Source: Candidatus Marinacidobacterales bacterium
GTDB taxonomy: Bacteria; Acidobacteriota; Vicinamibacteria; Marinacidobacterales; DATDRI01
Length of the DNA: 64,000 bases
NCBI GenBank assembly: GCA_965219415.1
Contig: CBDCNP010000002.1
Coordinates: forward strand, 1,248,001-1,312,000
Direction: 5' to 3'
The first letter of the stretch is position 1. The number at the start of each line of letters is the position of its first letter. The notes below the pieces were generated by a model that was given only the letters and a program-made list of their open reading frames with translations, did no database searches and was not told where the DNA came from. Below, in pieces: positions 1 through 64,000 of this stretch. A program made the position numbers and the translations under genes.

Positions 1-1829
1 CAGATCGTCGAACTCCACGAAATGGATCCACCCCATGGCGCGGCTGGGCACGCGCTCCTTCCAGGAGATGATCTCCCCCGGCACTCGGGGATTGAGCGGA
101 TGAGCTTCGTCGCCCCCAACGACGTAGAACTTCCCCGCCGACTTGCTTCGAAACGGCCACACCGAATGGTTCCACCCGGTGAGCTGAGGCATCCTGGCCA
201 TCTCCACCGGTCGAGCCGGTGAGCCGCCTAGGCCGCCTCCTCCGACATCGATCAAGATTAGGGCATCGGTGTTACCGGCCTGGTAGGTGATGCCGTCTTG
301 AACCCACACGTCATGCACCACGCGGCCCGGCGTCTGGGTCTCGAATCGACCTACCCGTACCGGCTTGGCCGGATCTTCGATGTTGATCGCGTCCCAACGC
401 CGACCGTTGTTCACCGCATAGATGTGATTGTCGTGGATAAAGACGTTGTGCACCCCGCCCGTCAGTTGATCGTCGAACCGAGAGAGGATGGTGACCTTCC
501 GCGGATCGCTGACGTCGAGGATGACCAAGCCGTTCCGCCGATTCGATGCACCTTCCCGGCTGATCACGCAAATCCGGCCGTCCTCCGAAACCTTCACGTC
601 GTTGACGGTGCGCGCGTCGACCTGCACCATATCGATGCGCTGCATGTTGGACGGATCGGTCACGTCATAGAAGTACGCGTGACCGTCGGCGTTCCACGTG
701 CCGTGGACAGCGTAGTCGCGACCATCGACGCCTTCCCAGACCCAGAGGTCCGAGGTCACTTGGTCCCGCACCGGCGCGTGCCCCACCAGCTCGATCGTTC
801 GTTCCACGTTGCGCGGGGTGATCCGCACGCTCTGTTCGGCCATTTGATCCCCGGAGGTCGCGACGACCGTGTACACGCCCGGCTGTTCGGCTACGAAACG
901 ACCGTCAGGGGCCAACTGACCAGGGGCACCGGCGCCGACCGTTCTAGCGCGGCTTGGATCGGGCCAGCTCTGGAGCGCGAAGCGAACGGGTGCGTCCGCG
1001 ATCGTCTGACCGGCAGAATCCCGGGCGGTCGCATCGAAGTGGACCACGTCGCCGGTGCGCGCTTCATCGCGGGAGGCGATCAGTTCGAGCGAATTCACCG
1101 GGCTGGGTTTGATCGTCAATGGTCGATTGACCCGGACGCCGTCGGCGGTATAGAGGCAGTTAGGGTCAACGTGCCCGGTTGGAGCGTGGTGAGGATGCCG
1201 GCGGCTTCTCCGGGGTAGAGCTCGGGTCGTGGTCTTCGGTAGAAGGGGTGCGCATCGGATGAACCTTGGAATTCCGGCCCAAACATCGTCACTCTGGCAA
1301 TCTCCGGGTCACTCACCCGAAGCTCGGCCCGTACGTCCCGCTGCCTCTGCCCCGCGTCCGCTCCGGTCACTCTCACCGGCACTGTCATACCCACATAGAG
1401 ACTCGATGGCAGGTCGGCGAACTCGAGCCGTGCGACCGGAGACGGCAGCACCTTCACCGGGATCCGGATCCGGACGCCCGGATCCCCTTCACGGTACAGA
1501 GCAGAATCCGTTCGGATGCCCGAAGGCGAGAACGCCACGACATCGTTCTCACCCGTTCGATGTCCCTTTACGATGCCGGTGGGCGTCACCGTAATCGAGG
1601 ATGACATCCCGGTGGCGAAAAAAATCACCGCGGCGTCCTCGAGCACGACACCCGCCTGATTCTTCACCACCGCCTCGAGCGTGGCTTTCTCTCCAACCCT
1701 CAACGTGACCGAGGCGGGACGAACCTCTATCGACACTGGCTCGTCAACATCCTGAAGCGAGGCGGCTTCGAGAGCGGCTAGCCCGCCTCCGATCACCATG
1801 AGCAAGGAGCCCATCATCGCTGCTTTCAT
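1..1829 (-). CDS. Ig-like + LVIVD beta-propeller exported protein, paralog 1; frameshift near 1150, runs off the window edge
   Basis: ATG at 1829 (MKAAMMGSLL, signal-like) after GAGGGGAG. After TLTAS another frame continues ADGVRVNRPLTIKP...TSDLWVWEGVDGRDYAVHGTWNADGHAYFYDV...GGVHN...VHDVW, nearly colinear with 1870..3984. Confidence 0.8.
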
Positions 1830-1869
1830 CGGTCTCCCCTCTTCTCTCTGTCTTCTATGTCTTCTTATG

Positions 1870-3984
1870 TCAGGGCGTTTCTGCCTCGGATTCTTCCGGA
1901 GGCACCAACCGCACCGCCCAGAGCCCGCTATAAAGATCGGCGAAGAAAATGTGACCCTTGTGGGGTTGCGGTCCCCAAGCGAAGGGCGCATTGGGAATGA
2001 ACCCTTTGGAGTCGTCGGAGTAAAACTTGGCGATCTCGCGCCCCTGCCGGTACAGGTCGCCCATGAGCTCGCCGGAAATGTCCACCACCCTGAGGCCAGC
2101 TTCGAAGTGAGCCACGAACATCACCTCGTTCTCCCAATCGATCCAGAGGTTGTGCGGCCCCGACTCCGGCACCTGGTAGCGTGCGACCTCCCGCGGATTA
2201 TTTGGATCGTCGAACTCCACAAAATGAAGCCATCCCATGGCGTAGGACGGTACCCGTTCCTTCCAACTAATAGCTACGCCGGGTGCGAGCGGGTTGTCCC
2301 AAAAGGCCTCGTCACCGCCGACCACGTAGAATTTCCCGGCCGACTTGCTCTGGAACGGCCACACCGCATGGTTCCAGCCGGTCAACTGCGTCATCCGTCC
2401 CATCTCCACCGGACGTGCCGGGGAGCCGCCTTGGCCGCCGCCTCCGACATCCACCATGATGAGACCATCGGTGCGACCGGCCTGATAGGCGACGCCGTCA
2501 CGGACCCACACGTCGTGCACCGAGCGGCCTGGGGTGGCGCTCTCGAATCGGCCCACTCGAACCGGATTCGCGGGATCCTCGATGTTGATCACGTCCCAGC
2601 GCCGCCCGTTGTTCACCGCATAGACGTGTTGGTCGTGAACGAAGATGTTGTGCACGCCTCCCGTGAGTTGATCGTCGAAACGGGAAAGTATTCTGACGTT
2701 TCTCGGATCGCTCACGTCCAGGATCACGATGCCGTTGCGTCGGGTCGAGGCGCCTTCACGACTGATCACACAGATCCGACCGTCCTCCGACACCTTGACG
2801 TCGTTGACCGTCCGCGCGTCGACCTGCACGATGTCGATCTTTTGCATGTCGGAGGGATCGGTTACGTCATAGAAGTACGCGTGGCCGTCGGCGTTCCACG
2901 TGCCGTGCACGGCGTAATCGCGGCCATCGACGCCTTCCCAAACCCAAAGGTCCGAGGTCACCCGATCCCGAACCGGGGCGTGACCCACGAGCTCGATCCT
3001 TCGCCTCACGTTGCGGGGTGTAATCCGAACGCTCCGGCGAGCCATCTCCTTGCCGGACCAGGCGACGACGGTGTAGATACCGGGCTGTTCGGCAACGAAG
3101 CTGCCATCGGGAGCCACCTGGGCGGAAGCGCCCGCCCCGATCGACTCGGCAAGGTTGGGATCGGGCCGAGCCTCGAGCGAAAAGCTAAGGGGAGCGTCGG
3201 TTACGGTCTGTCCCCGAGCGTCTTTCGCGGTGGCGCGAAAGTGAACAACATCGCCGGTGCGCGCTTTGCCGAGGGAAGCAGTCAGCTCGACGGATCGAAT
3301 AGGGTTCTCCTTGATCGTCAACTCGAGGTCCGCCGTTGCAGCCTCGGCGGTCGCAGTCAGTGTGGCCTTACCCGGTTTCAGGCCGGTGACTTCGCCGAAG
3401 CCATCCGTGGCGGCAACCGTTCCATCGTCGACCTCTAGTGTCGGACGAGCGTCCCGGCGTATCGCTCCACTGGTGTCGGTCGCCGTCAGACGGACCGGAA
3501 CGCTCGCGCCGGTGTAGAGAACGGCCGGGACGTTCACGAACTCCAGGCCGGCCAGCGGCGGTAACGGTACCGTCACCACCACCGTGGCTCGGATGCCGGG
3601 ATCGCTTCGACTGTAACTATCGGGATCACCCTCGAACGGTTTCAGTGGAGAGAGGGCAGTGAGCTTGTGCTTTCCCGGGCGGTAGGCCTGGGCGAGTCCG
3701 GACGGGGTGACACCGACGGAGTCCCTCGCGCCGGAGAAGAAAATTACCTGCGCGTCGGGAAGCACCGTGCCACTCGCGTCTTTGACGACCGCCTCCAATT
3801 GCGCCTTGTCGCCCACTTCCAACACCAGCGATGAAGGCTCGATCTCGATCGACCCCGGCCGCCACTCCGGTTCGGAAGATGCCATCTGCGCGGACGACGC
3901 GCTGTCCGTGAGCAAGACTCCGACGACGACTACCGCGGAAAGCACCCCGAGCCGGGATCCTCTCATACCATTCGTGCCTTTCAT
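1870..3984 (-). CDS. Exported Ig-like (Big_2-type) + LVIVD-repeat beta-propeller protein, paralog 2
   Basis: Signal peptide; Ig-like beta-rich repeats (IEIEPSSLVLEVG...); LVIVD-type blades GIVILDVSDP, GLIMVDV, GLRVVDIS. Confidence 0.85.
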   Translation of the reverse strand: MKGTNGMRGSRLGVLSAVVVVGVLLTDSASSAQMASSEPEWRPGSIEIEPSSLVLEVGDKAQLEAVVKDASGTVLPDAQVIFFSGARDSVGVTPSGLAQAYRPGKHKLTALSPLKPFEGDPDSYSRSDPGIRATVVVTVPLPPLAGLEFVNVPAVLYTGASVPVRLTATDTSGAIRRDARPTLEVDDGTVAATDGFGEVTGLKPGKATLTATAEAATADLELTIKENPIRSVELTASLGKARTGDVVHFRATAKDARGQTVTDAPLSFSLEARPDPNLAESIGAGASAQVAPDGSFVAEQPGIYTVVAWSGKEMARRSVRITPRNVRRRIELVGHAPVRDRVTSDLWVWEGVDGRDYAVHGTWNADGHAYFYDVTDPSDMQKIDIVQVDARTVNDVKVSEDGRICVISREGASTRRNGIVILDVSDPRNVRILSRFDDQLTGGVHNIFVHDQHVYAVNNGRRWDVINIEDPANPVRVGRFESATPGRSVHDVWVRDGVAYQAGRTDGLIMVDVGGGGQGGSPARPVEMGRMTQLTGWNHAVWPFQSKSAGKFYVVGGDEAFWDNPLAPGVAISWKERVPSYAMGWLHFVEFDDPNNPREVARYQVPESGPHNLWIDWENEVMFVAHFEAGLRVVDISGELMGDLYRQGREIAKFYSDDSKGFIPNAPFAWGPQPHKGHIFFADLYSGLWAVRLVPPEESEAETP

Positions 3985-4052
3985 GTTCTGTTCCTCCGGT
4001 TTCGTGGATCTAGCAGCCTCAATGGAAGCGTGTCAAACGCTCTCGACCTGCC

Positions 4053-6503
4053 TCATCGAGCGAGCTCTTCGAGCCTCTCCCGGGTGGCCGCGAATCTCTC
4101 CCTGATTCTGGGGATGGGCGCGTCGCCATAATTTTCGATCAGCCTGGCGTCGGCTACGTCCATCCACCGCAGCAGGTCGCTCGCTGCACGGCGGGCGGCA
4201 TCGGCGTTGCGGCTGCCGACTTGACCGAACCAGATCGGTGCGCTGTGGGCATACGGCATCCCGTCCATGACCGGCCAGGCGGTCGGTCCTCCGTAGGCGC
4301 GCGCCGCGATCCATCCGCCGGCGGGCGCTTTCACTCGACCGCCGAGACTCTTCTCGCCAGCGGCCGTAAAGCCGGGTCCCTCCCACACGACTTCGCCGTT
4401 CACCAGAACCTCGATCTTCTCGACCGGCGCCGGAGACCACACCTTCAGCGCCCAATCGACCTCGCCACCGGGTTGCACGACGCCTCCCGGTTCACGACCG
4501 CCCACCTCGAACTGCATCAACGGGCCGTTTGTCACAAATGTTCTGCCCGCCCTGAGCGCGGCCATGTAGCTACTTAGATTCAGAGGCCCGTCGACCCGTG
4601 CATAGACCCGGGCCGAGCCCACGCTCATGCTGCGGTACCAGTCGAGGAGAGCGTCGCTCCCTCCAGTGGGAACGATGTTCAACCCTAGGTTCAGCAGGCG
4701 GTGCCATGCTGCGCTCGTGCCGAGTGAATCGCTCCACAGGCACACGATCTCGAGCCCGTCCAGATCGCCGAGGACAGCATCCGGCACGAGTTCCATGGGT
4801 ATCCCGGTAGGACTGGCATCTTTCGGAAACGGATCAGCGGTGGAAACCGGGTGCACGTAAAAGCTGAAGCCACCTTGTTGGTGGGCATGGTCATGTGCGT
4901 CCGCCTTGAGGATATCCGCGTTTCGATAAACCGGATACCTGGGCCCCCAATAGTTCGGCCAGAAACGGGACGCGATGCCGATGAACGCGGTGTGTCCGAA
5001 GAAATGCGGGCGGACCTCCTGACCGAATACGATCAAGGGAGTACCGGCGCCGAGCCTACTCCAACCCCACCAGTCGAGATCCTTGATGCGCACGTCGAGG
5101 CTCGCTGCCACCGGCGTCGCCACGTCGACGTCCTCCGCCTGAAGGGGGATCACGAAATCTTCGGGAACCAACTTGTAGGTCCCATCCCAATCCAGATGGA
5201 TATGATGATCGCCCGAGTACCAGCCCGCGGACGACGGATCCCACATGGGCGTAAGCTCGAGCTCCACCGCTGTCGTCTCGCCGGCGCCGACGGTGCAGGT
5301 TGCCGATACCGGCGGCGCAGTAAAGCCGTGCGTCGCGGTGACCCGCACCTCCCCGGTGGGAACGTCGACGGTGGTGACACCTGACGAATACGTGTAAACC
5401 ACGCCGTTTTGGAGATCGAATCGCGCTTGACCCTGCTCCGGAAGCACCGGATGCCCATCTCGATCGAAGATCGCAAGGCGTGCGGGAACGGGGCCCGCCT
5501 CGCCTGCCATTCGTGTCGTGATGGTAAGCCGGCCTAGCTCTTCTCCCCAGTTCCACACCATCGGTGACACGTCGCGAACCTCTCCGCCCGCCGCCGCTAC
5601 CTGGTACACTTGGAAGCGCTGTCGCTCATCGGCCTCGACGAAATAGATATCGGCCCCGTCCGCACTCCAAGAGGGCGTTAGAGCCAGATAGGTCTCCGGG
5701 GCCAAGTGGATCTTCGACCCACCCTCTAGGTCTCTCAGCCAAAGATTCCAGCTATCGGCACCGGGCAAGTTCACGACAAGATTCCGTCCATCCGGGCTCA
5801 CCGCGGGTCGGGTCTGGGATGCGATGCCCGCCTCCTCCAGAACCTGGGTGCTGCCATCCCGCGTGTCCAGAAGACAGACCGCGTCCTGGGCGCCGCGTTG
5901 TTTTCTCAAGTAGACGAGCCGGAGATCGTCCGGAAGTGGCGACGGCTTCAGTTCCAGCCCCTTCTCGGTCGTCAAACGGGTCTTCGCGCCCGTCGCCAGC
6001 TCGAGGCGCCACAGATCGAGATCACCCGCTTCGGCGGAGCTGTACAAAAGAGAGCTCCCATCCCGAGAGAATGTGGGATCGAGGTCGAGCCCAGCCGTGT
6101 CGACGAGGACCGTCTCTGTGCCGTTGCGCAAATCCAACCCAACGATGGAAGTGTCACTTCCGTCGTCCCTCACGAACGCCAGGTGCCCACCGTCCGGGGA
6201 CCAGGCCGGTCTCGAGTCCATTCCCTGGCTCTTCGTCACGCGGCGGGCCTCCCGCGACGAAAGGTCGAGGAGCCAAAGCCATCCTCGCGCCGCAATGGCC
6301 AGAGTCTTACCGTCCGGCGACGGCGCCGGATCGCTCGGTCCGGCGCCCATCACCGGAAGCTCGTAACCTTCCAGATACAGGTGGCCTCGGTAACCCGCGA
6401 CCTTCGGATAGCGATTCGTCCACTGTGCGAACGTGGACGTCACCGATCCGGCGAGGGCGAACATCAGGCAACACGCGACACGGCACTTCACGGCTCGCAT
6501 CAT
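4053..6503 (-). CDS. TolB/PD40 propeller + CehA/McbA-like PHP-fold metallohydrolase, exported
   Basis: Signal peptide; repeated PxWSPDG motifs; metal motifs SGDHHIH, GQE, GH, HP, GGSD. Confidence 0.8.
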   Translation of the reverse strand: MMRAVKCRVACCLMFALAGSVTSTFAQWTNRYPKVAGYRGHLYLEGYELPVMGAGPSDPAPSPDGKTLAIAARGWLWLLDLSSREARRVTKSQGMDSRPAWSPDGGHLAFVRDDGSDTSIVGLDLRNGTETVLVDTAGLDLDPTFSRDGSSLLYSSAEAGDLDLWRLELATGAKTRLTTEKGLELKPSPLPDDLRLVYLRKQRGAQDAVCLLDTRDGSTQVLEEAGIASQTRPAVSPDGRNLVVNLPGADSWNLWLRDLEGGSKIHLAPETYLALTPSWSADGADIYFVEADERQRFQVYQVAAAGGEVRDVSPMVWNWGEELGRLTITTRMAGEAGPVPARLAIFDRDGHPVLPEQGQARFDLQNGVVYTYSSGVTTVDVPTGEVRVTATHGFTAPPVSATCTVGAGETTAVELELTPMWDPSSAGWYSGDHHIHLDWDGTYKLVPEDFVIPLQAEDVDVATPVAASLDVRIKDLDWWGWSRLGAGTPLIVFGQEVRPHFFGHTAFIGIASRFWPNYWGPRYPVYRNADILKADAHDHAHQQGGFSFYVHPVSTADPFPKDASPTGIPMELVPDAVLGDLDGLEIVCLWSDSLGTSAAWHRLLNLGLNIVPTGGSDALLDWYRSMSVGSARVYARVDGPLNLSSYMAALRAGRTFVTNGPLMQFEVGGREPGGVVQPGGEVDWALKVWSPAPVEKIEVLVNGEVVWEGPGFTAAGEKSLGGRVKAPAGGWIAARAYGGPTAWPVMDGMPYAHSAPIWFGQVGSRNADAARRAASDLLRWMDVADARLIENYGDAPIPRIRERFAATRERLEELAR

Positions 6504-7060
6504 TTCGTACCCGCTCCTTTCACGGAGACGTTATCCAGGCCGGTGTAGCCTTTGCCCGTCAGACCCAAGAAAATGATCAAGGTGTTGGATGACGTGGCAG
6601 TAAACTTGAACGAGAAACTCTCCCAGATGTCCAGCTCGGTCAGATTCGTCGAGGTGAAGATGGCAGATTCAACACCCGCAATGACGGTAATGGAGACTGG
6701 CACTTTCCATTGAGTTGAACTGCCCAGATCGAACGTTATCTCGTAGACTTCACCAACCGTCGTCTGAATGGACTGAGAAACACCGCCCAGCTCTTTTGCC
6801 CTGTATTCGGTGAAGTCCACGAACCGGTTGCCGTCGCTCGCCGAGAGCTTCCATGGATTATCCAGATCTATCCAGGTCAGATCATTGATGACAATCCAGC
6901 CGGTAAGGTCCGTTGCTCCCGCATGCAGGAGCATATCTCCATTCTTATTGGGCACCAGTTCTCCACTCTCAAAGCTGCCGTTCTTAATCAGGTTCCCATG
7001 CGCGCTGGAGGTCAAGACACCGAGAACGAACAGCATTACCAGACTTGAGATTCTCTTCAT
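6500..7060 (-). CDS. Secreted DUF642 / choice-of-anchor-C-like jelly-roll protein
   Basis: Signal peptide; NLIKNGSFE...W...ASDG...GGVSQ...LDNVSV pattern; stop overlaps the next start (ATGATG). Confidence 0.7.
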   Translation of the reverse strand: MKRISSLVMLFVLGVLTSSAHGNLIKNGSFESGELVPNKNGDMLLHAGATDLTGWIVINDLTWIDLDNPWKLSASDGNRFVDFTEYRAKELGGVSQSIQTTVGEVYEITFDLGSSTQWKVPVSITVIAGVESAIFTSTNLTELDIWESFSFKFTATSSNTLIIFLGLTGKGYTGLDNVSVKGAGTK

Positions 7061-7070
7061 CGTGATTCTC

Positions 7071-10055
7071 CTAAGAGAGTTTACTCAGGGCTTCCTCGAC
7101 TCGCTTCCGGTCCATGTCGCCATCTTTCCAAAAGTCCACGAAGCGCCGGTAGTACTCGCGGGCCTTGTCCAACTCGCCACGGTTCTCGTGGATCTTGCCG
7201 AGGAAGTAGAAGCTCTGCACGTAGGGGATGGGCCAGAAGATATGCTCGGTGGTGCTTTCGGTGATGCGATAGAACCCCTCGGCCGCCTTCTCCTCCTCCC
7301 CAGCCGCGAGATAGGCCGTGGCCAGGGAAAACCAGACCGGAACATGTTGATGCTGAGGCCGGACCAAAGGGAATGGCGGCAATGGCCCCCGAGCGGGGAG
7401 CATCGACTGAGCCTGTTCGAGCTCCTTGATGGCAAACCTCGCGTCGCCACGGCCGAGGGCCAGTTCGCCGGCAAGGTGGTGGGAGCGCCTTTTCTCCTTC
7501 TCGGTGGGAAGCGATTCTGTTTTCCGCCGCAGTGCCTCGGCGGTGGTCTCGGCACCTTCCCGGTGTCCGAGCCGCGCCTGAGCGAGAGCAGCGAGGAAGA
7601 GGCCCTCCCACTCGGGGAAGTCCCCCTCACCCTCGCGCTGCGCCTGTTGCGCTCGTTCGAGGGCTCGAGCCGCCTGGCCTTTCTCGAGAAGAACACGAGC
7701 GGCATCATTGTCGGCTTGCGCCTTCCTCGTTCCTATTTCGGCGTAGGCACGCGCCCTCTCGAGGAAGGTGAGCCCCTCTCGGGATCGACCCTGGTAAAGC
7801 CGTGTCACCGCAAGGAAGCGCGAGCCCTGGTTGTTCCAGTCTGGCAACTCTTCCAGGCTTTGAGCCGCCGCCTGGGCCCGCTTCCACTCCTCGCGTAGGA
7901 TAAACACCCTCCACATTCCCGCGAGGGCCCAAGGTTCACCCGGGCTTAGCGACTGCGCCTTCTCGAAGGCCGCGAGTGCCTCATCGAGCTTTCCCCAGCC
8001 GGTGAAATGGGCACCGAGGTTGACATGGCCTAGCGAGGTATCCGGGTTGCGCGCGGTGTAATCCTGAAGTGCCTCATATCCCCTGTCAAACTGAGCTCGC
8101 TGGGCAGAGTAGGCGAGTGCCAGTAGCGCAGGCGTGAGCACGAAGGAATACCTGCGCCGACTCAGCTCCTCCAAGTGAATAATGGCCTCGTCAAAGCGCT
8201 CGAGACTGTAATAGCCCAAAGCCAAGTTGAATCGCGCCACGCCGTCGTCTGGGTCAAGCCCCAGCACTTTCTCGTAGGCCTGGATGGAGCGGCCCTTCGT
8301 CCCCTCCTTCCGCCCGTAGTACGCGCCCTCGATGTAATAGCGCTCGCGTGCGGTGAGCCGATCCGCCTGCTCGAGCGCTCGCCTGCGGTACTCGTCGCGT
8401 TCCTTCCGGTTGGCATGGACCTCGGAGAGCCGCAGGAGAGCCATGGCAAAGCCAGGATCCACCTCTAGGGCCTTCTCATAAGGAAGTACGGCCCCCTTAA
8501 ACTTGCCGAGCAGGTGGTATCTTCGCCCCTCCTCATAGTAGCGGTAGGCCTCGACCGAGGATGTGACCAGGTCCTTGATGTCGCGGTCCAACTCGTCCCT
8601 TGCTCCGGCGGAGATCTCGAAGTTCGCCCTGATGCGTCGGGTCAGATCGTCCACCATCGGGAAGATGCTCGACTCCCCAACCCCCTCGACTCTTTCGGTG
8701 GTCAGGATGTCACCGCTACTCGCCTCTTGAAGTCGGACACTAATGCGGATCGTATCGCCCGCCTTGACGAAGCTCCCCAGAACCACGGTGTCCACGCCGC
8801 CACGCTCGGCGACCTCTTGAACCACTTCCAGTGACGTGACCCGCTCGTCCAGTCGTCGCATTTCTTTCAGGATCTGGTAGAGCGTCTCGGTGCCCAGAAC
8901 CTTGACCTGCGGCGACTGCGAGAGGTCGGTGACCAGCATGTCGGTGAGCGCGGTGCGTAGCCAGTCGAGCTCCGGCTCCCCGGTATTGTTCTCGAAATAG
9001 AGCACGGCGAGCGAAGGCTTCGACGGCGTTCCGGAAGGTACGTCCTCGGTGCTCGGCCGCCAGAAAAACAAGATAGCGGCAACCAAAAAGATGACCGCCG
9101 CAACGCCCCCTAGGATGGCCCAGGGCCGGCGGCCTTCCTTGCTCTCCACCACCGGAGCGTGCACCCCCGAGAGGGCGGAGACTGTGCCCGACTCGAGGCG
9201 GCGACGCGCGGTGCGCATATCCACCACCGCGTCTTTCATCGTCTGATAACGCTCACCGGGCTCTTTGGCCAGGCACTTGTCGAGGACACGGCGGATCTCG
9301 CTGCCCGCTTCTTCGGGAACTTCACCTCCGAGCGTGGCGAGGGGTGGTGCCGGCTCCTTCATGATCGCGTGAAGCGTGTCCATCTCCGTGGCACCTTGAA
9401 AAGGAGGCTTCCCGCTTAGCATCTCGTAGAGGACGATGCCGTAGCTGAAGACGTCGCTCCGGTGATCCACCTTGATGCCTCGTGCTTGCTCGGGCGACAT
9501 ATAGGTCACCGTCCCCATGATCTTTCCGGGATCGGTCTCCCTCCGTGTGACGGTCTTCACCTCGCTCGGCCCACCGGTGAGGGGTTCCACCAGCTTCGCC
9601 AAACCGAAGTCGATGATCTTGGCGTGGCCGTCCTCGGTGAGCATGATGTTGCCGGGCTTCAGATCCCGGTGCACGATGCCTTTGTCGTGCGCCAGGGCGA
9701 GTCCTTCCGCCACTTCGATTCCGAGATCCAGTGCGCGCGAAACGGAAAGCCTTTCCTTTTGGATCACGTCGCCCAGCTTGTCGCCACGAATGAGCTCCAT
9801 GGCGATGAAAGTCACGCCTTCGGTTTCGCCGATCTCGTAGATCACGCCGATATGAGGATGCTCGAGTGCCGCGGCCGCTTTCGCTTCTTGCACGAAACGA
9901 CGCTTTCGTTCTTCGTCTTCCACCAGCTCTGGCGGGAGAACCTTGAGGGCCGCTTCGCGGTCGAGCTTGACGTCTACCGCACGGTAGACGACGCCCATTC
10001 CGCCGCGGCTAAGCTCGTCGAGGATCTTGTAATGGGAGAACGTGCGCCCGATCAT
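7071..10055 (-). CDS. Membrane Hanks-type Ser/Thr kinase with TolB-N/FlgO-like domain and TPR repeats
   Basis: GGMGVVY, ALK, HRDLKPGN, DFGLAK, YMSPEQ; TM helix WAILGGVAAVIFLVAAILFFW; LAVLYFEN domain; C-terminal TPRs. Start MIGRTFSHY at 10055 preferred. Confidence 0.93.
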   Translation of the reverse strand: MIGRTFSHYKILDELSRGGMGVVYRAVDVKLDREAALKVLPPELVEDEERKRRFVQEAKAAAALEHPHIGVIYEIGETEGVTFIAMELIRGDKLGDVIQKERLSVSRALDLGIEVAEGLALAHDKGIVHRDLKPGNIMLTEDGHAKIIDFGLAKLVEPLTGGPSEVKTVTRRETDPGKIMGTVTYMSPEQARGIKVDHRSDVFSYGIVLYEMLSGKPPFQGATEMDTLHAIMKEPAPPLATLGGEVPEEAGSEIRRVLDKCLAKEPGERYQTMKDAVVDMRTARRRLESGTVSALSGVHAPVVESKEGRRPWAILGGVAAVIFLVAAILFFWRPSTEDVPSGTPSKPSLAVLYFENNTGEPELDWLRTALTDMLVTDLSQSPQVKVLGTETLYQILKEMRRLDERVTSLEVVQEVAERGGVDTVVLGSFVKAGDTIRISVRLQEASSGDILTTERVEGVGESSIFPMVDDLTRRIRANFEISAGARDELDRDIKDLVTSSVEAYRYYEEGRRYHLLGKFKGAVLPYEKALEVDPGFAMALLRLSEVHANRKERDEYRRRALEQADRLTARERYYIEGAYYGRKEGTKGRSIQAYEKVLGLDPDDGVARFNLALGYYSLERFDEAIIHLEELSRRRYSFVLTPALLALAYSAQRAQFDRGYEALQDYTARNPDTSLGHVNLGAHFTGWGKLDEALAAFEKAQSLSPGEPWALAGMWRVFILREEWKRAQAAAQSLEELPDWNNQGSRFLAVTRLYQGRSREGLTFLERARAYAEIGTRKAQADNDAARVLLEKGQAARALERAQQAQREGEGDFPEWEGLFLAALAQARLGHREGAETTAEALRRKTESLPTEKEKRRSHHLAGELALGRGDARFAIKELEQAQSMLPARGPLPPFPLVRPQHQHVPVWFSLATAYLAAGEEEKAAEGFYRITESTTEHIFWPIPYVQSFYFLGKIHENRGELDKAREYYRRFVDFWKDGDMDRKRVEEALSKLS

Positions 10056-10286
10056 AGGAAAATCCAATCATAGGAAATCTGACCGTGGCCGCGTGGGCAA
10101 GAACCACTGAGTTCATGTTGGCGAGAGTGCTTCGGCCTCTCGGTACGTCCGGAAAATAGCACATTCGGCGGGGAAAAGGTATGTGTTGCCAAGCGAGAAC
10201 CGTGACGCCACTCCGACGGTTTCTCAAGCGGCGGGTCAGGCCACTCCAGCGGGTCGATGCTCTCTAGAATGTGCTCATTAGTCGCA

Positions 10287-10958
10287 TCAGGCTGCCAGCA
10301 GCTCCCAGTCGTGTTTGACCTGCCACGCAGTAGCGAACGATCCATAGGTTTGACGCGCTAGCTCAGAGGGCGACTGCGTCGGGTCTAGTTCGAGTGCGGC
10401 CCACATGTCTGCCCGGTAGCTCGGACCCATCAGCACGCGGTAACGATACGTCCGATGGCGCTTTGCGAGCTCGGCCGCCGAGAGCACATCGCTCACGCGA
10501 TCACGAAGGACTCCTGCAGGGGCTCGTAGCGGTCCACCAACGAATCGCTCGTCCTCGCCTCTGCGGCGTATCTGAAAAGCCGTCCCCGTCCTGAGAAGAT
10601 CCATGCGCGGACCATCGTACAGCTCGGCAAGACGCACCAGGCGCCGACCGCGGTGCAGCCAACGCGCTACCGCAGCCCAGAAGCACCGTACTCGCGAGCT
10701 TGTCTGAGTGCGAACCGCCCGGATGAGACGATCCGCGTTGATCCATGGATGGTGAATTCCCAGCCACGTGACGAGAACGGCAAGCACCCGTAGATCATCT
10801 CGCTCCATCCCTTCAACCGAGGCAGCTAACAGCGTGTCTTCGATGTTCGGCTCGGCGGTCGCGTCGGCAGCGAAATTCATGCCAACGCCCACCATTGCAG
10901 CTGTGAGCTCTTCGCCGCGGAGAGGCTCGGAGGACACCTCGACACGTTTATACGCCAC
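10287..10958 (-). CDS. Hypothetical protein with C-terminal HTH-like motif; putative antitoxin/regulator partner of the upstream nucleotidyltransferase
   Basis: Overlaps the end of the upstream gene; C-terminal SPSELARQTYGSFATAWQV is helix-turn-helix-like. Confidence 0.6.
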   Translation of the reverse strand: MAYKRVEVSSEPLRGEELTAAMVGVGMNFAADATAEPNIEDTLLAASVEGMERDDLRVLAVLVTWLGIHHPWINADRLIRAVRTQTSSRVRCFWAAVARWLHRGRRLVRLAELYDGPRMDLLRTGTAFQIRRRGEDERFVGGPLRAPAGVLRDRVSDVLSAAELAKRHRTYRYRVLMGPSYRADMWAALELDPTQSPSELARQTYGSFATAWQVKHDWELLAA

Positions 10959-11416
10959 GGCCTAGCCTCCTTTGCAGGTCTTCGAGTGTGTCACGGACAT
11001 GAGCAGGCCACTCGACGTTCGCATCCTGTTCCTCTATCCATGGTGCGACGACCTTCAGCTCCTCGTGATTGGGGGCGAGTGCGATGCAGTCGGGAAGATC
11101 GATGCCCCGGTCGCAAAGAGCAAAGAGCTTGCTCCTGAGCATGTCGGTTCGGCCCAGGGCAAACAGTCGCACGGCTCGCCCCTCGAATGCGCTCTGTACA
11201 CGGTCTCTCCAGCCTTCCGGCAGGACCTCCGCGAGGGTCATCGGACCGTTGTTGAGCCAGCTGTCTTTTCGGATGTAGGATGTCGCAGTCGCGGGTCTCC
11301 CGAGAGATCACGTCGAGGAGGCCGAGCGCCGCGCCTCCGACCACAATGGCCTCGAGCGCGAGGCCCCGCTTCGTCAGAAAAGCGTCGAGCCTTGCGAGAG
11401 TCTCCTTGGGTTTCAT
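10948..11416 (-). pseudogene. DUF6036-like nucleotidyltransferase, frameshifted with a probable internal deletion near 11260
   Basis: N-part IVVGGAALGL...RETRDCDIL in one frame; C-part SWLNNGPMTLAEVLPEGWRDR...SKLFALCDRGIDLPDC in another. Confidence 0.7.
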
Positions 11417-11439
11417 GGTATCATTTTAACTGATACCAT
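11415..11439. promoter_or_regulatory. 9-bp perfect inverted repeat (putative operator) around a -10-like TAAAAT on the minus strand
   Basis: ATGGTATCA-ttttaac-TGATACCAT; minus strand reads TAAAAT-gatacc-ATG with no Shine-Dalgarno. Confidence 0.6.
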
Positions 11440-11568
11440 CATCAGTCAACCTCGAAAAGAGTGGCGAACGGGAGCGTGGGCCCTAACTCTTTAAAATAAA
11501 AAGCTTAACCCTCAAGCAAGAATCCGACCGCGTCCGAACACCGGCACGGAAATCCCTAGCCCTGCCCG

Positions 11569-13551
11569 TCAGTCCGTCGAATCCGTGTGCGCACCATTGT
11601 GCTCGGCCAGGAAGGCAACCATCCGATGGTATTGGTCGCGGAGCGACCCGGTGTGGCTAAAGCCGTGCCCCTCCCCGACGTAGGCAACGTAGTCCACCGC
11701 CTTCCCCTCTTTGATCATGGCGTCGTAGAGAGACTCCCCTTGCTCGGGCACAACGCCGGGATCGTCCTGTCCCTGAAGGATGAGGAGCGGGGAGCGGGCT
11801 TCGGCAGCGTAGCGGATCGGTGCCGCGCGTTGCCAAATCCCCGGGTTCTCGGCCGGGTCGCCGAGCTTGGCGAGGACGCGGACGTTGTAGAGCTTCCTGT
11901 CGGGCTGCTCGAGCATGAGCTCCCAGTCGGAAACGCCCACGCGAGAGATCCCGGCGCTACAGACCTCAGGGGCCTTGGTGATCGCCAACATCGTCATGTA
12001 CCCGCCGTAGCTACTTCCCCAACAGGCGATCCGCCCTGGATCCACCCCCACCTCTTTCGCCAGGAACTCCGCGCCGGCCACCACGTCGTCGAGTTCGCCG
12101 CCAGCGTAGTCCCGGTAGTTGGCCCGCTCGAACTCGGCACCGTACCCGATGTGGGTTCCGCGCCAGTTGATGAAGAGCACGCTGTAACCCTGCTGCACCA
12201 GGTACTGGTGGAAAGCGTAGTAGCGCAGCCCTCCCCAACCCTTCAGATTGATGCCGCCCTTACCATGGAAGAAGAGGAGTCCCGGGCCTGACCGGACGTT
12301 CCCGCGAGGTCGTAGGAGAATGGCCGGGACCTCGGTACCATCGCGGCTGGGGTAGCGAACTGCCTCGGGATCGACGAAGCCCGCGGTCATTCCGGGATCG
12401 AGCCTCGACTCCGTCAGGTGAAAAACGGGAGCCCCCGGCGTAGCCTCCTGAACGACGATCTCCGGTGGCTCGGTCGTGCTCGACCGTCGGTAGGCCACGC
12501 GGCTGCCGTCCGGCGACCACGCCGGATTCGTGCAGAAACCATCGGGCGAGATCCGCACCGGCTCGCCACCATCGGCGTCCACCACCCATACGTGTCTTTC
12601 CTCGACGTCGCCGGCACGACTCCCGATGAAGACGATTCGATCCTCGGTGGGGGACCACCGGGGGTGGTAGTCGACGTACGGTCCGGTGGTGATCTCGACC
12701 GGCTCGCCTCCCGCGACGGGGGCGACCCAAACGTGGTTGTAACCGGTGCGGCTCGAAAGATACACGATGCGAGTTCCATCCGGGGAAAAGTGGTGGTTGC
12801 CGTCGAAGCGGAACTCCTCGACACCCCGCTCGTAGGTTTCGGTGACCAATTGTTTTTGCCCCGAGCCGTCGAGGTTGCTGATCCACATCTCGTAGCCCTT
12901 CCAGTCCTCGAACCGCCTGATGAAAACTAGGCGATCCGATGCGGGCGACCAGATGGGAGAGTCCTCGTCCCTCGACGTGGTGGCGATCATCTTCGCCTCA
13001 CCTCCCGACGCGGGTACGATGCCCACGTCGGTCTGGTATCCGAACCCCGCCGGCGAGCCCGGTCGCGCCAGCGAGTCTTCGCGCTGCACGAAGAACGCGA
13101 TGTGCTTTCCGTCCGGCGACCAGTTGAGCACCATCCCTCTCGAGGGATACTTTCCCTCCTCGGTCGTCAAGCGAGCGGGCCGGCCGCCTTCCAACGGGAT
13201 CTTCCAAATGTGATCCTTCGAGACGTACGCGAGATACTTCCCATCCGGGGAAATCGTGGGAACCGACCGGTCCGAAAGGGGCGCCAGCTGCCGGAGCGTT
13301 GGGGCTCCTGGCTGCCCTGGTCCCGTGGCATCCGCGTCCGCCGCCCACAGCTCGCTTTCCCCACCCCGGCTCCAGGAGAAAGACACCTCCCCGCCCCCAG
13401 GCAACCACGCGGGTGCCCCGGTGTCCTTGATCTCGAGGGCATCTTCGATCGTGATCGTGTGTGGCTCACTAGGCCCACCGGCAGTGCAAGCACAGGTCGC
13501 CCCGGCAAGGACCAGGAAGAGAACACAATTAATCCGTTTCCATGCGAGCAT
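11569..13551 (-). CDS. S9 family (prolyl oligopeptidase/acylaminoacyl) peptidase with PD40 propeller, probable lipoprotein
   Basis: Lipobox-like N-terminus; WSPDG repeats; triad GSSYGG / QGQDD / EGHGF. Confidence 0.9.
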   Translation of the reverse strand: MLAWKRINCVLFLVLAGATCACTAGGPSEPHTITIEDALEIKDTGAPAWLPGGGEVSFSWSRGGESELWAADADATGPGQPGAPTLRQLAPLSDRSVPTISPDGKYLAYVSKDHIWKIPLEGGRPARLTTEEGKYPSRGMVLNWSPDGKHIAFFVQREDSLARPGSPAGFGYQTDVGIVPASGGEAKMIATTSRDEDSPIWSPASDRLVFIRRFEDWKGYEMWISNLDGSGQKQLVTETYERGVEEFRFDGNHHFSPDGTRIVYLSSRTGYNHVWVAPVAGGEPVEITTGPYVDYHPRWSPTEDRIVFIGSRAGDVEERHVWVVDADGGEPVRISPDGFCTNPAWSPDGSRVAYRRSSTTEPPEIVVQEATPGAPVFHLTESRLDPGMTAGFVDPEAVRYPSRDGTEVPAILLRPRGNVRSGPGLLFFHGKGGINLKGWGGLRYYAFHQYLVQQGYSVLFINWRGTHIGYGAEFERANYRDYAGGELDDVVAGAEFLAKEVGVDPGRIACWGSSYGGYMTMLAITKAPEVCSAGISRVGVSDWELMLEQPDRKLYNVRVLAKLGDPAENPGIWQRAAPIRYAAEARSPLLILQGQDDPGVVPEQGESLYDAMIKEGKAVDYVAYVGEGHGFSHTGSLRDQYHRMVAFLAEHNGAHTDSTD

Positions 13552-13698
13552 CTGAAGCCTCCCTCTCGGCCAAGGGTGGGACGCTCGGGCGAGCGCCGGT
13601 CACGTTGACGTGCCTGCCCGTGGAGAGTACCTTGTTGCCGGCCCGACATCCACAAGCTCGTGGGAATACCGACTCGATGGATTAGGAGGAGGCACGCT

Positions 13699-15409
13699 TT
13701 GACGTCTCGGCAGCTCGCGATCGCCGCGGCCCTAGCCTGCTTCGTGACCTCCTGTGGGCCCTCCGCTCCCTCGTCGCAGTTCGAGATAACTTTTCCCAAG
13801 GCACTCCATGCAGGGCCGATCACGGGGCGCGTCTACCTGATCCTCTCGCCCGAGCCGAACAGCAACGCCCTTCGGCAGCGGAGTCTCGGGCACCAACCGG
13901 TCACGAACGCGCGGGGCGTCCCCTTCTTCGCGGTCGACGTCGATCGACTCGAACCGGGGCAAGCGGCGGTCATCGATGCGGCCACACTCGGTTATCCCAT
14001 CGAGAGACTCCGAGACCTCCTCGCCGGCGATTACTACGCGCAAGCCCTGTTCAACGTGTACACCGAATTCCACCGAGCCGATGGGCATTCGATATGGGCC
14101 CACATGGATCAATGGGAGGGCCAGCACTTCAATTGGGCGCCCGGGAACCTCTTTAGTAACGAACGGCTCGTGAGCCTGGATCCCGACGCAGGCTACGCGG
14201 TTAAGATCGAAGTGACCGAGAAGCTCCCACCGATCGAGTTGCCCGAGGACGACCCATGGGTCCAGCGAGTGAAGTTCGAGAGCAGACTGCTAACCGAGTT
14301 TTTGGGTCGCCCGATATTCATCGGCGCCACCGTCCTCCTGCCACGTGGCTACGACACACACCCCCGACGTTTACTACCCGACCGTCTACCAGCAAGGGCA
14401 CTTCAGTCTCAATCCCGCGTTCGGTTTCCAAACCGAGCCGGCCGACGAGTCGCCGGCAGCCAAGGCGGCGCGGCTCGAGCGCGGGGTCGAGAACGGATTC
14501 GAGTTCTATCAGTCGTGGCGGAGCGACGACTTCCCGCGGATGATCGCGGTCACTTTCCAACATCCTACACCCTATTTCGATGATTCCTACGCGGTGAACT
14601 CAGCGAACAACGGGCCGTACGCGGACGCGATCCTGACGGAACTGATCCCGTATCTCGAGGAACGATACCGGATGATCCCTCACTCATACGCCCGCATGCT
14701 CACCGGCGGTTCTACCGGCGGGTACGAGGCATTGGCGCTTCAAGTTCATCATCCAACGACTTTCGGCGGCGCCTGGGTATACTATCCAGACCCCATCGAT
14801 TTTCGACAGCTCTTCCTGATCAATATCTACGAGGACGACAACGCTTTCGAAGCGCCAGGATGGAGCCTCAGCCAACTCTCACCGGAGCGCTATGCATTCC
14901 GTGCCGTCGACGGGCAGCCGATTCAGAGTATCCGGGACCTCAGCCGTCTCGCCTCGGTTCTCGGACGCCGAGGGCGATCCACCGACTACTTGGAGGCGTG
15001 GGAGGCCTCGTTTGGACCCGTGGGCGATGACGGTTACCCCAAGCCGCTGTGGGACAAGCGGACCGGAGAGATCGATCGCGAAGTCGCCCTCTACTGGAGA
15101 GACAATGGGTACGACCTCCGATACTACCTCGAGCAAAACTGGCCCCGCATCGGACGAGACTTGGTGGGCAAGCTGCACTTTATCTGCGGAGACATGGACA
15201 ACTACTACTTCAACCAGCCGGTCGACCTCATGGAAGAGTTTCTCGAAAGCACGACCACGCCCTACTACGCCGGCTCGTTCCGGTTTGGGCGGCCGAGTAA
15301 GGGACACGGGTGGACCCCCATCACCAACGCGGAGCTCTTGAAGGAAATGGCGGGTCATATCACAAAGAACACCCCGCCCAACGAAAGCACAAAGCTGTGG
15401 AAGTACTAG
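13699..15409 (+). CDS. Exported esterase-family alpha/beta hydrolase (lipoprotein), frameshifted near 14366
   Basis: AGGAGG then TTG at 13699; lipobox-like FVTSC; VLLPRGYDTHP joins DVYYPTVY if one C is removed from the CCCCC run; GGSTGG nucleophile motif. Confidence 0.8.
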
Positions 15410-15463
15410 CTGGGGCGATCAGAAAACACGCCTTTCATTCTTCATAACAGGAGAAACATAGAA

Positions 15464-15886
15464 ATGAGTAACCTCAGTGACACGGACCACACAGAAGAGG
15501 AAAGGGCCAATATTGCCCTGGTAAGAACCCATATAGAAGGTTTCGCAGAACACGATATCGAGCGGTCCCTTTCTGTCGTTTCAGATGACGTCGTGGATGA
15601 AGATTTTGGAGAACCTCCCAAGAACGGCCGAGGGGAGCTTGAAGAGGAGATACGGGGATACCTTGCTTCGTTTCCAGATCTGAAATGGAGTATTGACAAT
15701 TTATTTGCTCATGGCGATCAGGTCTTGGTAGAAATCTCGGGAATAGGCACAAGGAGCACGAAGGCCGTAGACGGAGGGAAACCTGGAACGAGGGTGCAAT
15801 TCTGGGTCGCATCGGTGGAGCATGTGCGCGAAGGTAAGATCGATCGTATGCGTGCCTACATTGTCCAAGAGGAGCTTGATAAGTAA
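15464..15886 (+). CDS. SnoaL/NTF2-like (ester cyclase family) protein
   Basis: 140 aa; SFPDLKW, GDQV and REGKI patterns; RBS AGGAG; visibly lower GC than neighbours. Confidence 0.75.
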   Translation: MSNLSDTDHTEEERANIALVRTHIEGFAEHDIERSLSVVSDDVVDEDFGEPPKNGRGELEEEIRGYLASFPDLKWSIDNLFAHGDQVLVEISGIGTRSTKAVDGGKPGTRVQFWVASVEHVREGKIDRMRAYIVQEELDK

Positions 15887-15933
15887 CCGGTCAGCGGGAA
15901 ATTACTCGCTATCACCAGAGCCGATGATGAGCG

Positions 15934-17241
15934 ATGTGGGGACCGGAGCCCTCTAGCCGATTTCATAGGCACCGGCTATTCCTGACGGTACTGCTGTTCA
16001 TCGGGTACGTCGGCTACTATTTCTGCCGCGTGACGCTCCCCGTCGCGCTACCGGTCATCGGCGACATCTTCCAGTATTCCCATACCGAAACCGGCCTCAT
16101 CCTTTCCGCGTACTACACCCTCTATGCCGTCGCGAAACTCGCCAACGGATTCCTGGGTGATCGAATCGGCGGCAAGGTCATGCTACTCGTCGGCATCGCC
16201 GGCTCCGTCGCCTGCAACATCGCGTTCGGCTTTGGGCGCGAGCTGACGTTCTTCGTCTTGATTTGGGCAACCAACGCCTACTTCCAGTCGATGGGTTGGC
16301 TTTCCATCGTGCCCATCATGGCCCGGTGGTACACGAGTAGAGAGACTGGGCGAGTGATGGGAGTCATGTCGCTGAGCTATCAAATCGGAGATTTCGTCGC
16401 CAGAACGTCCGCAGCGTTCTTGATCGTCGCCATCGGCTGGTCGGGCTTGTTTTGGACGCACGCGGCTTTCTTAGCACTAGTCGGAATCGCGCTCGCAACG
16501 TTCGTCAAACCATCGCCGGCGAGGCAGGGGCTTCCCGATATCGACGAATACGCGGCCGTCATCGCCTCGGGGGATCCACAAGAACCCGGTGCCGCTTCCC
16601 GGCGCCACGAGGAGTTGCCAGCTCGGACCGAGGCGAACCGCTGGCTGCGCGGGATGCTTTCGAACAAGTGGTTCTGGGTCGTTTGCCTAAGCTATCTCTT
16701 CCTCTCGATCATTCGGTACATCTTCTGGGGCTGGTCGGTGGATTACCTGATGCAGAGCGGGGCGGGAATTGGAACCGCCGCCCTCACTTCCGCGATCTTC
16801 CCCCTACTGGGCTCGGCGGGCTCGATCACGACGGGTTGGATTTCGGACAGAATGGGCGCGCGACGAGGCCCGGTCTTGGCCATCATGGGTGTACTCTTGA
16901 CCGGTTCCCTCTACTTGTTCAGCCAAGTACCGGGGGATGAGACGATGTGGCTGATGATCTCCTTGGGCCTGGTCGGCTTTACACTCTACGGGCCGTACTC
17001 CTTGCTGGCCGGGGCGGTTGCGATGGATTTCGGGTGGAAGTACTCATCGGCCACCGCGGCGGGGATTATCGACGCGGTCGGGTCGGTGGGGGCGATCCTT
17101 ACCGGAGTCGGGATGGGCTTTCTCATCGACACTTACGGCTGGCAGGACGCGTTCAACATCATCTTGGTCATGGCGGTGGTCTCGAGCTTCTTGAATTTCA
17201 CGCTATGGAACCTTCGTCCGCTCCGCGATGGGCGGGATTAG
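15934..17241 (+). CDS. MFS transporter, GlpT/UhpC (OPA)-like
   Basis: About 12 hydrophobic segments; YYFCR; motif A GFLGDRIG and GWISDRMG. Confidence 0.88.
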   Translation: MWGPEPSSRFHRHRLFLTVLLFIGYVGYYFCRVTLPVALPVIGDIFQYSHTETGLILSAYYTLYAVAKLANGFLGDRIGGKVMLLVGIAGSVACNIAFGFGRELTFFVLIWATNAYFQSMGWLSIVPIMARWYTSRETGRVMGVMSLSYQIGDFVARTSAAFLIVAIGWSGLFWTHAAFLALVGIALATFVKPSPARQGLPDIDEYAAVIASGDPQEPGAASRRHEELPARTEANRWLRGMLSNKWFWVVCLSYLFLSIIRYIFWGWSVDYLMQSGAGIGTAALTSAIFPLLGSAGSITTGWISDRMGARRGPVLAIMGVLLTGSLYLFSQVPGDETMWLMISLGLVGFTLYGPYSLLAGAVAMDFGWKYSSATAAGIIDAVGSVGAILTGVGMGFLIDTYGWQDAFNIILVMAVVSSFLNFTLWNLRPLRDGRD

Positions 17242-17250
17242 CCGAGGACC

Positions 17251-18270
17251 GTGCCGATGCAAGCGACTCGCTGGATAAATGCCGTGGATACGCACACCGA
17301 GGGAGAGCCGACTCGAATCGTCACCGGAGGGATCGCGCACATCGCCGGGAGCACCATGGCCGAGAAGCTAGCGTACTTCCGGAAGCACATGGACGGCCTC
17401 CGCACGGCGCTCGTCGCCGAGCCCAGGGGCCACAAGGATATGTACGGGTGCGTGCTAACCGAGCCGCTGACCCCGGACGCCGCTTGGGGTGTTTTCTTCA
17501 TGGACAACGGTGGCTACATGACCATGTGTGGGCACGCCACCGTCGGGGTCTCGACGGCGCTCGTCGAACTCGGAATGGTTCCCGTCGAAGAGCCGCTTAC
17601 GCGATTCAAGCTGGAAACGCCGGCCGGCCTCGTCGAATCGAGCGTCAGCGTGAAGGACGGGAGAGCGGAGAGCGTCACTTTCCGTAACGTCCCGGCCTTT
17701 GCCGAACGGCTAGACGTGTCTTTGTCCGTGCCTGGTCTGGGTCAACTCGAAGTCGACATCGCCTACGGAGGCAACTGGTTCGTGTTCTTCAGTGCCCGAG
17801 ACGTCGGTGTCGACGTGTCGCTTCAAAACATCAAGAACGTCGTGGACGTCGGGATGCGCGTCATGGAAGCAGCCAACGAGCATCTTTCGGTCCAACATCC
17901 TGAGGTCGAGCAGAGCAATCGCATCAACATCGCCACCATCCTTACCGAGCCTAAGGATCCTGAAAGGACGTACCGGAACGTGCACGTCTTCGGTCCGCGA
18001 CAGTTCGACCGGTCGCCGGGCGGCACCGGAACGTGCGCCCGGATGGCGGTCCTCCACGCCAAGGGTCAATTAAAAGTGAGCGAGGAAGTGTGGGTCGAAA
18101 GCGTTACCGACGGTGTCTTTCGGGGCCGGATCCTCGAAGAAACCGACGTCGCGGGCCGCAAGGCGGTGGTACCCGAGATAACGGGCGCCGCCCACATCAC
18201 CGGGTTTCATCAGTTTGTTTTGGATCCCGACGATCGTTTGAGATCGGGTTTTCCGACCGAATGGGCTTAG
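17251..18270 (+). CDS. Proline racemase superfamily protein with atypical second catalytic site
   Basis: DTHTEGEPTR, EPRGH, MCGH, DIAYGGN, DRSPGGTGT. Confidence 0.9.
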   Translation: MPMQATRWINAVDTHTEGEPTRIVTGGIAHIAGSTMAEKLAYFRKHMDGLRTALVAEPRGHKDMYGCVLTEPLTPDAAWGVFFMDNGGYMTMCGHATVGVSTALVELGMVPVEEPLTRFKLETPAGLVESSVSVKDGRAESVTFRNVPAFAERLDVSLSVPGLGQLEVDIAYGGNWFVFFSARDVGVDVSLQNIKNVVDVGMRVMEAANEHLSVQHPEVEQSNRINIATILTEPKDPERTYRNVHVFGPRQFDRSPGGTGTCARMAVLHAKGQLKVSEEVWVESVTDGVFRGRILEETDVAGRKAVVPEITGAAHITGFHQFVLDPDDRLRSGFPTEWA

Positions 18271-18274
18271 CGAG

Positions 18275-19951
18275 TTAGTAGGTTACCGCACCGCCGGAGC
18301 CCCACAGCGCGCCGCTCCGGGGATCGATGAGGATGACGTTGAGCGCTCGGCCCGGCCGCTCGGAGTCGATGATGCGGTGTCCCCGGGCTTCCAGCTCCTT
18401 TTTCACGTCACTCGAGATCCCGCTGTCCACACTGATATCGGTACCGGGTACGTAGGGAATCGAGTTTCGAAGATAGCGGAGGATGAATCGCGGCCCGGAG
18501 GCTGCTTTTTCCACGTCCATCCGAAAGTCCATCACGTTGAGAAGTGTTTGAAGGATCGTCTGAGGAATAGTCCATCCTCCGGCCGCACCGAGGGCAAGAT
18601 AAGGCCTTTCGCCCCGGAACACAATGGTTGGACTCATCACGAAGCGGGGCCGTTTCCCTCCCAGGATCTCATCCGGGTGGCCCGGTTCGAGACTGAAATA
18701 GCACATCCCGTTGTTGAAAAAGACGCCCGTCTCCGGTACGACCACACCGGAGGCGTACATTAGAGTCTGCGTGATGGTGACGATGTTGTGGTCCTTGTCG
18801 ACGACGGTGTGGTGACTGGTGTGCTCGCCGAGCTTCGAGGTGGAGTCGGGACGGGCCGCGGGGTAAAACTGCGCCTCCGCCTTGTTGATTCGCTCTCGTT
18901 GCTGCGCGGCGTATTCCTTGGAGATGAGTTTCTCGAGCGGTAGTTCCGGTCGCGGCCTCCCCGAGTTGTAGACATCGTCGTCCAAAAACCCGAGCTTTTC
19001 TACCTCGGCCACGAGATGAATGTACTCGAGGCTGTTGCGCTCCAGGGCCTCGAGATCGTAGCCCTCGAGAACGTTTAGCCACTGGAGGATCGTCATCCCA
19101 GAAGAGCCCGGGCCATGGGTCAGAACGCGATAGTCCCGGTAGGTCGTCGCGATCGGTTCGCTCCACCGCACCCGATAGGCCGCCAGGTCGGCCGCGGTCA
19201 TGAGGCCCCCGTTGGCTTGGAAGTGCTCCGCGACGTTCTTCGCGATCGCTCCTTCGTAGAACTCGGCCGGACCGTTCGCCGCGATGGCTTTGAGGGTTTC
19301 GGCGAGATCCTTCTGCACCCAAACCTCTCCGGGTTTCCACGGGTCCTTGCCGTCGGTGAAGATACCGCGCCCGTAAGGGTAGCGCTTGACCACCGACATC
19401 TCGCCCGTGGTCATCGAACGTTGCACGCGCGGTGTGAGTGGGAATCCGTTTTCGGCGTACTCAATGGCGGGAGCGAAAATTTGGGCCCAGCTCAACGATC
19501 CATAACGCTCGTGGATGGCGGCCCAGCCCGCAACATTGCCCGGTACCAAAGGCGCGAGATAACCGGTGGTCGCGCGTTTCGCGAAATCCCAAAGCTTATC
19601 GCCCTGGTACATTTCCACCGTCGCCGACTGGGGCGCGGTGCCTATGAAATCGAGAGCTACCGTCTCCTTGGACTCGGAATCATAGAGCAGGGCGTATCCG
19701 CCCACACCTCCCATTCCCGCCATGAACGGGTTGACCACCGCAAGAACCGCCGCCGAAGCGATCGCGGCGTCGAAGGCGTTCCCTCCTTCCTGCAGGATGC
19801 GGAGACCGGCGTGCGAAGCGAGATGATGAGACGTGGTGACCAAGCCATTGCGCCCGATGATGGATTGGGCCGATGACGTGCGGCTCGGAACGGTGACGAG
19901 AGAAGCAGCAAGAACAAGGACCGTCAAACGCACCTGGATTCGAGCATTCAT
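18275..19951 (-). CDS. Gamma-glutamyltransferase-family Ntn hydrolase, exported, paralog 1
   Basis: Signal peptide; GGNAFDAA; VPG; Thr nucleophile in EH/TSHHTVVD; AAGG oxyanion loop. Confidence 0.88.
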   Translation of the reverse strand: MNARIQVRLTVLVLAASLVTVPSRTSSAQSIIGRNGLVTTSHHLASHAGLRILQEGGNAFDAAIASAAVLAVVNPFMAGMGGVGGYALLYDSESKETVALDFIGTAPQSATVEMYQGDKLWDFAKRATTGYLAPLVPGNVAGWAAIHERYGSLSWAQIFAPAIEYAENGFPLTPRVQRSMTTGEMSVVKRYPYGRGIFTDGKDPWKPGEVWVQKDLAETLKAIAANGPAEFYEGAIAKNVAEHFQANGGLMTAADLAAYRVRWSEPIATTYRDYRVLTHGPGSSGMTILQWLNVLEGYDLEALERNSLEYIHLVAEVEKLGFLDDDVYNSGRPRPELPLEKLISKEYAAQQRERINKAEAQFYPAARPDSTSKLGEHTSHHTVVDKDHNIVTITQTLMYASGVVVPETGVFFNNGMCYFSLEPGHPDEILGGKRPRFVMSPTIVFRGERPYLALGAAGGWTIPQTILQTLLNVMDFRMDVEKAASGPRFILRYLRNSIPYVPGTDISVDSGISSDVKKELEARGHRIIDSERPGRALNVILIDPRSGALWGSGGAVTY

Positions 19952-19964
19952 GAGTTTCTCACCG

Positions 19965-22900
19965 TTACGGACGACCGCCGCTCTCTTCGGTGGGCGCGCT
20001 CGGTTCCGTGCCGCCAGGCTCGTCGGGTTTCTCGGGCTTCGGGGGCCGTGGACGATCCATGCTGAGGCTCACGCCGCCCCAAAAAGACTTTCCTTTACGA
20101 TCCACCTTGTGTTTCCCGTCGACCAAGTAGTTGAGGATCGCGGTGTCCCACTGCAGGCCAGCCGTAGCCACGATCTTCATCCAGTCCCCGTGCGCGGTCT
20201 CGTCGGGTGCTTCGGTCCCCCCGCTCCAGATGGTGACCTTGGGGTTATAGCCTCGCGGCCGCCGCCGGCCGGCTGCCGGTGCGCCCCCGTCGCGGGATGG
20301 CCCCTTCGCCCCCTTGAGGGGCATATAGATGAGCACGTCATCGACCATATCCAACCGGAACTCCTTGCCGTCGAACTCGGCGCCGTACCGGCGGTATCGA
20401 TCGTAATTCCGCTGGTTCATCGCGTAGACGTCCGGCGCGGCATTGATGGCTTCCGTGATGTAGTCGCGAATCTGGAACGCCGCCTCTTTGTGCCGCGGGT
20501 ATCGTGGGTCATCGAGGTAGCGGAAGCCGGGAATGAACCACCCCTTGTTCATGCTCCAGTTGCGCTCGGTGACCCGGCCGCGGCGGACTAGACCGGTGTA
20601 CTCGGAAAATAGCTGCACCACCTGATGCGAGGGATACCCATGTGGGTTCAGGAAAATGTCCGGTAGCCAAGTGGCCCAGAGCCGTGGGCGAACCTTTGCC
20701 TCGGGATAGATAGGCATCGGCTCCCGACTCCCGGAAGACGGCCCCATGCCGAGCGAAGCCAAGTACCCGGCGTGGAGTATGAGCTCGGGAGTGATCTTGT
20801 ACAGATCATAAGCAAGCTGGGCACCGTCGGCGTTGGTGATCGGATGGATCACGACGTTGACTTTGTTCAGCTTCTCTCTGTACTCGGGCTCGGTGAGCAG
20901 GCGCTCCGCCAGCTTCAGCACGTGAGACGTCGATGAAACCTCGTTGGCATGCTCCCGTGCCGAGTAGATCACCGTGGGCTTAAGAGTGGTCGCCTTGGTA
21001 TGGGACCAATGCGAGGCCTCGATCGGCGGCATGAGGTCCATCGCCCAGAGCTCCTTGCCGAGATAGCTTCGCCCGACTTTATAGACCGTCGCTTCGTCGA
21101 ACGTGGACATCTTGGCCAGAAGGTCGAAGGCCTCGGGAGGAGGAATGGGAGTGTCCCACTGAACGATCGGTGAGCCGTCGTACCGATACCCGGCAGGCAA
21201 CCGGTCCTTGATGTCGGGATAGGGAGTTGCGGCACCGTTCGGCTCGAGGGAGGCCACGACTTGCGATTCGGGGTCGACGTCGTGCTCCCAGCCCGCGGCT
21301 ACCTTGATCTGGGACAGGTCGGTGTACGCGAGTGCATCGGCATACAGGCCGCGGGCGCGCAGTCGTCCTAGATTGGCGATCGTCGCCGTGACCTGCTCGG
21401 CGGAGAGAATTTGCTCGTCAACCTGCTCCTCCCTCGCCCGCAAGATGAGCGCCGCGCGCTCGTCCGTTTCTGTATCGACCTTGATACGGACGTCCAGCCG
21501 CTCGAGCCCGACGTTTCCGTCGCGAACGAGCGCCCCGAGTGCTCTCGGCCTATCCATCGTGATCTTAGGCACGTCCAGTCGCATCTCGTCGGACGCGCCG
21601 CCGCGTTCCTTAACTTTGACGACGACGGCAGGACGGTGGGTCGCGAAACCGGTAAACGTGATTTTCGCGGTGCCCAAGTCACCGTCGCCTTTCGGACGCA
21701 TGATCGGAATGATCCGGCCCGGATAGATGATCTCCTGCCCACGAGAGTTCCGCCCTAGCAACTGGAAGAACTCGATGGTCGTGAAGTAGATCTCCTCGTG
21801 CAGAGCGTCCATCGGAGAGATGAGCTCCTTGTCCAAGTTCAGCAAGTAATGAGGCTCGCTCAAGCTCAGCTCCACGGTGAGCTCTCCGAAAAGCGGCGCA
21901 TCCTGGCCTCCACCCCGGGGGATTCCGTTGTGGAGCTCCATCACGTAGTCGTAGATGGCTGGAAGCGTTTTTTGCTGGTAATGATCCCAGAATTTCTCCG
22001 CGTCGGTCGGGATGCGCTGAGAGACCAAGGTAGTGCCGCCGCTGGTCGCTTCGATCCACCCGGTCGTTACCCGCACCAACTCGTAGTCGCGGAAACGATC
22101 AAAGTAAGGTCGCAGCACGTACCGCGGCTCGAAGGTCTCGCGGAACACTTCGCCACCATCGGGACCGGTGGCAACGGCTTGGTAGGTGGGAGAGCCGGGT
22201 GGTTCCATCTCGAAACGGATCTTCGCTCGATCCATTTTCAGGTCTCGCGCTAGAATCTCGTCGACGGGAAAGATTTCGTGTAGCCAGCGGATGGGGGTGT
22301 GAATCGCCTGTTGCGTCCATTCGTCTGGCGGATCGTTCTTGGCAAACTGGATCGTCAGCTGCTCGACCGTTTGGTCGGAGAGCGCGGGCCCTACGACCTC
22401 AGTCAGCCAGCTAAACCCTTGCTTGAACGCAGAGAGAACTTTGACGCGGGTGCCGCTTTCCGAGGCGCCGGCTTCGACCAGCTCCGCTCGCGCCTGCCCC
22501 TCGATGTCGGCGCGGATCGCTGGAGGCTCGCTGATACGCACCTCCATCTCCACCGGCTGACCCGGCCGGACTTTCGGCAGTACTTGCGATCGAAAGATGC
22601 TCCAAAACTCGTCGACCTCGGAAGGGATTTGAAACCCGTCGTCGAAGATGACGCTCGCTTTCTGGACGTCCCGGTTGTCGATCGTCACGTCCAGAGAGTC
22701 GGCACCGAGAGCGGCGGCATGCTCACGGATCATTTCGGCAAGACCGTCGTCTGGTTTTTCCACCGATACCAGCACTTCGGCCGAAACGAGATTCTTTTCC
22801 GAGAGGTCCGTAACGATCCGGTCGAGCTTGTAGAGAGCGATGGCCGCCTGCCCAGCTGGGGAGCGTCCGGAAAAAAAGTGCCATATGTCGTTCTCGATGG

Positions 22901-24260
22901 CGTCGATGGTGGTGCGGTCCTTACCCCTCTCCCATAAATTAGGGAGCCGCTCTGCCACTTGCTCGAGGGCACGCGCCACACCGGCTTCATCCCCACCGGT
23001 GATCACAAGCGCACTCTTTTCGCCGAACGCCTTAGGTATCACTTGAATAAGACCCTGGCCGGGCTCGAGGGAGTCCACCTCCAACTTGCCGTCCTCGACG
23101 AGCTTGTTGATCGAAGAATGCTCGCGACCGATGAGGACGAGGGTCGGCTGCTTTTTCGGATCGTCGATTTCATCCGGGGTCAGAGCCGCGGGAATACTGA
23201 TGCCGGCCGACTCCAGCCCGAGACGGGCCGCCAGGTCGACCGTGCCCTCGGTGCCACTTCCGGAGGGGCTTAACAAGGCGTCCACTCGATCCGGGATTTC
23301 GTTTTGATCGGAGTCTCCCAATAGCCCTTTGGGGGTAAACAGATTGGATAAACCGAGCTGTTTTTTGGGACCGGATCCTGGCCGGGCCGGAATCGGCCCT
23401 CCTTTCGGGTCCTGTGCCGCCTGCGGCAACTCGACGGCGCTCAACTCCGCGCCGGGAGCGGAAAGGACGATGCTCAGGCGTCGGGCGCCGGGATACGAGA
23501 GCGCGGGCCCATCATCGGTCGCGTCCTCACCCCGGTTACTGGCGAGCGCTTCGAGGGCCGACTTGGCCGGTCCCACCTGTTCGGCCGAGCCGAGCCGGGC
23601 TTCCACGACGACACTCTCGAGGGCCTTGCCACCCTCATTCACTCGAACGGTGGGGATACGTATCGAGCTCGCTTCCGCACCGTGTTCGGAGAGGAACTCT
23701 CGAACCTCCCCGGCCACGTCTTCGAGCGTCGTGCCCTTGGGCTCCCACAGGTGGGGCAGGCGCCCCGCGAACGCCTCGGCCGCCGCGCGCGTACCGGCCT
23801 CGTCGGCCCCGGCGATCACCAACCACTCGCGTCCATTGGCCGCTGCGAGCGTGACGATGCCCTCCCCGCCTTCTAACTCCGTGAGGCCGGCGTCGTCGGC
23901 CGCCACTCCGGCCCGCGTCACCGCGGCGGACCCCACGAGGATCGCCGGACCGGACGAGTCCTCCATGGAGCCGAGCGGGATGTCCATGGCCATCGTTTCG
24001 TAGCCGAGCCGAGCCGCGATGTCGGCCGCAGCAGCAATGTCACTGAGCGTGGGCGACTCCCCCAAAACGATGGAGGTGTCGACGAAATCGATGATATCGT
24101 CGCCGTTGCGATCTTGGAGGATCCGACCGGGCGAGAACACCGTCTCCAGTCCGGAAGGCGCAGGCTCTTGGGCGGTGGCGCCCGTGCCCAATACGCTTAA
24201 GAGAAGCACTGCGGCGAACCGCAGGCCGGTGGCGAGACTTCGGTCCTGGACGACTTCCAT
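19965..24260 (-). CDS. Giant exported protein with C-terminal M14-like zinc peptidase domain, paralog 1
   Basis: GAGGAG then ATG at 24260; signal peptide; GRSYLGKEL, AREHANE, PITNADG, NPHGY, TEAPDE. Confidence 0.85.
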   Translation of the reverse strand: MEVVQDRSLATGLRFAAVLLLSVLGTGATAQEPAPSGLETVFSPGRILQDRNGDDIIDFVDTSIVLGESPTLSDIAAAADIAARLGYETMAMDIPLGSMEDSSGPAILVGSAAVTRAGVAADDAGLTELEGGEGIVTLAAANGREWLVIAGADEAGTRAAAEAFAGRLPHLWEPKGTTLEDVAGEVREFLSEHGAEASSIRIPTVRVNEGGKALESVVVEARLGSAEQVGPAKSALEALASNRGEDATDDGPALSYPGARRLSIVLSAPGAELSAVELPQAAQDPKGGPIPARPGSGPKKQLGLSNLFTPKGLLGDSDQNEIPDRVDALLSPSGSGTEGTVDLAARLGLESAGISIPAALTPDEIDDPKKQPTLVLIGREHSSINKLVEDGKLEVDSLEPGQGLIQVIPKAFGEKSALVITGGDEAGVARALEQVAERLPNLWERGKDRTTIDAIENDIWHFFSGRSPAGQAAIALYKLDRIVTDLSEKNLVSAEVLVSVEKPDDGLAEMIREHAAALGADSLDVTIDNRDVQKASVIFDDGFQIPSEVDEFWSIFRSQVLPKVRPGQPVEMEVRISEPPAIRADIEGQARAELVEAGASESGTRVKVLSAFKQGFSWLTEVVGPALSDQTVEQLTIQFAKNDPPDEWTQQAIHTPIRWLHEIFPVDEILARDLKMDRAKIRFEMEPPGSPTYQAVATGPDGGEVFRETFEPRYVLRPYFDRFRDYELVRVTTGWIEATSGGTTLVSQRIPTDAEKFWDHYQQKTLPAIYDYVMELHNGIPRGGGQDAPLFGELTVELSLSEPHYLLNLDKELISPMDALHEEIYFTTIEFFQLLGRNSRGQEIIYPGRIIPIMRPKGDGDLGTAKITFTGFATHRPAVVVKVKERGGASDEMRLDVPKITMDRPRALGALVRDGNVGLERLDVRIKVDTETDERAALILRAREEQVDEQILSAEQVTATIANLGRLRARGLYADALAYTDLSQIKVAAGWEHDVDPESQVVASLEPNGAATPYPDIKDRLPAGYRYDGSPIVQWDTPIPPPEAFDLLAKMSTFDEATVYKVGRSYLGKELWAMDLMPPIEASHWSHTKATTLKPTVIYSAREHANEVSSTSHVLKLAERLLTEPEYREKLNKVNVVIHPITNADGAQLAYDLYKITPELILHAGYLASLGMGPSSGSREPMPIYPEAKVRPRLWATWLPDIFLNPHGYPSHQVVQLFSEYTGLVRRGRVTERNWSMNKGWFIPGFRYLDDPRYPRHKEAAFQIRDYITEAINAAPDVYAMNQRNYDRYRRYGAEFDGKEFRLDMVDDVLIYMPLKGAKGPSRDGGAPAAGRRRPRGYNPKVTIWSGGTEAPDETAHGDWMKIVATAGLQWDTAILNYLVDGKHKVDRKGKSFWGGVSLSMDRPRPPKPEKPDEPGGTEPSAPTEESGGRP

Positions 24261-24545
24261 AACCAACTCCTCAATTCAATTGGTTGAATTCTTTCTCTGC
24301 TCGATGGAGTGGACAGCCGACCGTAGCGTCGACATCCACGCCGAGGGCGGTCTGCAAAGGTTGGGGAGGCAGGGCGCGACGACCCACGGCAGCCCGTACC
24401 TACCATGCTTGGCGCCCTAAAACAATCCTCGGTCTACTTTCGGGCATCTAGGCCGAGGCTTACGACACTAGGTGGGTACCGCTATCATCGGCACGTCTGC
24501 CGGGGCGCTGGATGGTCCTCGGGAGGCGCCGTCGTGAGGCTTCGG

Positions 24546-24920
24546 TCAAACGTCGGGGGGGCCCTCGCCTTTCTCCCGCAAGATCGCTTCCAACTCGGCA
24601 ACGGCTTCCAGGTCACGCGGCCGGCCGGCTGCCCGCTTCACGTGAATCAGGTGCTCGAGTTCGAGGCAGCGGCACTCGATTCCGAAGACCTTGATCGCGA
24701 TAGTATGGGGCAGAAGATCTTCAAAGTTTCCGCCGCCCGTTATCTTGTCGGCAAGGGCGGCCGCGAGACGGGCGGTGTTGTCCTCGGTCCGCCGGTAAAC
24801 GACGTCGACATCCTGCGTCAAGCGGGCCGATCCGTGAGCCGCTGCCGCCACCCCTCCTACCAATATGAACTCGACACCGGATTCGGATAATGTACGGAGA
24901 AGAGCCTTGATGTCTGTCAA
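24546..24920 (-). CDS. Small nucleotidyltransferase (GGVA...DVD), probably internally deleted
   Basis: FILVGGVAAAAHGSARLTQDVDV and KRAAGRPRD; the middle segment looks short; TTG start overlaps the upstream stop. Confidence 0.7.
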   Translation of the reverse strand: MTDIKALLRTLSESGVEFILVGGVAAAAHGSARLTQDVDVVYRRTEDNTARLAAALADKITGGGNFEDLLPHTIAIKVFGIECRCLELEHLIHVKRAAGRPRDLEAVAELEAILREKGEGPPDV

Positions 24921-25114
24921 GGTGTTTCTTGGGCTTCACGGCCGGCCCGCCGCAACTCTTCCGCGAATCGCTGAAGCTCTATGAGCTTGAGGAGTCTCTC
25001 TTCCACCGAGAGCTTGAGGTTCTCGCGGATCAGAGTTAGATCGACGTCTTTCTTGTAGGCTTCAATGACCGGGTCGGGTCGCAACGTGGAGTGCTTCTTG
25101 CCCAAGGGAGTCAC
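24917..25114 (-). CDS. Small helical protein, putative antitoxin partner of the nucleotidyltransferase
   Basis: DPVIEAYKKDVDLTLIRENLKLSVEERL; TTGA coupling to the next gene; GTG at 25114 preferred over the ORF-track start. Confidence 0.65.
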   Translation of the reverse strand: MTPLGKKHSTLRPDPVIEAYKKDVDLTLIRENLKLSVEERLLKLIELQRFAEELRRAGREAQETP

Positions 25115-25128
25115 CGTCTCTTGGACAG

Positions 25129-25137
25129 ATTGTAGCA
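25129..25137 (-). promoter_or_regulatory. Extended -10 promoter element
   Basis: TGcTACAAT on the minus strand, 14 nt before GTG 25114. Confidence 0.45.
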
Positions 25138-25454
25138 CTTCTGGACGGAGTGGTCTCCCAAACCCACCTGGGCTGCCGATGCAGGGAATGAGCTGCGGCA
25201 GTAGAGGCGTAGTTTGCCGGTCCAAGGAACAAGCTGTTATGGGAAGCTCCGCTCTCAAGAACGTGATCTAACTTGATCACGCCTACCTCCTGTACGTTTT
25301 CTCCGGTGCCTTCGTCGCTGTTAGGCCGTGTCGAACCTCGGTCAGGCGACACGGCTAACGTAACGGATACGCCCCATCTTTTGGGATAGTGGACCCGACA
25401 CCCCGCAAACATTAAAGGCCCACTCAAATAGCATGTTTTGCTTCCGTGTAGCGG

Positions 25455-25470
25455 TGGCACGGAGCTTGCT
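25455..25470 (+). promoter_or_regulatory. Sigma-54 (-24/-12) promoter
   Basis: TGGCAC-ggagc-TTGCT matches TGGCAC-N5-TTGCW; intergenic, ~130 bp upstream of the gene at 25599. Confidence 0.65.
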
Positions 25471-25598
25471 CTTCCGTATGCTCGAGAATTGAAATTGGCC
25501 AACAGCGAGCGCGTCCCATTGAAAAGCCGACACCGAGTGCGACGATCTCAGTCGCCCTTCAGCTAGGCGTGACGTTCTAGCTAGGGTCTAAGGAGGCA

Positions 25599-26322
25599 AT
25601 GTCAATGAAAACCAAAACAATGACCGCGATATCGTTGCTGTTGGTGCTCAGCCTCGCATGGACAACAAAGGCTGACTCGGGTGCGAAACACGAGGATAAG
25701 GAAAACGACGGTGGAGATAAGCCGAGGTTCGGTGTTGGCGTGAGCTTCAGCCCCCTTAATACGATAGTACCCGAGATCGAAATCCCGCCCCTCCAGCTTG
25801 CCGATTTTCGCGTGGTACCTTTGAGCCCAGTCGCCGCTGCCGACCAGCAGAAAGACGAGTTTCTTGCGCTTGCGTTCGATGACGAAGCACGGCGCTCAGC
25901 TACTAGTGATCGATCACGCAGGAGCGGAAACGATAGGCAAACTCGTGGACGTGCGTCCGTCTGGCTTGCAGTTGCTCTTGCAAGGCCGTGCCGTTGAAAT
26001 ACCGCGCCAGGAGATTGCTGAGGTTAGACGAAACGGTGATTCGCTTTGGAACGGCGTCTTGCTGGGTGGCCTGTTTGGTACGGGCGTCGCGCTCAGCTTC
26101 ATCAGCCACGCTGACTGCCAGACTTGTAGCGCCTGGGAAGCTGCCTCCGTTGGGCTCGTTTTGGGTGGGGGTGGCGCTGCGCTCGGGGGCTTTTTGGACT
26201 ACATGCGGCGAGACACGCGAGTGCTCTATCGAGATGTATCTCGGGAGGCTGTGCCTGTGGTCAGGGTCGAGCCCATGATTAAGCCCGGTGGCTGGGGCTT
26301 GGCGTTGTCTTGGTGTTTCTAA
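25599..26322 (+). CDS. Exported/membrane hypothetical protein with Gly-rich hairpin, frameshifted near 25861
   Basis: AAGGAGG RBS and signal peptide; KDEF joins LRLRSMTKHG if one T is removed; DSLWNGVLLG...GGGGAALGG; ends in aromatic ALSWCF. Confidence 0.6.
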
Positions 26323-26529
26323 GATCATGCTTTCGAGCAACGGGTGAATATGGCGGCCTGCCCTCGGACCTCTGATTTCGCGTACGCCGTCACGTTGCAG
26401 CTACGATCGGCGCCGGCATTAGACCTAGCGCGAAGAGGATCGATCTAGCGCAGCAGGATGAGCGCGTTTACTATGAACGTGAAAATAGCCTTGCACAGGC
26501 TGAACAGTCAAAGAGCTAGTGGCTTACTT

Positions 26530-28236
26530 TCACCACGAAGCCGCGTGACCCTCCCGGCGTGAATCGGCGCCTCCGGAGAGGACCCCGCTCTGCGGGTAAA
26601 TCTTGATGGCGTGGAGCGTTCCCAGCCGCTCAGCGGGTTCCCGTAAGCGGTGCCCCATCGTGGACAAAGCCTCCCGTACCTCGCTCGAAAACGGGCGCTC
26701 CAACACCAGGTCGGTTCCTTCCATATAGGGGATCGAGTTCCGCAGGTAGCGAAGCACGAAGCGTGGAGCCTTCACCGCCGCGTGGGCGTCCATGTCGAAA
26801 TCCATTGCGCGCACTGCAACCTGCAGAACCGTTTGTTGGATCGTCCACCCACCGGCGGCCCCGAGCGCGAAGTAGGGCTCTTCGTGCCGCATGATGAGCG
26901 TCGGGCTCATGACGAAACGAGGGCGCTTTCCTCCCTCGATGTAGTTGGCGTCCTCGGGATCGGTGCTGAAGTACGACATGCCGTTATTGAAGATGACGCC
27001 GGTGTCCGGAACCACGACGCCTGCCGGAAGCATCAGCGTTTGAGTAATCGACACCACGTTGTGATCTCGGTCGACCACGGTGTGATGGGTGGTGTGATCG
27101 ATGGCGCTGGTGGTCGTCGTCGACCGACGGACAGGCGGATAGAACGACGCTCGTTTTAGATCGATGCGCGCTGCTTGCTCCCTGGCATATTCCTTCGAGA
27201 GCAATCGCGTAAGCGGAACCTCGGCACCCGCTTTGCCGACATTGTAGGCATCGTCATCGACGAAGGCCAGCTTCATCGCCTCTGCCGCTAGATGGATGAA
27301 CTCGGGCGAGTTGTGACCGAGAGCGGAAATCTCGAACTGTTCGAGAATATTGAGCGTTTGTAGGACCGTCATGCCCGACCCACCCGGGGGCTGGCTGTGA
27401 ACGTCATAACCCCGATAGGTGATCGAGAGCGGATCCGCCCACCGCACGCGATAGCTGGCGAAGTCCTCGACGGTAACGATGCCACTGTTTTCTTGAAAGA
27501 ACGCTGCGAACTTCTCGGCGAGAGACCCACCGTAAAAAGCCGCTGGGCCCTCCGCGGCGATGGTCTTGAAGCTCGCCGCGAGATCGGGCTGTTGCAGCAC
27601 CTCACCTACCGGCCAGGGCTTACCGTTCTTGAAGAAAATGCTTGCGCCGTAAGGGTAGCGTCCCACCGCGCCGCCAAAGCTCCCATTGCCGAAGGGATTG
27701 CTGACCGACGGGGTCATCGCGAAGCCGGCCTCCGCGTACTCGATGGCGGGTGCCAACACTTGCGGCCAGCTCATCGAGCCGTACCCCTCGAGCAGGGCGG
27801 CCCAACCTGCGAGGTTCCCCGGAACGAGAGGCGCGATGAAGCCGTCTCGGGCGGGGTGGGTACGATCCCAGAGCCGTGCGCCGGCCTCGTACATTTCCGG
27901 CGTAGCCGCGGCGGGAGCGTCGCCGACGAAGTCCACCGAGCGAACGCGTTTTTCTTTGGCGTCGTAGATCAGCGCGTAGCCGCCGACACCGCCCAGGCCG
28001 GACATCAGCGGCTCGCAAACGGCGAGCACCGCAGCGGTTGCCACCGCGGCGTCGAAGGCGTTCCCGCCTTGTTGCAGCATTCTCAGACCCGCCTGCCCCG
28101 CCATCGGGTGCGAGGTCACCACCATGCCGTTGACCGCCATGTTCTGCGCTTCGGTGAGCATGATGCTCGACAGGACGATGGTCCCCGCCAGCACACTCGC
28201 GGCGACCATCGCTTGGTATCGTCTCCGTCCTCGCAT
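26530..28236 (-). CDS. Gamma-glutamyltransferase-family Ntn hydrolase, exported, paralog 2
   Basis: GGNAFDAA; DH/TTHHTVVD; AAGG; C-terminal GADSRREG; colinear with 18275..19951. Confidence 0.88.
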   Translation of the reverse strand: MRGRRRYQAMVAASVLAGTIVLSSIMLTEAQNMAVNGMVVTSHPMAGQAGLRMLQQGGNAFDAAVATAAVLAVCEPLMSGLGGVGGYALIYDAKEKRVRSVDFVGDAPAAATPEMYEAGARLWDRTHPARDGFIAPLVPGNLAGWAALLEGYGSMSWPQVLAPAIEYAEAGFAMTPSVSNPFGNGSFGGAVGRYPYGASIFFKNGKPWPVGEVLQQPDLAASFKTIAAEGPAAFYGGSLAEKFAAFFQENSGIVTVEDFASYRVRWADPLSITYRGYDVHSQPPGGSGMTVLQTLNILEQFEISALGHNSPEFIHLAAEAMKLAFVDDDAYNVGKAGAEVPLTRLLSKEYAREQAARIDLKRASFYPPVRRSTTTTSAIDHTTHHTVVDRDHNVVSITQTLMLPAGVVVPDTGVIFNNGMSYFSTDPEDANYIEGGKRPRFVMSPTLIMRHEEPYFALGAAGGWTIQQTVLQVAVRAMDFDMDAHAAVKAPRFVLRYLRNSIPYMEGTDLVLERPFSSEVREALSTMGHRLREPAERLGTLHAIKIYPQSGVLSGGADSRREGHAASW

Positions 28237-28263
28237 GGCTGTCTGCCTCCTTGAAACTGTGGG

Positions 28264-30387
28264 TTAGTTGTCGGTTGCCTCTTTCTTCTCTTCCGCCTCT
28301 TCCTCCTTCAAGCGTACGGCCCAAAGACCGGAGCCATAGTCGGTGAAGAAAGTGACACCCTTGTGAGGCTGGGCTCCCCAGACCTGCGGGGCATTCTTGA
28401 AGAAGCCCTCGGGATCGAAGGGGAGAAAGCGTGCGATCTCTCGACCTTGACGGTAGAGGTTCCCCCTCAGCTCGCCCGAGACATCCACCACGCGAAGGCC
28501 GCCGTTGTAGAAGGCCACGTACATGATGTCGTCCTCGACCCAGATGTTGTGGCTTCCCGCCTCCGGGACTTCGTAGCGGGCCACGAGCTTCGGGTCGTGC
28601 CCCTCGTTCCATTCCAGGATGTGAATCCAGCCGCGCCACCGAAGGGGCTCTCCCTCATAGCCAGGCGTGCCGGTGCCGCGCTCCGGCTTGGGTGAGAACT
28701 GAAGTCCGCTACGGGCCGCCTCGTCGCCAGCGAAGATATAGAACTTGCCAGTGGATTGGCTCTGATAGGGGTAAACAGCATGATTCCAACCGGTGGGAAA
28801 TCGAAAGCTTCCCATCTTTACCGGATTGCGGGGCGAGCCGCCGCGCCCGCCGCCTCCGACGTCGACCACCACCACGCCGTCGGTCCAGTTCGCGGAGTAT
28901 GCAACGCCGTCCTTCACGACCACGTCATGGATCGAGCGGTCGGGATTTTCAAGCTGAAAGCGCCCCACCCGGTGGGGATTTCTGGGGTCTTCTATATTAA
29001 TGATGTCGTAGCGACGGCCGCCGCTCAAGGCATAGACGTGGTTGTCGAAAATGTAGACGTTGTGGACGCCCCCGGTGAGTTCGTCGTCGAAGCTCGAGAG
29101 GATCCGCGCTCCGTTTTGGGGGTCTGAAACGTCGAGGATGACGATGCCATTGCGGCGGTTGGAGGCTCCTTCCCGGCTGATGACCGCCAGTCGTCCGTCC
29201 TCGGAAACCTTCACGTCGTTGACGGTACGGGCATCGACTCGGACGATGTCAATATGGATGATGTCGCCGGGATCGGTCACATCCCAAATGTAGGCATGGC
29301 CGCCGGCGCTGTGGGTCCCGGTGATCGCGTAGTCGCGGCCATCGGTGCCTTCCCAGACCCACAGGTCGGATGTAGCACGGTCGCGGACCTTGCCATGTCC
29401 CACGAGCTCGATCTCTCGGCGGACATCGCGCGGGCGGACGGCGACCACGACCGAGTCCGCGTGGGAGCCGGAGTTGGCGACAATCGTGTACTCACCGGGA
29501 AGATCCGCGACGAAGCGGCCGTCCTGATCAATGAGCCCCGACGACGGACCGCCGGAGGCGAGGTCGTCGGTCATCGCATGGAAACTGTACGTCACCGGCA
29601 TATCGGTGATGACCTGACCCTCGGAGTCGACCGGCTTCGCTTCCACATGGATGACGTCACCGGTTCGGGCTTTGGTCTGGCTAGTCTGTAACGTCAGCCG
29701 CGCGGTGGGATTCTCGACAACGGTGATCGGTAGGTTGGTAGTGACCGACTCCGCTTGGGCGGTGATCTCGGCACGTCCGGTACTGAGCAGCTTGATGTGC
29801 CCGAGGGAGTGGACCGAAACCACTTTGGGGCTGGAGCCCGTGAACCGAACCGGCACGTCTGGTCGGATGGCGCCGCCGGTGTCGATCACACGACTCTCTA
29901 GGCGCAGTGTCGTACCCTGGTAGAAGCGTTGGGGTGGATCCACTATCTCCACACTCTTCACCGGTGGATGCAGGATGGTCAGAGGGATCTCTTGTTGCAC
30001 GAAGGCTTCCACGTCCCGATCGCGACTCGTTGCCTCCGCATCCTTCGGCACGCGTACCGCGACCGAGTACTTCCCCGGCCGGGAGGCCGTCACCAAACCC
30101 TCGGGACTGATCTTGAACAAGTTGAAGCCCCACGTCCGAGCCTTCAGATTCCAGTACTGGCCGAAAAGCGGGAAGTAGAGCACCTTGACGTCCAACTCCT
30201 TGCCTTCAGCGTCCAAAACGGTCGCTTTGATCTGGACGCTTTCACCGACCTTCATCGTCAGCTCGGAAGGCTCCACCACCACCTTGGCCGGGACCGGCTT
30301 CGTCTCCTCGGCGGAAGTTGGCAAGAGCCAAGCGTAGGCCATCACCAGCAGCATCACTAGGGGAATGTACAGTCGTTTCATGATCAC
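28264..30387 (-). CDS. Exported Ig-like + LVIVD beta-propeller protein, paralog 3
   Basis: Signal peptide; TSDLWVWEG, ARTVNDVKV, GGVHN, WNH, GSHN shared with paralogs 1 and 2. Confidence 0.85.
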   Translation of the reverse strand: MIMKRLYIPLVMLLVMAYAWLLPTSAEETKPVPAKVVVEPSELTMKVGESVQIKATVLDAEGKELDVKVLYFPLFGQYWNLKARTWGFNLFKISPEGLVTASRPGKYSVAVRVPKDAEATSRDRDVEAFVQQEIPLTILHPPVKSVEIVDPPQRFYQGTTLRLESRVIDTGGAIRPDVPVRFTGSSPKVVSVHSLGHIKLLSTGRAEITAQAESVTTNLPITVVENPTARLTLQTSQTKARTGDVIHVEAKPVDSEGQVITDMPVTYSFHAMTDDLASGGPSSGLIDQDGRFVADLPGEYTIVANSGSHADSVVVAVRPRDVRREIELVGHGKVRDRATSDLWVWEGTDGRDYAITGTHSAGGHAYIWDVTDPGDIIHIDIVRVDARTVNDVKVSEDGRLAVISREGASNRRNGIVILDVSDPQNGARILSSFDDELTGGVHNVYIFDNHVYALSGGRRYDIINIEDPRNPHRVGRFQLENPDRSIHDVVVKDGVAYSANWTDGVVVVDVGGGGRGGSPRNPVKMGSFRFPTGWNHAVYPYQSQSTGKFYIFAGDEAARSGLQFSPKPERGTGTPGYEGEPLRWRGWIHILEWNEGHDPKLVARYEVPEAGSHNIWVEDDIMYVAFYNGGLRVVDVSGELRGNLYRQGREIARFLPFDPEGFFKNAPQVWGAQPHKGVTFFTDYGSGLWAVRLKEEEAEEKKEATDN

Positions 30388-30624
30388 CTCACTCGAACGA
30401 CTTCCAGGAGTCTAGCATGCGATGGAGGGCGCCGGTGAGAGCTTTCACAAGCGTCCCAGCTCACTAAAGCGGCGACAACCTCTAGCTACCCGTGTCTCTA
30501 CTGGCGGGTTCCGGAACACTAGAGAATTGGGTCGCACCAATGTGGTCGAGCGGCGCCTCGTTGAGCTTACGCCAACGCGAATTCTTAGACAGCCTGCCTG
30601 AAATCACGCTACGATGCCCACCAC

Positions 30625-30654
30625 TTGACACTGGTTCATTTCCCCGACTACCAT
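30625..30654 (+). promoter_or_regulatory. Possible sigma-70 promoter of the sox operon
   Basis: TTGACA-N18-TACCAT. Confidence 0.4.
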
Positions 30655-30917
30655 CACCGCGCGCGAAGTCGTGTCAATGATTTCTAATTAGCGCCGTTTG
30701 TTCGTGTGCGCGAGAACATTACAGAAGAATTCCTCGTTTATTTAGCCATCTCTTGTAACCTAGATAGGAGATCCACAATCCGGACCACGTGAGATTCTGT
30801 CGTCATCGGGAGACGGCGTATCAGCCACGAGCTGCTTCACGCGAGCACATTTGGCTCGCCGGGGGGAAGCCGACACTGCTCTCAGAGCCTTCATTTTATT
30901 TCAGACCGAGTGACATC

Positions 30918-32177
30918 ATGAGCAAATACTCCCAATACTCATTATTCAGCTTGGTTCGAAACGGCTTGAGCTACCACGAGAATTGGGCTCGACAATGGCG
31001 CAGCCCGGCGCCGAAGTCGGAGTACGACGTGATCATTGTCGGCGCCGGCGGCCATGGTCTGGCCACCGCCTATTACCTGGCCAAGGAGCACGGGATCACC
31101 GATGTGGCGGTGCTCGAAAAGGGTTGGCTGGGCGGTGGCAGCATCGGTCGAAACACGACCATCGTGCGTTCCAATTATCTGTGGGACGAGACCTCACACC
31201 TGTACGAGATGTCCTTGAAGCTGTGGGAAAACCTCAGCCAAGAGCTCAACTACAATCTTATGTTTAGTCAGCGGGGAGTCCTCAATCTCGGCCATAGCTT
31301 GGGCGACATGCGCGGGATCTCCCGTCGGGTGCATGCCAATCGACTAAATGGAATCGACGCGGAGATCCTGAATGCCGAGCAAGTCAAAGCGATGGTGCCG
31401 ATCATAAACACCTCCCCCCATGTGCGGCACCCAATACTTGGAGCTTCCCTCCAGCGGCGAGGGGGCACGGCCCGTCACGATGCCGTTGCCTGGGGTTTCG
31501 CACGTGCCGCGGATGCCCGCGGGGTGGACATCATCCAGGAATGTGGTGTCACTGGCATCCGACGCGATAACGGCCGGGTCGTCGGGGTGGACACGGCAAA
31601 GGGATTCATCAAGACCAAGAAGGTGGGGGTCGTGGTGGCGGGTCACACCAGCGTGCTCGCGGAGATGGCCGGGCTGCGTCTACCCATCGGGAGCCATCCG
31701 TTGCAGGCGCTCGTTTCGGAGCCCCTGAAGCCGGTACTGGATACGGTCGTGATGTCCAATGCTGTCCACGCTTACATCTCACAAACGGACAAGGGAGAGC
31801 TCGTGTTGGGGGCGGGAATCGACTCCTACAACGGCTACGGTCTTCGCGGGAGCCTCTCCGTGATCGAGCACAACTTGGCGGCCGTCGTCGAGTTGTTCCC
31901 GATTTTCAGTCGCGTTCGCATGTTGCGACAATGGGCCGGTACGGTCGACACCTGCCCCGATGCCAGCCCGATCCTCAGCAAAACCCTGATCAGAGGTTTG
32001 TACATTAATTGCGGGTGGGGCACCGGTGGCTTCAAAGCCACGCCGGGCTCGGGCTGGGTGTTTGCCCATACGATTGCCCAGGATCGGCCCCATCCTCTCA
32101 ACGAACCGTTCTCACTCGAGCGCTTTACCACCGGCCACCTAATCGATGAGCACGGCGCCGCCGGCGTCGCACACTGA
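30918..32177 (+). CDS. soxB: Heterotetrameric sarcosine oxidase beta subunit
   Basis: [65 protein letters not shown]; ATG at 30918 preferred. Confidence 0.95.
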
Positions 32178-32186
32178 GGAGCCACC

Positions 32187-32468
32187 ATGTTGTTGATCCG
32201 TTGCCCATGGTGCGGGCCGCGAGAAGAATCCGAGTTCTCGTATGGCGGCGAGGCCCACATCGTCCGGCCCAAGGACCCGGACGCGCTCACGGACGCCGAG
32301 TGGGCGGACTATCTCTTCATGCGCAAGAACCCGCAAGGTCGTCACCGCGAGCAATGGCTGCACTCGGCCGGTTGCCGGCGGTGGTTCAACATCGAGCGCG
32401 ACACGGTCACCTACAAGATCATCTCGGTCTACAAGGTAGGTGAGCGGATCCCTAGAGATGTCGAGTGA
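32187..32468 (+). CDS. soxD: Sarcosine oxidase delta subunit
   Basis: CPWCGPR..EF.YGGEAH and H..GCRRWF zinc motif. Confidence 0.95.
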   Translation: MLLIRCPWCGPREESEFSYGGEAHIVRPKDPDALTDAEWADYLFMRKNPQGRHREQWLHSAGCRRWFNIERDTVTYKIISVYKVGERIPRDVE

Positions 32469-35400
32469 CCGAGCGTTATCGTCTGGCCACGGGTGGCCGA
32501 ATCGACCGTGACAAGCCGCTCGAGTTCACGTTCAATGGCGAGCGTTGTCGAGGCTATCAGGGGGACACGCTCGCATCGGCTTTGCTCGCGAACGGCATCC
32601 ATTTAGTCGGACGGAGCTTCAAGTATCACCGCCCCCGCGGCATCGTGGGAAGTGGTGCGGAGGAGCCGAATGCCGTTCTTCAAGTCGGGAGCGGCGCCGA
32701 CACGCTACCCAATCAACTCGCGACTCAGGTCGAGCTCTATCAGGGACTTCGCGCGGCAAGCGTCAATTGCTGGCCAAGCGTCTATTGGGACGCTTATGCC
32801 TTCATCGGTCTTTTCGCGCGTTTTCTGCCTTCCGGCTTTTACTACAAGACCTTCATGCGGCCGAAGCGCATGTGGATGAAGTACGAGTCCTTTATTCGCC
32901 GCGCCGCGGGGTTGGGACTCTCGCCGAGAGAACCGGACCCAGATCGGTACGACAAAATCCATACCCACTGCGACGTTTTGGTCCTCGGAAGTGGCCCCGC
33001 CGGACTCGCGGCGGCGGTCGAGGCCGGTCGCACGGGTGCGCGGGTCATTCTCGCCGACGAGCAGTCCGAGCTGGGTGGCAGCGCGCTAAGTAACCGCCAG
33101 CAAATCGATGGCGCTCCCGCCATGGAATGGGTGACGGCGGCCATCGAGGAACTACGGGCGATGGAGGAGGTGCGCCTCCTTCCGCGCAGCACCGTGTTCG
33201 GCTACTACGACCACAATTTCCTCGGAATCCTCGAACGCGTGACGGCCCACTTGCTCCCCGCTGCCCCGTCGAGACCCCGTGAAAGGCTCTGGGGAGTCCG
33301 AGCCAAACAAGTTGTTCTCGCCGCCGGTGCCATCGAGCGCCCTCTCGTGTTTCCTAATAATGACCGACCCGGCATCCTGTTGGCGTCGGCCGTCTCCACG
33401 TATGCGAACCGATATGCGGTAGCGCCCGGGTCGCGGGCGCTGGTGTTCACGAACAACGACAGCGCCTATCAAACGGCGCTGGACCTGGCCGAGGCTGGAA
33501 CGGCGGTGGCCGCGGTGGTGGATGTGCGAGGAGAGCCGCGTGGTGCGCTGCCCTCCCGGGTACGGCAACACGGTATTGACGTGATCGGCGGCCATGCCGT
33601 GGTGGACGTGCTCGGTAAGAAGAGGGTGAGCGGAGTCGAGATCATGCGTCTCAACGCCGATGGAGAGTCCGTCGAGGGCACGCTCCGTGAGATCGACTGC
33701 GATCTGGTTGCCGCTTCCGGAGGGTGGACTTCCACCGTACACCTGCACTCGCAGTCCGGGGGCAAGTTGCGCTGGGACACGCTCAAGGCCTGCTTTGTGC
33801 CTGGCGAGTCCGTCCAGGCGGAGCGCTCGGCGGGCTCCTGTAACGGCGGCTTCACCCTACGTGAGTGTTTGGCCGAAGGTTCGGCCGCCGGCGCCGCCGC
33901 CGCCCACGACGCCGGCTTCGGCGACGGGCGAGCCAAGGCCAAGCTACCCGATGTCCCCGAAGAGACCGAGGAGCCGCTCTGTCCAATGTGGGTCGTTCCG
34001 TCCCGCGAACCTATCTCGCGGGAGCACAAGCAGTTCGTGGACATGCAAGAGGACGTGAGTGCGGCGGACATCGTGCTGGCCGTGCGCGAGGGCTTCGAGT
34101 CGATCGAGCTGGTCAAGCGCTATACCACCCTGGCGATGGGCACGGATCAGGGCAAGCTCGGCAGCATCAACGGCATGGGAATCGTGGCCAAGACGTTGGG
34201 TGTCGATCTCCCCTCCGTCGGCACCACCAAGTTCCGTCCCTCCTACACGCCTATCAGTTTCGGAGCCCTCGCCGGGCGCGACCTGGGGCCGCTCTTCGAT
34301 CCGGTGCGTAAGACCGCGATACATGCGTGGCATGCGGAGATGGGAGCGGAGTTCGAGAACGTCGGGCAGTGGAAACGCCCCTGGTACTACCCACGTCCCG
34401 GCGAGACGATGCACAATGCCGTGAGCCGAGAATGTCTCGCGGCCCGCAACGGCGCCTGCCTCGTCGATCAATCGACCCTGGGGAAGATCGATTTGCAAGG
34501 GCCGGATGTCGCTGAGTTTCTCAATCGTGTGTACACCAACGGCTGGAGCAAGCTCGGCGTCGGTCGCTGTCGCTACGGTCTGATGCTGGGTGAAGACGGC
34601 ATGGTGATGGACGACGGGGTCACCGCCCGACTCGCCGAGCACCATTACTTGATGCACACCACGACCGGCGGGGCGGCGAACGTGATGTCATGGCTCGAGC
34701 GCTGGCTGCAAACGGAATGGCCGGAGCTCAAGGTCTACTTGACCTCGGTCACGGATCACTGGGCAACCATCGCCGTGGTAGGAGCCTATAGTCGAAAGGT
34801 GCTCACGAAGGTATGCGACGATATCGACTTTTCTCGCGAGGCCTTCCCCTTCATGTCCGTTCGCCATGGAACGGTGGCCGGCTTGCCGGCCCGGGTTTTT
34901 CGCATCAGCTTTAGCGGAGAGCTGACCTACGAGATCAATGTTTCGGCCAACTATGGCCGGGGAGTCTGGGAAGCCTTGATGGAAGCGGGGAGGGAATACG
35001 ATATCACCCCCTACGGCACGGAAGCCTTGCATATCTTGCGCGCCGAGAAAGGCTTCATCATCGTGGGTCAGGAGACCGACGGTTCGGTCACTCCCGGGGA
35101 TCTGGGCATGGATTGGGTTCTCAGCAAACAAAAGGATTTCCTCGGCAAGCGCTCCCTCGCTCGACCGGATTGCGTGCGTGAAGATCGTAAACAACTGGTT
35201 GGTTTGTTGACCGAAACGCCGTCGGAGGTTTTGCCAGAAGGTGGGCAGATCGTCGATTCTCTCTCGGCTTCCATTCCGGTGCCGATGATAGGTCACGTCA
35301 CCTCCAGCTATTTCAGTGCCCACCTTGGCCGCTCTTTTGCGCTGGCCCTGGTAAAGTCTGGACACTCCCGTATGAACCAGAGGGTGCACGTACCGTTGTT

Positions 35401-35476
35401 GAACGGCCGAACAGTGAGTGCAGTGATTACCCGACCGGTGTTCTACGATCCGGAGGGAGCGAGACAGAATGTCTGA
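32465..35476 (+). CDS. soxA: Sarcosine oxidase alpha subunit
   Basis: GDTLASALLANG, RSFKYHRPRG, KRYTT..MGTDQGK; GcvT-like C-terminal half. Confidence 0.95.
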   Translation: MTERYRLATGGRIDRDKPLEFTFNGERCRGYQGDTLASALLANGIHLVGRSFKYHRPRGIVGSGAEEPNAVLQVGSGADTLPNQLATQVELYQGLRAASVNCWPSVYWDAYAFIGLFARFLPSGFYYKTFMRPKRMWMKYESFIRRAAGLGLSPREPDPDRYDKIHTHCDVLVLGSGPAGLAAAVEAGRTGARVILADEQSELGGSALSNRQQIDGAPAMEWVTAAIEELRAMEEVRLLPRSTVFGYYDHNFLGILERVTAHLLPAAPSRPRERLWGVRAKQVVLAAGAIERPLVFPNNDRPGILLASAVSTYANRYAVAPGSRALVFTNNDSAYQTALDLAEAGTAVAAVVDVRGEPRGALPSRVRQHGIDVIGGHAVVDVLGKKRVSGVEIMRLNADGESVEGTLREIDCDLVAASGGWTSTVHLHSQSGGKLRWDTLKACFVPGESVQAERSAGSCNGGFTLRECLAEGSAAGAAAAHDAGFGDGRAKAKLPDVPEETEEPLCPMWVVPSREPISREHKQFVDMQEDVSAADIVLAVREGFESIELVKRYTTLAMGTDQGKLGSINGMGIVAKTLGVDLPSVGTTKFRPSYTPISFGALAGRDLGPLFDPVRKTAIHAWHAEMGAEFENVGQWKRPWYYPRPGETMHNAVSRECLAARNGACLVDQSTLGKIDLQGPDVAEFLNRVYTNGWSKLGVGRCRYGLMLGEDGMVMDDGVTARLAEHHYLMHTTTGGAANVMSWLERWLQTEWPELKVYLTSVTDHWATIAVVGAYSRKVLTKVCDDIDFSREAFPFMSVRHGTVAGLPARVFRISFSGELTYEINVSANYGRGVWEALMEAGREYDITPYGTEALHILRAEKGFIIVGQETDGSVTPGDLGMDWVLSKQKDFLGKRSLARPDCVREDRKQLVGLLTETPSEVLPEGGQIVDSLSASIPVPMIGHVTSSYFSAHLGRSFALALVKSGHSRMNQRVHVPLLNGRTVSAVITRPVFYDPEGARQNV

Positions 35477-36152
35477 ACGGGCCCGTCGAGAGTCTCCTTG
35501 GGCAGAGTTTTACCCGGCCGAACGGAGCGCTGTGCTTTCCGGTCAGGCCGGTCAGGCCGGTGTCCAACTGCAGGAGCGCCCTTTCCTCGGCCATCTGAAT
35601 CTGCGCGGCGAGCCGACCGACACCGCGTTTCTCGAAGCCGTTGAGGCAGTGGTTGGATTCGGTTTGCCCTTGGACCCAAACACCGTCACGGACGGCCGCG
35701 AGGTGACCGCTCTCTGGCTCGGACCCAATGAATGGCTGCTCTTGACCCCGGAGGACCAGCAAGACCGAATCGCCCAAGCCCTGCGGACCGCCCTGGGCAA
35801 CGTATTCTCCGCCGTCACCGACTTGAGCGGTGGTCAAACGGTCATCAACATTCGGGGCACTCATGCGCGTGACGTGCTGAGCAAAGGGAGCCCCGTGGAT
35901 CTTCACGCACGAGTCTTCGGTCCCGGGCGCTGCACTCAGACCCACCTCGCGAAAGCCGGGGTCCTCATCCGGCACCGGGGTGATTCGCCGTCCTTCGATC
36001 TCATGGTGCGCCGTAGCTTTGCCGATTACGTCGCCACCTGGCTCAAAAATGCCGCAGAGGAATACGGCGTGGTGGTCATCTCTCAACCCACCGACTCGGC
36101 TGCGGTCCCCGCGTCTGACGCGCCACCTCGCGGTCTCAAGAGCGCCACATGA
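35469..36152 (+). CDS. soxG: Sarcosine oxidase gamma subunit
   Basis: LNLRG, LWLGPNEWLL, KGSPVDLH, VRRSFADY. Confidence 0.92.
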   Translation: MSERARRESPWAEFYPAERSAVLSGQAGQAGVQLQERPFLGHLNLRGEPTDTAFLEAVEAVVGFGLPLDPNTVTDGREVTALWLGPNEWLLLTPEDQQDRIAQALRTALGNVFSAVTDLSGGQTVINIRGTHARDVLSKGSPVDLHARVFGPGRCTQTHLAKAGVLIRHRGDSPSFDLMVRRSFADYVATWLKNAAEEYGVVVISQPTDSAAVPASDAPPRGLKSAT

Positions 36153-36609
36153 TTGGTACGCGCTCGAAGAACTGATGATGCGCCAGCCACTGACGCGTCC
36201 GTTCCTGAACTTTGGGTCCGGCTTTCGAGACCAGCCATACTCGTCTGGAGAGCCTCGACGCGGTATCCGAGTCGTAAGCTGACAGCGCTTCTTGCAGAGA
36301 ACTTCGAATTTTTGTTGTAGCTTTTGGATCTGATCGAGCAAGGCCGTCCGAACTGTTTTGGAGTTGGACCGAGACTTGCCATTGGGTTCCAACTCAACGA
36401 GTCGCCGGTGAGGATCCGCCAGGTCCTGGCGCAGGTTGCGGATGACAAAGGAAGTTTCATATCTCTCCGACCGTCGGCCGTGGTAGACTCCTGCCCTCCA
36501 GAGGGCCAAAGCGCCCAGTCCACCGCCAGGATAAACCAACGGAGACCAATTTTTGATGTCGGATCCGACCCACTCCCGGTTGTTCGTTGCGGGAGCTAAG
36601 GAGAGAACC

Positions 36610-39600
36610 ATGAGACAGGTAACGTATCGAGTGCCCCGAGGGGCCACGTTGTTGGTCGCTATAGTCCTTCTGGCAGTGTCGGGTGCCGCCGTGCCGGTGT
36701 TGCAGACGGCGCCGCAAGATTCACTTACCGGCCTTGAGGGGATCTTTTCGACGGGACCGGTCCTGCAGGATCGGAATGGCGATGAGTTGGTCGACTTCGT
36801 GGAGGCGGCCATCGTTTTGGGCGAGGCGCCGACGGCTCAGGAAGTCGCCGCTGCGGCCGATATCGCGGCTCGAATGGGCCACGAAACCATGGCCATGAAC
36901 GTGCCGGTGGCTTCGGAGCCCGGGGCTGCCGCCACCGGAATCCTGGTTGGTAACGGAGCCGTGGCGCGGGCTGGCCTCCGCGCCGCCGATGCTGGAGTTC
37001 AGGGACTTTCGCCCGGCGAAGGCGTGGTCCGGATGGTCTCTGGAAGCGGGCGCAGCTGGGTCGTGGTGGCGGGCGCCGACGATGCCGGCACCCGGGCAGC
37101 GGCCGACGCGTTCGCGCAACGCTTGCCCCATGTGTGGGATCCAAAGGGCCCGGAGCTCTCGGATGTGGCTCAGGACGTGGAGACGTTTCTGGGCGAGCAA
37201 GGTGTTCGAACCGAGAGCTCCGAGGTGGCCGGCGTTCGGGTGAAAGCAGGCGAGCCGGGTTTTCGGCTTCTGGAAGTGGAGGTGCAGCTGGGCTCGCCTT
37301 CTGACCTCAACCGCGCTCGAGGAGCGCTCGAGGAGCTGGTTCGGGCGCGTCCTGGCGTGGCGAGCGGGGCCGCGGCGCGTCTCTCCTACCCGGGTGCTCG
37401 CGTGCTTCGTGTGGCGCTCTCGGCACAAGGGGCAGACGCTGCTGAGGTGGAGGTGCCAAAGGTGGAGTCTGTCCCCACGGAGGGGCCCATCCCGCCGCGC
37501 CCGGGCTCGAAGGCAAAAGTAAAGTTGGATCTTTCCAGCGTCTACACCAACGATGGCTTCCTCGGTGATTCGGACGAGAACCTGATCCCCGACCGGATCG
37601 ACGTGCTCCTCAGTCCCTCTGGCGAGGGGATCGAGGGAACGGTGGACCTCGCCGCCCGCATTGGGCTGGAGTCGGCTGGCGTCCAGATTCCCGTGGCCCA
37701 GGTGCCGGAGGCCATCGAGGATCCGGAAGGGGCACCGACGCTGGTGCTCATCGGCACCGACCATCCCCTGGTGCAGCAACTGGTGCAGAAGGGAAAGCTA
37801 CAGCTGCCTTCCCTCGAGCCGAACCAGGGTCTCATCCAAGTGGTGCCCAAGGCCTTCAAGGACAAGAGTGCCGTGGTGATCACAGGAGGTGACGGGCCTG
37901 GCGTGGCCCGGGCGCTCCGGCAGGTTGCCGAGCGGTTCCCCAACGTCTGGGAGCGCGGCAAGGATCGGACCACCATCGAGGGTGTCGAAGAGAACGTGTA
38001 CCGGTTCCTCTCGGGTCGCTCCCCCGCCGGGCAGGCGGCCACCGCCTTGTACAAGCTGGATAGCCTCGTGCAGGAGCTGTCGGGAAAGGACCTGGAGTCC
38101 GCACACGTTGTGGTTTCGGTGGAGAAGCCGGCGGACGGACTAGAGGGGATCGTGCGGCAGCATGCGGAAGCCTTGGGTGCCGGCTCCCTCGAGGTGACCA
38201 TCGACAACCGGGACGTAGAGAACGCCGCGATCATCTACGAGGAGGAGTTCGAGGTTGCCTCGGAGGTTGCGGAGTTCTGGGAGATCTTTCGTTCGGAGAT
38301 CGTGCCAGAGGTCCGGAGGGGGCAGCCGGTGGTGATAGAGGCGCGCCTGAGCGAGCCGCCGGAGATTCGGACGGAGATCGAAGCCAAGGCAAGAGCGGAG
38401 CTGATCGCCGCGGGTGCGGCGGAATCGGGCACCGAGGTGAGGGTGCTTTCGGCCTACAAGCAAGGCTACAGCTGGCTGCACGACGTAGTCGGCCCGGCGC
38501 TCAAGGGCCAGAAGGTGGGTAAGCTAACCATCCGCTTTGCTGAGAACGGCCCGCCGCCGGAGTGGAAGCAGCAGGCCATGTACGCCAAGAGTCGCTGGCT
38601 GATGGAGACCTACCCCATCGACGAGGTGCTGGCTCGGCAGCTGGGCCTTGAGCTGGATCAGATCGGCTTCGAGATGATGCCGATCGGTGCACCGACGTAC
38701 GAGGCCATCGCCACCGCCCCCGACGGCAGCGAGCTGCTCCGGGAGAACTTCGAGCCTAAGTACGTGTTGAGGTCGTATTTCGATCCCCTTCCCGATTACG
38801 AGAAGGTCCGGGTGACCACCGGATGGCTTACCGCCCGGGTGGGTGGCGATACGGTAGTGGACCGGAGGATCATCACCGACGTCGAGCGCTTCTGGGACCA
38901 CTACCAGGAAAAGACCCTGCAAGGGATCTACGACTACGTCATGGAGCTTACGGAGGGCAACCCCCGGTCCGAGGACGCGCCACATTTCGGGAAGCTCGTC
39001 GTGGAGTTGACCCTCAGCGAGCCCAATTACTTGGTGGGCGTCGACAGGGAGATCATCGCTTCCATGGAGTCCGTCCACGAGGATCTATACTTCACCACCC
39101 TGCATTTCTTCGATGTGTTGGGCCAATACGCCCGGGGCGAAGGCCTGGACTTTCCGGGCCGGGTGATCCCCATTATGCGTCCCAAGGGAGACGGCAAGGC
39201 GGGGCGGGCGAAGATCACTTTCACCGGCTTCGCCTCCCCACGTCCGGCCGTGGTGGTGAAGTATACCGAGCGGGGAGGCGGGGAAGGCAAGGTGCGCCGG
39301 GACATCCGGCGAGTAGATCTGGAGCGCCCCCAGGCCCTGGCGGCAACCGTGCGGGACGGCCGGGACGGGATCGAGCGCCTGGAGCTGCGGGTGAAGGTCG
39401 ACACCGAGATGGACCAGCGGGCCGAGCTCCTGAAGCGAGCCCGTGTCGAGGAAGTGGACCGGCGGATCATGTCCGCCCAGCAAGTCACCGCCCTGGTGGA
39501 TAACCTCTCCCGGCTGCAGCAGGCAGGTCTGTACCGTGACGCCCTCGCGTACCACGACCTGGGCGAGCTCAGAATCGCCGCCGGCTGGGAGTACGAGGTG

Positions 39601-40851
39601 GAGCCCGCAACGCAGGCGGTGGCGTCACTTCAGCGTAACGGCTCGCCCCCACCGTTCCCCGACATCACCACGCGCCTGCCCGCAGGTTGGCGCGACAGCG
39701 GCAAGCCCCTCGTGCAGTGGGACACCCCGATCCCTCCCGACGAGGCCTTCGAGATCCTCGCCAAGATGTCCACGTTCCCCGAGACCACCGTCTACAAGCT
39801 CGGCGAAAGCTATCTAGGCAAGGATATCTGGGCGATGGATCTGATGCCGCCGATAGAGGCCTCCCACTGGTCCCACGCCAAGGCCACCACGCTCAAGCCA
39901 ACTATCATCTACTCCGCGCGGGAGCATGCCAACGAGATCTCCTCCACCAGCCACGTGCTGAAACTCACCGAGCGTCTCCTCACCGACGAGCAGTTCCGCC
40001 AGAAGCTCAACAAGGCCAACGTGGTGGTCCATCCCATCACTAACCCCGACGGTGCGCAGCTCGCCTACGATCTGTACGAAATCACACCCGATTTCATGCT
40101 CCACGCCGGGTACTTGGGGGCCCTAGGCGTGGGGGTGCAGGAGGCGCACTGGGACCCCGATCCCATCTACCCCGAGTCCCACAGCCGCCCGAAGCTCTGG
40201 AGGAAGTGGCTCCCCGATATCTACCTCAGCCCCCACGGCTACCCCCACCACGAATGGGTCCAGATGTTCTCTGAGTACGCTGCATGGGTTCGCAAACGAA
40301 CGACCGAGTCCCACGACTGGTGGGCGACGCGAGGCTGGTACGCCAACATCCGCTACATCGAGGACCCGAAGTACCCCCGCCACAAGGAGGCGGCCTTCGA
40401 GATCCGCGAGAAGGTCACCCAGTACATCAGCGCAGAGCCCGAGGTGATGGCCCTGAATCGTCGAGCCTACGACCGCTACCGCCGCTGGGGCGTCGCCTTC
40501 GACCCCGAAAGCTTCAGGCTCGACTTCACCAACGGCGTGCTCGCCTACACCGCCATCAAGGGTGTGAAAGCCGGCGAGGGCAACGACTTCATGAACAAGA
40601 ACCCCAAGGTAACCATCTACCGGGGTGGCACCGAGGGCCCCGACGAGACCGCCTACGGCGATTGGCTGAAGGTCGTGGCCACCGCGGGCTTCCAGTTCGA
40701 CCGGGCCAACCTCGACTACCTCGTGGAGGGCAACCACGTCGTCGAGCGCAAGAGCGACATCTTCTTCCGCGGCATCCACTTCAGCATGCATCGCGCACGA
40801 CCGCCAGAGAAGAAGGACGAGCCGTCGCCCACGACGAGCGATCGCCCATAA
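36610..40851 (+). CDS. Giant exported protein with C-terminal M14-like zinc peptidase domain, paralog 2
   Basis: AAGGAG then ATG at 36610; signal peptide; AREHANE, PITNPDG, SPHGY, TEGPDE. Confidence 0.85.
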   Translation: MRQVTYRVPRGATLLVAIVLLAVSGAAVPVLQTAPQDSLTGLEGIFSTGPVLQDRNGDELVDFVEAAIVLGEAPTAQEVAAAADIAARMGHETMAMNVPVASEPGAAATGILVGNGAVARAGLRAADAGVQGLSPGEGVVRMVSGSGRSWVVVAGADDAGTRAAADAFAQRLPHVWDPKGPELSDVAQDVETFLGEQGVRTESSEVAGVRVKAGEPGFRLLEVEVQLGSPSDLNRARGALEELVRARPGVASGAAARLSYPGARVLRVALSAQGADAAEVEVPKVESVPTEGPIPPRPGSKAKVKLDLSSVYTNDGFLGDSDENLIPDRIDVLLSPSGEGIEGTVDLAARIGLESAGVQIPVAQVPEAIEDPEGAPTLVLIGTDHPLVQQLVQKGKLQLPSLEPNQGLIQVVPKAFKDKSAVVITGGDGPGVARALRQVAERFPNVWERGKDRTTIEGVEENVYRFLSGRSPAGQAATALYKLDSLVQELSGKDLESAHVVVSVEKPADGLEGIVRQHAEALGAGSLEVTIDNRDVENAAIIYEEEFEVASEVAEFWEIFRSEIVPEVRRGQPVVIEARLSEPPEIRTEIEAKARAELIAAGAAESGTEVRVLSAYKQGYSWLHDVVGPALKGQKVGKLTIRFAENGPPPEWKQQAMYAKSRWLMETYPIDEVLARQLGLELDQIGFEMMPIGAPTYEAIATAPDGSELLRENFEPKYVLRSYFDPLPDYEKVRVTTGWLTARVGGDTVVDRRIITDVERFWDHYQEKTLQGIYDYVMELTEGNPRSEDAPHFGKLVVELTLSEPNYLVGVDREIIASMESVHEDLYFTTLHFFDVLGQYARGEGLDFPGRVIPIMRPKGDGKAGRAKITFTGFASPRPAVVVKYTERGGGEGKVRRDIRRVDLERPQALAATVRDGRDGIERLELRVKVDTEMDQRAELLKRARVEEVDRRIMSAQQVTALVDNLSRLQQAGLYRDALAYHDLGELRIAAGWEYEVEPATQAVASLQRNGSPPPFPDITTRLPAGWRDSGKPLVQWDTPIPPDEAFEILAKMSTFPETTVYKLGESYLGKDIWAMDLMPPIEASHWSHAKATTLKPTIIYSAREHANEISSTSHVLKLTERLLTDEQFRQKLNKANVVVHPITNPDGAQLAYDLYEITPDFMLHAGYLGALGVGVQEAHWDPDPIYPESHSRPKLWRKWLPDIYLSPHGYPHHEWVQMFSEYAAWVRKRTTESHDWWATRGWYANIRYIEDPKYPRHKEAAFEIREKVTQYISAEPEVMALNRRAYDRYRRWGVAFDPESFRLDFTNGVLAYTAIKGVKAGEGNDFMNKNPKVTIYRGGTEGPDETAYGDWLKVVATAGFQFDRANLDYLVEGNHVVERKSDIFFRGIHFSMHRARPPEKKDEPSPTTSDRP

Positions 40852-40922
40852 AGGAGGCACACCGAGGAGGCGGTCACAGTCGCTGGCCAAGGTCGGCCGA
40901 AACCGACAGAGGGGGTGTATCG

Positions 40923-42101
40923 ATGACAAATAGAGGAAGCTTCGGTCTAAAGGCTACGCTTTTCTCGCTCCTGGTCGCGACGGCATTCATATTGCCGCGA
41001 CCGGGGGAATCCGGTGCCCAGAACGATGCCACAGTAGAACTTCTCAGGGAGCTGACGAACGCGCACGGCGTGGTGGGATTCGAGGGCGAGGTCAGGGACA
41101 TCTTGAGACGGGAGTGGGGAGGGTTACTGACCGATCTTCGTACCGACGGCGTCGGCAACTTGCTAGGCGAGCTGAAGGGGCAATCGGAATCGCCGCGGGT
41201 GCTGCTGATGGCTCACTTGGACGAGGTCGGTTTCTTGGTGCGATACATCGATGAGGATGGCTTCATCTACTTCAATAACGTCGGCGGCTATTTTTCTCAG
41301 AGCGTGCTGACCCAGCGGCTCTCCATACTGACTCCGAACGGCCGCGTTCTCGGTTACACCGGAATGAAGTCCGGGCACATCCTGCCACGAGCCAACCGCA
41401 TGGCGATGGTCCCTTTGGAGGACATGTTCATCGATGTCGGTGCGCGCAGCCGGGAGGAAGTAGAACGAATGGGTATTCGGCCGGGGCTTCCGATTACCTA
41501 CGCCACCGACTTCCAAGTACTGAACGGGACGAGCCGTTACTTGGCAAGGGCTTGGGATGACCGTGTCGGCCTTGCGGTGATTACCGAGGCACTGCGGCTG
41601 CTCAAGAACCGTTCCCATCCCAACAATGTTCAAATCGCGGCGACGGTACAGGAGGAAATCGGCCTTCGAGGCGCCTCGGTGGTGCAAGCAAGCACCCGCC
41701 CCGACATCGTGATCAACTTGGAGATTGGGATCGCGGGCGACTTTCCACTGCTGACCTCGCCAACTCTTTCTCAGGAAGCCTTGGGGAAAGGGCCGGGGAT
41801 CTTCGTGTTCGATGGCAGCATGATCCCCAACAACAAGTACGTGGATTGGATCATCCGGCTCGCCAAAGAGAACGATATTCCCTTCCAGTTCGAGTCGGTC
41901 ACCGGGTACGGTGAGGATGCTTCGATGCTACAAAAATCGGCGCAGGGCATTCCCGCCGTGAACATCGGCGTCCCTACCCGCTACGGACACAGCCAATCGG
42001 GCGTGATCGATCGCGCGGACTACGACAACACCGTCAAGCTGGTGGTGGCGATGATCGAAAAACTCTCGGCCTCGGAGGTGGAGGCGATTCGCTCATTCTG
42101 A
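40923..42101 (+). CDS. M42 family (TET-like) aminopeptidase with N-terminal signal peptide
   Basis: AHLDEVG, AWDDR, TVQEEIGLRGA, YGHS; ATG at 40923 after GAGGGGG. Confidence 0.9.
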   Translation: MTNRGSFGLKATLFSLLVATAFILPRPGESGAQNDATVELLRELTNAHGVVGFEGEVRDILRREWGGLLTDLRTDGVGNLLGELKGQSESPRVLLMAHLDEVGFLVRYIDEDGFIYFNNVGGYFSQSVLTQRLSILTPNGRVLGYTGMKSGHILPRANRMAMVPLEDMFIDVGARSREEVERMGIRPGLPITYATDFQVLNGTSRYLARAWDDRVGLAVITEALRLLKNRSHPNNVQIAATVQEEIGLRGASVVQASTRPDIVINLEIGIAGDFPLLTSPTLSQEALGKGPGIFVFDGSMIPNNKYVDWIIRLAKENDIPFQFESVTGYGEDASMLQKSAQGIPAVNIGVPTRYGHSQSGVIDRADYDNTVKLVVAMIEKLSASEVEAIRSF

Positions 42102-42167
42102 ACTTCAAGCTAAAGGGTTTCTGGCTTTTACGGTGGTGGGACCGACTCGCACTGAGCGCACCAGCTT

Positions 42168-43184
42168 TCACCGGCCATGATCACGTGATCCAAATTCAGA
42201 AGGGACCGTCACACCATAGGCTACTCGCGGTTCACGGGAAAACATGCCGGCCCTTGAACCTCGTGTGGCCGACGAACGAGGCGGCTTGCCCTTGGAACGC
42301 CTCGTCGACCTGGGCAGGGGCAAGGGCTTCTCGATCACACCAAACGGCCCTTCCCAAGTGAGGCGATTGGGAGCCCGCCCCTTGACCTTCAAACGCCCCT
42401 GCGTGATCGCAGCATGACACACCGCGCAGACGGTGTGTAAATTCCAAGTCTCATCGGGACCGCAGCGGGCCCGCGGAATAATGTGATTCGCGGTCAGAGA
42501 GGTTCGATTGCTACATCCCGGCCGAGTACATTTCCATCCGTCCCGTTCGGCGACCTGGCGTACGTAGCCGCCATCGGTTTCCGGGCCGTCTCCAAATGCA
42601 GGCGTCGTAGCGTAGCCGCAGAGTGCCTCAGCGCACATGAGATCGAAGACTTCGATGTCGCTCAATGTCTTCCCTGCAAGCCGCTCGAGAGCCTCTCGTG
42701 CCTGCTCCCAGGCTTCGACGCGATCGCCTTCGAGCACAAAGAAGAGCGTTTTCTTTGTCGTCGGCGGCTGCTTGCGTTTGACTTCCTGCTCGAGCTGACG
42801 GTTGCTCATGCTCTGGCACCGGTCGAGCCACTTGGCCTCCGTCTTGGGCGTCGCCACTTTGACGACCTCCCGCGCCTTCGTCCAGGGAATGTCGCCGCGG
42901 CGAAACGCTTTCTTCAATCGAGGCAGATCTTCGAAACGCTCGGCCATCTTGACCAGCGAGCGAGTCTTGCGATCTTCGAACCCCAGTCTTTCTCGCGCGT
43001 AATCGACGGTCGAGGCGAAACCATATTTGACGTAGAGCTGTCGGTTCTCGACCTCCTGGAGATAGAAGCACAAAACGGACTCCACGCGGCGGTGCACACG
43101 AGCGGCCGCGACGAGGCGTCGATCGACCTCGCTCGGGGGAAGACCTTTTTCCATTTCGAGAGCGGTTTCGGCAGGGAGGGACAT
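42168..43184 (-). CDS. HNH endonuclease with DUF222-like N-terminal region
   Basis: ERDGWKC..PGC...NHIIPR..G....NL.TVCAVCH; N-terminal YVKYGFAST..YARERLG...G.IPWTK; RBS AAAAGGAG. Confidence 0.8.
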   Translation of the reverse strand: MSLPAETALEMEKGLPPSEVDRRLVAAARVHRRVESVLCFYLQEVENRQLYVKYGFASTVDYARERLGFEDRKTRSLVKMAERFEDLPRLKKAFRRGDIPWTKAREVVKVATPKTEAKWLDRCQSMSNRQLEQEVKRKQPPTTKKTLFFVLEGDRVEAWEQAREALERLAGKTLSDIEVFDLMCAEALCGYATTPAFGDGPETDGGYVRQVAERDGWKCTRPGCSNRTSLTANHIIPRARCGPDETWNLHTVCAVCHAAITQGRLKVKGRAPNRLTWEGPFGVIEKPLPLPRSTRRSKGKPPRSSATRGSRAGMFSREPRVAYGVTVPSEFGSRDHGR

Positions 43185-43190
43185 GGCGCT

Positions 43191-43367
43191 TACTCCTTTT
43201 AGAATGAGTAGGTTATTACGAAAACGACACTCTTAATATAGGAGTAAGTTCAGTGAAAGTCAATACACTAAGGCCCGCCAAACATATGAAAAAAAAGGAG
43301 TTATAGAAAAAATAAAACTGCTGAAGGAGCGAGCGTACCAGCTAAACTATTGAAAATTAGACGCTTA
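43191..43367. repeat. Three imperfect 25-bp AT-rich palindromic motifs (TAA-N4-TT-N7-AA-N4-TTA type)
   Basis: 43191 TACTCCTTTTAGAATGAGTAGGTTA; 43279 CAAACATATGAAAAAAAAGGAGTTA; 43343 TAAACTATTGAAAATTAGACGCTTA. Confidence 0.45.
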
Positions 43368-43402
43368 AACCGGCTGCTACGATCGTCTTCTCAACAGTGC
43401 CC

Positions 43403-45200
43403 TTAGGAGCAGTGGGAGTGCCAGTCGAAGCTTGAGGGGACGAAGGGCTTGGCGCGGGCCCGCTCGCTCAAGCGCTTCGGCCCAGCCCGGACTGAAGCGT
43501 CGGGACCAAGCACGGCGCCGTAGGCTTCGGACACGCAGTCGTCGAGCTCGCGGCAGGCCTTCGAGTCATCGTCGCGATAGTCGTTCCACAGCACGACGAA
43601 GCCGTCGGCGCGGGCCTCGACCTTGATTGCCCCGGTGGCCGTCACCGACAGCGTGAAGGTAGGCGCCGCGTCGGGGCCGAGCTTTAATTCCTCGCCCCGT
43701 CGAGATAGACCCAGGCCTCGTGACTTCCCGTTCCACGCTGCAGCTCCGAAGTACGCCTGCGAGCGGCTCTCGGGCGACAGCGATCGGGCCCCATGGCTGC
43801 GCCCCTCGGCGTCGAAGTTGAAGCGCTGCGCGTACAGTCCCATCATGTCCGCCGGATCGTCGCCGAGGGTGCCCGAGTCGGACCATGCGAGGTCGAGGAT
43901 ATCGCGCTCGAAGCGGGCGCCGGCCAGCGAGTGCGAAGGATCGAACTCGAAGTGAACGGGCTCGCCGAGAGGTTGGCCATCGGCATCGAGGCGCTGCATG
44001 ACCCCGCCCTCGCTCGCACCTTGCTCGAGCCATACGGCCAGTAGCCCGGGGTCGTCGGGCAGCAGCACGAAATCCGTGAACTGCTCAGCGAGGTGGCTAG
44101 GTGGACCGAGCGGCTGACCCGAGCGCGCGAGCATGCTCAGCTGTAGCCCACCGTGCTCCTCGTCACCCTCATGAAGCAGTGCGACGCGATCACCGCGCGC
44201 GACGAGTTGCGTGAAGTAGGGATTGCCGGGACCGCCCTGGATGACCCGCGTGCCACCGACGACAGGCATGGTGCCGTCGAGCATGACCGGGAACGCCTCG
44301 ACGCGCCGATCGCCAACGGGCCCCGGCGTCGCGACTACGAGCAGACCGCTCCCGACGGCGACGACACTTATCCAGCCAACCTCGTCGCCCGATCCGCGTA
44401 GGTGCAGGGCGTCGCCGCTCGCTGTCAGATCGCCGTGTAGCGCCTGCAGCCAGATGTTCCCGCCGCGCTGCCGCTCGCGGTCGACGACTCGGTGTCGGTA
44501 GTCGCTGAATACTAGCCAAATTCCGCCATCGTCGCGGGGCAGTAGCCTAGTCGGGGTGACGTCGGCGTGCTCGTGGTTGGCGTCGGCCGCTAGTTGGTCG
44601 GCGGGGCATTTCCACATCGCAAGGTCGCCGCCGGTGATCTCGACGTCGACGGGGTTAGACACTAGCTGTAGCGGCGTCGCGCCCTCGATGCCCTGGGCGA
44701 GATACCGGACCCGCAGCAAGTAGCTCCCCGGTCTCGCGCTCGCCATTACTTCGTGGCTCCTGCGCGCAGTTGGACCGCTTCGCAACGCCGCGACCGCACC
44801 AGGCATCACCTTCACGAGGTCAACCCACGGCCACGGGGTCGAGAGTCCCGCACCGCAAGGCGGGCGCGAATCCGAGAGGATCTGGGATCTCTGCGCCGCT
44901 TTGATCGGTCCATTCGAGTTCGTAGCGAGGGCTGCGGGCAAGCTCCCACGAGCCGTAGATTGGTCGCACCAAGGTCACGCTCTCGCCCGAGTCATTACGC
45001 ACGTGCATCTCGAGCGCGAGTTCGTCCCCCACGCCGACGCGGGCATTCGCGCGCAGCTGCAGGACGACGTTGCTGGCGACATTCGGCTGTAGCCCGCTGG
45101 GCTGCTTGGTCGCGACTGGCAGGCTTTCGGTGTCGCGGCGGCAGGAGACGGCGGCAGTGAGCGCGACTAGCCCGAACGCAATGCTTCGGTGGATTCGCAC
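43403..45200 (-). CDS. Hypothetical lipoprotein (beta-sandwich + propeller-like), frameshifted near 44825
   Basis: Lipobox-like AAVSC; CGTLDPVAV joins VDLVKVMPG after a 1-nt shift; repeated (Q/M)RL..xGQPLG.P units. Confidence 0.6.
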
Positions 45201-45385
45201 CCTTCCAGACTATCAAGTTTGGCTTGCGGGGGCATCACGGACACAAGGGCTAGCGCGTAGCGCAGGTCTCGTGCCGGTCAAGCTGCTCGAGATCGAGCAT
45301 CGGGACAACAGGTGTGGCTCAACCGGCCCGGTCGATATGTGCATAAGCGTACCGAGGCGCCGGCGCGCGCGAACGTGGGAAGAAT

Positions 45386-48300
45386 CTATTGGGTTTCCTC
45401 CTCCTTCGGCTTCGGTGGTCGGGGACGGTGCATGCTGAGACTTATTCCATCAAAGAACGTCTTCGTGCTCCTTTCCACGACGTGGTCCCCTTCGACCAAG
45501 TGGTCCAGGTTCGCTTTGTCCCACTGTAGACCCGCGGTCGCGACGAGCTTCATCCAATCGCCGTAAGCGGTCTCGTCAGGCGCTTCGGTGGCCCCGTAGA
45601 AGATCGTCACCTTCGGGTTCCTGACCATGAAATTGTCGCCCACCGTATCTCTGGTACCCGGATCTGCTTCCCATCCCTTGATCGAACTGTAGATGAGCAC
45701 GTCATTGGTGAAATCCAACTTGAAGTTTTCTGAATCGTGGGCGAAGCCAAAGCGCCGGTAGCGATCGTAGTTCCGCTCGTTGAGGGCCCTGAGCTCGGGG
45801 ACGGCGTTGATGTACTCGGTGATCCGCTCGCGGATCTGGAACGCCGCCTCCTTGTGCCGAGGATACTTGGGGTCGTCGAGGTAGTTGAAGCTCGGGATGA
45901 ACCAGCCGCGAGTCCCCCACCAGTCGCGGGATTCGGTGGCTCGATTGCGCACCCATGCGGCGTACTCCGAGAAGAGCTGGACCCATTCGTGCGAAGGGTA
46001 CCCATGAGGATTGAGAAAGATGTCCGGGAGCCAGGTCTGCCACAACTGCACGCGGTGCTTCGATTCTGGATAGATCGGATCGGAGTCCCAGCGGGTGACC
46101 AGGGTGACCCCCAGTGGGCCCAGGTACCCGGCATGAAGCATGTAATCGGGGGTGATCTCGTAGAGGTCGTACGCGAGCTGGGCACCATCCGCGTTCGTGA
46201 TGGGGTGCACCACGACGTTCACCCGGTCGAGCTTCTTCCGGAACTCGGGATCAGTCAAGAGCATCTCGGAGAGCCTCAAGAGGTGGCTCGTCGACGATAC
46301 CTCGTTGGCGTCTTGCCGACCGGAATAGACGATGGTGGGCTTGAGCGTGGTGGCCTTGGCGTGGGACCAGTGGGAAGCCTCGATCGGCGGCATCAGGTCC
46401 ATGACCCAAATGTCCTTGCCGAGGTAGCTCTCGCCGAGTTTATAGGCGTTGACTTCGTCGAAGGTCGACAGTTTGGCGACCAGCTCAGCCGCCTCCGGCG
46501 GTGGAATGGGCGTATCCCACTGGACGATGGGCCCGCCTTCGTATCGGTATCCGCTAGGCAACTCGGCGCGGATATCGGGGAAGGGTGCCGGCGTTCCGCT
46601 CTGGTCGAGTGAGATCCGTGCCTCCGTTGCCGGGTTGACCTCGTGTTCCCAGCCAGCCGCGATCGTCAAGACCCCGAGGTCGTGATACGCCAAGGCGTCC
46701 CGGTACAAACCCGCCCCCCGCAGGCCCTCCAGGTTGGCGAGAATCGCCTTCACTTGCTCGGCCGAAAGGATCTGTTCGTCGACCTGCTCGGCCCGCTTCC
46801 GCTTCACGAGCGCGTCGCGTTCATCCGTCTCGCTGTCCACCTTGACACGCAGGTCGAGTCGCTCGAGACCCGGGTGGCCGACCCGGACCCGAGCGGCCAT
46901 CGCCTTTGGCTTCTTGATTTTGACTTTGGGAACGTCGAGGCGCGCTTCACCACGGCGACCGCCGCGCTCGGCGTAGTCGATGACGACCGCCGGACGGTTG
47001 GTACGGAAACCGGAGAAAGTGATCTTTGCCTGCCCCGGCTTGCCGTCTCCCTTGGGACGCATGATGGGGATGACGCGCCCGATGTAGTCGAGCGCCTCGC
47101 CGCGGGTAAAGCGGCCCAGGACGTCGAAGTAGTGGAGGGTGTGGAAGTAGATTTCCTCATGCATCGCCTCCATTGAAGCGATGAGCTCCCTATCGAGGTC
47201 GATCAAGTAGTCGGGCTCGCTCAGGGTCAATTCCACGACGAGCTTCCCGAAATGAGGCGCGTCGGACTTCCTGGGCTTGCCCTTGGAATTCTTCATCACG
47301 TAGTCGTAGACTGCCGGCAGCGTCTTTGCCTGGTAGTGGTCCCAGAAGCGCTCGACGTCGGTGACGATCCTGCGATCCACGATCGTGTCGTTCCCCACCC
47401 GAGCGGTGATCCATCCGGTGGTCACCCGGACTTTCTCGTAATCGGGGAAGCGGTCGAAGAACGACCTCACGACGAACTTGGGCTCGAACGTCGACCGCAA
47501 GATCTCGGTCCCATCCGGGGCGGTGGCAACCGCCTCATAGGTGGGGGCGCCGATGGGCATCATCTCGAAGCCGATCTGATCCAAATCGAGCTTCAGCTCC
47601 CTCGCCAATATCTCGTCGATCGGGTAGAGCTCCAACATCCACCGCGACGGGGTGTTCATCGCCTGTTGTTTCCACTCCGGCGGAGGCCCAGACTCGGCGA
47701 ACCGAATGGTCAAATGATCGATCGTTTTCCCTTCGAGCGCCGGACGCACTACGTCGTAGAGCCAGCTGTAACCTTGCTTGTAGGCGGAAATAACGGTGAC
47801 TTGGGTGCCCGCCTCCGCGGCACCGGCGAGGATCAGCTCCGCCTTTGCCTGGCCTTCGATCTTCGCCCGGACCTCCGGCGGCTCGCTCAGGCGCACTTCG
47901 AGCACTACCGGTTGCCCCCTCCGGACTCCCGAAAGGACCTTAGAGCGGAAGCTCGTCCAGAAGTCGTCCACCTCGGAAGCCACCTCGAACTCCTCCTCGA
48001 AAATGATCGCGGCCTTCTCCACATCCCGGTCATCGATGATCACGTCCAGGGAGTCCGCGCCGAGTGCTGCGGCACGCTCTCGCACTACTTGCTCGAAGCC
48101 GTCGGCGGGCTTGTCGACGGAGACCACAACGTGGGCCGATTCCAGATCCTTCCCCGAGAGCTTCTCGGCCAACTTCTCCAACTTGTACAGCGCGGTAGCC
48201 GCCTGCCCGGAAGGGGATCGACCCGAAAGGAAGCGTCGCGCGTCCTCTTCGATGCCATCAATCGTGGTCCGATCCTTGCCGCGCTCCCAGACGTTGGGGA

Positions 48301-49603
48301 AGCGTTCGGCGACTTGCTGGAGTGCCCGTTCCACGCCCGCGCCGTCGGCTCCGGTTACCACCACCGCGCTCTTCTCCCCGAAAGCCTTGGGCACCACTTG
48401 GATGAGACCCTCGCCCGCTTCAAGGGGAGGGAGCTGCAACTTCCCCTCGTCCACTAGGCGCTCCACTAACGGGTGCCCGTGACCGATGAGCACGAGCGTC
48501 GGCTGGTCTTCCGGCTTTTCGATCGCCTTTGGATCGCGAGCAAGGGGAATAGAGATCCCCGCCGACTCGAGCCCAATGCGAGCCGCGAGATCGACTGTCG
48601 CTTCGATTCCCCCACCGGAAGGACTCAGCAACACGTCGACGCGGTCGGCGATCAGGTCCTCGTTGGAATCCCCGAGGAATCCCTCGGGAGTGTATATGTT
48701 CGAAAGATCGAGGTCCGACTTCGCGTCCGATCCGGGTCGAGGCGGCGTCGGCCCGCGGGTCGGGATCGCCGGAGAGCTCGGCACCTCCACTTCCACCGGC
48801 TGGGCGCCGGGAGCGGACAGGACCACGCGCAAGACTTCCGCGCCGGCGTAGGACAGCGGTGCACTCGCCTCGGACGCCCGGTTGGCCAGTGCGCGGAGCT
48901 CAGCCGCGGCCTTGCCGACATCGGTGTCAGATGCGAGCGTGGCCATCGCATCAAGCCTCATCAGTTTGCTCCCTCCGGTTCCTACATAGAGGGCCGGGAC
49001 CCATACCGCGTTGACCGAAATCTCTCGATCGGTCAAGAAGGCGCGGAGCTCCTCGACCACTTTTTCGAGGGTGGGACCTTCCGGATCCCAGACGAAGGGT
49101 AAGCGCCCCGACAGAACTTCGGCCGCGGCCCTGGTTCCCGTCTCGTCCGCTCCCGCCACCACCAACCACTCACGTCCATCCGCGGTGAGAAGCTTGACGA
49201 GGCCTTCGCCGCTCTCCAATTCCGCGAGGCCGACCTCGGTGGCCGCAACCCCGGCTCGCGTGAGGGCGGCCGACCCCACAAGAATCGCCGGCCCCGACGA
49301 CCCCTCCATGGAAGCGAGCGGGATGTCCATTGCCATCGTCTCGTAGCCGAGCCTCGCAGCGACGTCGGCTGCAGCAGCAACATCGCTGACCGTCGGTGAC
49401 TCCCCTACAACAATAGCGGCGTCGACGAAGTCGATGACCTCGTCGCCGTTGCGATCTTGAAGAATGCGACCAGGCGAGAAGACCGCCTCCAGTCCGGAGG
49501 GCGCAGGTTCCTGGGCGGTCGCGCCCCCACCCACCACGCTCATGAGAACGACGGCGGCTAGCACTGCGCGTAACGAGAAATTTCGATCCTGGATTAGTTC
49601 CAT
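45386..49603 (-). CDS. Giant exported protein with C-terminal M14-like domain, paralog 3 (HxxE changed to DxxE)
   Basis: Colinear with paralogs 1 and 2; GRQDANE, PITNADG, NPHGY, TEAPDE. Confidence 0.85.
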   Translation of the reverse strand: MELIQDRNFSLRAVLAAVVLMSVVGGGATAQEPAPSGLEAVFSPGRILQDRNGDEVIDFVDAAIVVGESPTVSDVAAAADVAARLGYETMAMDIPLASMEGSSGPAILVGSAALTRAGVAATEVGLAELESGEGLVKLLTADGREWLVVAGADETGTRAAAEVLSGRLPFVWDPEGPTLEKVVEELRAFLTDREISVNAVWVPALYVGTGGSKLMRLDAMATLASDTDVGKAAAELRALANRASEASAPLSYAGAEVLRVVLSAPGAQPVEVEVPSSPAIPTRGPTPPRPGSDAKSDLDLSNIYTPEGFLGDSNEDLIADRVDVLLSPSGGGIEATVDLAARIGLESAGISIPLARDPKAIEKPEDQPTLVLIGHGHPLVERLVDEGKLQLPPLEAGEGLIQVVPKAFGEKSAVVVTGADGAGVERALQQVAERFPNVWERGKDRTTIDGIEEDARRFLSGRSPSGQAATALYKLEKLAEKLSGKDLESAHVVVSVDKPADGFEQVVRERAAALGADSLDVIIDDRDVEKAAIIFEEEFEVASEVDDFWTSFRSKVLSGVRRGQPVVLEVRLSEPPEVRAKIEGQAKAELILAGAAEAGTQVTVISAYKQGYSWLYDVVRPALEGKTIDHLTIRFAESGPPPEWKQQAMNTPSRWMLELYPIDEILARELKLDLDQIGFEMMPIGAPTYEAVATAPDGTEILRSTFEPKFVVRSFFDRFPDYEKVRVTTGWITARVGNDTIVDRRIVTDVERFWDHYQAKTLPAVYDYVMKNSKGKPRKSDAPHFGKLVVELTLSEPDYLIDLDRELIASMEAMHEEIYFHTLHYFDVLGRFTRGEALDYIGRVIPIMRPKGDGKPGQAKITFSGFRTNRPAVVIDYAERGGRRGEARLDVPKVKIKKPKAMAARVRVGHPGLERLDLRVKVDSETDERDALVKRKRAEQVDEQILSAEQVKAILANLEGLRGAGLYRDALAYHDLGVLTIAAGWEHEVNPATEARISLDQSGTPAPFPDIRAELPSGYRYEGGPIVQWDTPIPPPEAAELVAKLSTFDEVNAYKLGESYLGKDIWVMDLMPPIEASHWSHAKATTLKPTIVYSGRQDANEVSSTSHLLRLSEMLLTDPEFRKKLDRVNVVVHPITNADGAQLAYDLYEITPDYMLHAGYLGPLGVTLVTRWDSDPIYPESKHRVQLWQTWLPDIFLNPHGYPSHEWVQLFSEYAAWVRNRATESRDWWGTRGWFIPSFNYLDDPKYPRHKEAAFQIRERITEYINAVPELRALNERNYDRYRRFGFAHDSENFKLDFTNDVLIYSSIKGWEADPGTRDTVGDNFMVRNPKVTIFYGATEAPDETAYGDWMKLVATAGLQWDKANLDHLVEGDHVVERSTKTFFDGISLSMHRPRPPKPKEEETQ

Positions 49604-49627
49604 TTCTTGCTCCTCAGTTCATCCGTT

Positions 49628-51841
49628 CTAGACTCGGAAGAGGTACGTCCATTTGACGACGAAGCTTCTCTCGTTGAGGATCCAGATATCCCCCGGCTGG
49701 CTCACCCGCTCGTTGAAGACGACATAAATGTCGCTGCCGGGACGGTACGTGTAGCGCAAGCGAACATTGACACCGAATTCGCGGCTCACGTTATTCCACT
49801 GGACCAGTGCCGCTCCGAAAAGGCGAGTGTTGAGGGCGACGCTGGTGCGCATCGCCACTAAGTGGGTGCGGAGGTCTCCCGCCATCAGTCGTATATCACG
49901 AGTCGAGTAGTCGAGGCCAAGGAATAAATGCCGATTGACCTTGAGCTGGGTGACGGTGCCTAGGTCTTGTCGGGTGCCGTCGAAGAAGCCCCCACTGCTC
50001 AGGTTCACCGCTGTCGCGAGCGTCCGGTGTTGGGCAGAGACGAAACGAGCGTTCCAATGGTCAAATCGGTACTCGCCGGGGGCGACCTCGAGCACACCCG
50101 CGACCCGGAACGGCCGCTCGAGAGCCTCGTAAGACCGCAGCCAGGCGAAGGAAGCGACGTCGGCGCTGTCGAACTCGACCTCGACACCCGTCTCCAGATG
50201 GCGGGTTTCCAGCAACCCGCGGAGGTTCTCGACGTAGTCCAGCGAGGAGCGGAAGTAGACCTTGCGCACGCCCAGACGGCCGGGTCGGGGGCTCACCTGC
50301 AGGCGAACGAAACGACGGTCCATGTCGTCTCTCTGGACGAACCCCACCTCCGGCCTAAAGGTATCGCCCACCTGCATCCAGTCGGTTTCCAAACCCAGCA
50401 GATCGCTTTCTAAAAGGAGATGCACGCGGTAGGACGTGGAGCTCGTTCCAGGAGTGTCCTGATTGCTTCGGGCCCAGAACAGATCCACTTTGCTCTTGGA
50501 AAAGAAGGCGAAATTGGCGTCGAACCCCGCCACCAGGTTGGCAGAGGAATCGACGGGTCCGGTCCGGCGGCGATCGGTAAAAAGTAGACCGAGGCTCGAC
50601 CTCCCGAGAACGTCTCGCTTGAGCCGCAAGACGGAGAACGAAGTCGCAGGATAGAGGGCCAGGTCTTTGGTGCGCATCCCGAGAAATCCCAGACTGTAGT
50701 GCCCGAGCTTTCCGGTGAGCCGGGCCCCCCCGCGAATAGGCACCGGGCGACCTTCCTCCAGTCCGATCCTTCGACTGAAGAAAGGCAGGACGCGGTAGTT
50801 TCCCCGCCTCAATCCGAAATCGAAGATCCCGCGGCCTTCTTGAAAAAAGTCGCGCTTCTCGGGAAAGAAGAGTCCGAAACGCGTGAGGTTGATCTGCTGT
50901 TGGTCCACCTCGACGTCGGAGAAATCGGTGTTGACGGTCAAATCGAGGTTCAGGTTGGGTGTGAACCCGTACTTGATGTCGATCCCCGGCTGAAAGGCGT
51001 CCCGAGTGGGCAACTCTCCGGGTAACTCCTCTCGAGTCTCGACCGCCGCGGCGGTCACGAAGGGTTTGAACTCGAGGTTGCGGCTTTCGCTGATACCGTC
51101 CAGCCCCTCCAGCACCCCCGCCGAGGACAGTTTCCCGATTCCCGCGGTTGAGTACGACGCCGGGATGGCGGTCGCGTAGGTCCACTCGTTCTTATGCAGG
51201 ATCACGCGGCGGAAGTTGATTCCCCACCCAACATCCTCCCCGTTATAGCGAAGGCTCTTGAACGGAATCTCCACCTCCGCGGACCAACCTTCCGGTCCGA
51301 CGCGGGTCGCCACGTCCCAGACCGGATCCCAATATCGATTCCAATGGCGTCCTTCATCGGTGCAGGCCCAATCGTCACGGGCCCCGAGCGCGTTGAAGGT
51401 GAAGAGGTAACCGTTACGATGATCGTGGAACGTATCCAGGATGATGGAGAAGGTGTCGTCTCGCACGTGCATTCGACCGGGAGAATCACGGCGTAGCTCG
51501 TCGGCAATGATCTTTTGCGGATCGCTATAAAAGACCGTGACCCCGAAATACAGATTGTCGCGCGTGTAAACGATCCGGACTTCCGTTCTTTCGGTGGCCG
51601 GCTTCCCCTCGTCCGGAACTTGTTGAAGAAACTTGTCGAACCGAGGAGCATCCTTCCAGAGCGGCTCGTCCAGAACTCCATCGAGTCTCGGAGCCTCGGA
51701 TACCGGAACCGCGCTGAGTACCGTTTCGGCTTCCGCCACGGCCTGGTGAAGACCGGCCGCAAGCGCCTCCGTCCCCAACAAGAGGAGCGTTGCGAAGACG
51801 AGCAGAACCGGGACCGGTCGCAAAGGCCCTTTTCCTCGCAT
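49628..51841 (-). CDS. CBM9-like sugar-binding domain + DUF5916-like outer-membrane beta-barrel protein, copy 1
   Basis: P.LDGVLDE..W, ERTEVRI, NTDFS.VE.D, FFPEKR.FF.EG, FFSRRIG; ends KWTYLFRV; start uncertain (51841 or 51919). Confidence 0.85.
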   Translation of the reverse strand: MRGKGPLRPVPVLLVFATLLLLGTEALAAGLHQAVAEAETVLSAVPVSEAPRLDGVLDEPLWKDAPRFDKFLQQVPDEGKPATERTEVRIVYTRDNLYFGVTVFYSDPQKIIADELRRDSPGRMHVRDDTFSIILDTFHDHRNGYLFTFNALGARDDWACTDEGRHWNRYWDPVWDVATRVGPEGWSAEVEIPFKSLRYNGEDVGWGINFRRVILHKNEWTYATAIPASYSTAGIGKLSSAGVLEGLDGISESRNLEFKPFVTAAAVETREELPGELPTRDAFQPGIDIKYGFTPNLNLDLTVNTDFSDVEVDQQQINLTRFGLFFPEKRDFFQEGRGIFDFGLRRGNYRVLPFFSRRIGLEEGRPVPIRGGARLTGKLGHYSLGFLGMRTKDLALYPATSFSVLRLKRDVLGRSSLGLLFTDRRRTGPVDSSANLVAGFDANFAFFSKSKVDLFWARSNQDTPGTSSTSYRVHLLLESDLLGLETDWMQVGDTFRPEVGFVQRDDMDRRFVRLQVSPRPGRLGVRKVYFRSSLDYVENLRGLLETRHLETGVEVEFDSADVASFAWLRSYEALERPFRVAGVLEVAPGEYRFDHWNARFVSAQHRTLATAVNLSSGGFFDGTRQDLGTVTQLKVNRHLFLGLDYSTRDIRLMAGDLRTHLVAMRTSVALNTRLFGAALVQWNNVSREFGVNVRLRYTYRPGSDIYVVFNERVSQPGDIWILNERSFVVKWTYLFRV

Positions 51842-51986
51842 CACCGTTTGGTGGTTAGAGTTGGCGTCGCGTCCACTTGAGGATCTGTGGGCTTGAACGC
51901 CTGCCGAGATTCTCGGCATTTAAGCACGATCTAGTGCGGCGGCGCCATTCCCACCTAGACTGGGGTACCAATGATGGGGGTTTGGG

Positions 51987-53339
51987 TCAGGCGCTGGCCG
52001 CGTGAGCGACGGGGGTGTCCTTGATCAGGCCCAAGACCCAGGACAGCAACCCATCCGCCCGCGCCCCGTGCTTGCCGTAAGATGCGAGCATTCGAAACTT
52101 TTCCTCGAGCTCGGCTCGGTTGAGCGGGCTTTCCGGGTCTCCCCGCGGGTGGGTTACTGCGCCGTCCAATCTCTCGCCGCCCTCCAACACGAGACGGATG
52201 CGCGCCGGCCACTCGACCGGGTAGCGTGACTCGAGATCCGATCGGGCCAACGCGCTGATTCGAGGCAAGAGACCTCGGACGGCCGGGTCGGCGATACTCG
52301 CAGGCGTAAAATCCTCGAGCGTGACGTGACCGCGCGTGAGGGCCAACGCGACGCAGTGCTGCAAGCTGAACTGCGCGGCATACGGCGTCCGAGGCTCGGA
52401 ATCGTCGCAAAGATCGAGTGCCGCCTGGTAGGTGTCGATCTCGACACGCTCGACGGCGCGGCCCTCGAGCCGGCGCCGAAGCCCCAATGACACATCGATC
52501 GAGGCGTGGGTGTGACGACAAGACGCGTGGGGTTTCAGGGAGACGCCACCGATCTTGAAGACGGGCGAGACCGTGTCGAGTCCGTCGACGACGCGTTCAG
52601 GAGCGGCGTTCGGCGCGGTAGCGGCGAAGAGCCCTCTCTCTCCTTCGAGGATGCGGCGCGGGCCGGTGAAGCCTCGCGCCGCCAGGTCGGCAGCGAGAAG
52701 ACCGCCGGCGGCGGCGCGCCCGGTGTGCAGGTGCTTGCTCATCGCGCCGTCGGCGCTGAACTCCCAAAGGCCGGACGACTGCGTGCCCGCGTTGCCCAGG
52801 GCCCATACGATCTGCTCTTCCGTCAGACCCAAAAGCCAGCCCGCCGCGGCTGCGGCACCGAAGACACCGCAAGTCCCGGTGTTGTGGAAGTAGTAGTAAT
52901 GTCGCTTACCTACCGCCTCGCCTATTCGAATGGCTACCTCGTAACCCGCCACCACCGCCGAAAGGAAGTCTCTGCCGTTCCGGTTCTCGCGCTCCGCCAC
53001 CGCCAGGGCGGCGGGAATCACAACCGCGCCCGGGTGCACCACCGACCCACGATCCACGTCGTCCATCTCGACGATGTGCGAGAGGCCGCCGTTTACCAAT
53101 GCTGCTACGTCTGCCGACCGGGACAAACTGCTCCCTACCACGCCGCACGGTCCGGACGGCTGCATTTCGGCATAGTCGAGCAGCATGGCCCCGGGTGCGG
53201 TGGCCGTTCCAGCGAGCGTCGATCCCAACCAATCGAGCAAGTAACCTTGGGACGTTTCTAGAACCTCTTCCGGTAACCCGGACGCGCGCCATTCTGAGAG
53301 CCAGCTCGCTAGGCGTTCGGTAAGGGATGCTTCAACCAT
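51987..53339 (-). CDS. MmgE/PrpD family protein
   Basis: SHIVEMDDV, VHPG, GYEV, FHNTG, KHLH.G, K.HASCRHTH. Confidence 0.92.
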   Translation of the reverse strand: MVEASLTERLASWLSEWRASGLPEEVLETSQGYLLDWLGSTLAGTATAPGAMLLDYAEMQPSGPCGVVGSSLSRSADVAALVNGGLSHIVEMDDVDRGSVVHPGAVVIPAALAVAERENRNGRDFLSAVVAGYEVAIRIGEAVGKRHYYYFHNTGTCGVFGAAAAAGWLLGLTEEQIVWALGNAGTQSSGLWEFSADGAMSKHLHTGRAAAGGLLAADLAARGFTGPRRILEGERGLFAATAPNAAPERVVDGLDTVSPVFKIGGVSLKPHASCRHTHASIDVSLGLRRRLEGRAVERVEIDTYQAALDLCDDSEPRTPYAAQFSLQHCVALALTRGHVTLEDFTPASIADPAVRGLLPRISALARSDLESRYPVEWPARIRLVLEGGERLDGAVTHPRGDPESPLNRAELEEKFRMLASYGKHGARADGLLSWVLGLIKDTPVAHAASA

Positions 53340-53414
53340 AGTCGGACCTCCGTGTGATGTTCCGAGAGGTTGTGCCTGATATAGTATCGCAGCGTCGTCG
53401 GTTGCGAGAGCTCA

Positions 53415-54578
53415 ATGCCTTTTCACCTCAGCCCTGAGCAAGAACAGATAAGACAAAGCGTCCGGGAGATCTGTAGCGACTTCCCGGGAGAGTACTGGCG
53501 CGAACTGGACCGTCAGGGAAAGTATCCGGACGCGTTCGTCGAAGCCCTCACAAAAGGAGGCTGGCTGGCAGCGCTCATCCCCGAGGAGTACGGCGGCACT
53601 GGACTGGGAGTTTTCGAAGCGAGCCTCATCCTCGAGGAGATCAACCACTCGCCGGGTAACGCGGGCGTATGCCACGCGCAAATGTACATCATGGGGACGC
53701 TGCTCCGACACGGATCGGATCCTCAGAAGAAGCGGTACCTCCCCGCGATTGCCAGAGGGGAGTTGCGCTTGCAAGCCTTTGGTGTGACCGAGCCCACCAC
53801 CGGCTCGGATACGACCCAGCTGAAGACGACCGCGGTGCGGAAGGGCGACAAGTATGTGGTGAACGGTCAAAAGGTTTTCATATCGCGGGTCGAGCATTCG
53901 GACTTGCTTCTCCTGCTGGCTCGCACCACGCCCGCGGAGCAGGTGGACAAGCGAACCGAGGGGCTCTCCATCCTCCTGGTCGATCTGCGCCAAGCCGTCG
54001 GCAACGGCATCACCGTTCGACCGATTCGCACCATGATGAACCACCATTCAACGGAGCTTTTCATCGAAGAGCTAGAAGTTCCGGTCGATAGCTTGGTGGG
54101 TGATGAGGGCAAGGGCTTTCGCTACCTTCTCGACGGCTTGAACGCCGAGAGGATTCTCATCGCCGCCGAGTGCATCGGCGACGGGCGCTGGTTCCTCGAT
54201 CGCTCCTGCGGTTACGCCAAAGAGCGGGTAGTCTTCGACCGACCCATCGGCCAGAACCAAGGCGTTCAGTTTCCCATCGCGCGGGCCCATATTAATGTAG
54301 AAGCTGCGGACCTCATGCGCTTCCAGGCGGCCGAGCTCTTCGATCGCGGCAAACCGTGTGGCCCGGAAGCGAACATGGCCAAGCTCTTGGCGGCCGACGC
54401 CTCTTGGGAGGCGGCCAACGTGGCTGTTCAGACGCACGGCGGCTTCGGCTTCGCCGAAGAGTACGACATCGAGCGCAAGTTTCGGGAAACGAAGCTCTAT
54501 CAAGTCGCCCCGATCTCGACGAACCTCATTCTGGCTTATGTGGCGGAGCACATCCTGGGGCTCCCCAGGTCGTACTGA
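53415..54578 (+). CDS. Acyl-CoA dehydrogenase (methylsuccinyl-CoA dehydrogenase-like)
   Basis: IPEEYGG.G, VTEPTTGSDT, NGQKVFISR, QTHGGFGFAEEYDIERKFRE. Confidence 0.9.
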   Translation: MPFHLSPEQEQIRQSVREICSDFPGEYWRELDRQGKYPDAFVEALTKGGWLAALIPEEYGGTGLGVFEASLILEEINHSPGNAGVCHAQMYIMGTLLRHGSDPQKKRYLPAIARGELRLQAFGVTEPTTGSDTTQLKTTAVRKGDKYVVNGQKVFISRVEHSDLLLLLARTTPAEQVDKRTEGLSILLVDLRQAVGNGITVRPIRTMMNHHSTELFIEELEVPVDSLVGDEGKGFRYLLDGLNAERILIAAECIGDGRWFLDRSCGYAKERVVFDRPIGQNQGVQFPIARAHINVEAADLMRFQAAELFDRGKPCGPEANMAKLLAADASWEAANVAVQTHGGFGFAEEYDIERKFRETKLYQVAPISTNLILAYVAEHILGLPRSY

Positions 54579-55756
54579 TGCTTCCACTGGACGGGATCAC
54601 GGTGGTCGCCATCGAGCAAGCCGTGGCCGGCCCCTTTGCCAGTCGCCAGCTTGCCGATCTCGGCGCGCGGGTGATTAAGATCGAACGCCCCAAGGGCGGC
54701 GACTTCGCTCGATCGTATGACACCACCGTCAAGGGACTGTCCAGTCACTTCGTCTGGCTGAACCGATCGAAGGAATCCCTCACCCTCGACCTCAAACAAG
54801 AAGAAGCTCGTTCCATCTTCGAACAGCTTCTGGCCAAGGCGGACGTGCTCCTACACAACCTGGCACCGGGTGCGGCGGACCGTCTTGGGTTGGGCTCGGA
54901 GGCGGTTCGAAAAAAGCAGCCCCGCCTCATTACCTGCGCTATTTCCGGCTATGGCTCGTCGGGTCCCTGGCGAGAGGAGAAAGCCTACGATCTGCTCGTT
55001 CAAGCCGAGGCCGGGCTCCTCTCTATCACCGGAACTGAGGAGACACCTTCGAAAGTGGGGATCTCCGTCGCCGACATCGCTGCCGGCACGTATGCCTACG
55101 CGGGGGTTCTGACAGCACTTCTTACTCGGGCCAAAACGGGTGAAGGGTTGGCCATCGAAGTTTCCCTTCTAGACGCGCTAGGAGAATGGATGGGCTACCC
55201 GGCGCTTTACGCCGGTTACGGCGGCTCGGCCCCACCCCGAACCGGACCGAGTCATGCCGCGATCGCTCCTTACGGACCCTTCGCGAGCGGTGGGGATGGC
55301 GTGGTGTATCTCGCGGTGCAGAACGATGCGGAGTGGAAACGCTTTTGCGAGCAAGTCGTGAAGCGTCCCGAGTTGGCGGAGGATCCTCGATTCGACTCCA
55401 ACTCGAAGCGGGTTCGGAACCGCGCCGATCTCCATGACCTGATCGAGTCGACGTTCCGGGAGCTCACCGCTCCGGAAGTTGTGGAACGGCTCGGGCAGGC
55501 GCAGATCGCCCACGGTCGCCTGAGGACCATCCAGGAGTTTTTGGACCACCCACAGCTTTCCGCCCGCGAACGCTGGCGTGAGGTGGATTCACCAGCCGGC
55601 CCAGTGCGGGTCCTCCTTCCACCCGTCAACCTCGAGGGAGTCGAGCCATTGATGGAGGCCGTTCCGGCGCTGGGTCAGCACACCGAGGCTATACTCCAGG
55701 AGCTAGGATTCGATTCACACGCTGTCGGAAGACTCCGCCGGGCGGGGGTGATCTAA
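54578..55756 (+). CDS. CaiB/BaiF class III CoA transferase (itaconate CoA-transferase-like)
   Basis: TGATG coupling; PLDGITVV..EQAVAGPFASRQLADLGARVIKIERP..GDFAR.YD; NRSKES; KAYD catalytic Asp. Confidence 0.9.
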   Translation: MLPLDGITVVAIEQAVAGPFASRQLADLGARVIKIERPKGGDFARSYDTTVKGLSSHFVWLNRSKESLTLDLKQEEARSIFEQLLAKADVLLHNLAPGAADRLGLGSEAVRKKQPRLITCAISGYGSSGPWREEKAYDLLVQAEAGLLSITGTEETPSKVGISVADIAAGTYAYAGVLTALLTRAKTGEGLAIEVSLLDALGEWMGYPALYAGYGGSAPPRTGPSHAAIAPYGPFASGGDGVVYLAVQNDAEWKRFCEQVVKRPELAEDPRFDSNSKRVRNRADLHDLIESTFRELTAPEVVERLGQAQIAHGRLRTIQEFLDHPQLSARERWREVDSPAGPVRVLLPPVNLEGVEPLMEAVPALGQHTEAILQELGFDSHAVGRLRRAGVI

Positions 55757-55805
55757 ACGCCGAGCTGATTTCTAGGAAATCATTTTTCGTGGTGAGGTCA
55801 AGACC

Positions 55806-56324
55806 ATGACAATCAAAGAAGGGTGGCAAGGGCGAGTCTACGAGGACTTCGAGGTCGGTGACGTCTATCGCCACCCGCTTGGACGAACCGTAGTTTCAGC
55901 CGACAACATCTGGTTCACCCTCCTGACGCAAAACACCAACCCGCTACACTTCGATCACGCCTACGCTAGCCAGACCGAGATCGGAAAGCCGCTGGTGGAT
56001 TCCACTTTTACGCTGGCTCTGGTGACGGGACAGTCGGTGACAGACGTCTCCCAAAACGCCATGGCGAACCTCGGCTGGGACGAAGTGCACTTGCCCCATC
56101 CCGTCTTCGAAGGAGATACCGTTTACTCGCAAAGCGAAGTGCTCGAAAAACGCGAGTCGAAATCACGAGCCAACGTCGGCATCGTCAAGGTCAAAACGAC
56201 CGGCTTCAATCAAGACGGGAAAGTGATCATCGAGTTCAAGCGGACGATGATGATTTACAAGCGTGGCCACGTCCCTGAGACTTGGCCGCCGAATGCTGGA
56301 AGGCAAGATCCGACGTCGAGGTAG
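55806..56324 (+). CDS. MaoC-family (R)-specific hydratase/dehydratase
   Basis: GRVYEDFEVG, DN..F..LT.N.NPLHFD, ANLGW, PVFEGDT. Confidence 0.9.
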   Translation: MTIKEGWQGRVYEDFEVGDVYRHPLGRTVVSADNIWFTLLTQNTNPLHFDHAYASQTEIGKPLVDSTFTLALVTGQSVTDVSQNAMANLGWDEVHLPHPVFEGDTVYSQSEVLEKRESKSRANVGIVKVKTTGFNQDGKVIIEFKRTMMIYKRGHVPETWPPNAGRQDPTSR

Positions 56325-56327
56325 GCG

Positions 56328-57953
56328 GTGCCATCGGTCGCGGAAGTTCTGCTCGACGGTCTCAAGAGCGCCGGAGCAACGCGGCTTTTCGGAGTTCCGG
56401 GTGGCGGCGGGAGCCTGGAGCTCTTGCAAGCGGCCCGCCACTGCGGCCTGCCTTTCGTTTTGTGTCACCAGGAAACGGCCGCCTGTATCATGGCCGCGGT
56501 CACCGGAGAGCTCACCGGAAAACCCGGTGCCGCCCTGGTCGCCCTCGGACCGGGAGCGGCGAGCGCGGTCAACGGTGTTGCCTACGCGCGGCTGGACCGG
56601 GCGCCGCTGATTGTTTTCACCGACCGCCACTCCGAGGAGAACCTTGCCTTCACCACTCACCAGGCACTCGACCATCGAGCTCTTCTCGGCGCCGCCGCCA
56701 AAGCGAGCACCATCGTCCGTCCCGAGACGGCGCACGTTCAGATCACAGAAGCCGTCGAGCTCGCCGTGACCGACCCCCGGGGGCCGGTGCATCTGGAACT
56801 CCCGGCCGACGTCGCGGCAAAGCCTTCCGGTGCATCGGCTCCGTTGGCGAACGCGGGGCCGGAACCTCCAACGGAGGTTTCGGGGATAGATAGGGCCGCG
56901 GAGCAGATTCGCTCCGCGCGACGACCGGTTCTGCTCGTGGGACTCGAGTGCCGCGATGATGAGGATACGCGACAGGTCCGAGAGCTCGCCACGCGTCTCG
57001 TCGCACCCGTCCTCACTACCTACAAGGCAAAAGGCGCCTTGCCGGACGATCACCCACTGCACGCGGGGATCTTCACCGGAGCCGCCCTCGAGAAGGACGT
57101 CGTCGGTTCCGCCGACCTTATCGTGGCCCTGGGGCTCGATCATGTGGAGTTGATCCCCAAGCGGTGGGTCTACGAGTGCTCCGTGATCCACATCAGCCGC
57201 GAGCCATCCTCGGCTCGCTACTACCGCCCCGAAGTCGTCCTCACCGGGCGGCCAGGACGGATCCTTCGCGAGCTGATGGTACGACTCGGCGGTGATGTGC
57301 GTACGGAGTGGAAACGAGAGACGCTGGCTGAGCTCAAGCGCTCGGTGGCCGAAAGACTAGTGGTTCCTACAGAGGGTTTGGCACCCCACCGGGTCGTACA
57401 AGTGGCCAGGAAGATCGCACCCGAACCAACTATCGCCGTCGTCGATTCCGGGGCCCACATGTTCCCCCTAACCCACTTCTGGACGGCGCCAGCACCGAAG
57501 AGCTTCCTCATTAGTAACGGCCTGGCAACGATGGGCTTCGCGCTTCCCGCCGCCATCGCTGCGCAGCTCGCCCATCCCGAGCGGCCGGTCATCTGCTTCA
57601 CCGGAGACGGCGGGTTGATGATGGTGGCGGCGGAGCTGGAAACGGTGGCGCGCCTCGGCTTGCTGATCGTCATCGTTGTTTTCAACGATCAAGCTCTCTC
57701 CCTTATTAAGATCAAGCAAGAGCAGAAGGGCTATGGTGGGCGTGACATGAGCTACTGCGGACCGGAATTCCCGGCGCTCGCCCGCAGCTTCGGGATCGAG
57801 GCCTTTGCTGCCCACACCGAAAGCGAGTTCGAAGAAACTCTTAGCGCGGCTTTGGCGAAGGAGGGGCCGGTACTGATCGACGCGCGGGTCGACCCTTCCG
57901 GCTATCGCGCGATGCTGGAGACGATTCGCGGAGCGCCCTCGGCTAAAGCCTAG
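56328..57953 (+). CDS. ThDP-dependent enzyme, acetolactate-synthase-like superfamily
   Basis: FGVPGG, HQE, GPG, GPVHLELPAD, MGFALPAA, GDGG...N. Confidence 0.88.
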   Translation: MPSVAEVLLDGLKSAGATRLFGVPGGGGSLELLQAARHCGLPFVLCHQETAACIMAAVTGELTGKPGAALVALGPGAASAVNGVAYARLDRAPLIVFTDRHSEENLAFTTHQALDHRALLGAAAKASTIVRPETAHVQITEAVELAVTDPRGPVHLELPADVAAKPSGASAPLANAGPEPPTEVSGIDRAAEQIRSARRPVLLVGLECRDDEDTRQVRELATRLVAPVLTTYKAKGALPDDHPLHAGIFTGAALEKDVVGSADLIVALGLDHVELIPKRWVYECSVIHISREPSSARYYRPEVVLTGRPGRILRELMVRLGGDVRTEWKRETLAELKRSVAERLVVPTEGLAPHRVVQVARKIAPEPTIAVVDSGAHMFPLTHFWTAPAPKSFLISNGLATMGFALPAAIAAQLAHPERPVICFTGDGGLMMVAAELETVARLGLLIVIVVFNDQALSLIKIKQEQKGYGGRDMSYCGPEFPALARSFGIEAFAAHTESEFEETLSAALAKEGPVLIDARVDPSGYRAMLETIRGAPSAKA

Positions 57954-57957
57954 TGCA

Positions 57958-59457
57958 CTAGCGCATCACAAACGGGTTCGGAATCTCGGTCGAAGTAGAG
58001 ATCCACACGCTCTTTACCTGCATGTACTCCTTGATCATTTCCTGGCCGTTCTCGCGCCCGAGACCGCTGCGCTTGTATCCGCCAAAGGGCGACATGTAGC
58101 TAATCGCGCGATAGGTGTTCACCCACACCGTACCGGCCTGCAAGCGTTCCGCCATTGTGATGGCCCGACGAATGCTCTCGGTCCACACCCCGGCGGCGAG
58201 ACCGAAGACGATGTCGTTACCGATAGCGAGTGCTTCGTCTTCGTCTTCGAACGGTATGACGGAAAGCACCGGACCGAACACTTCTTCCTGGGCGATGCGC
58301 ATCGAGTTTTTCACCCGCGCAAAGATCGTCGGCTCGACGAACCAGCCATCACCGCACTCCGGACGAGTCGCCTTGCCCCCACCAAGCAGGGTCTCCGCTC
58401 CCTCGGTTTTGGCGACGTCGATGTAGTCGAGCACTTTTTTGTACTGCGGCTGGTTGGTGACCGGTCCGACTTGAGTGTCCCGGCTCATCGGATCGCCCAT
58501 CTTCGCGGTCTTAGCGAACGCCACCAGCTTCTCGACAAACTCGTCGTGGATGCTTTGCTGTACCAGCAGCCTGGATCCGGCGATGCAAGTTTGCCCGGTG
58601 GCGGCGAAGATTCCGGAGATGACACCCTTCACTGCATTGTCCATGTGGGCGTCGTCGAACACGATATTGGGAGACTTGCCGCCAAGCTCAAGGCTCACAC
58701 GCTTGAGTCCGCGGGCCGCCGTTTCATAGATCAGCTGCCCGGTCTTGTCGGAACCGGTAAAGGCCACTTTGCGGACGAGTGGGTGCTCAACGAGTGGGGT
58801 GCCGACATCCGGCCCGAAACCGGTAACCACATTCACCACACCGGGGGGGAAACCCGCTTTTTCGAGCAGCTTCACAAACTCGAGTGTGGAGGCCGAGGTG
58901 TACTCGGACGGCTTGATCACGACAGTGTTGCCCGCCGCGAGAGCCGGCGCGAGCTTCCAGGCGGTGAGCAGTAGTGGCGAGTTCCAGGGAACGATCGCGC
59001 CTATCACACCGAGCGGCTCGTAGCGCGTATAGTTGAAGTTCCCGGGTTTGTCGATGGGTATGACCGCCCCTTCGATCTTGTCGGCGAGGCCGCCGTAGTA
59101 GTAATACCACTGAGGCACGTACTTGAGCTGCGCCCCCATCTCCGCGATCAGCTTGCCGTTGTCGCGCACCTCGATCTCCGCAAGCTCCTCGGCGTGTTCG
59201 GCGAGGACGTCCCCGAGTTTGCGCAACAGGGCACCGCGCTGGGTCCCGGTCAGCTTCGGCCACATGCCGGTTGTGAAGGCGCGGTGGGCGGCTTGCACGG
59301 CGCGGTCGACATCTCCGGTGTTGCCTCTTGGAATTAGCGCCCACGGACTACCGGTGTAGGGGTTGTCGCTCTCGAAGTACTCACCGGAAGCAGACTCTAC
59401 CCACTCTCCGTCGATGTATATTTTGTACTTCTCGAGCGATTGCGCTGCCGTTTTCAT
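57958..59457 (-). CDS. NAD(P)-dependent aldehyde dehydrogenase
   Basis: PWN, KPSE, FTGS, LELGGKSP, GQTC, EEVFGPV; GGAGG RBS before ATG at 59457. Confidence 0.95.
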   Translation of the reverse strand: MKTAAQSLEKYKIYIDGEWVESASGEYFESDNPYTGSPWALIPRGNTGDVDRAVQAAHRAFTTGMWPKLTGTQRGALLRKLGDVLAEHAEELAEIEVRDNGKLIAEMGAQLKYVPQWYYYYGGLADKIEGAVIPIDKPGNFNYTRYEPLGVIGAIVPWNSPLLLTAWKLAPALAAGNTVVIKPSEYTSASTLEFVKLLEKAGFPPGVVNVVTGFGPDVGTPLVEHPLVRKVAFTGSDKTGQLIYETAARGLKRVSLELGGKSPNIVFDDAHMDNAVKGVISGIFAATGQTCIAGSRLLVQQSIHDEFVEKLVAFAKTAKMGDPMSRDTQVGPVTNQPQYKKVLDYIDVAKTEGAETLLGGGKATRPECGDGWFVEPTIFARVKNSMRIAQEEVFGPVLSVIPFEDEDEALAIGNDIVFGLAAGVWTESIRRAITMAERLQAGTVWVNTYRAISYMSPFGGYKRSGLGRENGQEMIKEYMQVKSVWISTSTEIPNPFVMR

Positions 59458-59493
59458 ATGCCCCTCCATCAGAATTCGTAGACTCGACCGCCG

Positions 59494-60132
59494 TTACTCA
59501 TGTGCTTTCCCGCCAAGTATCGCTTCGCGGAAACGATTCTTTAGATACACACCATCTCGGGCCGGTAGCCCCGTTGGCGGTGATGTAGCTTTGACCTTGA
59601 TGGCCGCAAACGTCGGGCCTTCGCCGCGGTAAAGCGTGGGGACGAGGGCCTCGAGCTGGTCTTCATCGTACACCGTCGCGCTCCGCGCGAAACCCATCGC
59701 GCTAGCGATGCCCGCCAGATCAACGCCGAAGCGGGTATGTGAATCCTGCATGCCGGTCTCGCCGTAGCGCTCGTTGTCGATAACCACCAGCGCCAGGTTT
59801 CGCGGCCGTTGCACGGCGATCGTGGCGAGCCCGCCGAGCCCCATGAGCAACTCACCATCCCCGGTGATCACGAGGACGCGCCGCTGGGGTTGTGCTAGCG
59901 CAAGCCCAAGGCCGATCATGGTCGCGCCGCCCATGGCACCCCAGAGGTAGAAGTTATCGCGTCGGTCGCCGGCCGCCGCGGTGTCCCATGCGGTACTCCC
60001 CAGTCCTGCGATGAGCAAGGCTTCACCGCGATCCTCGAGCACCCGTGGCACCACCTCGAGGCGGTCCAGCGTAATCTCTTTGGCACGCGTCAAGTTTGGC
60101 AGGGCTGGCAAAGTCCGGCGTCGTACCGACAT
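59494..60132 (-). CDS. Sulfopyruvate/phosphonopyruvate decarboxylase beta subunit-like (ComE-like)
   Basis: GAMG, GLGLALAQP, GDGE...DN..YGETG.Q; start uncertain. Confidence 0.8.
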   Translation of the reverse strand: MSVRRRTLPALPNLTRAKEITLDRLEVVPRVLEDRGEALLIAGLGSTAWDTAAAGDRRDNFYLWGAMGGATMIGLGLALAQPQRRVLVITGDGELLMGLGGLATIAVQRPRNLALVVIDNERYGETGMQDSHTRFGVDLAGIASAMGFARSATVYDEDQLEALVPTLYRGEGPTFAAIKVKATSPPTGLPARDGVYLKNRFREAILGGKAHE

Positions 60133-60146
60133 CGACGAAGATTCCC

Positions 60147-60683
60147 CTACTTTTCCCACTTCTTGAACCCGGTGATTCGCTGCGCAACCAAGACCGCGGC
60201 CGCGCGGTTGTCGTGAAAAGCGGATCGCGCCGCAGCCTCGACGGCGGGAGCCAGCCGTTTGGCCACGGCCACGTGTTCAACGACTAACCCAACTTCCTGG
60301 AGTATAGGCCCGGCCGCTTGTCCCATCGGTACCTGCCAGGGGTTGAACTCGCCCGGCTCACCGCGCATGGTCACTAACATGAGTAAGGGAAAACGACACT
60401 CCCGGACCATCGCCAACATGTTGATGCAGTTACCAACGCCACTCGATTGCATCAGCAGTACGCCGCGCTCGCCACCGAGCCAGGCGCCGGCGAGCAAAGG
60501 AATACCTTCCTCTTCCGTGGTCAGGGGAATGGCTTTGATGCGCTCGTCGGAATGGCAAAGCGCGATCAAGCGGGCATGACCGGCATCCGGCACGTAGGCC
60601 GCCTGGCGAATCTCGACGTCCTGCAGCACCCCAAAGATCTCCTTCGGCCAGGTAGCTTGTTGTGCACCCGTGCTGTTTCCCAT
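60147..60683 (-). CDS. Sulfopyruvate/phosphonopyruvate decarboxylase alpha subunit-like (ComD-like)
   Basis: YVPD, TEEEG, AGAWLGG, MQSSGVGN, RG..GEFNPWQVPMG. Confidence 0.85.
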   Translation of the reverse strand: MGNSTGAQQATWPKEIFGVLQDVEIRQAAYVPDAGHARLIALCHSDERIKAIPLTTEEEGIPLLAGAWLGGERGVLLMQSSGVGNCINMLAMVRECRFPLLMLVTMRGEPGEFNPWQVPMGQAAGPILQEVGLVVEHVAVAKRLAPAVEAAARSAFHDNRAAAVLVAQRITGFKKWEK

Positions 60684-60856
60684 TATCTCGACCCAGTTAC
60701 GTTAGCGGCGGCTTTCACGCGCATAATGCTATCTGAAACTGTGCGCGGTGTCGCTCGTGGGACCCTGCACCCCGATGAGCCGGTGGAATCCACGAAGCGC
60801 GAGGCTCGTGAGCGGCCAGGTTGCCGCAGGCTGGGGCAGTGGCTACCATAGCCGGC

Positions 60857-61747
60857 ATGGCAACCCGGCTGCGGCGCTCACTCCTTTACACTCCCGGATC
60901 CTCCGAGGACAAGATCCGAAAAGCCGGTCGCCGAGGCGCCGATGTCCTGATCCTGGACCTCGAGGACGGGGTCCATCCCGACGCCAAGGATCACGCCCGC
61001 GAACAAGTCGCCCGACTCATTGCGGAGGTCGATTTCGGAGGGGCCGAGGTCTTCGTCCGGGCCAATTCGATGTCCTCCCCCTGGGGAGCCCAAGACATCG
61101 AGGCCATTGCGGGCATGCGGCCCGAGGGCGTGGTGCTTCCCAAGGTGAGCGATGATGATGAAGTGCTCTCGGTAGACAAAAGGCTAGGCAAGACGACTCC
61201 CCTGTTCTTGATGATCGAAACGGCGGCGGGCGTAATCAATGTCGTCTCGCTGGCACGGTGCTCACCGCGGGTCGCCGGCCTCATCTTTGGTGCCGCGGAC
61301 TACCGGGAGAGCCTGCGGGTGCAGCCGCACCCAGAGGAGCGCGAGCTTTTCTTTGCCCGGAGTCAGGTGGTCCACGCGGCTCGAGCCGCCGGCACCGCGG
61401 AGGTTTTAGCCTTCGACACGCCCTGCTTCGAGTACCTCGACCACGAGGCGCTCGACCGCAGCGCTCGCCGCGCCCGTCAGCTAGGCTTCGACGGCAAGAC
61501 GGCCGTCCATCCGGCTCAGGTCGCTGCCATCAATACGATCTTCTCGCCGTCACCTTCCGAGGTGGCCCGTGCCACCAAGGTAGCGGCGGCGATGGAAGAG
61601 GCCATGGAGCAGGGCCGCTCGGTGGCCAGCTTGGACGGGGAACTGATTGAAGCGCTCCATCTCAAAGGAGCAAGGCGAACTCTGGAACAGGCGAAGGCGC
61701 TGGGACTACTGCCGGAGCCTAGACCTGAAACAGGTAAGTCCATTTGA
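60857..61747 (+). CDS. CitE/HpcH-HpaI family CoA-ester lyase (citramalyl-CoA lyase-like)
   Basis: RRSLLYTPG, LDLEDGV, VR.N, LPKV, IET, FG..D, GFDGK..HP.Q. Confidence 0.9.
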   Translation: MATRLRRSLLYTPGSSEDKIRKAGRRGADVLILDLEDGVHPDAKDHAREQVARLIAEVDFGGAEVFVRANSMSSPWGAQDIEAIAGMRPEGVVLPKVSDDDEVLSVDKRLGKTTPLFLMIETAAGVINVVSLARCSPRVAGLIFGAADYRESLRVQPHPEERELFFARSQVVHAARAAGTAEVLAFDTPCFEYLDHEALDRSARRARQLGFDGKTAVHPAQVAAINTIFSPSPSEVARATKVAAAMEEAMEQGRSVASLDGELIEALHLKGARRTLEQAKALGLLPEPRPETGKSI

Positions 61748-63932
61748 CGGTGAGGCTCCTTTCGTTGAGAACCCAGATATCGCCCGGCTGGCTCGTCCGT
61801 TCGTTGAAGACAATATAGAAGTCACTCCCTGGACGGTACATGTATCGCAAGCGAATATTGACTCCGAATTCCCGGCGTACGCTGTTCCACTGGATCAGCG
61901 CTGCACCAAACAGGCGAGTGTTGAGGGCAACACTGCTGCGCAGAGCCGCCAGGTGGGTGCGGAGGTCTCCCGCCAAGAGCCGTATATCACTGGTCGAGTA
62001 CTCGAGATCAAAGAACAAATGCTGGTTGACCTTGAGCTTCGTGGCCGCACCGAGGTCTCGACGAGTGCCGTCGAAGAAGTCCCCGCCCGCCAGGTTTACC
62101 GCGGCCGAAACGTTGCGGTGTTGGGAAGACACGAAACGAGCGTTCCAATGGTCGAAACGGTACTCGCCCGGGGCGATCTCGAGCACCCCGGCGACCCGGA
62201 AAGGTTGTTCGAGGGCCTCGTAAGAGCGCAGCCAAGTGAAGGAGAGCTCATCGGCGCCTTCGAACTCGACCTCGACGCCGGTCGCCAGGTGACGGGTTTC
62301 CAGTAGCCCCCGGAGGTTCTCGACATAGTCCAGCGAGGAGCGGAAGTAGACCTTGCGCATGCCCAGCCGGCCGGGTCGCGGACTCACCTGCAGCCCGAGG
62401 TAACGCCGGTCCATGTCGTCTCTCTGGACGAAGCCCACCTCCGGACTAAAGGCATCGCCCACCTGCATCCAGTCCGTTTCCAAACCCAGCAAATCGCTCT
62501 CCAGAAGGAGGTGAGCGCGGTAGGAGGAAGAGCTCGTTCCAGGGGTGTCCTGATTGCTTCGGGCCCAGAACAGATCCACCTTGCTCCTGGTAAAGAAGGC
62601 AAAATTGGCGTCGAACCCGACCACCTGGTTGGCAGATGGAGTCACTGGGCTCGCCGGGCGGCGATCGGTCCAGAGTAGTCCCACGCCCGACCTCCGGAGA
62701 ACGTCTCGCTTGAGCCGCAAGACGGAGAACGACGTCGCAGGGTAGAGACCCGTGTCCTGGGTGCGCATCCCGAGAAATCCCAGGCTATAGTGCCCGAGCT
62801 TTCCGGTGAGACGGGCTCCGCCCCGGATAGGCACCGGGACGCCTCCCTCGAGTCCGATTCTCCGGCTGAAGAAGGGCAGGACACGGTAGCTCCCTCGTCT
62901 CAACCCAAAGTCGAAGATCCCTCGGCCTTCTTGAAAAAAATCGCGTTTCTCCGGGAAGAAGAGCCCGAAGCGAGTGAGGTTAATTTGCTGCTGGTCTACC
63001 TCGACGTCGGAGAAGTCTGTGTTGACGGTCAGATCGAGGGTCAGGTTGGGTGTGAACCCGTACTTGATGTCGATCCCCGGCTGGAAGGCGTCCCGGGTGG
63101 GTACGTCCTCGACCCGAGACTCGACCGCCGCCGCGGTCACGAAAGGTTTGAACTCAAGGTTGCGGCTTTCGGTGATGTCGTCCAGCCCCTCCAGCACCGC
63201 CGCCGAAGACAGCTTCCCGATTCCTTGAGACGGGTGGTTATACCCGGGCGGGATGAGGGTCGCGTGGACCCACTCGTTCTTATAGAGAATCGCCCGACGG
63301 AGGTTGATGCCCCACCCGCCTGCCTCACCGTCATAGCGAAGGCTCTTGAACGGAATCTCCACCTCCGCCGACCAGCCGTCCGGCCCCACTTGGGTCGCCA
63401 CGTCCCACACTGGGTCCCAGTATCGATTCCAATGGCGTCCTTCCTCGGTGCAGGCCCATTCGTTGCGGGTGCCGAGCGCGTTGATGAGGAACAGATAGCC
63501 GTTGCGGTGGTCGTGAAACGTGTCCAGCATGATGGAGAAGGTGTCATCCTGGGCATACATGCGAGCCTGATCGTAGCGAAGCTCGTTGGCAATCATCTTG
63601 TGAGGTTCGCTGTAAAACACCGTGACGCCGAAATAGAGCTTGTCGCGGGTGTAAACGATCCGGACTTCCGTTCTTTCGGTGGCCGGCTTCCCCTCGTCCG
63701 GCACTTGTTGAAGGAATTTGTCGAAGAGGGGAGCGTCTTTCCAGAGCGGCTCGTCCAGAATCCCGTCGAGTTTGGGAGCCTCGGAAACGGGGATTGCGCG
63801 CAGAACCGTTTCGTGCTCGGCCGCCACCGGCGCTTGAACGTGACGAGGGCCCGCCACAAGTACCTCTCGCCCAACCAAAAGGAGCGTGGCGAGGACGAAG
63901 AGAGATGCCACCAGCAGAGGGCGGTGGGCCAT
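61719..63932 (-). CDS. CBM9-like + DUF5916-like outer-membrane protein, copy 2
   Basis: Colinear with 49628..51841, with long near-identical protein and DNA stretches; signal peptide; ends KWTYLFQV. Confidence 0.85.
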   Translation of the reverse strand: MAHRPLLVASLFVLATLLLVGREVLVAGPRHVQAPVAAEHETVLRAIPVSEAPKLDGILDEPLWKDAPLFDKFLQQVPDEGKPATERTEVRIVYTRDKLYFGVTVFYSEPHKMIANELRYDQARMYAQDDTFSIMLDTFHDHRNGYLFLINALGTRNEWACTEEGRHWNRYWDPVWDVATQVGPDGWSAEVEIPFKSLRYDGEAGGWGINLRRAILYKNEWVHATLIPPGYNHPSQGIGKLSSAAVLEGLDDITESRNLEFKPFVTAAAVESRVEDVPTRDAFQPGIDIKYGFTPNLTLDLTVNTDFSDVEVDQQQINLTRFGLFFPEKRDFFQEGRGIFDFGLRRGSYRVLPFFSRRIGLEGGVPVPIRGGARLTGKLGHYSLGFLGMRTQDTGLYPATSFSVLRLKRDVLRRSGVGLLWTDRRPASPVTPSANQVVGFDANFAFFTRSKVDLFWARSNQDTPGTSSSSYRAHLLLESDLLGLETDWMQVGDAFSPEVGFVQRDDMDRRYLGLQVSPRPGRLGMRKVYFRSSLDYVENLRGLLETRHLATGVEVEFEGADELSFTWLRSYEALEQPFRVAGVLEIAPGEYRFDHWNARFVSSQHRNVSAAVNLAGGDFFDGTRRDLGAATKLKVNQHLFFDLEYSTSDIRLLAGDLRTHLAALRSSVALNTRLFGAALIQWNSVRREFGVNIRLRYMYRPGSDFYIVFNERTSQPGDIWVLNERSLTVKWTYLFQV

Positions 63933-64000
63933 CAGTTTCTACACCGTTTCAATTGTCCGCGTGAGCCAGACCTTCCTTCCCCTGTTCTTACGGCTCGGAT

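Follow-up and report, generated by a model that had tools for sequence, protein, structure and literature searches.

In the window (the whole stretch of DNA analysed here, 64,000 nucleotides), which belongs to a Vicinamibacteria-like acidobacterium, genes for exported hydrolases and surface proteins have been duplicated locally, and only the giant M14 enzymes and the atypical GGTs among them make up a conserved functional link. The giant M14s are the exported form of an uncharacterised M14 family, which we consider somewhat more likely than not to cleave amide bonds of pyroglutamyl-capped (or gamma-glutamyl-linked) peptides. On the M14 side, this reading stands on what was directly observed: the fold, the metal ligands, the loss of the carboxylate-binding motif and the gene neighbourhoods. 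The LVIVD, DUF5916 and catabolic genes are co-resident, with no demonstrated part in the system.

Gene content and integrity of the window

Profile matches recovered three zinc M14 proteins of about 1,400 aa, two GGT-family, three Ig/LVIVD and two DUF5916 proteins, the same inventory as listed by an earlier, sequence-only reading, although LVIVD#1, counted there as a gene, is an LVIVD sequence whose ORF is not intact. The paralogs are 59-66% (M14s), 55% (GGTs), 81% (DUF5916s) and 80% identical (LVIVD#1/#2, over 372 aa). The five co-oriented pairs previously described are present as well, with intergenic gaps of 13-71 bp calculated from the coordinates. Regarding the reported signal peptides, judged here by a hydropathy heuristic (KD10) and not by SignalP, a hydrophobic N-terminal stretch was found in 12 of the 12 exported-family proteins tested (KD10 2.2-3.6, where four cytoplasmic controls gave -0.1 to 1.7), and all intact copies begin with a signal-like N-terminus. 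The designation "hydrolase set" fits only M14, GGT, M42, S9 and PHP, since no catalytic domain was detected in LVIVD or DUF5916. Likewise, the catabolic genes are there (sarcosine oxidase, proline-racemase family, MFS, ComDE-like and acyl-CoA/CitE genes), but the names C5-dicarboxylate and ComDE stand for similarities that score under the NCBIfam cut-offs.

A chimeric join was considered and rejected, as the window contains 0 Ns, its GC is 0.57-0.65 and the 4-mer correlation is 0.93-0.97 across all 16 bins; moreover, close counterparts of M14#2 and M14#3 (99% identity) from another assembly are listed with the same longest contig, of 38,006 bp. No tRNA or Rfam element was matched in the window, and promoter and terminator counts over 17000-36800 were at shuffle level. 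A proteome-wide Q-rule check by a crude heuristic, too noisy to be informative, gave 14-16% for Gln.

The giant M14 enzymes

M14#1 (19965..24260, minus strand) has a signal, S-layer/BcsB-like domains and a C-terminal carboxypeptidase-A fold with the motifs HANE, HG and EAPDET. M14#2 (36610..40851, plus strand) lies in an ORF that opens at 36553, its likely ATG being at 36610, and M14#3 (45386..49603, minus strand), both parts of which were modelled structurally, has its first Zn-binding His replaced by Asp (RQDANE). The M14 model (pLDDT 80) matches 7eqx with Z 23.3 (rmsd 2.9, 250 residues aligned; Foldseek E 3e-9), as expected for the carboxypeptidase-A fold, and the predicted structure of the N-terminal part resembles S-layer-anchoring/BcsB-like domains (Z 13.3 to 9fsa and 14.7 to 6yg8). 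By sequence, M14#3 had no match in the PDB at E<=1, including no M14 entry, and the fold matches are only 9-17% identical.

The long-form family comprises at least 934 proteins. Compared with M14 metallocarboxypeptidases (CPA/CPB, carboxypeptidase T, the bacterial cytosolic carboxypeptidases 4b6z/4a37), the window type has the same catalytic fold, HxxE...H ligands and Glu270 equivalent, the equivalents of Glu72, His196 and Glu270 being invariant in 122/122 M14 sequences. It differs by about 1,000 extra N-terminal residues, by Tyr at the Arg127 oxyanion position in all three window enzymes, and by the lack of Asn144-Arg145, a pair absent, by sequence-based equivalence, from every aligned M14 relative, including M14#1. 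The first Zn ligand (His69 position) is His in 86 of the 122 sequences and Asp in 36, M14#3 among them. The GVDLNR position reads GMGPSS, GVGVQE or GVTLVT, and the three window paralogs have diverged in the specificity loop. In canonical M14 carboxypeptidases, Asn144-Arg145 binds the C-terminal carboxylate, according to PMC3940198. Arg127 is kept in a divergent acidobacterial M14 clade and in the short relatives. With positions 127, 144 and 145 assigned by motifs and not by superposition, the alignment places the window M14s outside the canonical carboxypeptidases. Sequence alignments of each family bear out the non-canonical pockets noticed earlier for both M14 and GGT. With Tyr for Arg127 and, in M14#3, Asp for His69, some window-type M14s may have little activity or work in another way.

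The atypical GGTs

GGT#1 (18275..19951, minus strand) lies directly downstream of M14#1 and belongs to the same subfamily as GGT#2 (26530..28236, minus strand). Their TIGR00066 scores, 440 and 433 bits against a cut-off of 358, place both in the GGT family (T03). Compared with T03 enzymes, YwrD-type proteins and the cephalosporin acylase 2nlz, they keep the family profile and the Thr nucleophile, Thr378 aligning with position 1 of small chains, and the equivalents of Thr391, Thr409 and Gly483-Gly484 are invariant in 57/57 GGT sequences. Their pocket residues, however, are replaced, those that bind the gamma-glutamyl group giving way to hydrophobic ones: R114 is Ile or Val in 54 of the 57, D433 is Tyr in all 57, and S462/S463 are Phe/Val (53 and 54 of 57). 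Of N411 and Q430, which also have roles in gamma-glutamyl binding, the former is gone (Met or a short deletion) and the latter is Gly in 56/57. On these residues, the window proteins would not qualify as true gamma-glutamyl transpeptidases. What R114, D433 and the S462/S463 motif do is described in PMC8062742, which also gives YwrD as intracellular, whereas the window GGTs are exported. With an uncharged aromatic pocket, the atypical GGT would be an acylase that removes a neutral acyl group, pyroglutamyl for instance.

The subfamily is small, as few 50% clusters outscore E. coli GGT. Of the 79 loci examined, 5 carry it close to M14, in three arrangements. Exact length matches between small contigs, an indirect measure, linked the two 4 times against a null mean of 0.23. 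The atypical GGT is thus a rare but real M14 partner.

Neighbourhoods of the long M14 relatives

Gene context was followed over 10 kb on either side of 79 M14 loci, a non-random sample made up of the 80 top-ranked among 570 confirmed stretches. Oxoprolinase genes occur in 32 of them (PxpA in 27, OplAB in 7, PxpBC in 3), mostly within 1.1 kb, in at least five gene orders scattered over the M14 tree; rfbA, the syntenic control, occurs in 16/79 and is confined to one 21-row clade. An organic-acid MFS is present in 29/79, its best models being aromatic-acid and sialate:H+ symporters, and an OMP_b-brl_4 TonB-dependent receptor in 19/79. This receptor is the recurring uptake partner of M14, a place previously assigned to DUF5916. 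The adjacent region holds a second M14 in 12/79, and a two-component pair lies upstream in L015, L021 and L039.

The window M14s branch near those of Marinacidobacterales and Gemmatimonadota, where oxoprolinase adjacency was seen in 1/30 Gemmatimonadota-clade and 0/3 Marinacidobacterales loci. Inherited synteny accounts for many of the 27 PxpA occurrences, and PxpBC is usually missing where PxpA is present. Two further patterns were tried and discarded: tandem M14s are not H-type plus D-type pairs, as the partners belong to the Arg127-retaining divergent clade, and PxpA and OplAB are not mutually exclusive, as both are present in L021 and L025.

Short M14 relatives

Distant relatives of shorter length occur in Enterococcus, Deinococcus and Alphaproteobacteria and have the family motifs and the middle domain in common with the long M14s. 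Genes for 5-oxoproline (Pcp/DUF969, PxpABC or a fused oxoprolinase) lie beside the short M14 in 7 of 17 plasmid loci, and none was found in the other 10 of the 17 viewed. The order is proB-M14-DUF969-DUF979-pcp in two Enterococcus species, in loci with no pxp gene; ABC-M14-pxpBCA in Deinococcus; ABC-M14-GntR-pxpA-pxpBC in Ketogulonicigenium; and oxoprolinase-regulator-ABC-M14 in Phyllobacterium and Rhizobium. In R. etli, pxpA is about 7.7 kb from M14. DUF969/979 is reported to be a likely 5-oxoproline transporter (PMC12795558). A peptide-type ABC transporter precedes the short M14s. Its best models include GsiB and a fused ATPase resembling GsiA, although all Gsi scores are below cut-off (168-219 bits against 594 for the SBP).

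Proposed function and alternatives

Judging from gene context, the substrate of the M14 family is probably pyroglutamyl peptides. The context thus favours pyroglutamate/5-oxoproline, a narrower target than the earlier idea of modified peptides at large. In the relatives, peptides would enter via the TonB-dependent receptor, M14 would free 5-oxoproline in the periplasm together with GGT-like and S9 peptidases, the organic-acid MFS would import it, and PxpABC or OplAB would open it to glutamate. For the window M14s, the oxoprolinase and receptor partners would have to sit elsewhere in the genome. The same genes as in described 5-oxoproline loci (pxpABC plus transporter; pcp plus DUF969/979; OplAB/CapAB) flank M14 in the relatives, and no homolog of Pxp, Opl, Pcp, a TonB receptor or a C1-type MFS was found in the window.

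The GGT-family partner also agrees with substrates that are glutathione-like or other gamma-glutamyl or isopeptide compounds, cut by M14 and GGT, with 5-oxoproline as a by-product to be cleared. The GsiA/GsiB resemblance of the upstream ABC transporters, the proA or proB neighbours and the isopeptide-cleaving M14s among the fold neighbours (MpaA, CphZ, CCPs) point the same way; this is nonetheless unlikely, considering the Gsi scores under cut-off and a GGT that has lost R114, Q430, D433, S462 and S463.

The Enterococcus loci already have Pcp for pGlu release and lack pxp, an arrangement that would suit an M14 family acting as a lactam hydrolase on 5-oxoproline itself, where the ProB-like kinase activates and M14 opens the ring, a third type of 5-oxoprolinase. 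The M14-fold acylases AspA, AstE and DoeB are fold neighbours, and 5-oxoproline has the geometry of an N-acyl amino acid, the type of substrate these enzymes use. We give this slightly less credence still, as ATP would be absent from the periplasm for the exported forms, the full pxpABC beside M14 in Deinococcus and Ketogulonicigenium would be redundant, and the short forms come after peptide-type ABC transporters.

It is improbable that the giant M14s are exported peptidases of a general kind, or surface proteins, and that their oxoprolinase link is functionless inherited synteny. Their S-layer-anchoring/BcsB-like N-terminal domains, the mixed Gemmatimonadota neighbourhoods and the rfb genes would fit it, but three non-homologous 5-oxoproline systems flank M14 in four phyla, which is not expected from inherited synteny.

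Comparison with known systems

Polysaccharide utilisation loci combine a receptor, exported hydrolases, an inner-membrane transporter and cytoplasmic catabolism. The M14 loci of relatives share this layout and differ by a putative peptide/lactam substrate, the OMP_b-brl_4 receptor and the lack of a recognised SusD-like gene. The proposal of peptide scavenging resembling such loci is supported for the relatives, where giant M14s stand in loci of this kind and have a GGT partner, but the window has no receptor. A pGlu cap protects peptides from ordinary aminopeptidases, and 5-oxoproline arises spontaneously everywhere. In bacteria, the release of pGlu is attributed to Pcp enzymes of the cysteine type (PMC13274462). 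In the available portions of the literature, 5-oxoproline utilisation loci are described with neither an M14 enzyme nor a TonB receptor, and no description of this M14 family or its locus was found in a search that reached few subscription papers.

Tentatively, and with less confidence than in the M14 activity itself, the M14 family and the GGT-fold acylase could be new enzyme classes for pyroglutamyl peptides, with TonB receptor-M14-oxoprolinase-MFS loci in abundant soil and marine Acidobacteriota, and the Enterococcus M14 with its ProB-like kinase may be a third 5-oxoprolinase. The M14 family, with its long proteins and with short ones from Deinococcus, Alphaproteobacteria and Enterococcus that can be cultured, gains a specific substrate hypothesis testable in tractable hosts; if true, it would provide a concrete nutrient niche for Vicinamibacteria.

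LVIVD, DUF5916 and other genes of the window

LVIVD#1 (1..1829, minus strand) is a tandem duplicate of the Ig-like LVIVD#2 (1870..3984, minus strand), cut by the window edge and split by a single frameshift near 1120-1140, with signal and Ig in ORF 1116-1991 and the remainder in frame 1-1119. The Ig-like, LVIVD-repeat protein #3 (28264..30381, minus strand) has a weak link to GGT (2 small-contig matches against a null of 0.40, p about 0.06) and none was seen to M14. DUF5916#1 (49628..51841, minus strand) combines CBM9-like and DUF5916 parts, its M14 adjacency not being conserved, and DUF5916#2 (61719..63932, minus strand) is its recent duplicate (83% nt).

Near the chosen M14 loci, LVIVD occurs in 3/79 (a single clade, 39-40% identity, opposite strand) and DUF5916 in 5/79, 3-7 kb off and never adjacent, equal to an unrelated kinase control (5/79); M42 occurs in 1/79, and only distant homologs of the PHP protein were met. 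LVIVD, DUF5916, M42 and PHP were thus rejected as conserved M14 partners, their counts being at or below the control, and only the atypical GGT was above its null. At least three of the four families M14, GGT, LVIVD and DUF5916 were never together (0/79), the LVIVD, DUF5916 and GGT loci being non-overlapping. The interleaved catabolic genes, formerly seen as part of the system, fare no better: Sox, proline racemase, the window MFS, esterase, TPP enzyme, ALDH, ComD/E, CitE, CoA-transferase and MaoC are each near M14 in 0/79, and PrpD and ACAD in 1/79. That all four families form one envelope system with DUF5916 as uptake barrel is therefore the least probable reading and of no importance as written, because it fails this neighbourhood test, another receptor family holds the uptake slot, LVIVD-type proteins are very common (7,598/8,000 candidates at E<=1e-30) and LVIVD-M14 small-contig matches are 0, despite the tight co-oriented pairs, the two LVIVD-GGT matches and a co-oriented M14-OplAB-S9-DUF5916 run in the sister loci L015 and L023.

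In that run, a single event, the S9 peptidase is a close homolog (58%) of the exported one in the window (11569..13551, minus strand), which is possibly accessory. The M42 aminopeptidase (40923..42101, plus strand) has a signal-like N-terminus, its pairing with M14 not being conserved, and a PD40 protein with a CehA/McbA-family (PHP-like) metallohydrolase domain is encoded at 4053..6503 (minus strand). By sequence, DUF5916#2 had no PDB match at E<=1; Atlas matches were to CBM9-like/DUF5916 clusters only, and a literature search on DUF5916 returned no paper. The PDB matches of LVIVD cover the Ig-like parts only. Four His are invariant in LVIVD proteins (H442, H487, H535 and H613, in HN/HD motifs) and may form a metal site.

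Gene Content of the Window

The sequence-only reading had proposed one scavenging system for modified peptides, built from four recurring exported families. That claim largely fails, and a narrower, directly testable hypothesis on a large uncharacterised M14 family takes its place. Its inventory and the five gene pairs it named are borne out by ORF listing and family scans, which found three M14 proteins of 1,405–1,433 aa (M14#1, 19965..24260 (-); M14#2, 36610..40851 (+); M14#3, 45386..49603 (-)), two GGT-family proteins (18275..19951 (-) and 26530..28236 (-)), three Ig and LVIVD proteins (#1, 1..1829; #2, 1870..3984; #3, 28264..30381; all (-)), two DUF5916 proteins (49628..51841 and 61719..63932, both (-)) and one each of M42 (40923..42101 (+)), S9 (11569..13551 (-)) and a CehA/McbA PHP-like hydrolase (4053..6503 (-)). 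All three LVIVD genes are present as claimed, but a frameshift near 1120-1140 breaks #1 in two, and the window edge truncates this copy. Pairwise identities are 59–66% for the M14s, 55% for the GGTs, 81% for DUF5916 and 80% for LVIVD#1/#2. By a hydropathy heuristic, all 12 exported-family starts tested have signal-like N-termini, against none of four cytoplasmic controls, in agreement with the signal peptides assigned earlier.

A chimeric join, raised earlier as a threat to the claim, is unlikely because the window has no Ns, its GC and 4-mer use are even, and the 99%-identical counterparts of M14#2 and M14#3 both list the same longest contig, of 38,006 bp. The named homologs of window proteins belong to Vicinamibacterales/Vicinamibacteria.

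Active Sites of the M14 and GGT Families

At least 934 giant-M14 homologs of like length were found at E<=1e-10 among 8,000 candidates. In the predicted structure, the C-terminal 416 aa adopt a carboxypeptidase A fold (pLDDT 80, Z 23.3, rmsd 2.9, 250 aligned), while the preceding 960 aa (pLDDT 91) resemble in parts an archaeal S-layer anchoring domain (Z 13.3) and BcsB (Z 14.7), their remaining parts giving no clear match in structure comparison. According to a motif alignment, not a superposition, of 122 sequences, the equivalents of Glu72, His196 and Glu270 are invariant, and the first Zn ligand differs between His (86 sequences) and Asp (36). Unlike canonical carboxypeptidases, where Asn144-Arg145 hold the substrate C-terminal carboxylate (accessible text of PMC3940198), all aligned sequences lack this pair, and Arg127 is replaced by Tyr in the window type, confirming the non-canonical pocket suggested earlier.

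Both window GGTs exceed the TIGR00066 cut-off. The Thr nucleophile and Gly-Gly of E. coli GGT are invariant among 57 aligned subfamily members, whereas R114 is I/V in 54, Q430 is G in 56, D433 is Y in 57, S462/S463 are F/V in 53/54, and N411 is lost, so that this pocket is also non-canonical, as had been noted. In GGT, R114L abolishes activity and D433 changes push the enzyme towards acylase (accessible part of PMC8062742). The subfamily motif is present in 118 of the top 120 GGT hits listed, and the subfamily is small, because only about 12 50% clusters clearly exceed the 428 bits of E. coli GGT. The pocket of Pcp is aromatic; speculatively, the neutral aromatic pocket read from the GGT residues could fit an uncharged acyl such as pGlu. 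The M14 and GGT components are variants of known families; the M14 family, the GGT subfamily and the locus are undescribed in the literature searched, which covers only a minority of subscription papers.

Association with 5-Oxoproline Genes

One GTDB scan gave 570 confirmed M14 stretches, of which the best 80 were kept, forming 79 loci with flanks up to 10 kb (about 1.23 Mb). Flanks were clustered, representatives annotated and partners recounted by tblastn. Among these best 80 of 570, PxpA occurs at 27 of 79 loci, OplA/B (scoring under caprolactamase cut-offs, 'oxoprolinase' being here a family label) at 7 and PxpB/C at 3, with a union of 32; MFS genes occur at 29, an OMP_b-brl_4 TonB-dependent receptor at 19, rfbA at 16 and a second giant M14 at 12. 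One typical arrangement reads M14(divergent)-receptor-M14-PxpA or OplAB-MFS. Pxp/Opl, the receptor and the partner-type MFS are absent from the window. Two loci (L001:14106-18342 and L002:7993-13864) carry an M14 with Asp as first Zn ligand together with pxpA, biotin ligase, a pyruvate-carboxylase-B-like gene and pxpBC.

Short relatives from cultured bacteria were found by tblastn against plasmid records, with 25 hits for the M14 catalytic domain and 47 for the Enterococcus protein; 17 loci were inspected. All 13 tested match the giant-M14 profile in the middle and catalytic regions (E 1e-121 to 5e-18), with family motifs in common. Seven of the 17 carry 5-oxoproline genes, arranged as proB-M14-DUF969-DUF979-pcp in Enterococcus, ABC-M14-pxpBCA in Deinococcus, ABC-M14-GntR-pxpA-pxpBC in Ketogulonicigenium and oxoprolinase-regulator-ABC-M14 in Phyllobacterium and Rhizobium (including locus L092), and with pxpA about 7.7 kb from M14 in R. 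etli. One further locus has proA, nine have neither, and a proline iminopeptidase-family gene is present in four of five Deinococcus loci. PxpABC function and 5-oxoproline sources are treated in the accessible part of PMC13274462, and DUF969/979 is a probable 5-oxoproline transporter in that of PMC12795558. The strongest functional clue is that a single enzyme family, in four phyla, has three non-homologous 5-oxoproline systems as its neighbours.

Observed are the fold with its metal site, the loss of the carboxylate clamp, N-termini resembling signal peptides, and the gene neighbours. Beyond this, we are inclined to infer that the M14 family hydrolyses pyroglutamyl- (or gamma-glutamyl-linked) peptides, with 5-oxoproline then going to oxoprolinase. 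Short cytoplasmic forms would act once peptide-type ABC import has occurred, and long exported forms once TonB-dependent uptake has occurred; the released 5-oxoproline would be imported by the organic-acid MFS and opened by oxoprolinase. Carried over by homology, this mechanism may extend to the window copies, which have diverged in the specificity loop.

Cleavage of glutathione or isopeptides by these enzymes is unlikely, and direct opening of the lactam by M14 itself is a little less likely again. That the M14-oxoprolinase link is mere synteny is slightly more doubtful still. Over the M14 tree (quick IQ-TREE of 88 rows, after dropping those that were under 850 aa or lacked the zinc motif), at least five different gene orders are seen for the oxoprolinase genes, whereas rfbA is limited to one clade and one order. 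By our own grouping, in which a few records bear other taxon labels, 31 of 49 Acidobacteriota-clade loci have oxoprolinase genes versus 1 of 30 Gemmatimonadota-clade loci.

Pairing of M14 with GGT

A search with 30 window proteins over every six-frame ORF of the 79 loci (best 80 of 570) gave matches for GGT at 7, PHP at 6, S9 at 17, and PrpD and ACAD at 1 each. A joint M14/GGT/LVIVD/DUF5916 system is the least probable reading, as LVIVD and DUF5916 occur near M14 at only 3 and 5 loci, against 5 for the kinase-TPR control. The LVIVD hits all come from a single Gemmatimonadota clade and sit on the opposite strand, and DUF5916 lies 3-7 kb away, adjacent in none. M42 occurs at one locus, so its pairing with M14#2 is not conserved. 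Sox, racemase, MFS, esterase, TPP, ALDH, ComD/E, CitE, CoA-transferase and MaoC match at none of the 79.

The pairing of M14 with GGT stands: five of the seven GGT loci carry the atypical subfamily, directly adjacent and co-oriented in two (L021 and L037, the latter with four copies). In a second, indirect test, longest-contig sizes under 100 kb were matched exactly between hit lists against an offset null, giving four matches for M14-GGT (null 0.23), two for LVIVD-GGT (null 0.40, p about 0.06) and none for LVIVD-M14. These locus counts and contig matches thus uphold the M14-GGT link but not the four-family system. The window is not unique as a paralog patch. On a single Ca. Marinacidobacterales chromosome, the neighbouring loci L010 and L037 together carry three M14s and four atypical GGTs in a span of about 43 kb; the stretches covered there contain no LVIVD or DUF5916.

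Further Features of the Window

The first ~200 aa of M14#3 are nearer M14#1 (66-75% vs 45-53%; 49049-49621 vs 23706-24278) and the remainder nearer M14#2, which suggests a mosaic or gene conversion product. The DUF5916 genes are direct repeats, 83% identical, on either side of a 10-kb PrpD/acyl-CoA/TPP/ALDH/ComDE-like/CitE block. LVIVD proteins form a very large unannotated family; in the propeller region of #3, four His within HN/HD motifs are invariant over 51 sequences and may form a central metal site. By eye, Gln follows the signal peptide in seven of 12 exported proteins (M14#1, M14#3, both GGTs, LVIVD#2, M42, PHP), recalling the Bacteroidetes Q-rule (accessible part of PMC5837995); in relatives, the heuristic is too noisy to read.

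The proline-racemase-family protein (17251-18270 (+)), beside a PgtP/UhpC-like MFS, keeps MCGH, and its second motif is DRSPGGTG. Judged by the second Cys or Thr that we take to be characteristic of this family, and which is missing here, it is apparently neither a standard racemase nor a T3LHyp dehydratase. An exported esterase-family (PF00756) gene (13660-15409 (+)) lies in two frames. The break falls near 14357-14366, at an AC repeat and C5 run, and an assembly indel could account for it. A 512-aa ORF with coding-like GC3 (43403-44941 (-)) matches nothing in Pfam/NCBIfam and lacks a homolog at any of the 79 loci. Inside the hydrolase patch lie nucleotidyltransferase (DUF6036, DUF2204/AbiEii-like) toxin-antitoxin-type remnants and an HNH/DUF222 gene (10287-11416, 24546-25258, 42168-43184). 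Upstream of the PHP gene are a Ser/Thr kinase-TPR membrane protein and a choice-of-anchor C/DUF642-like exported protein (7071-10067 (-) and 6500-7060 (-)).
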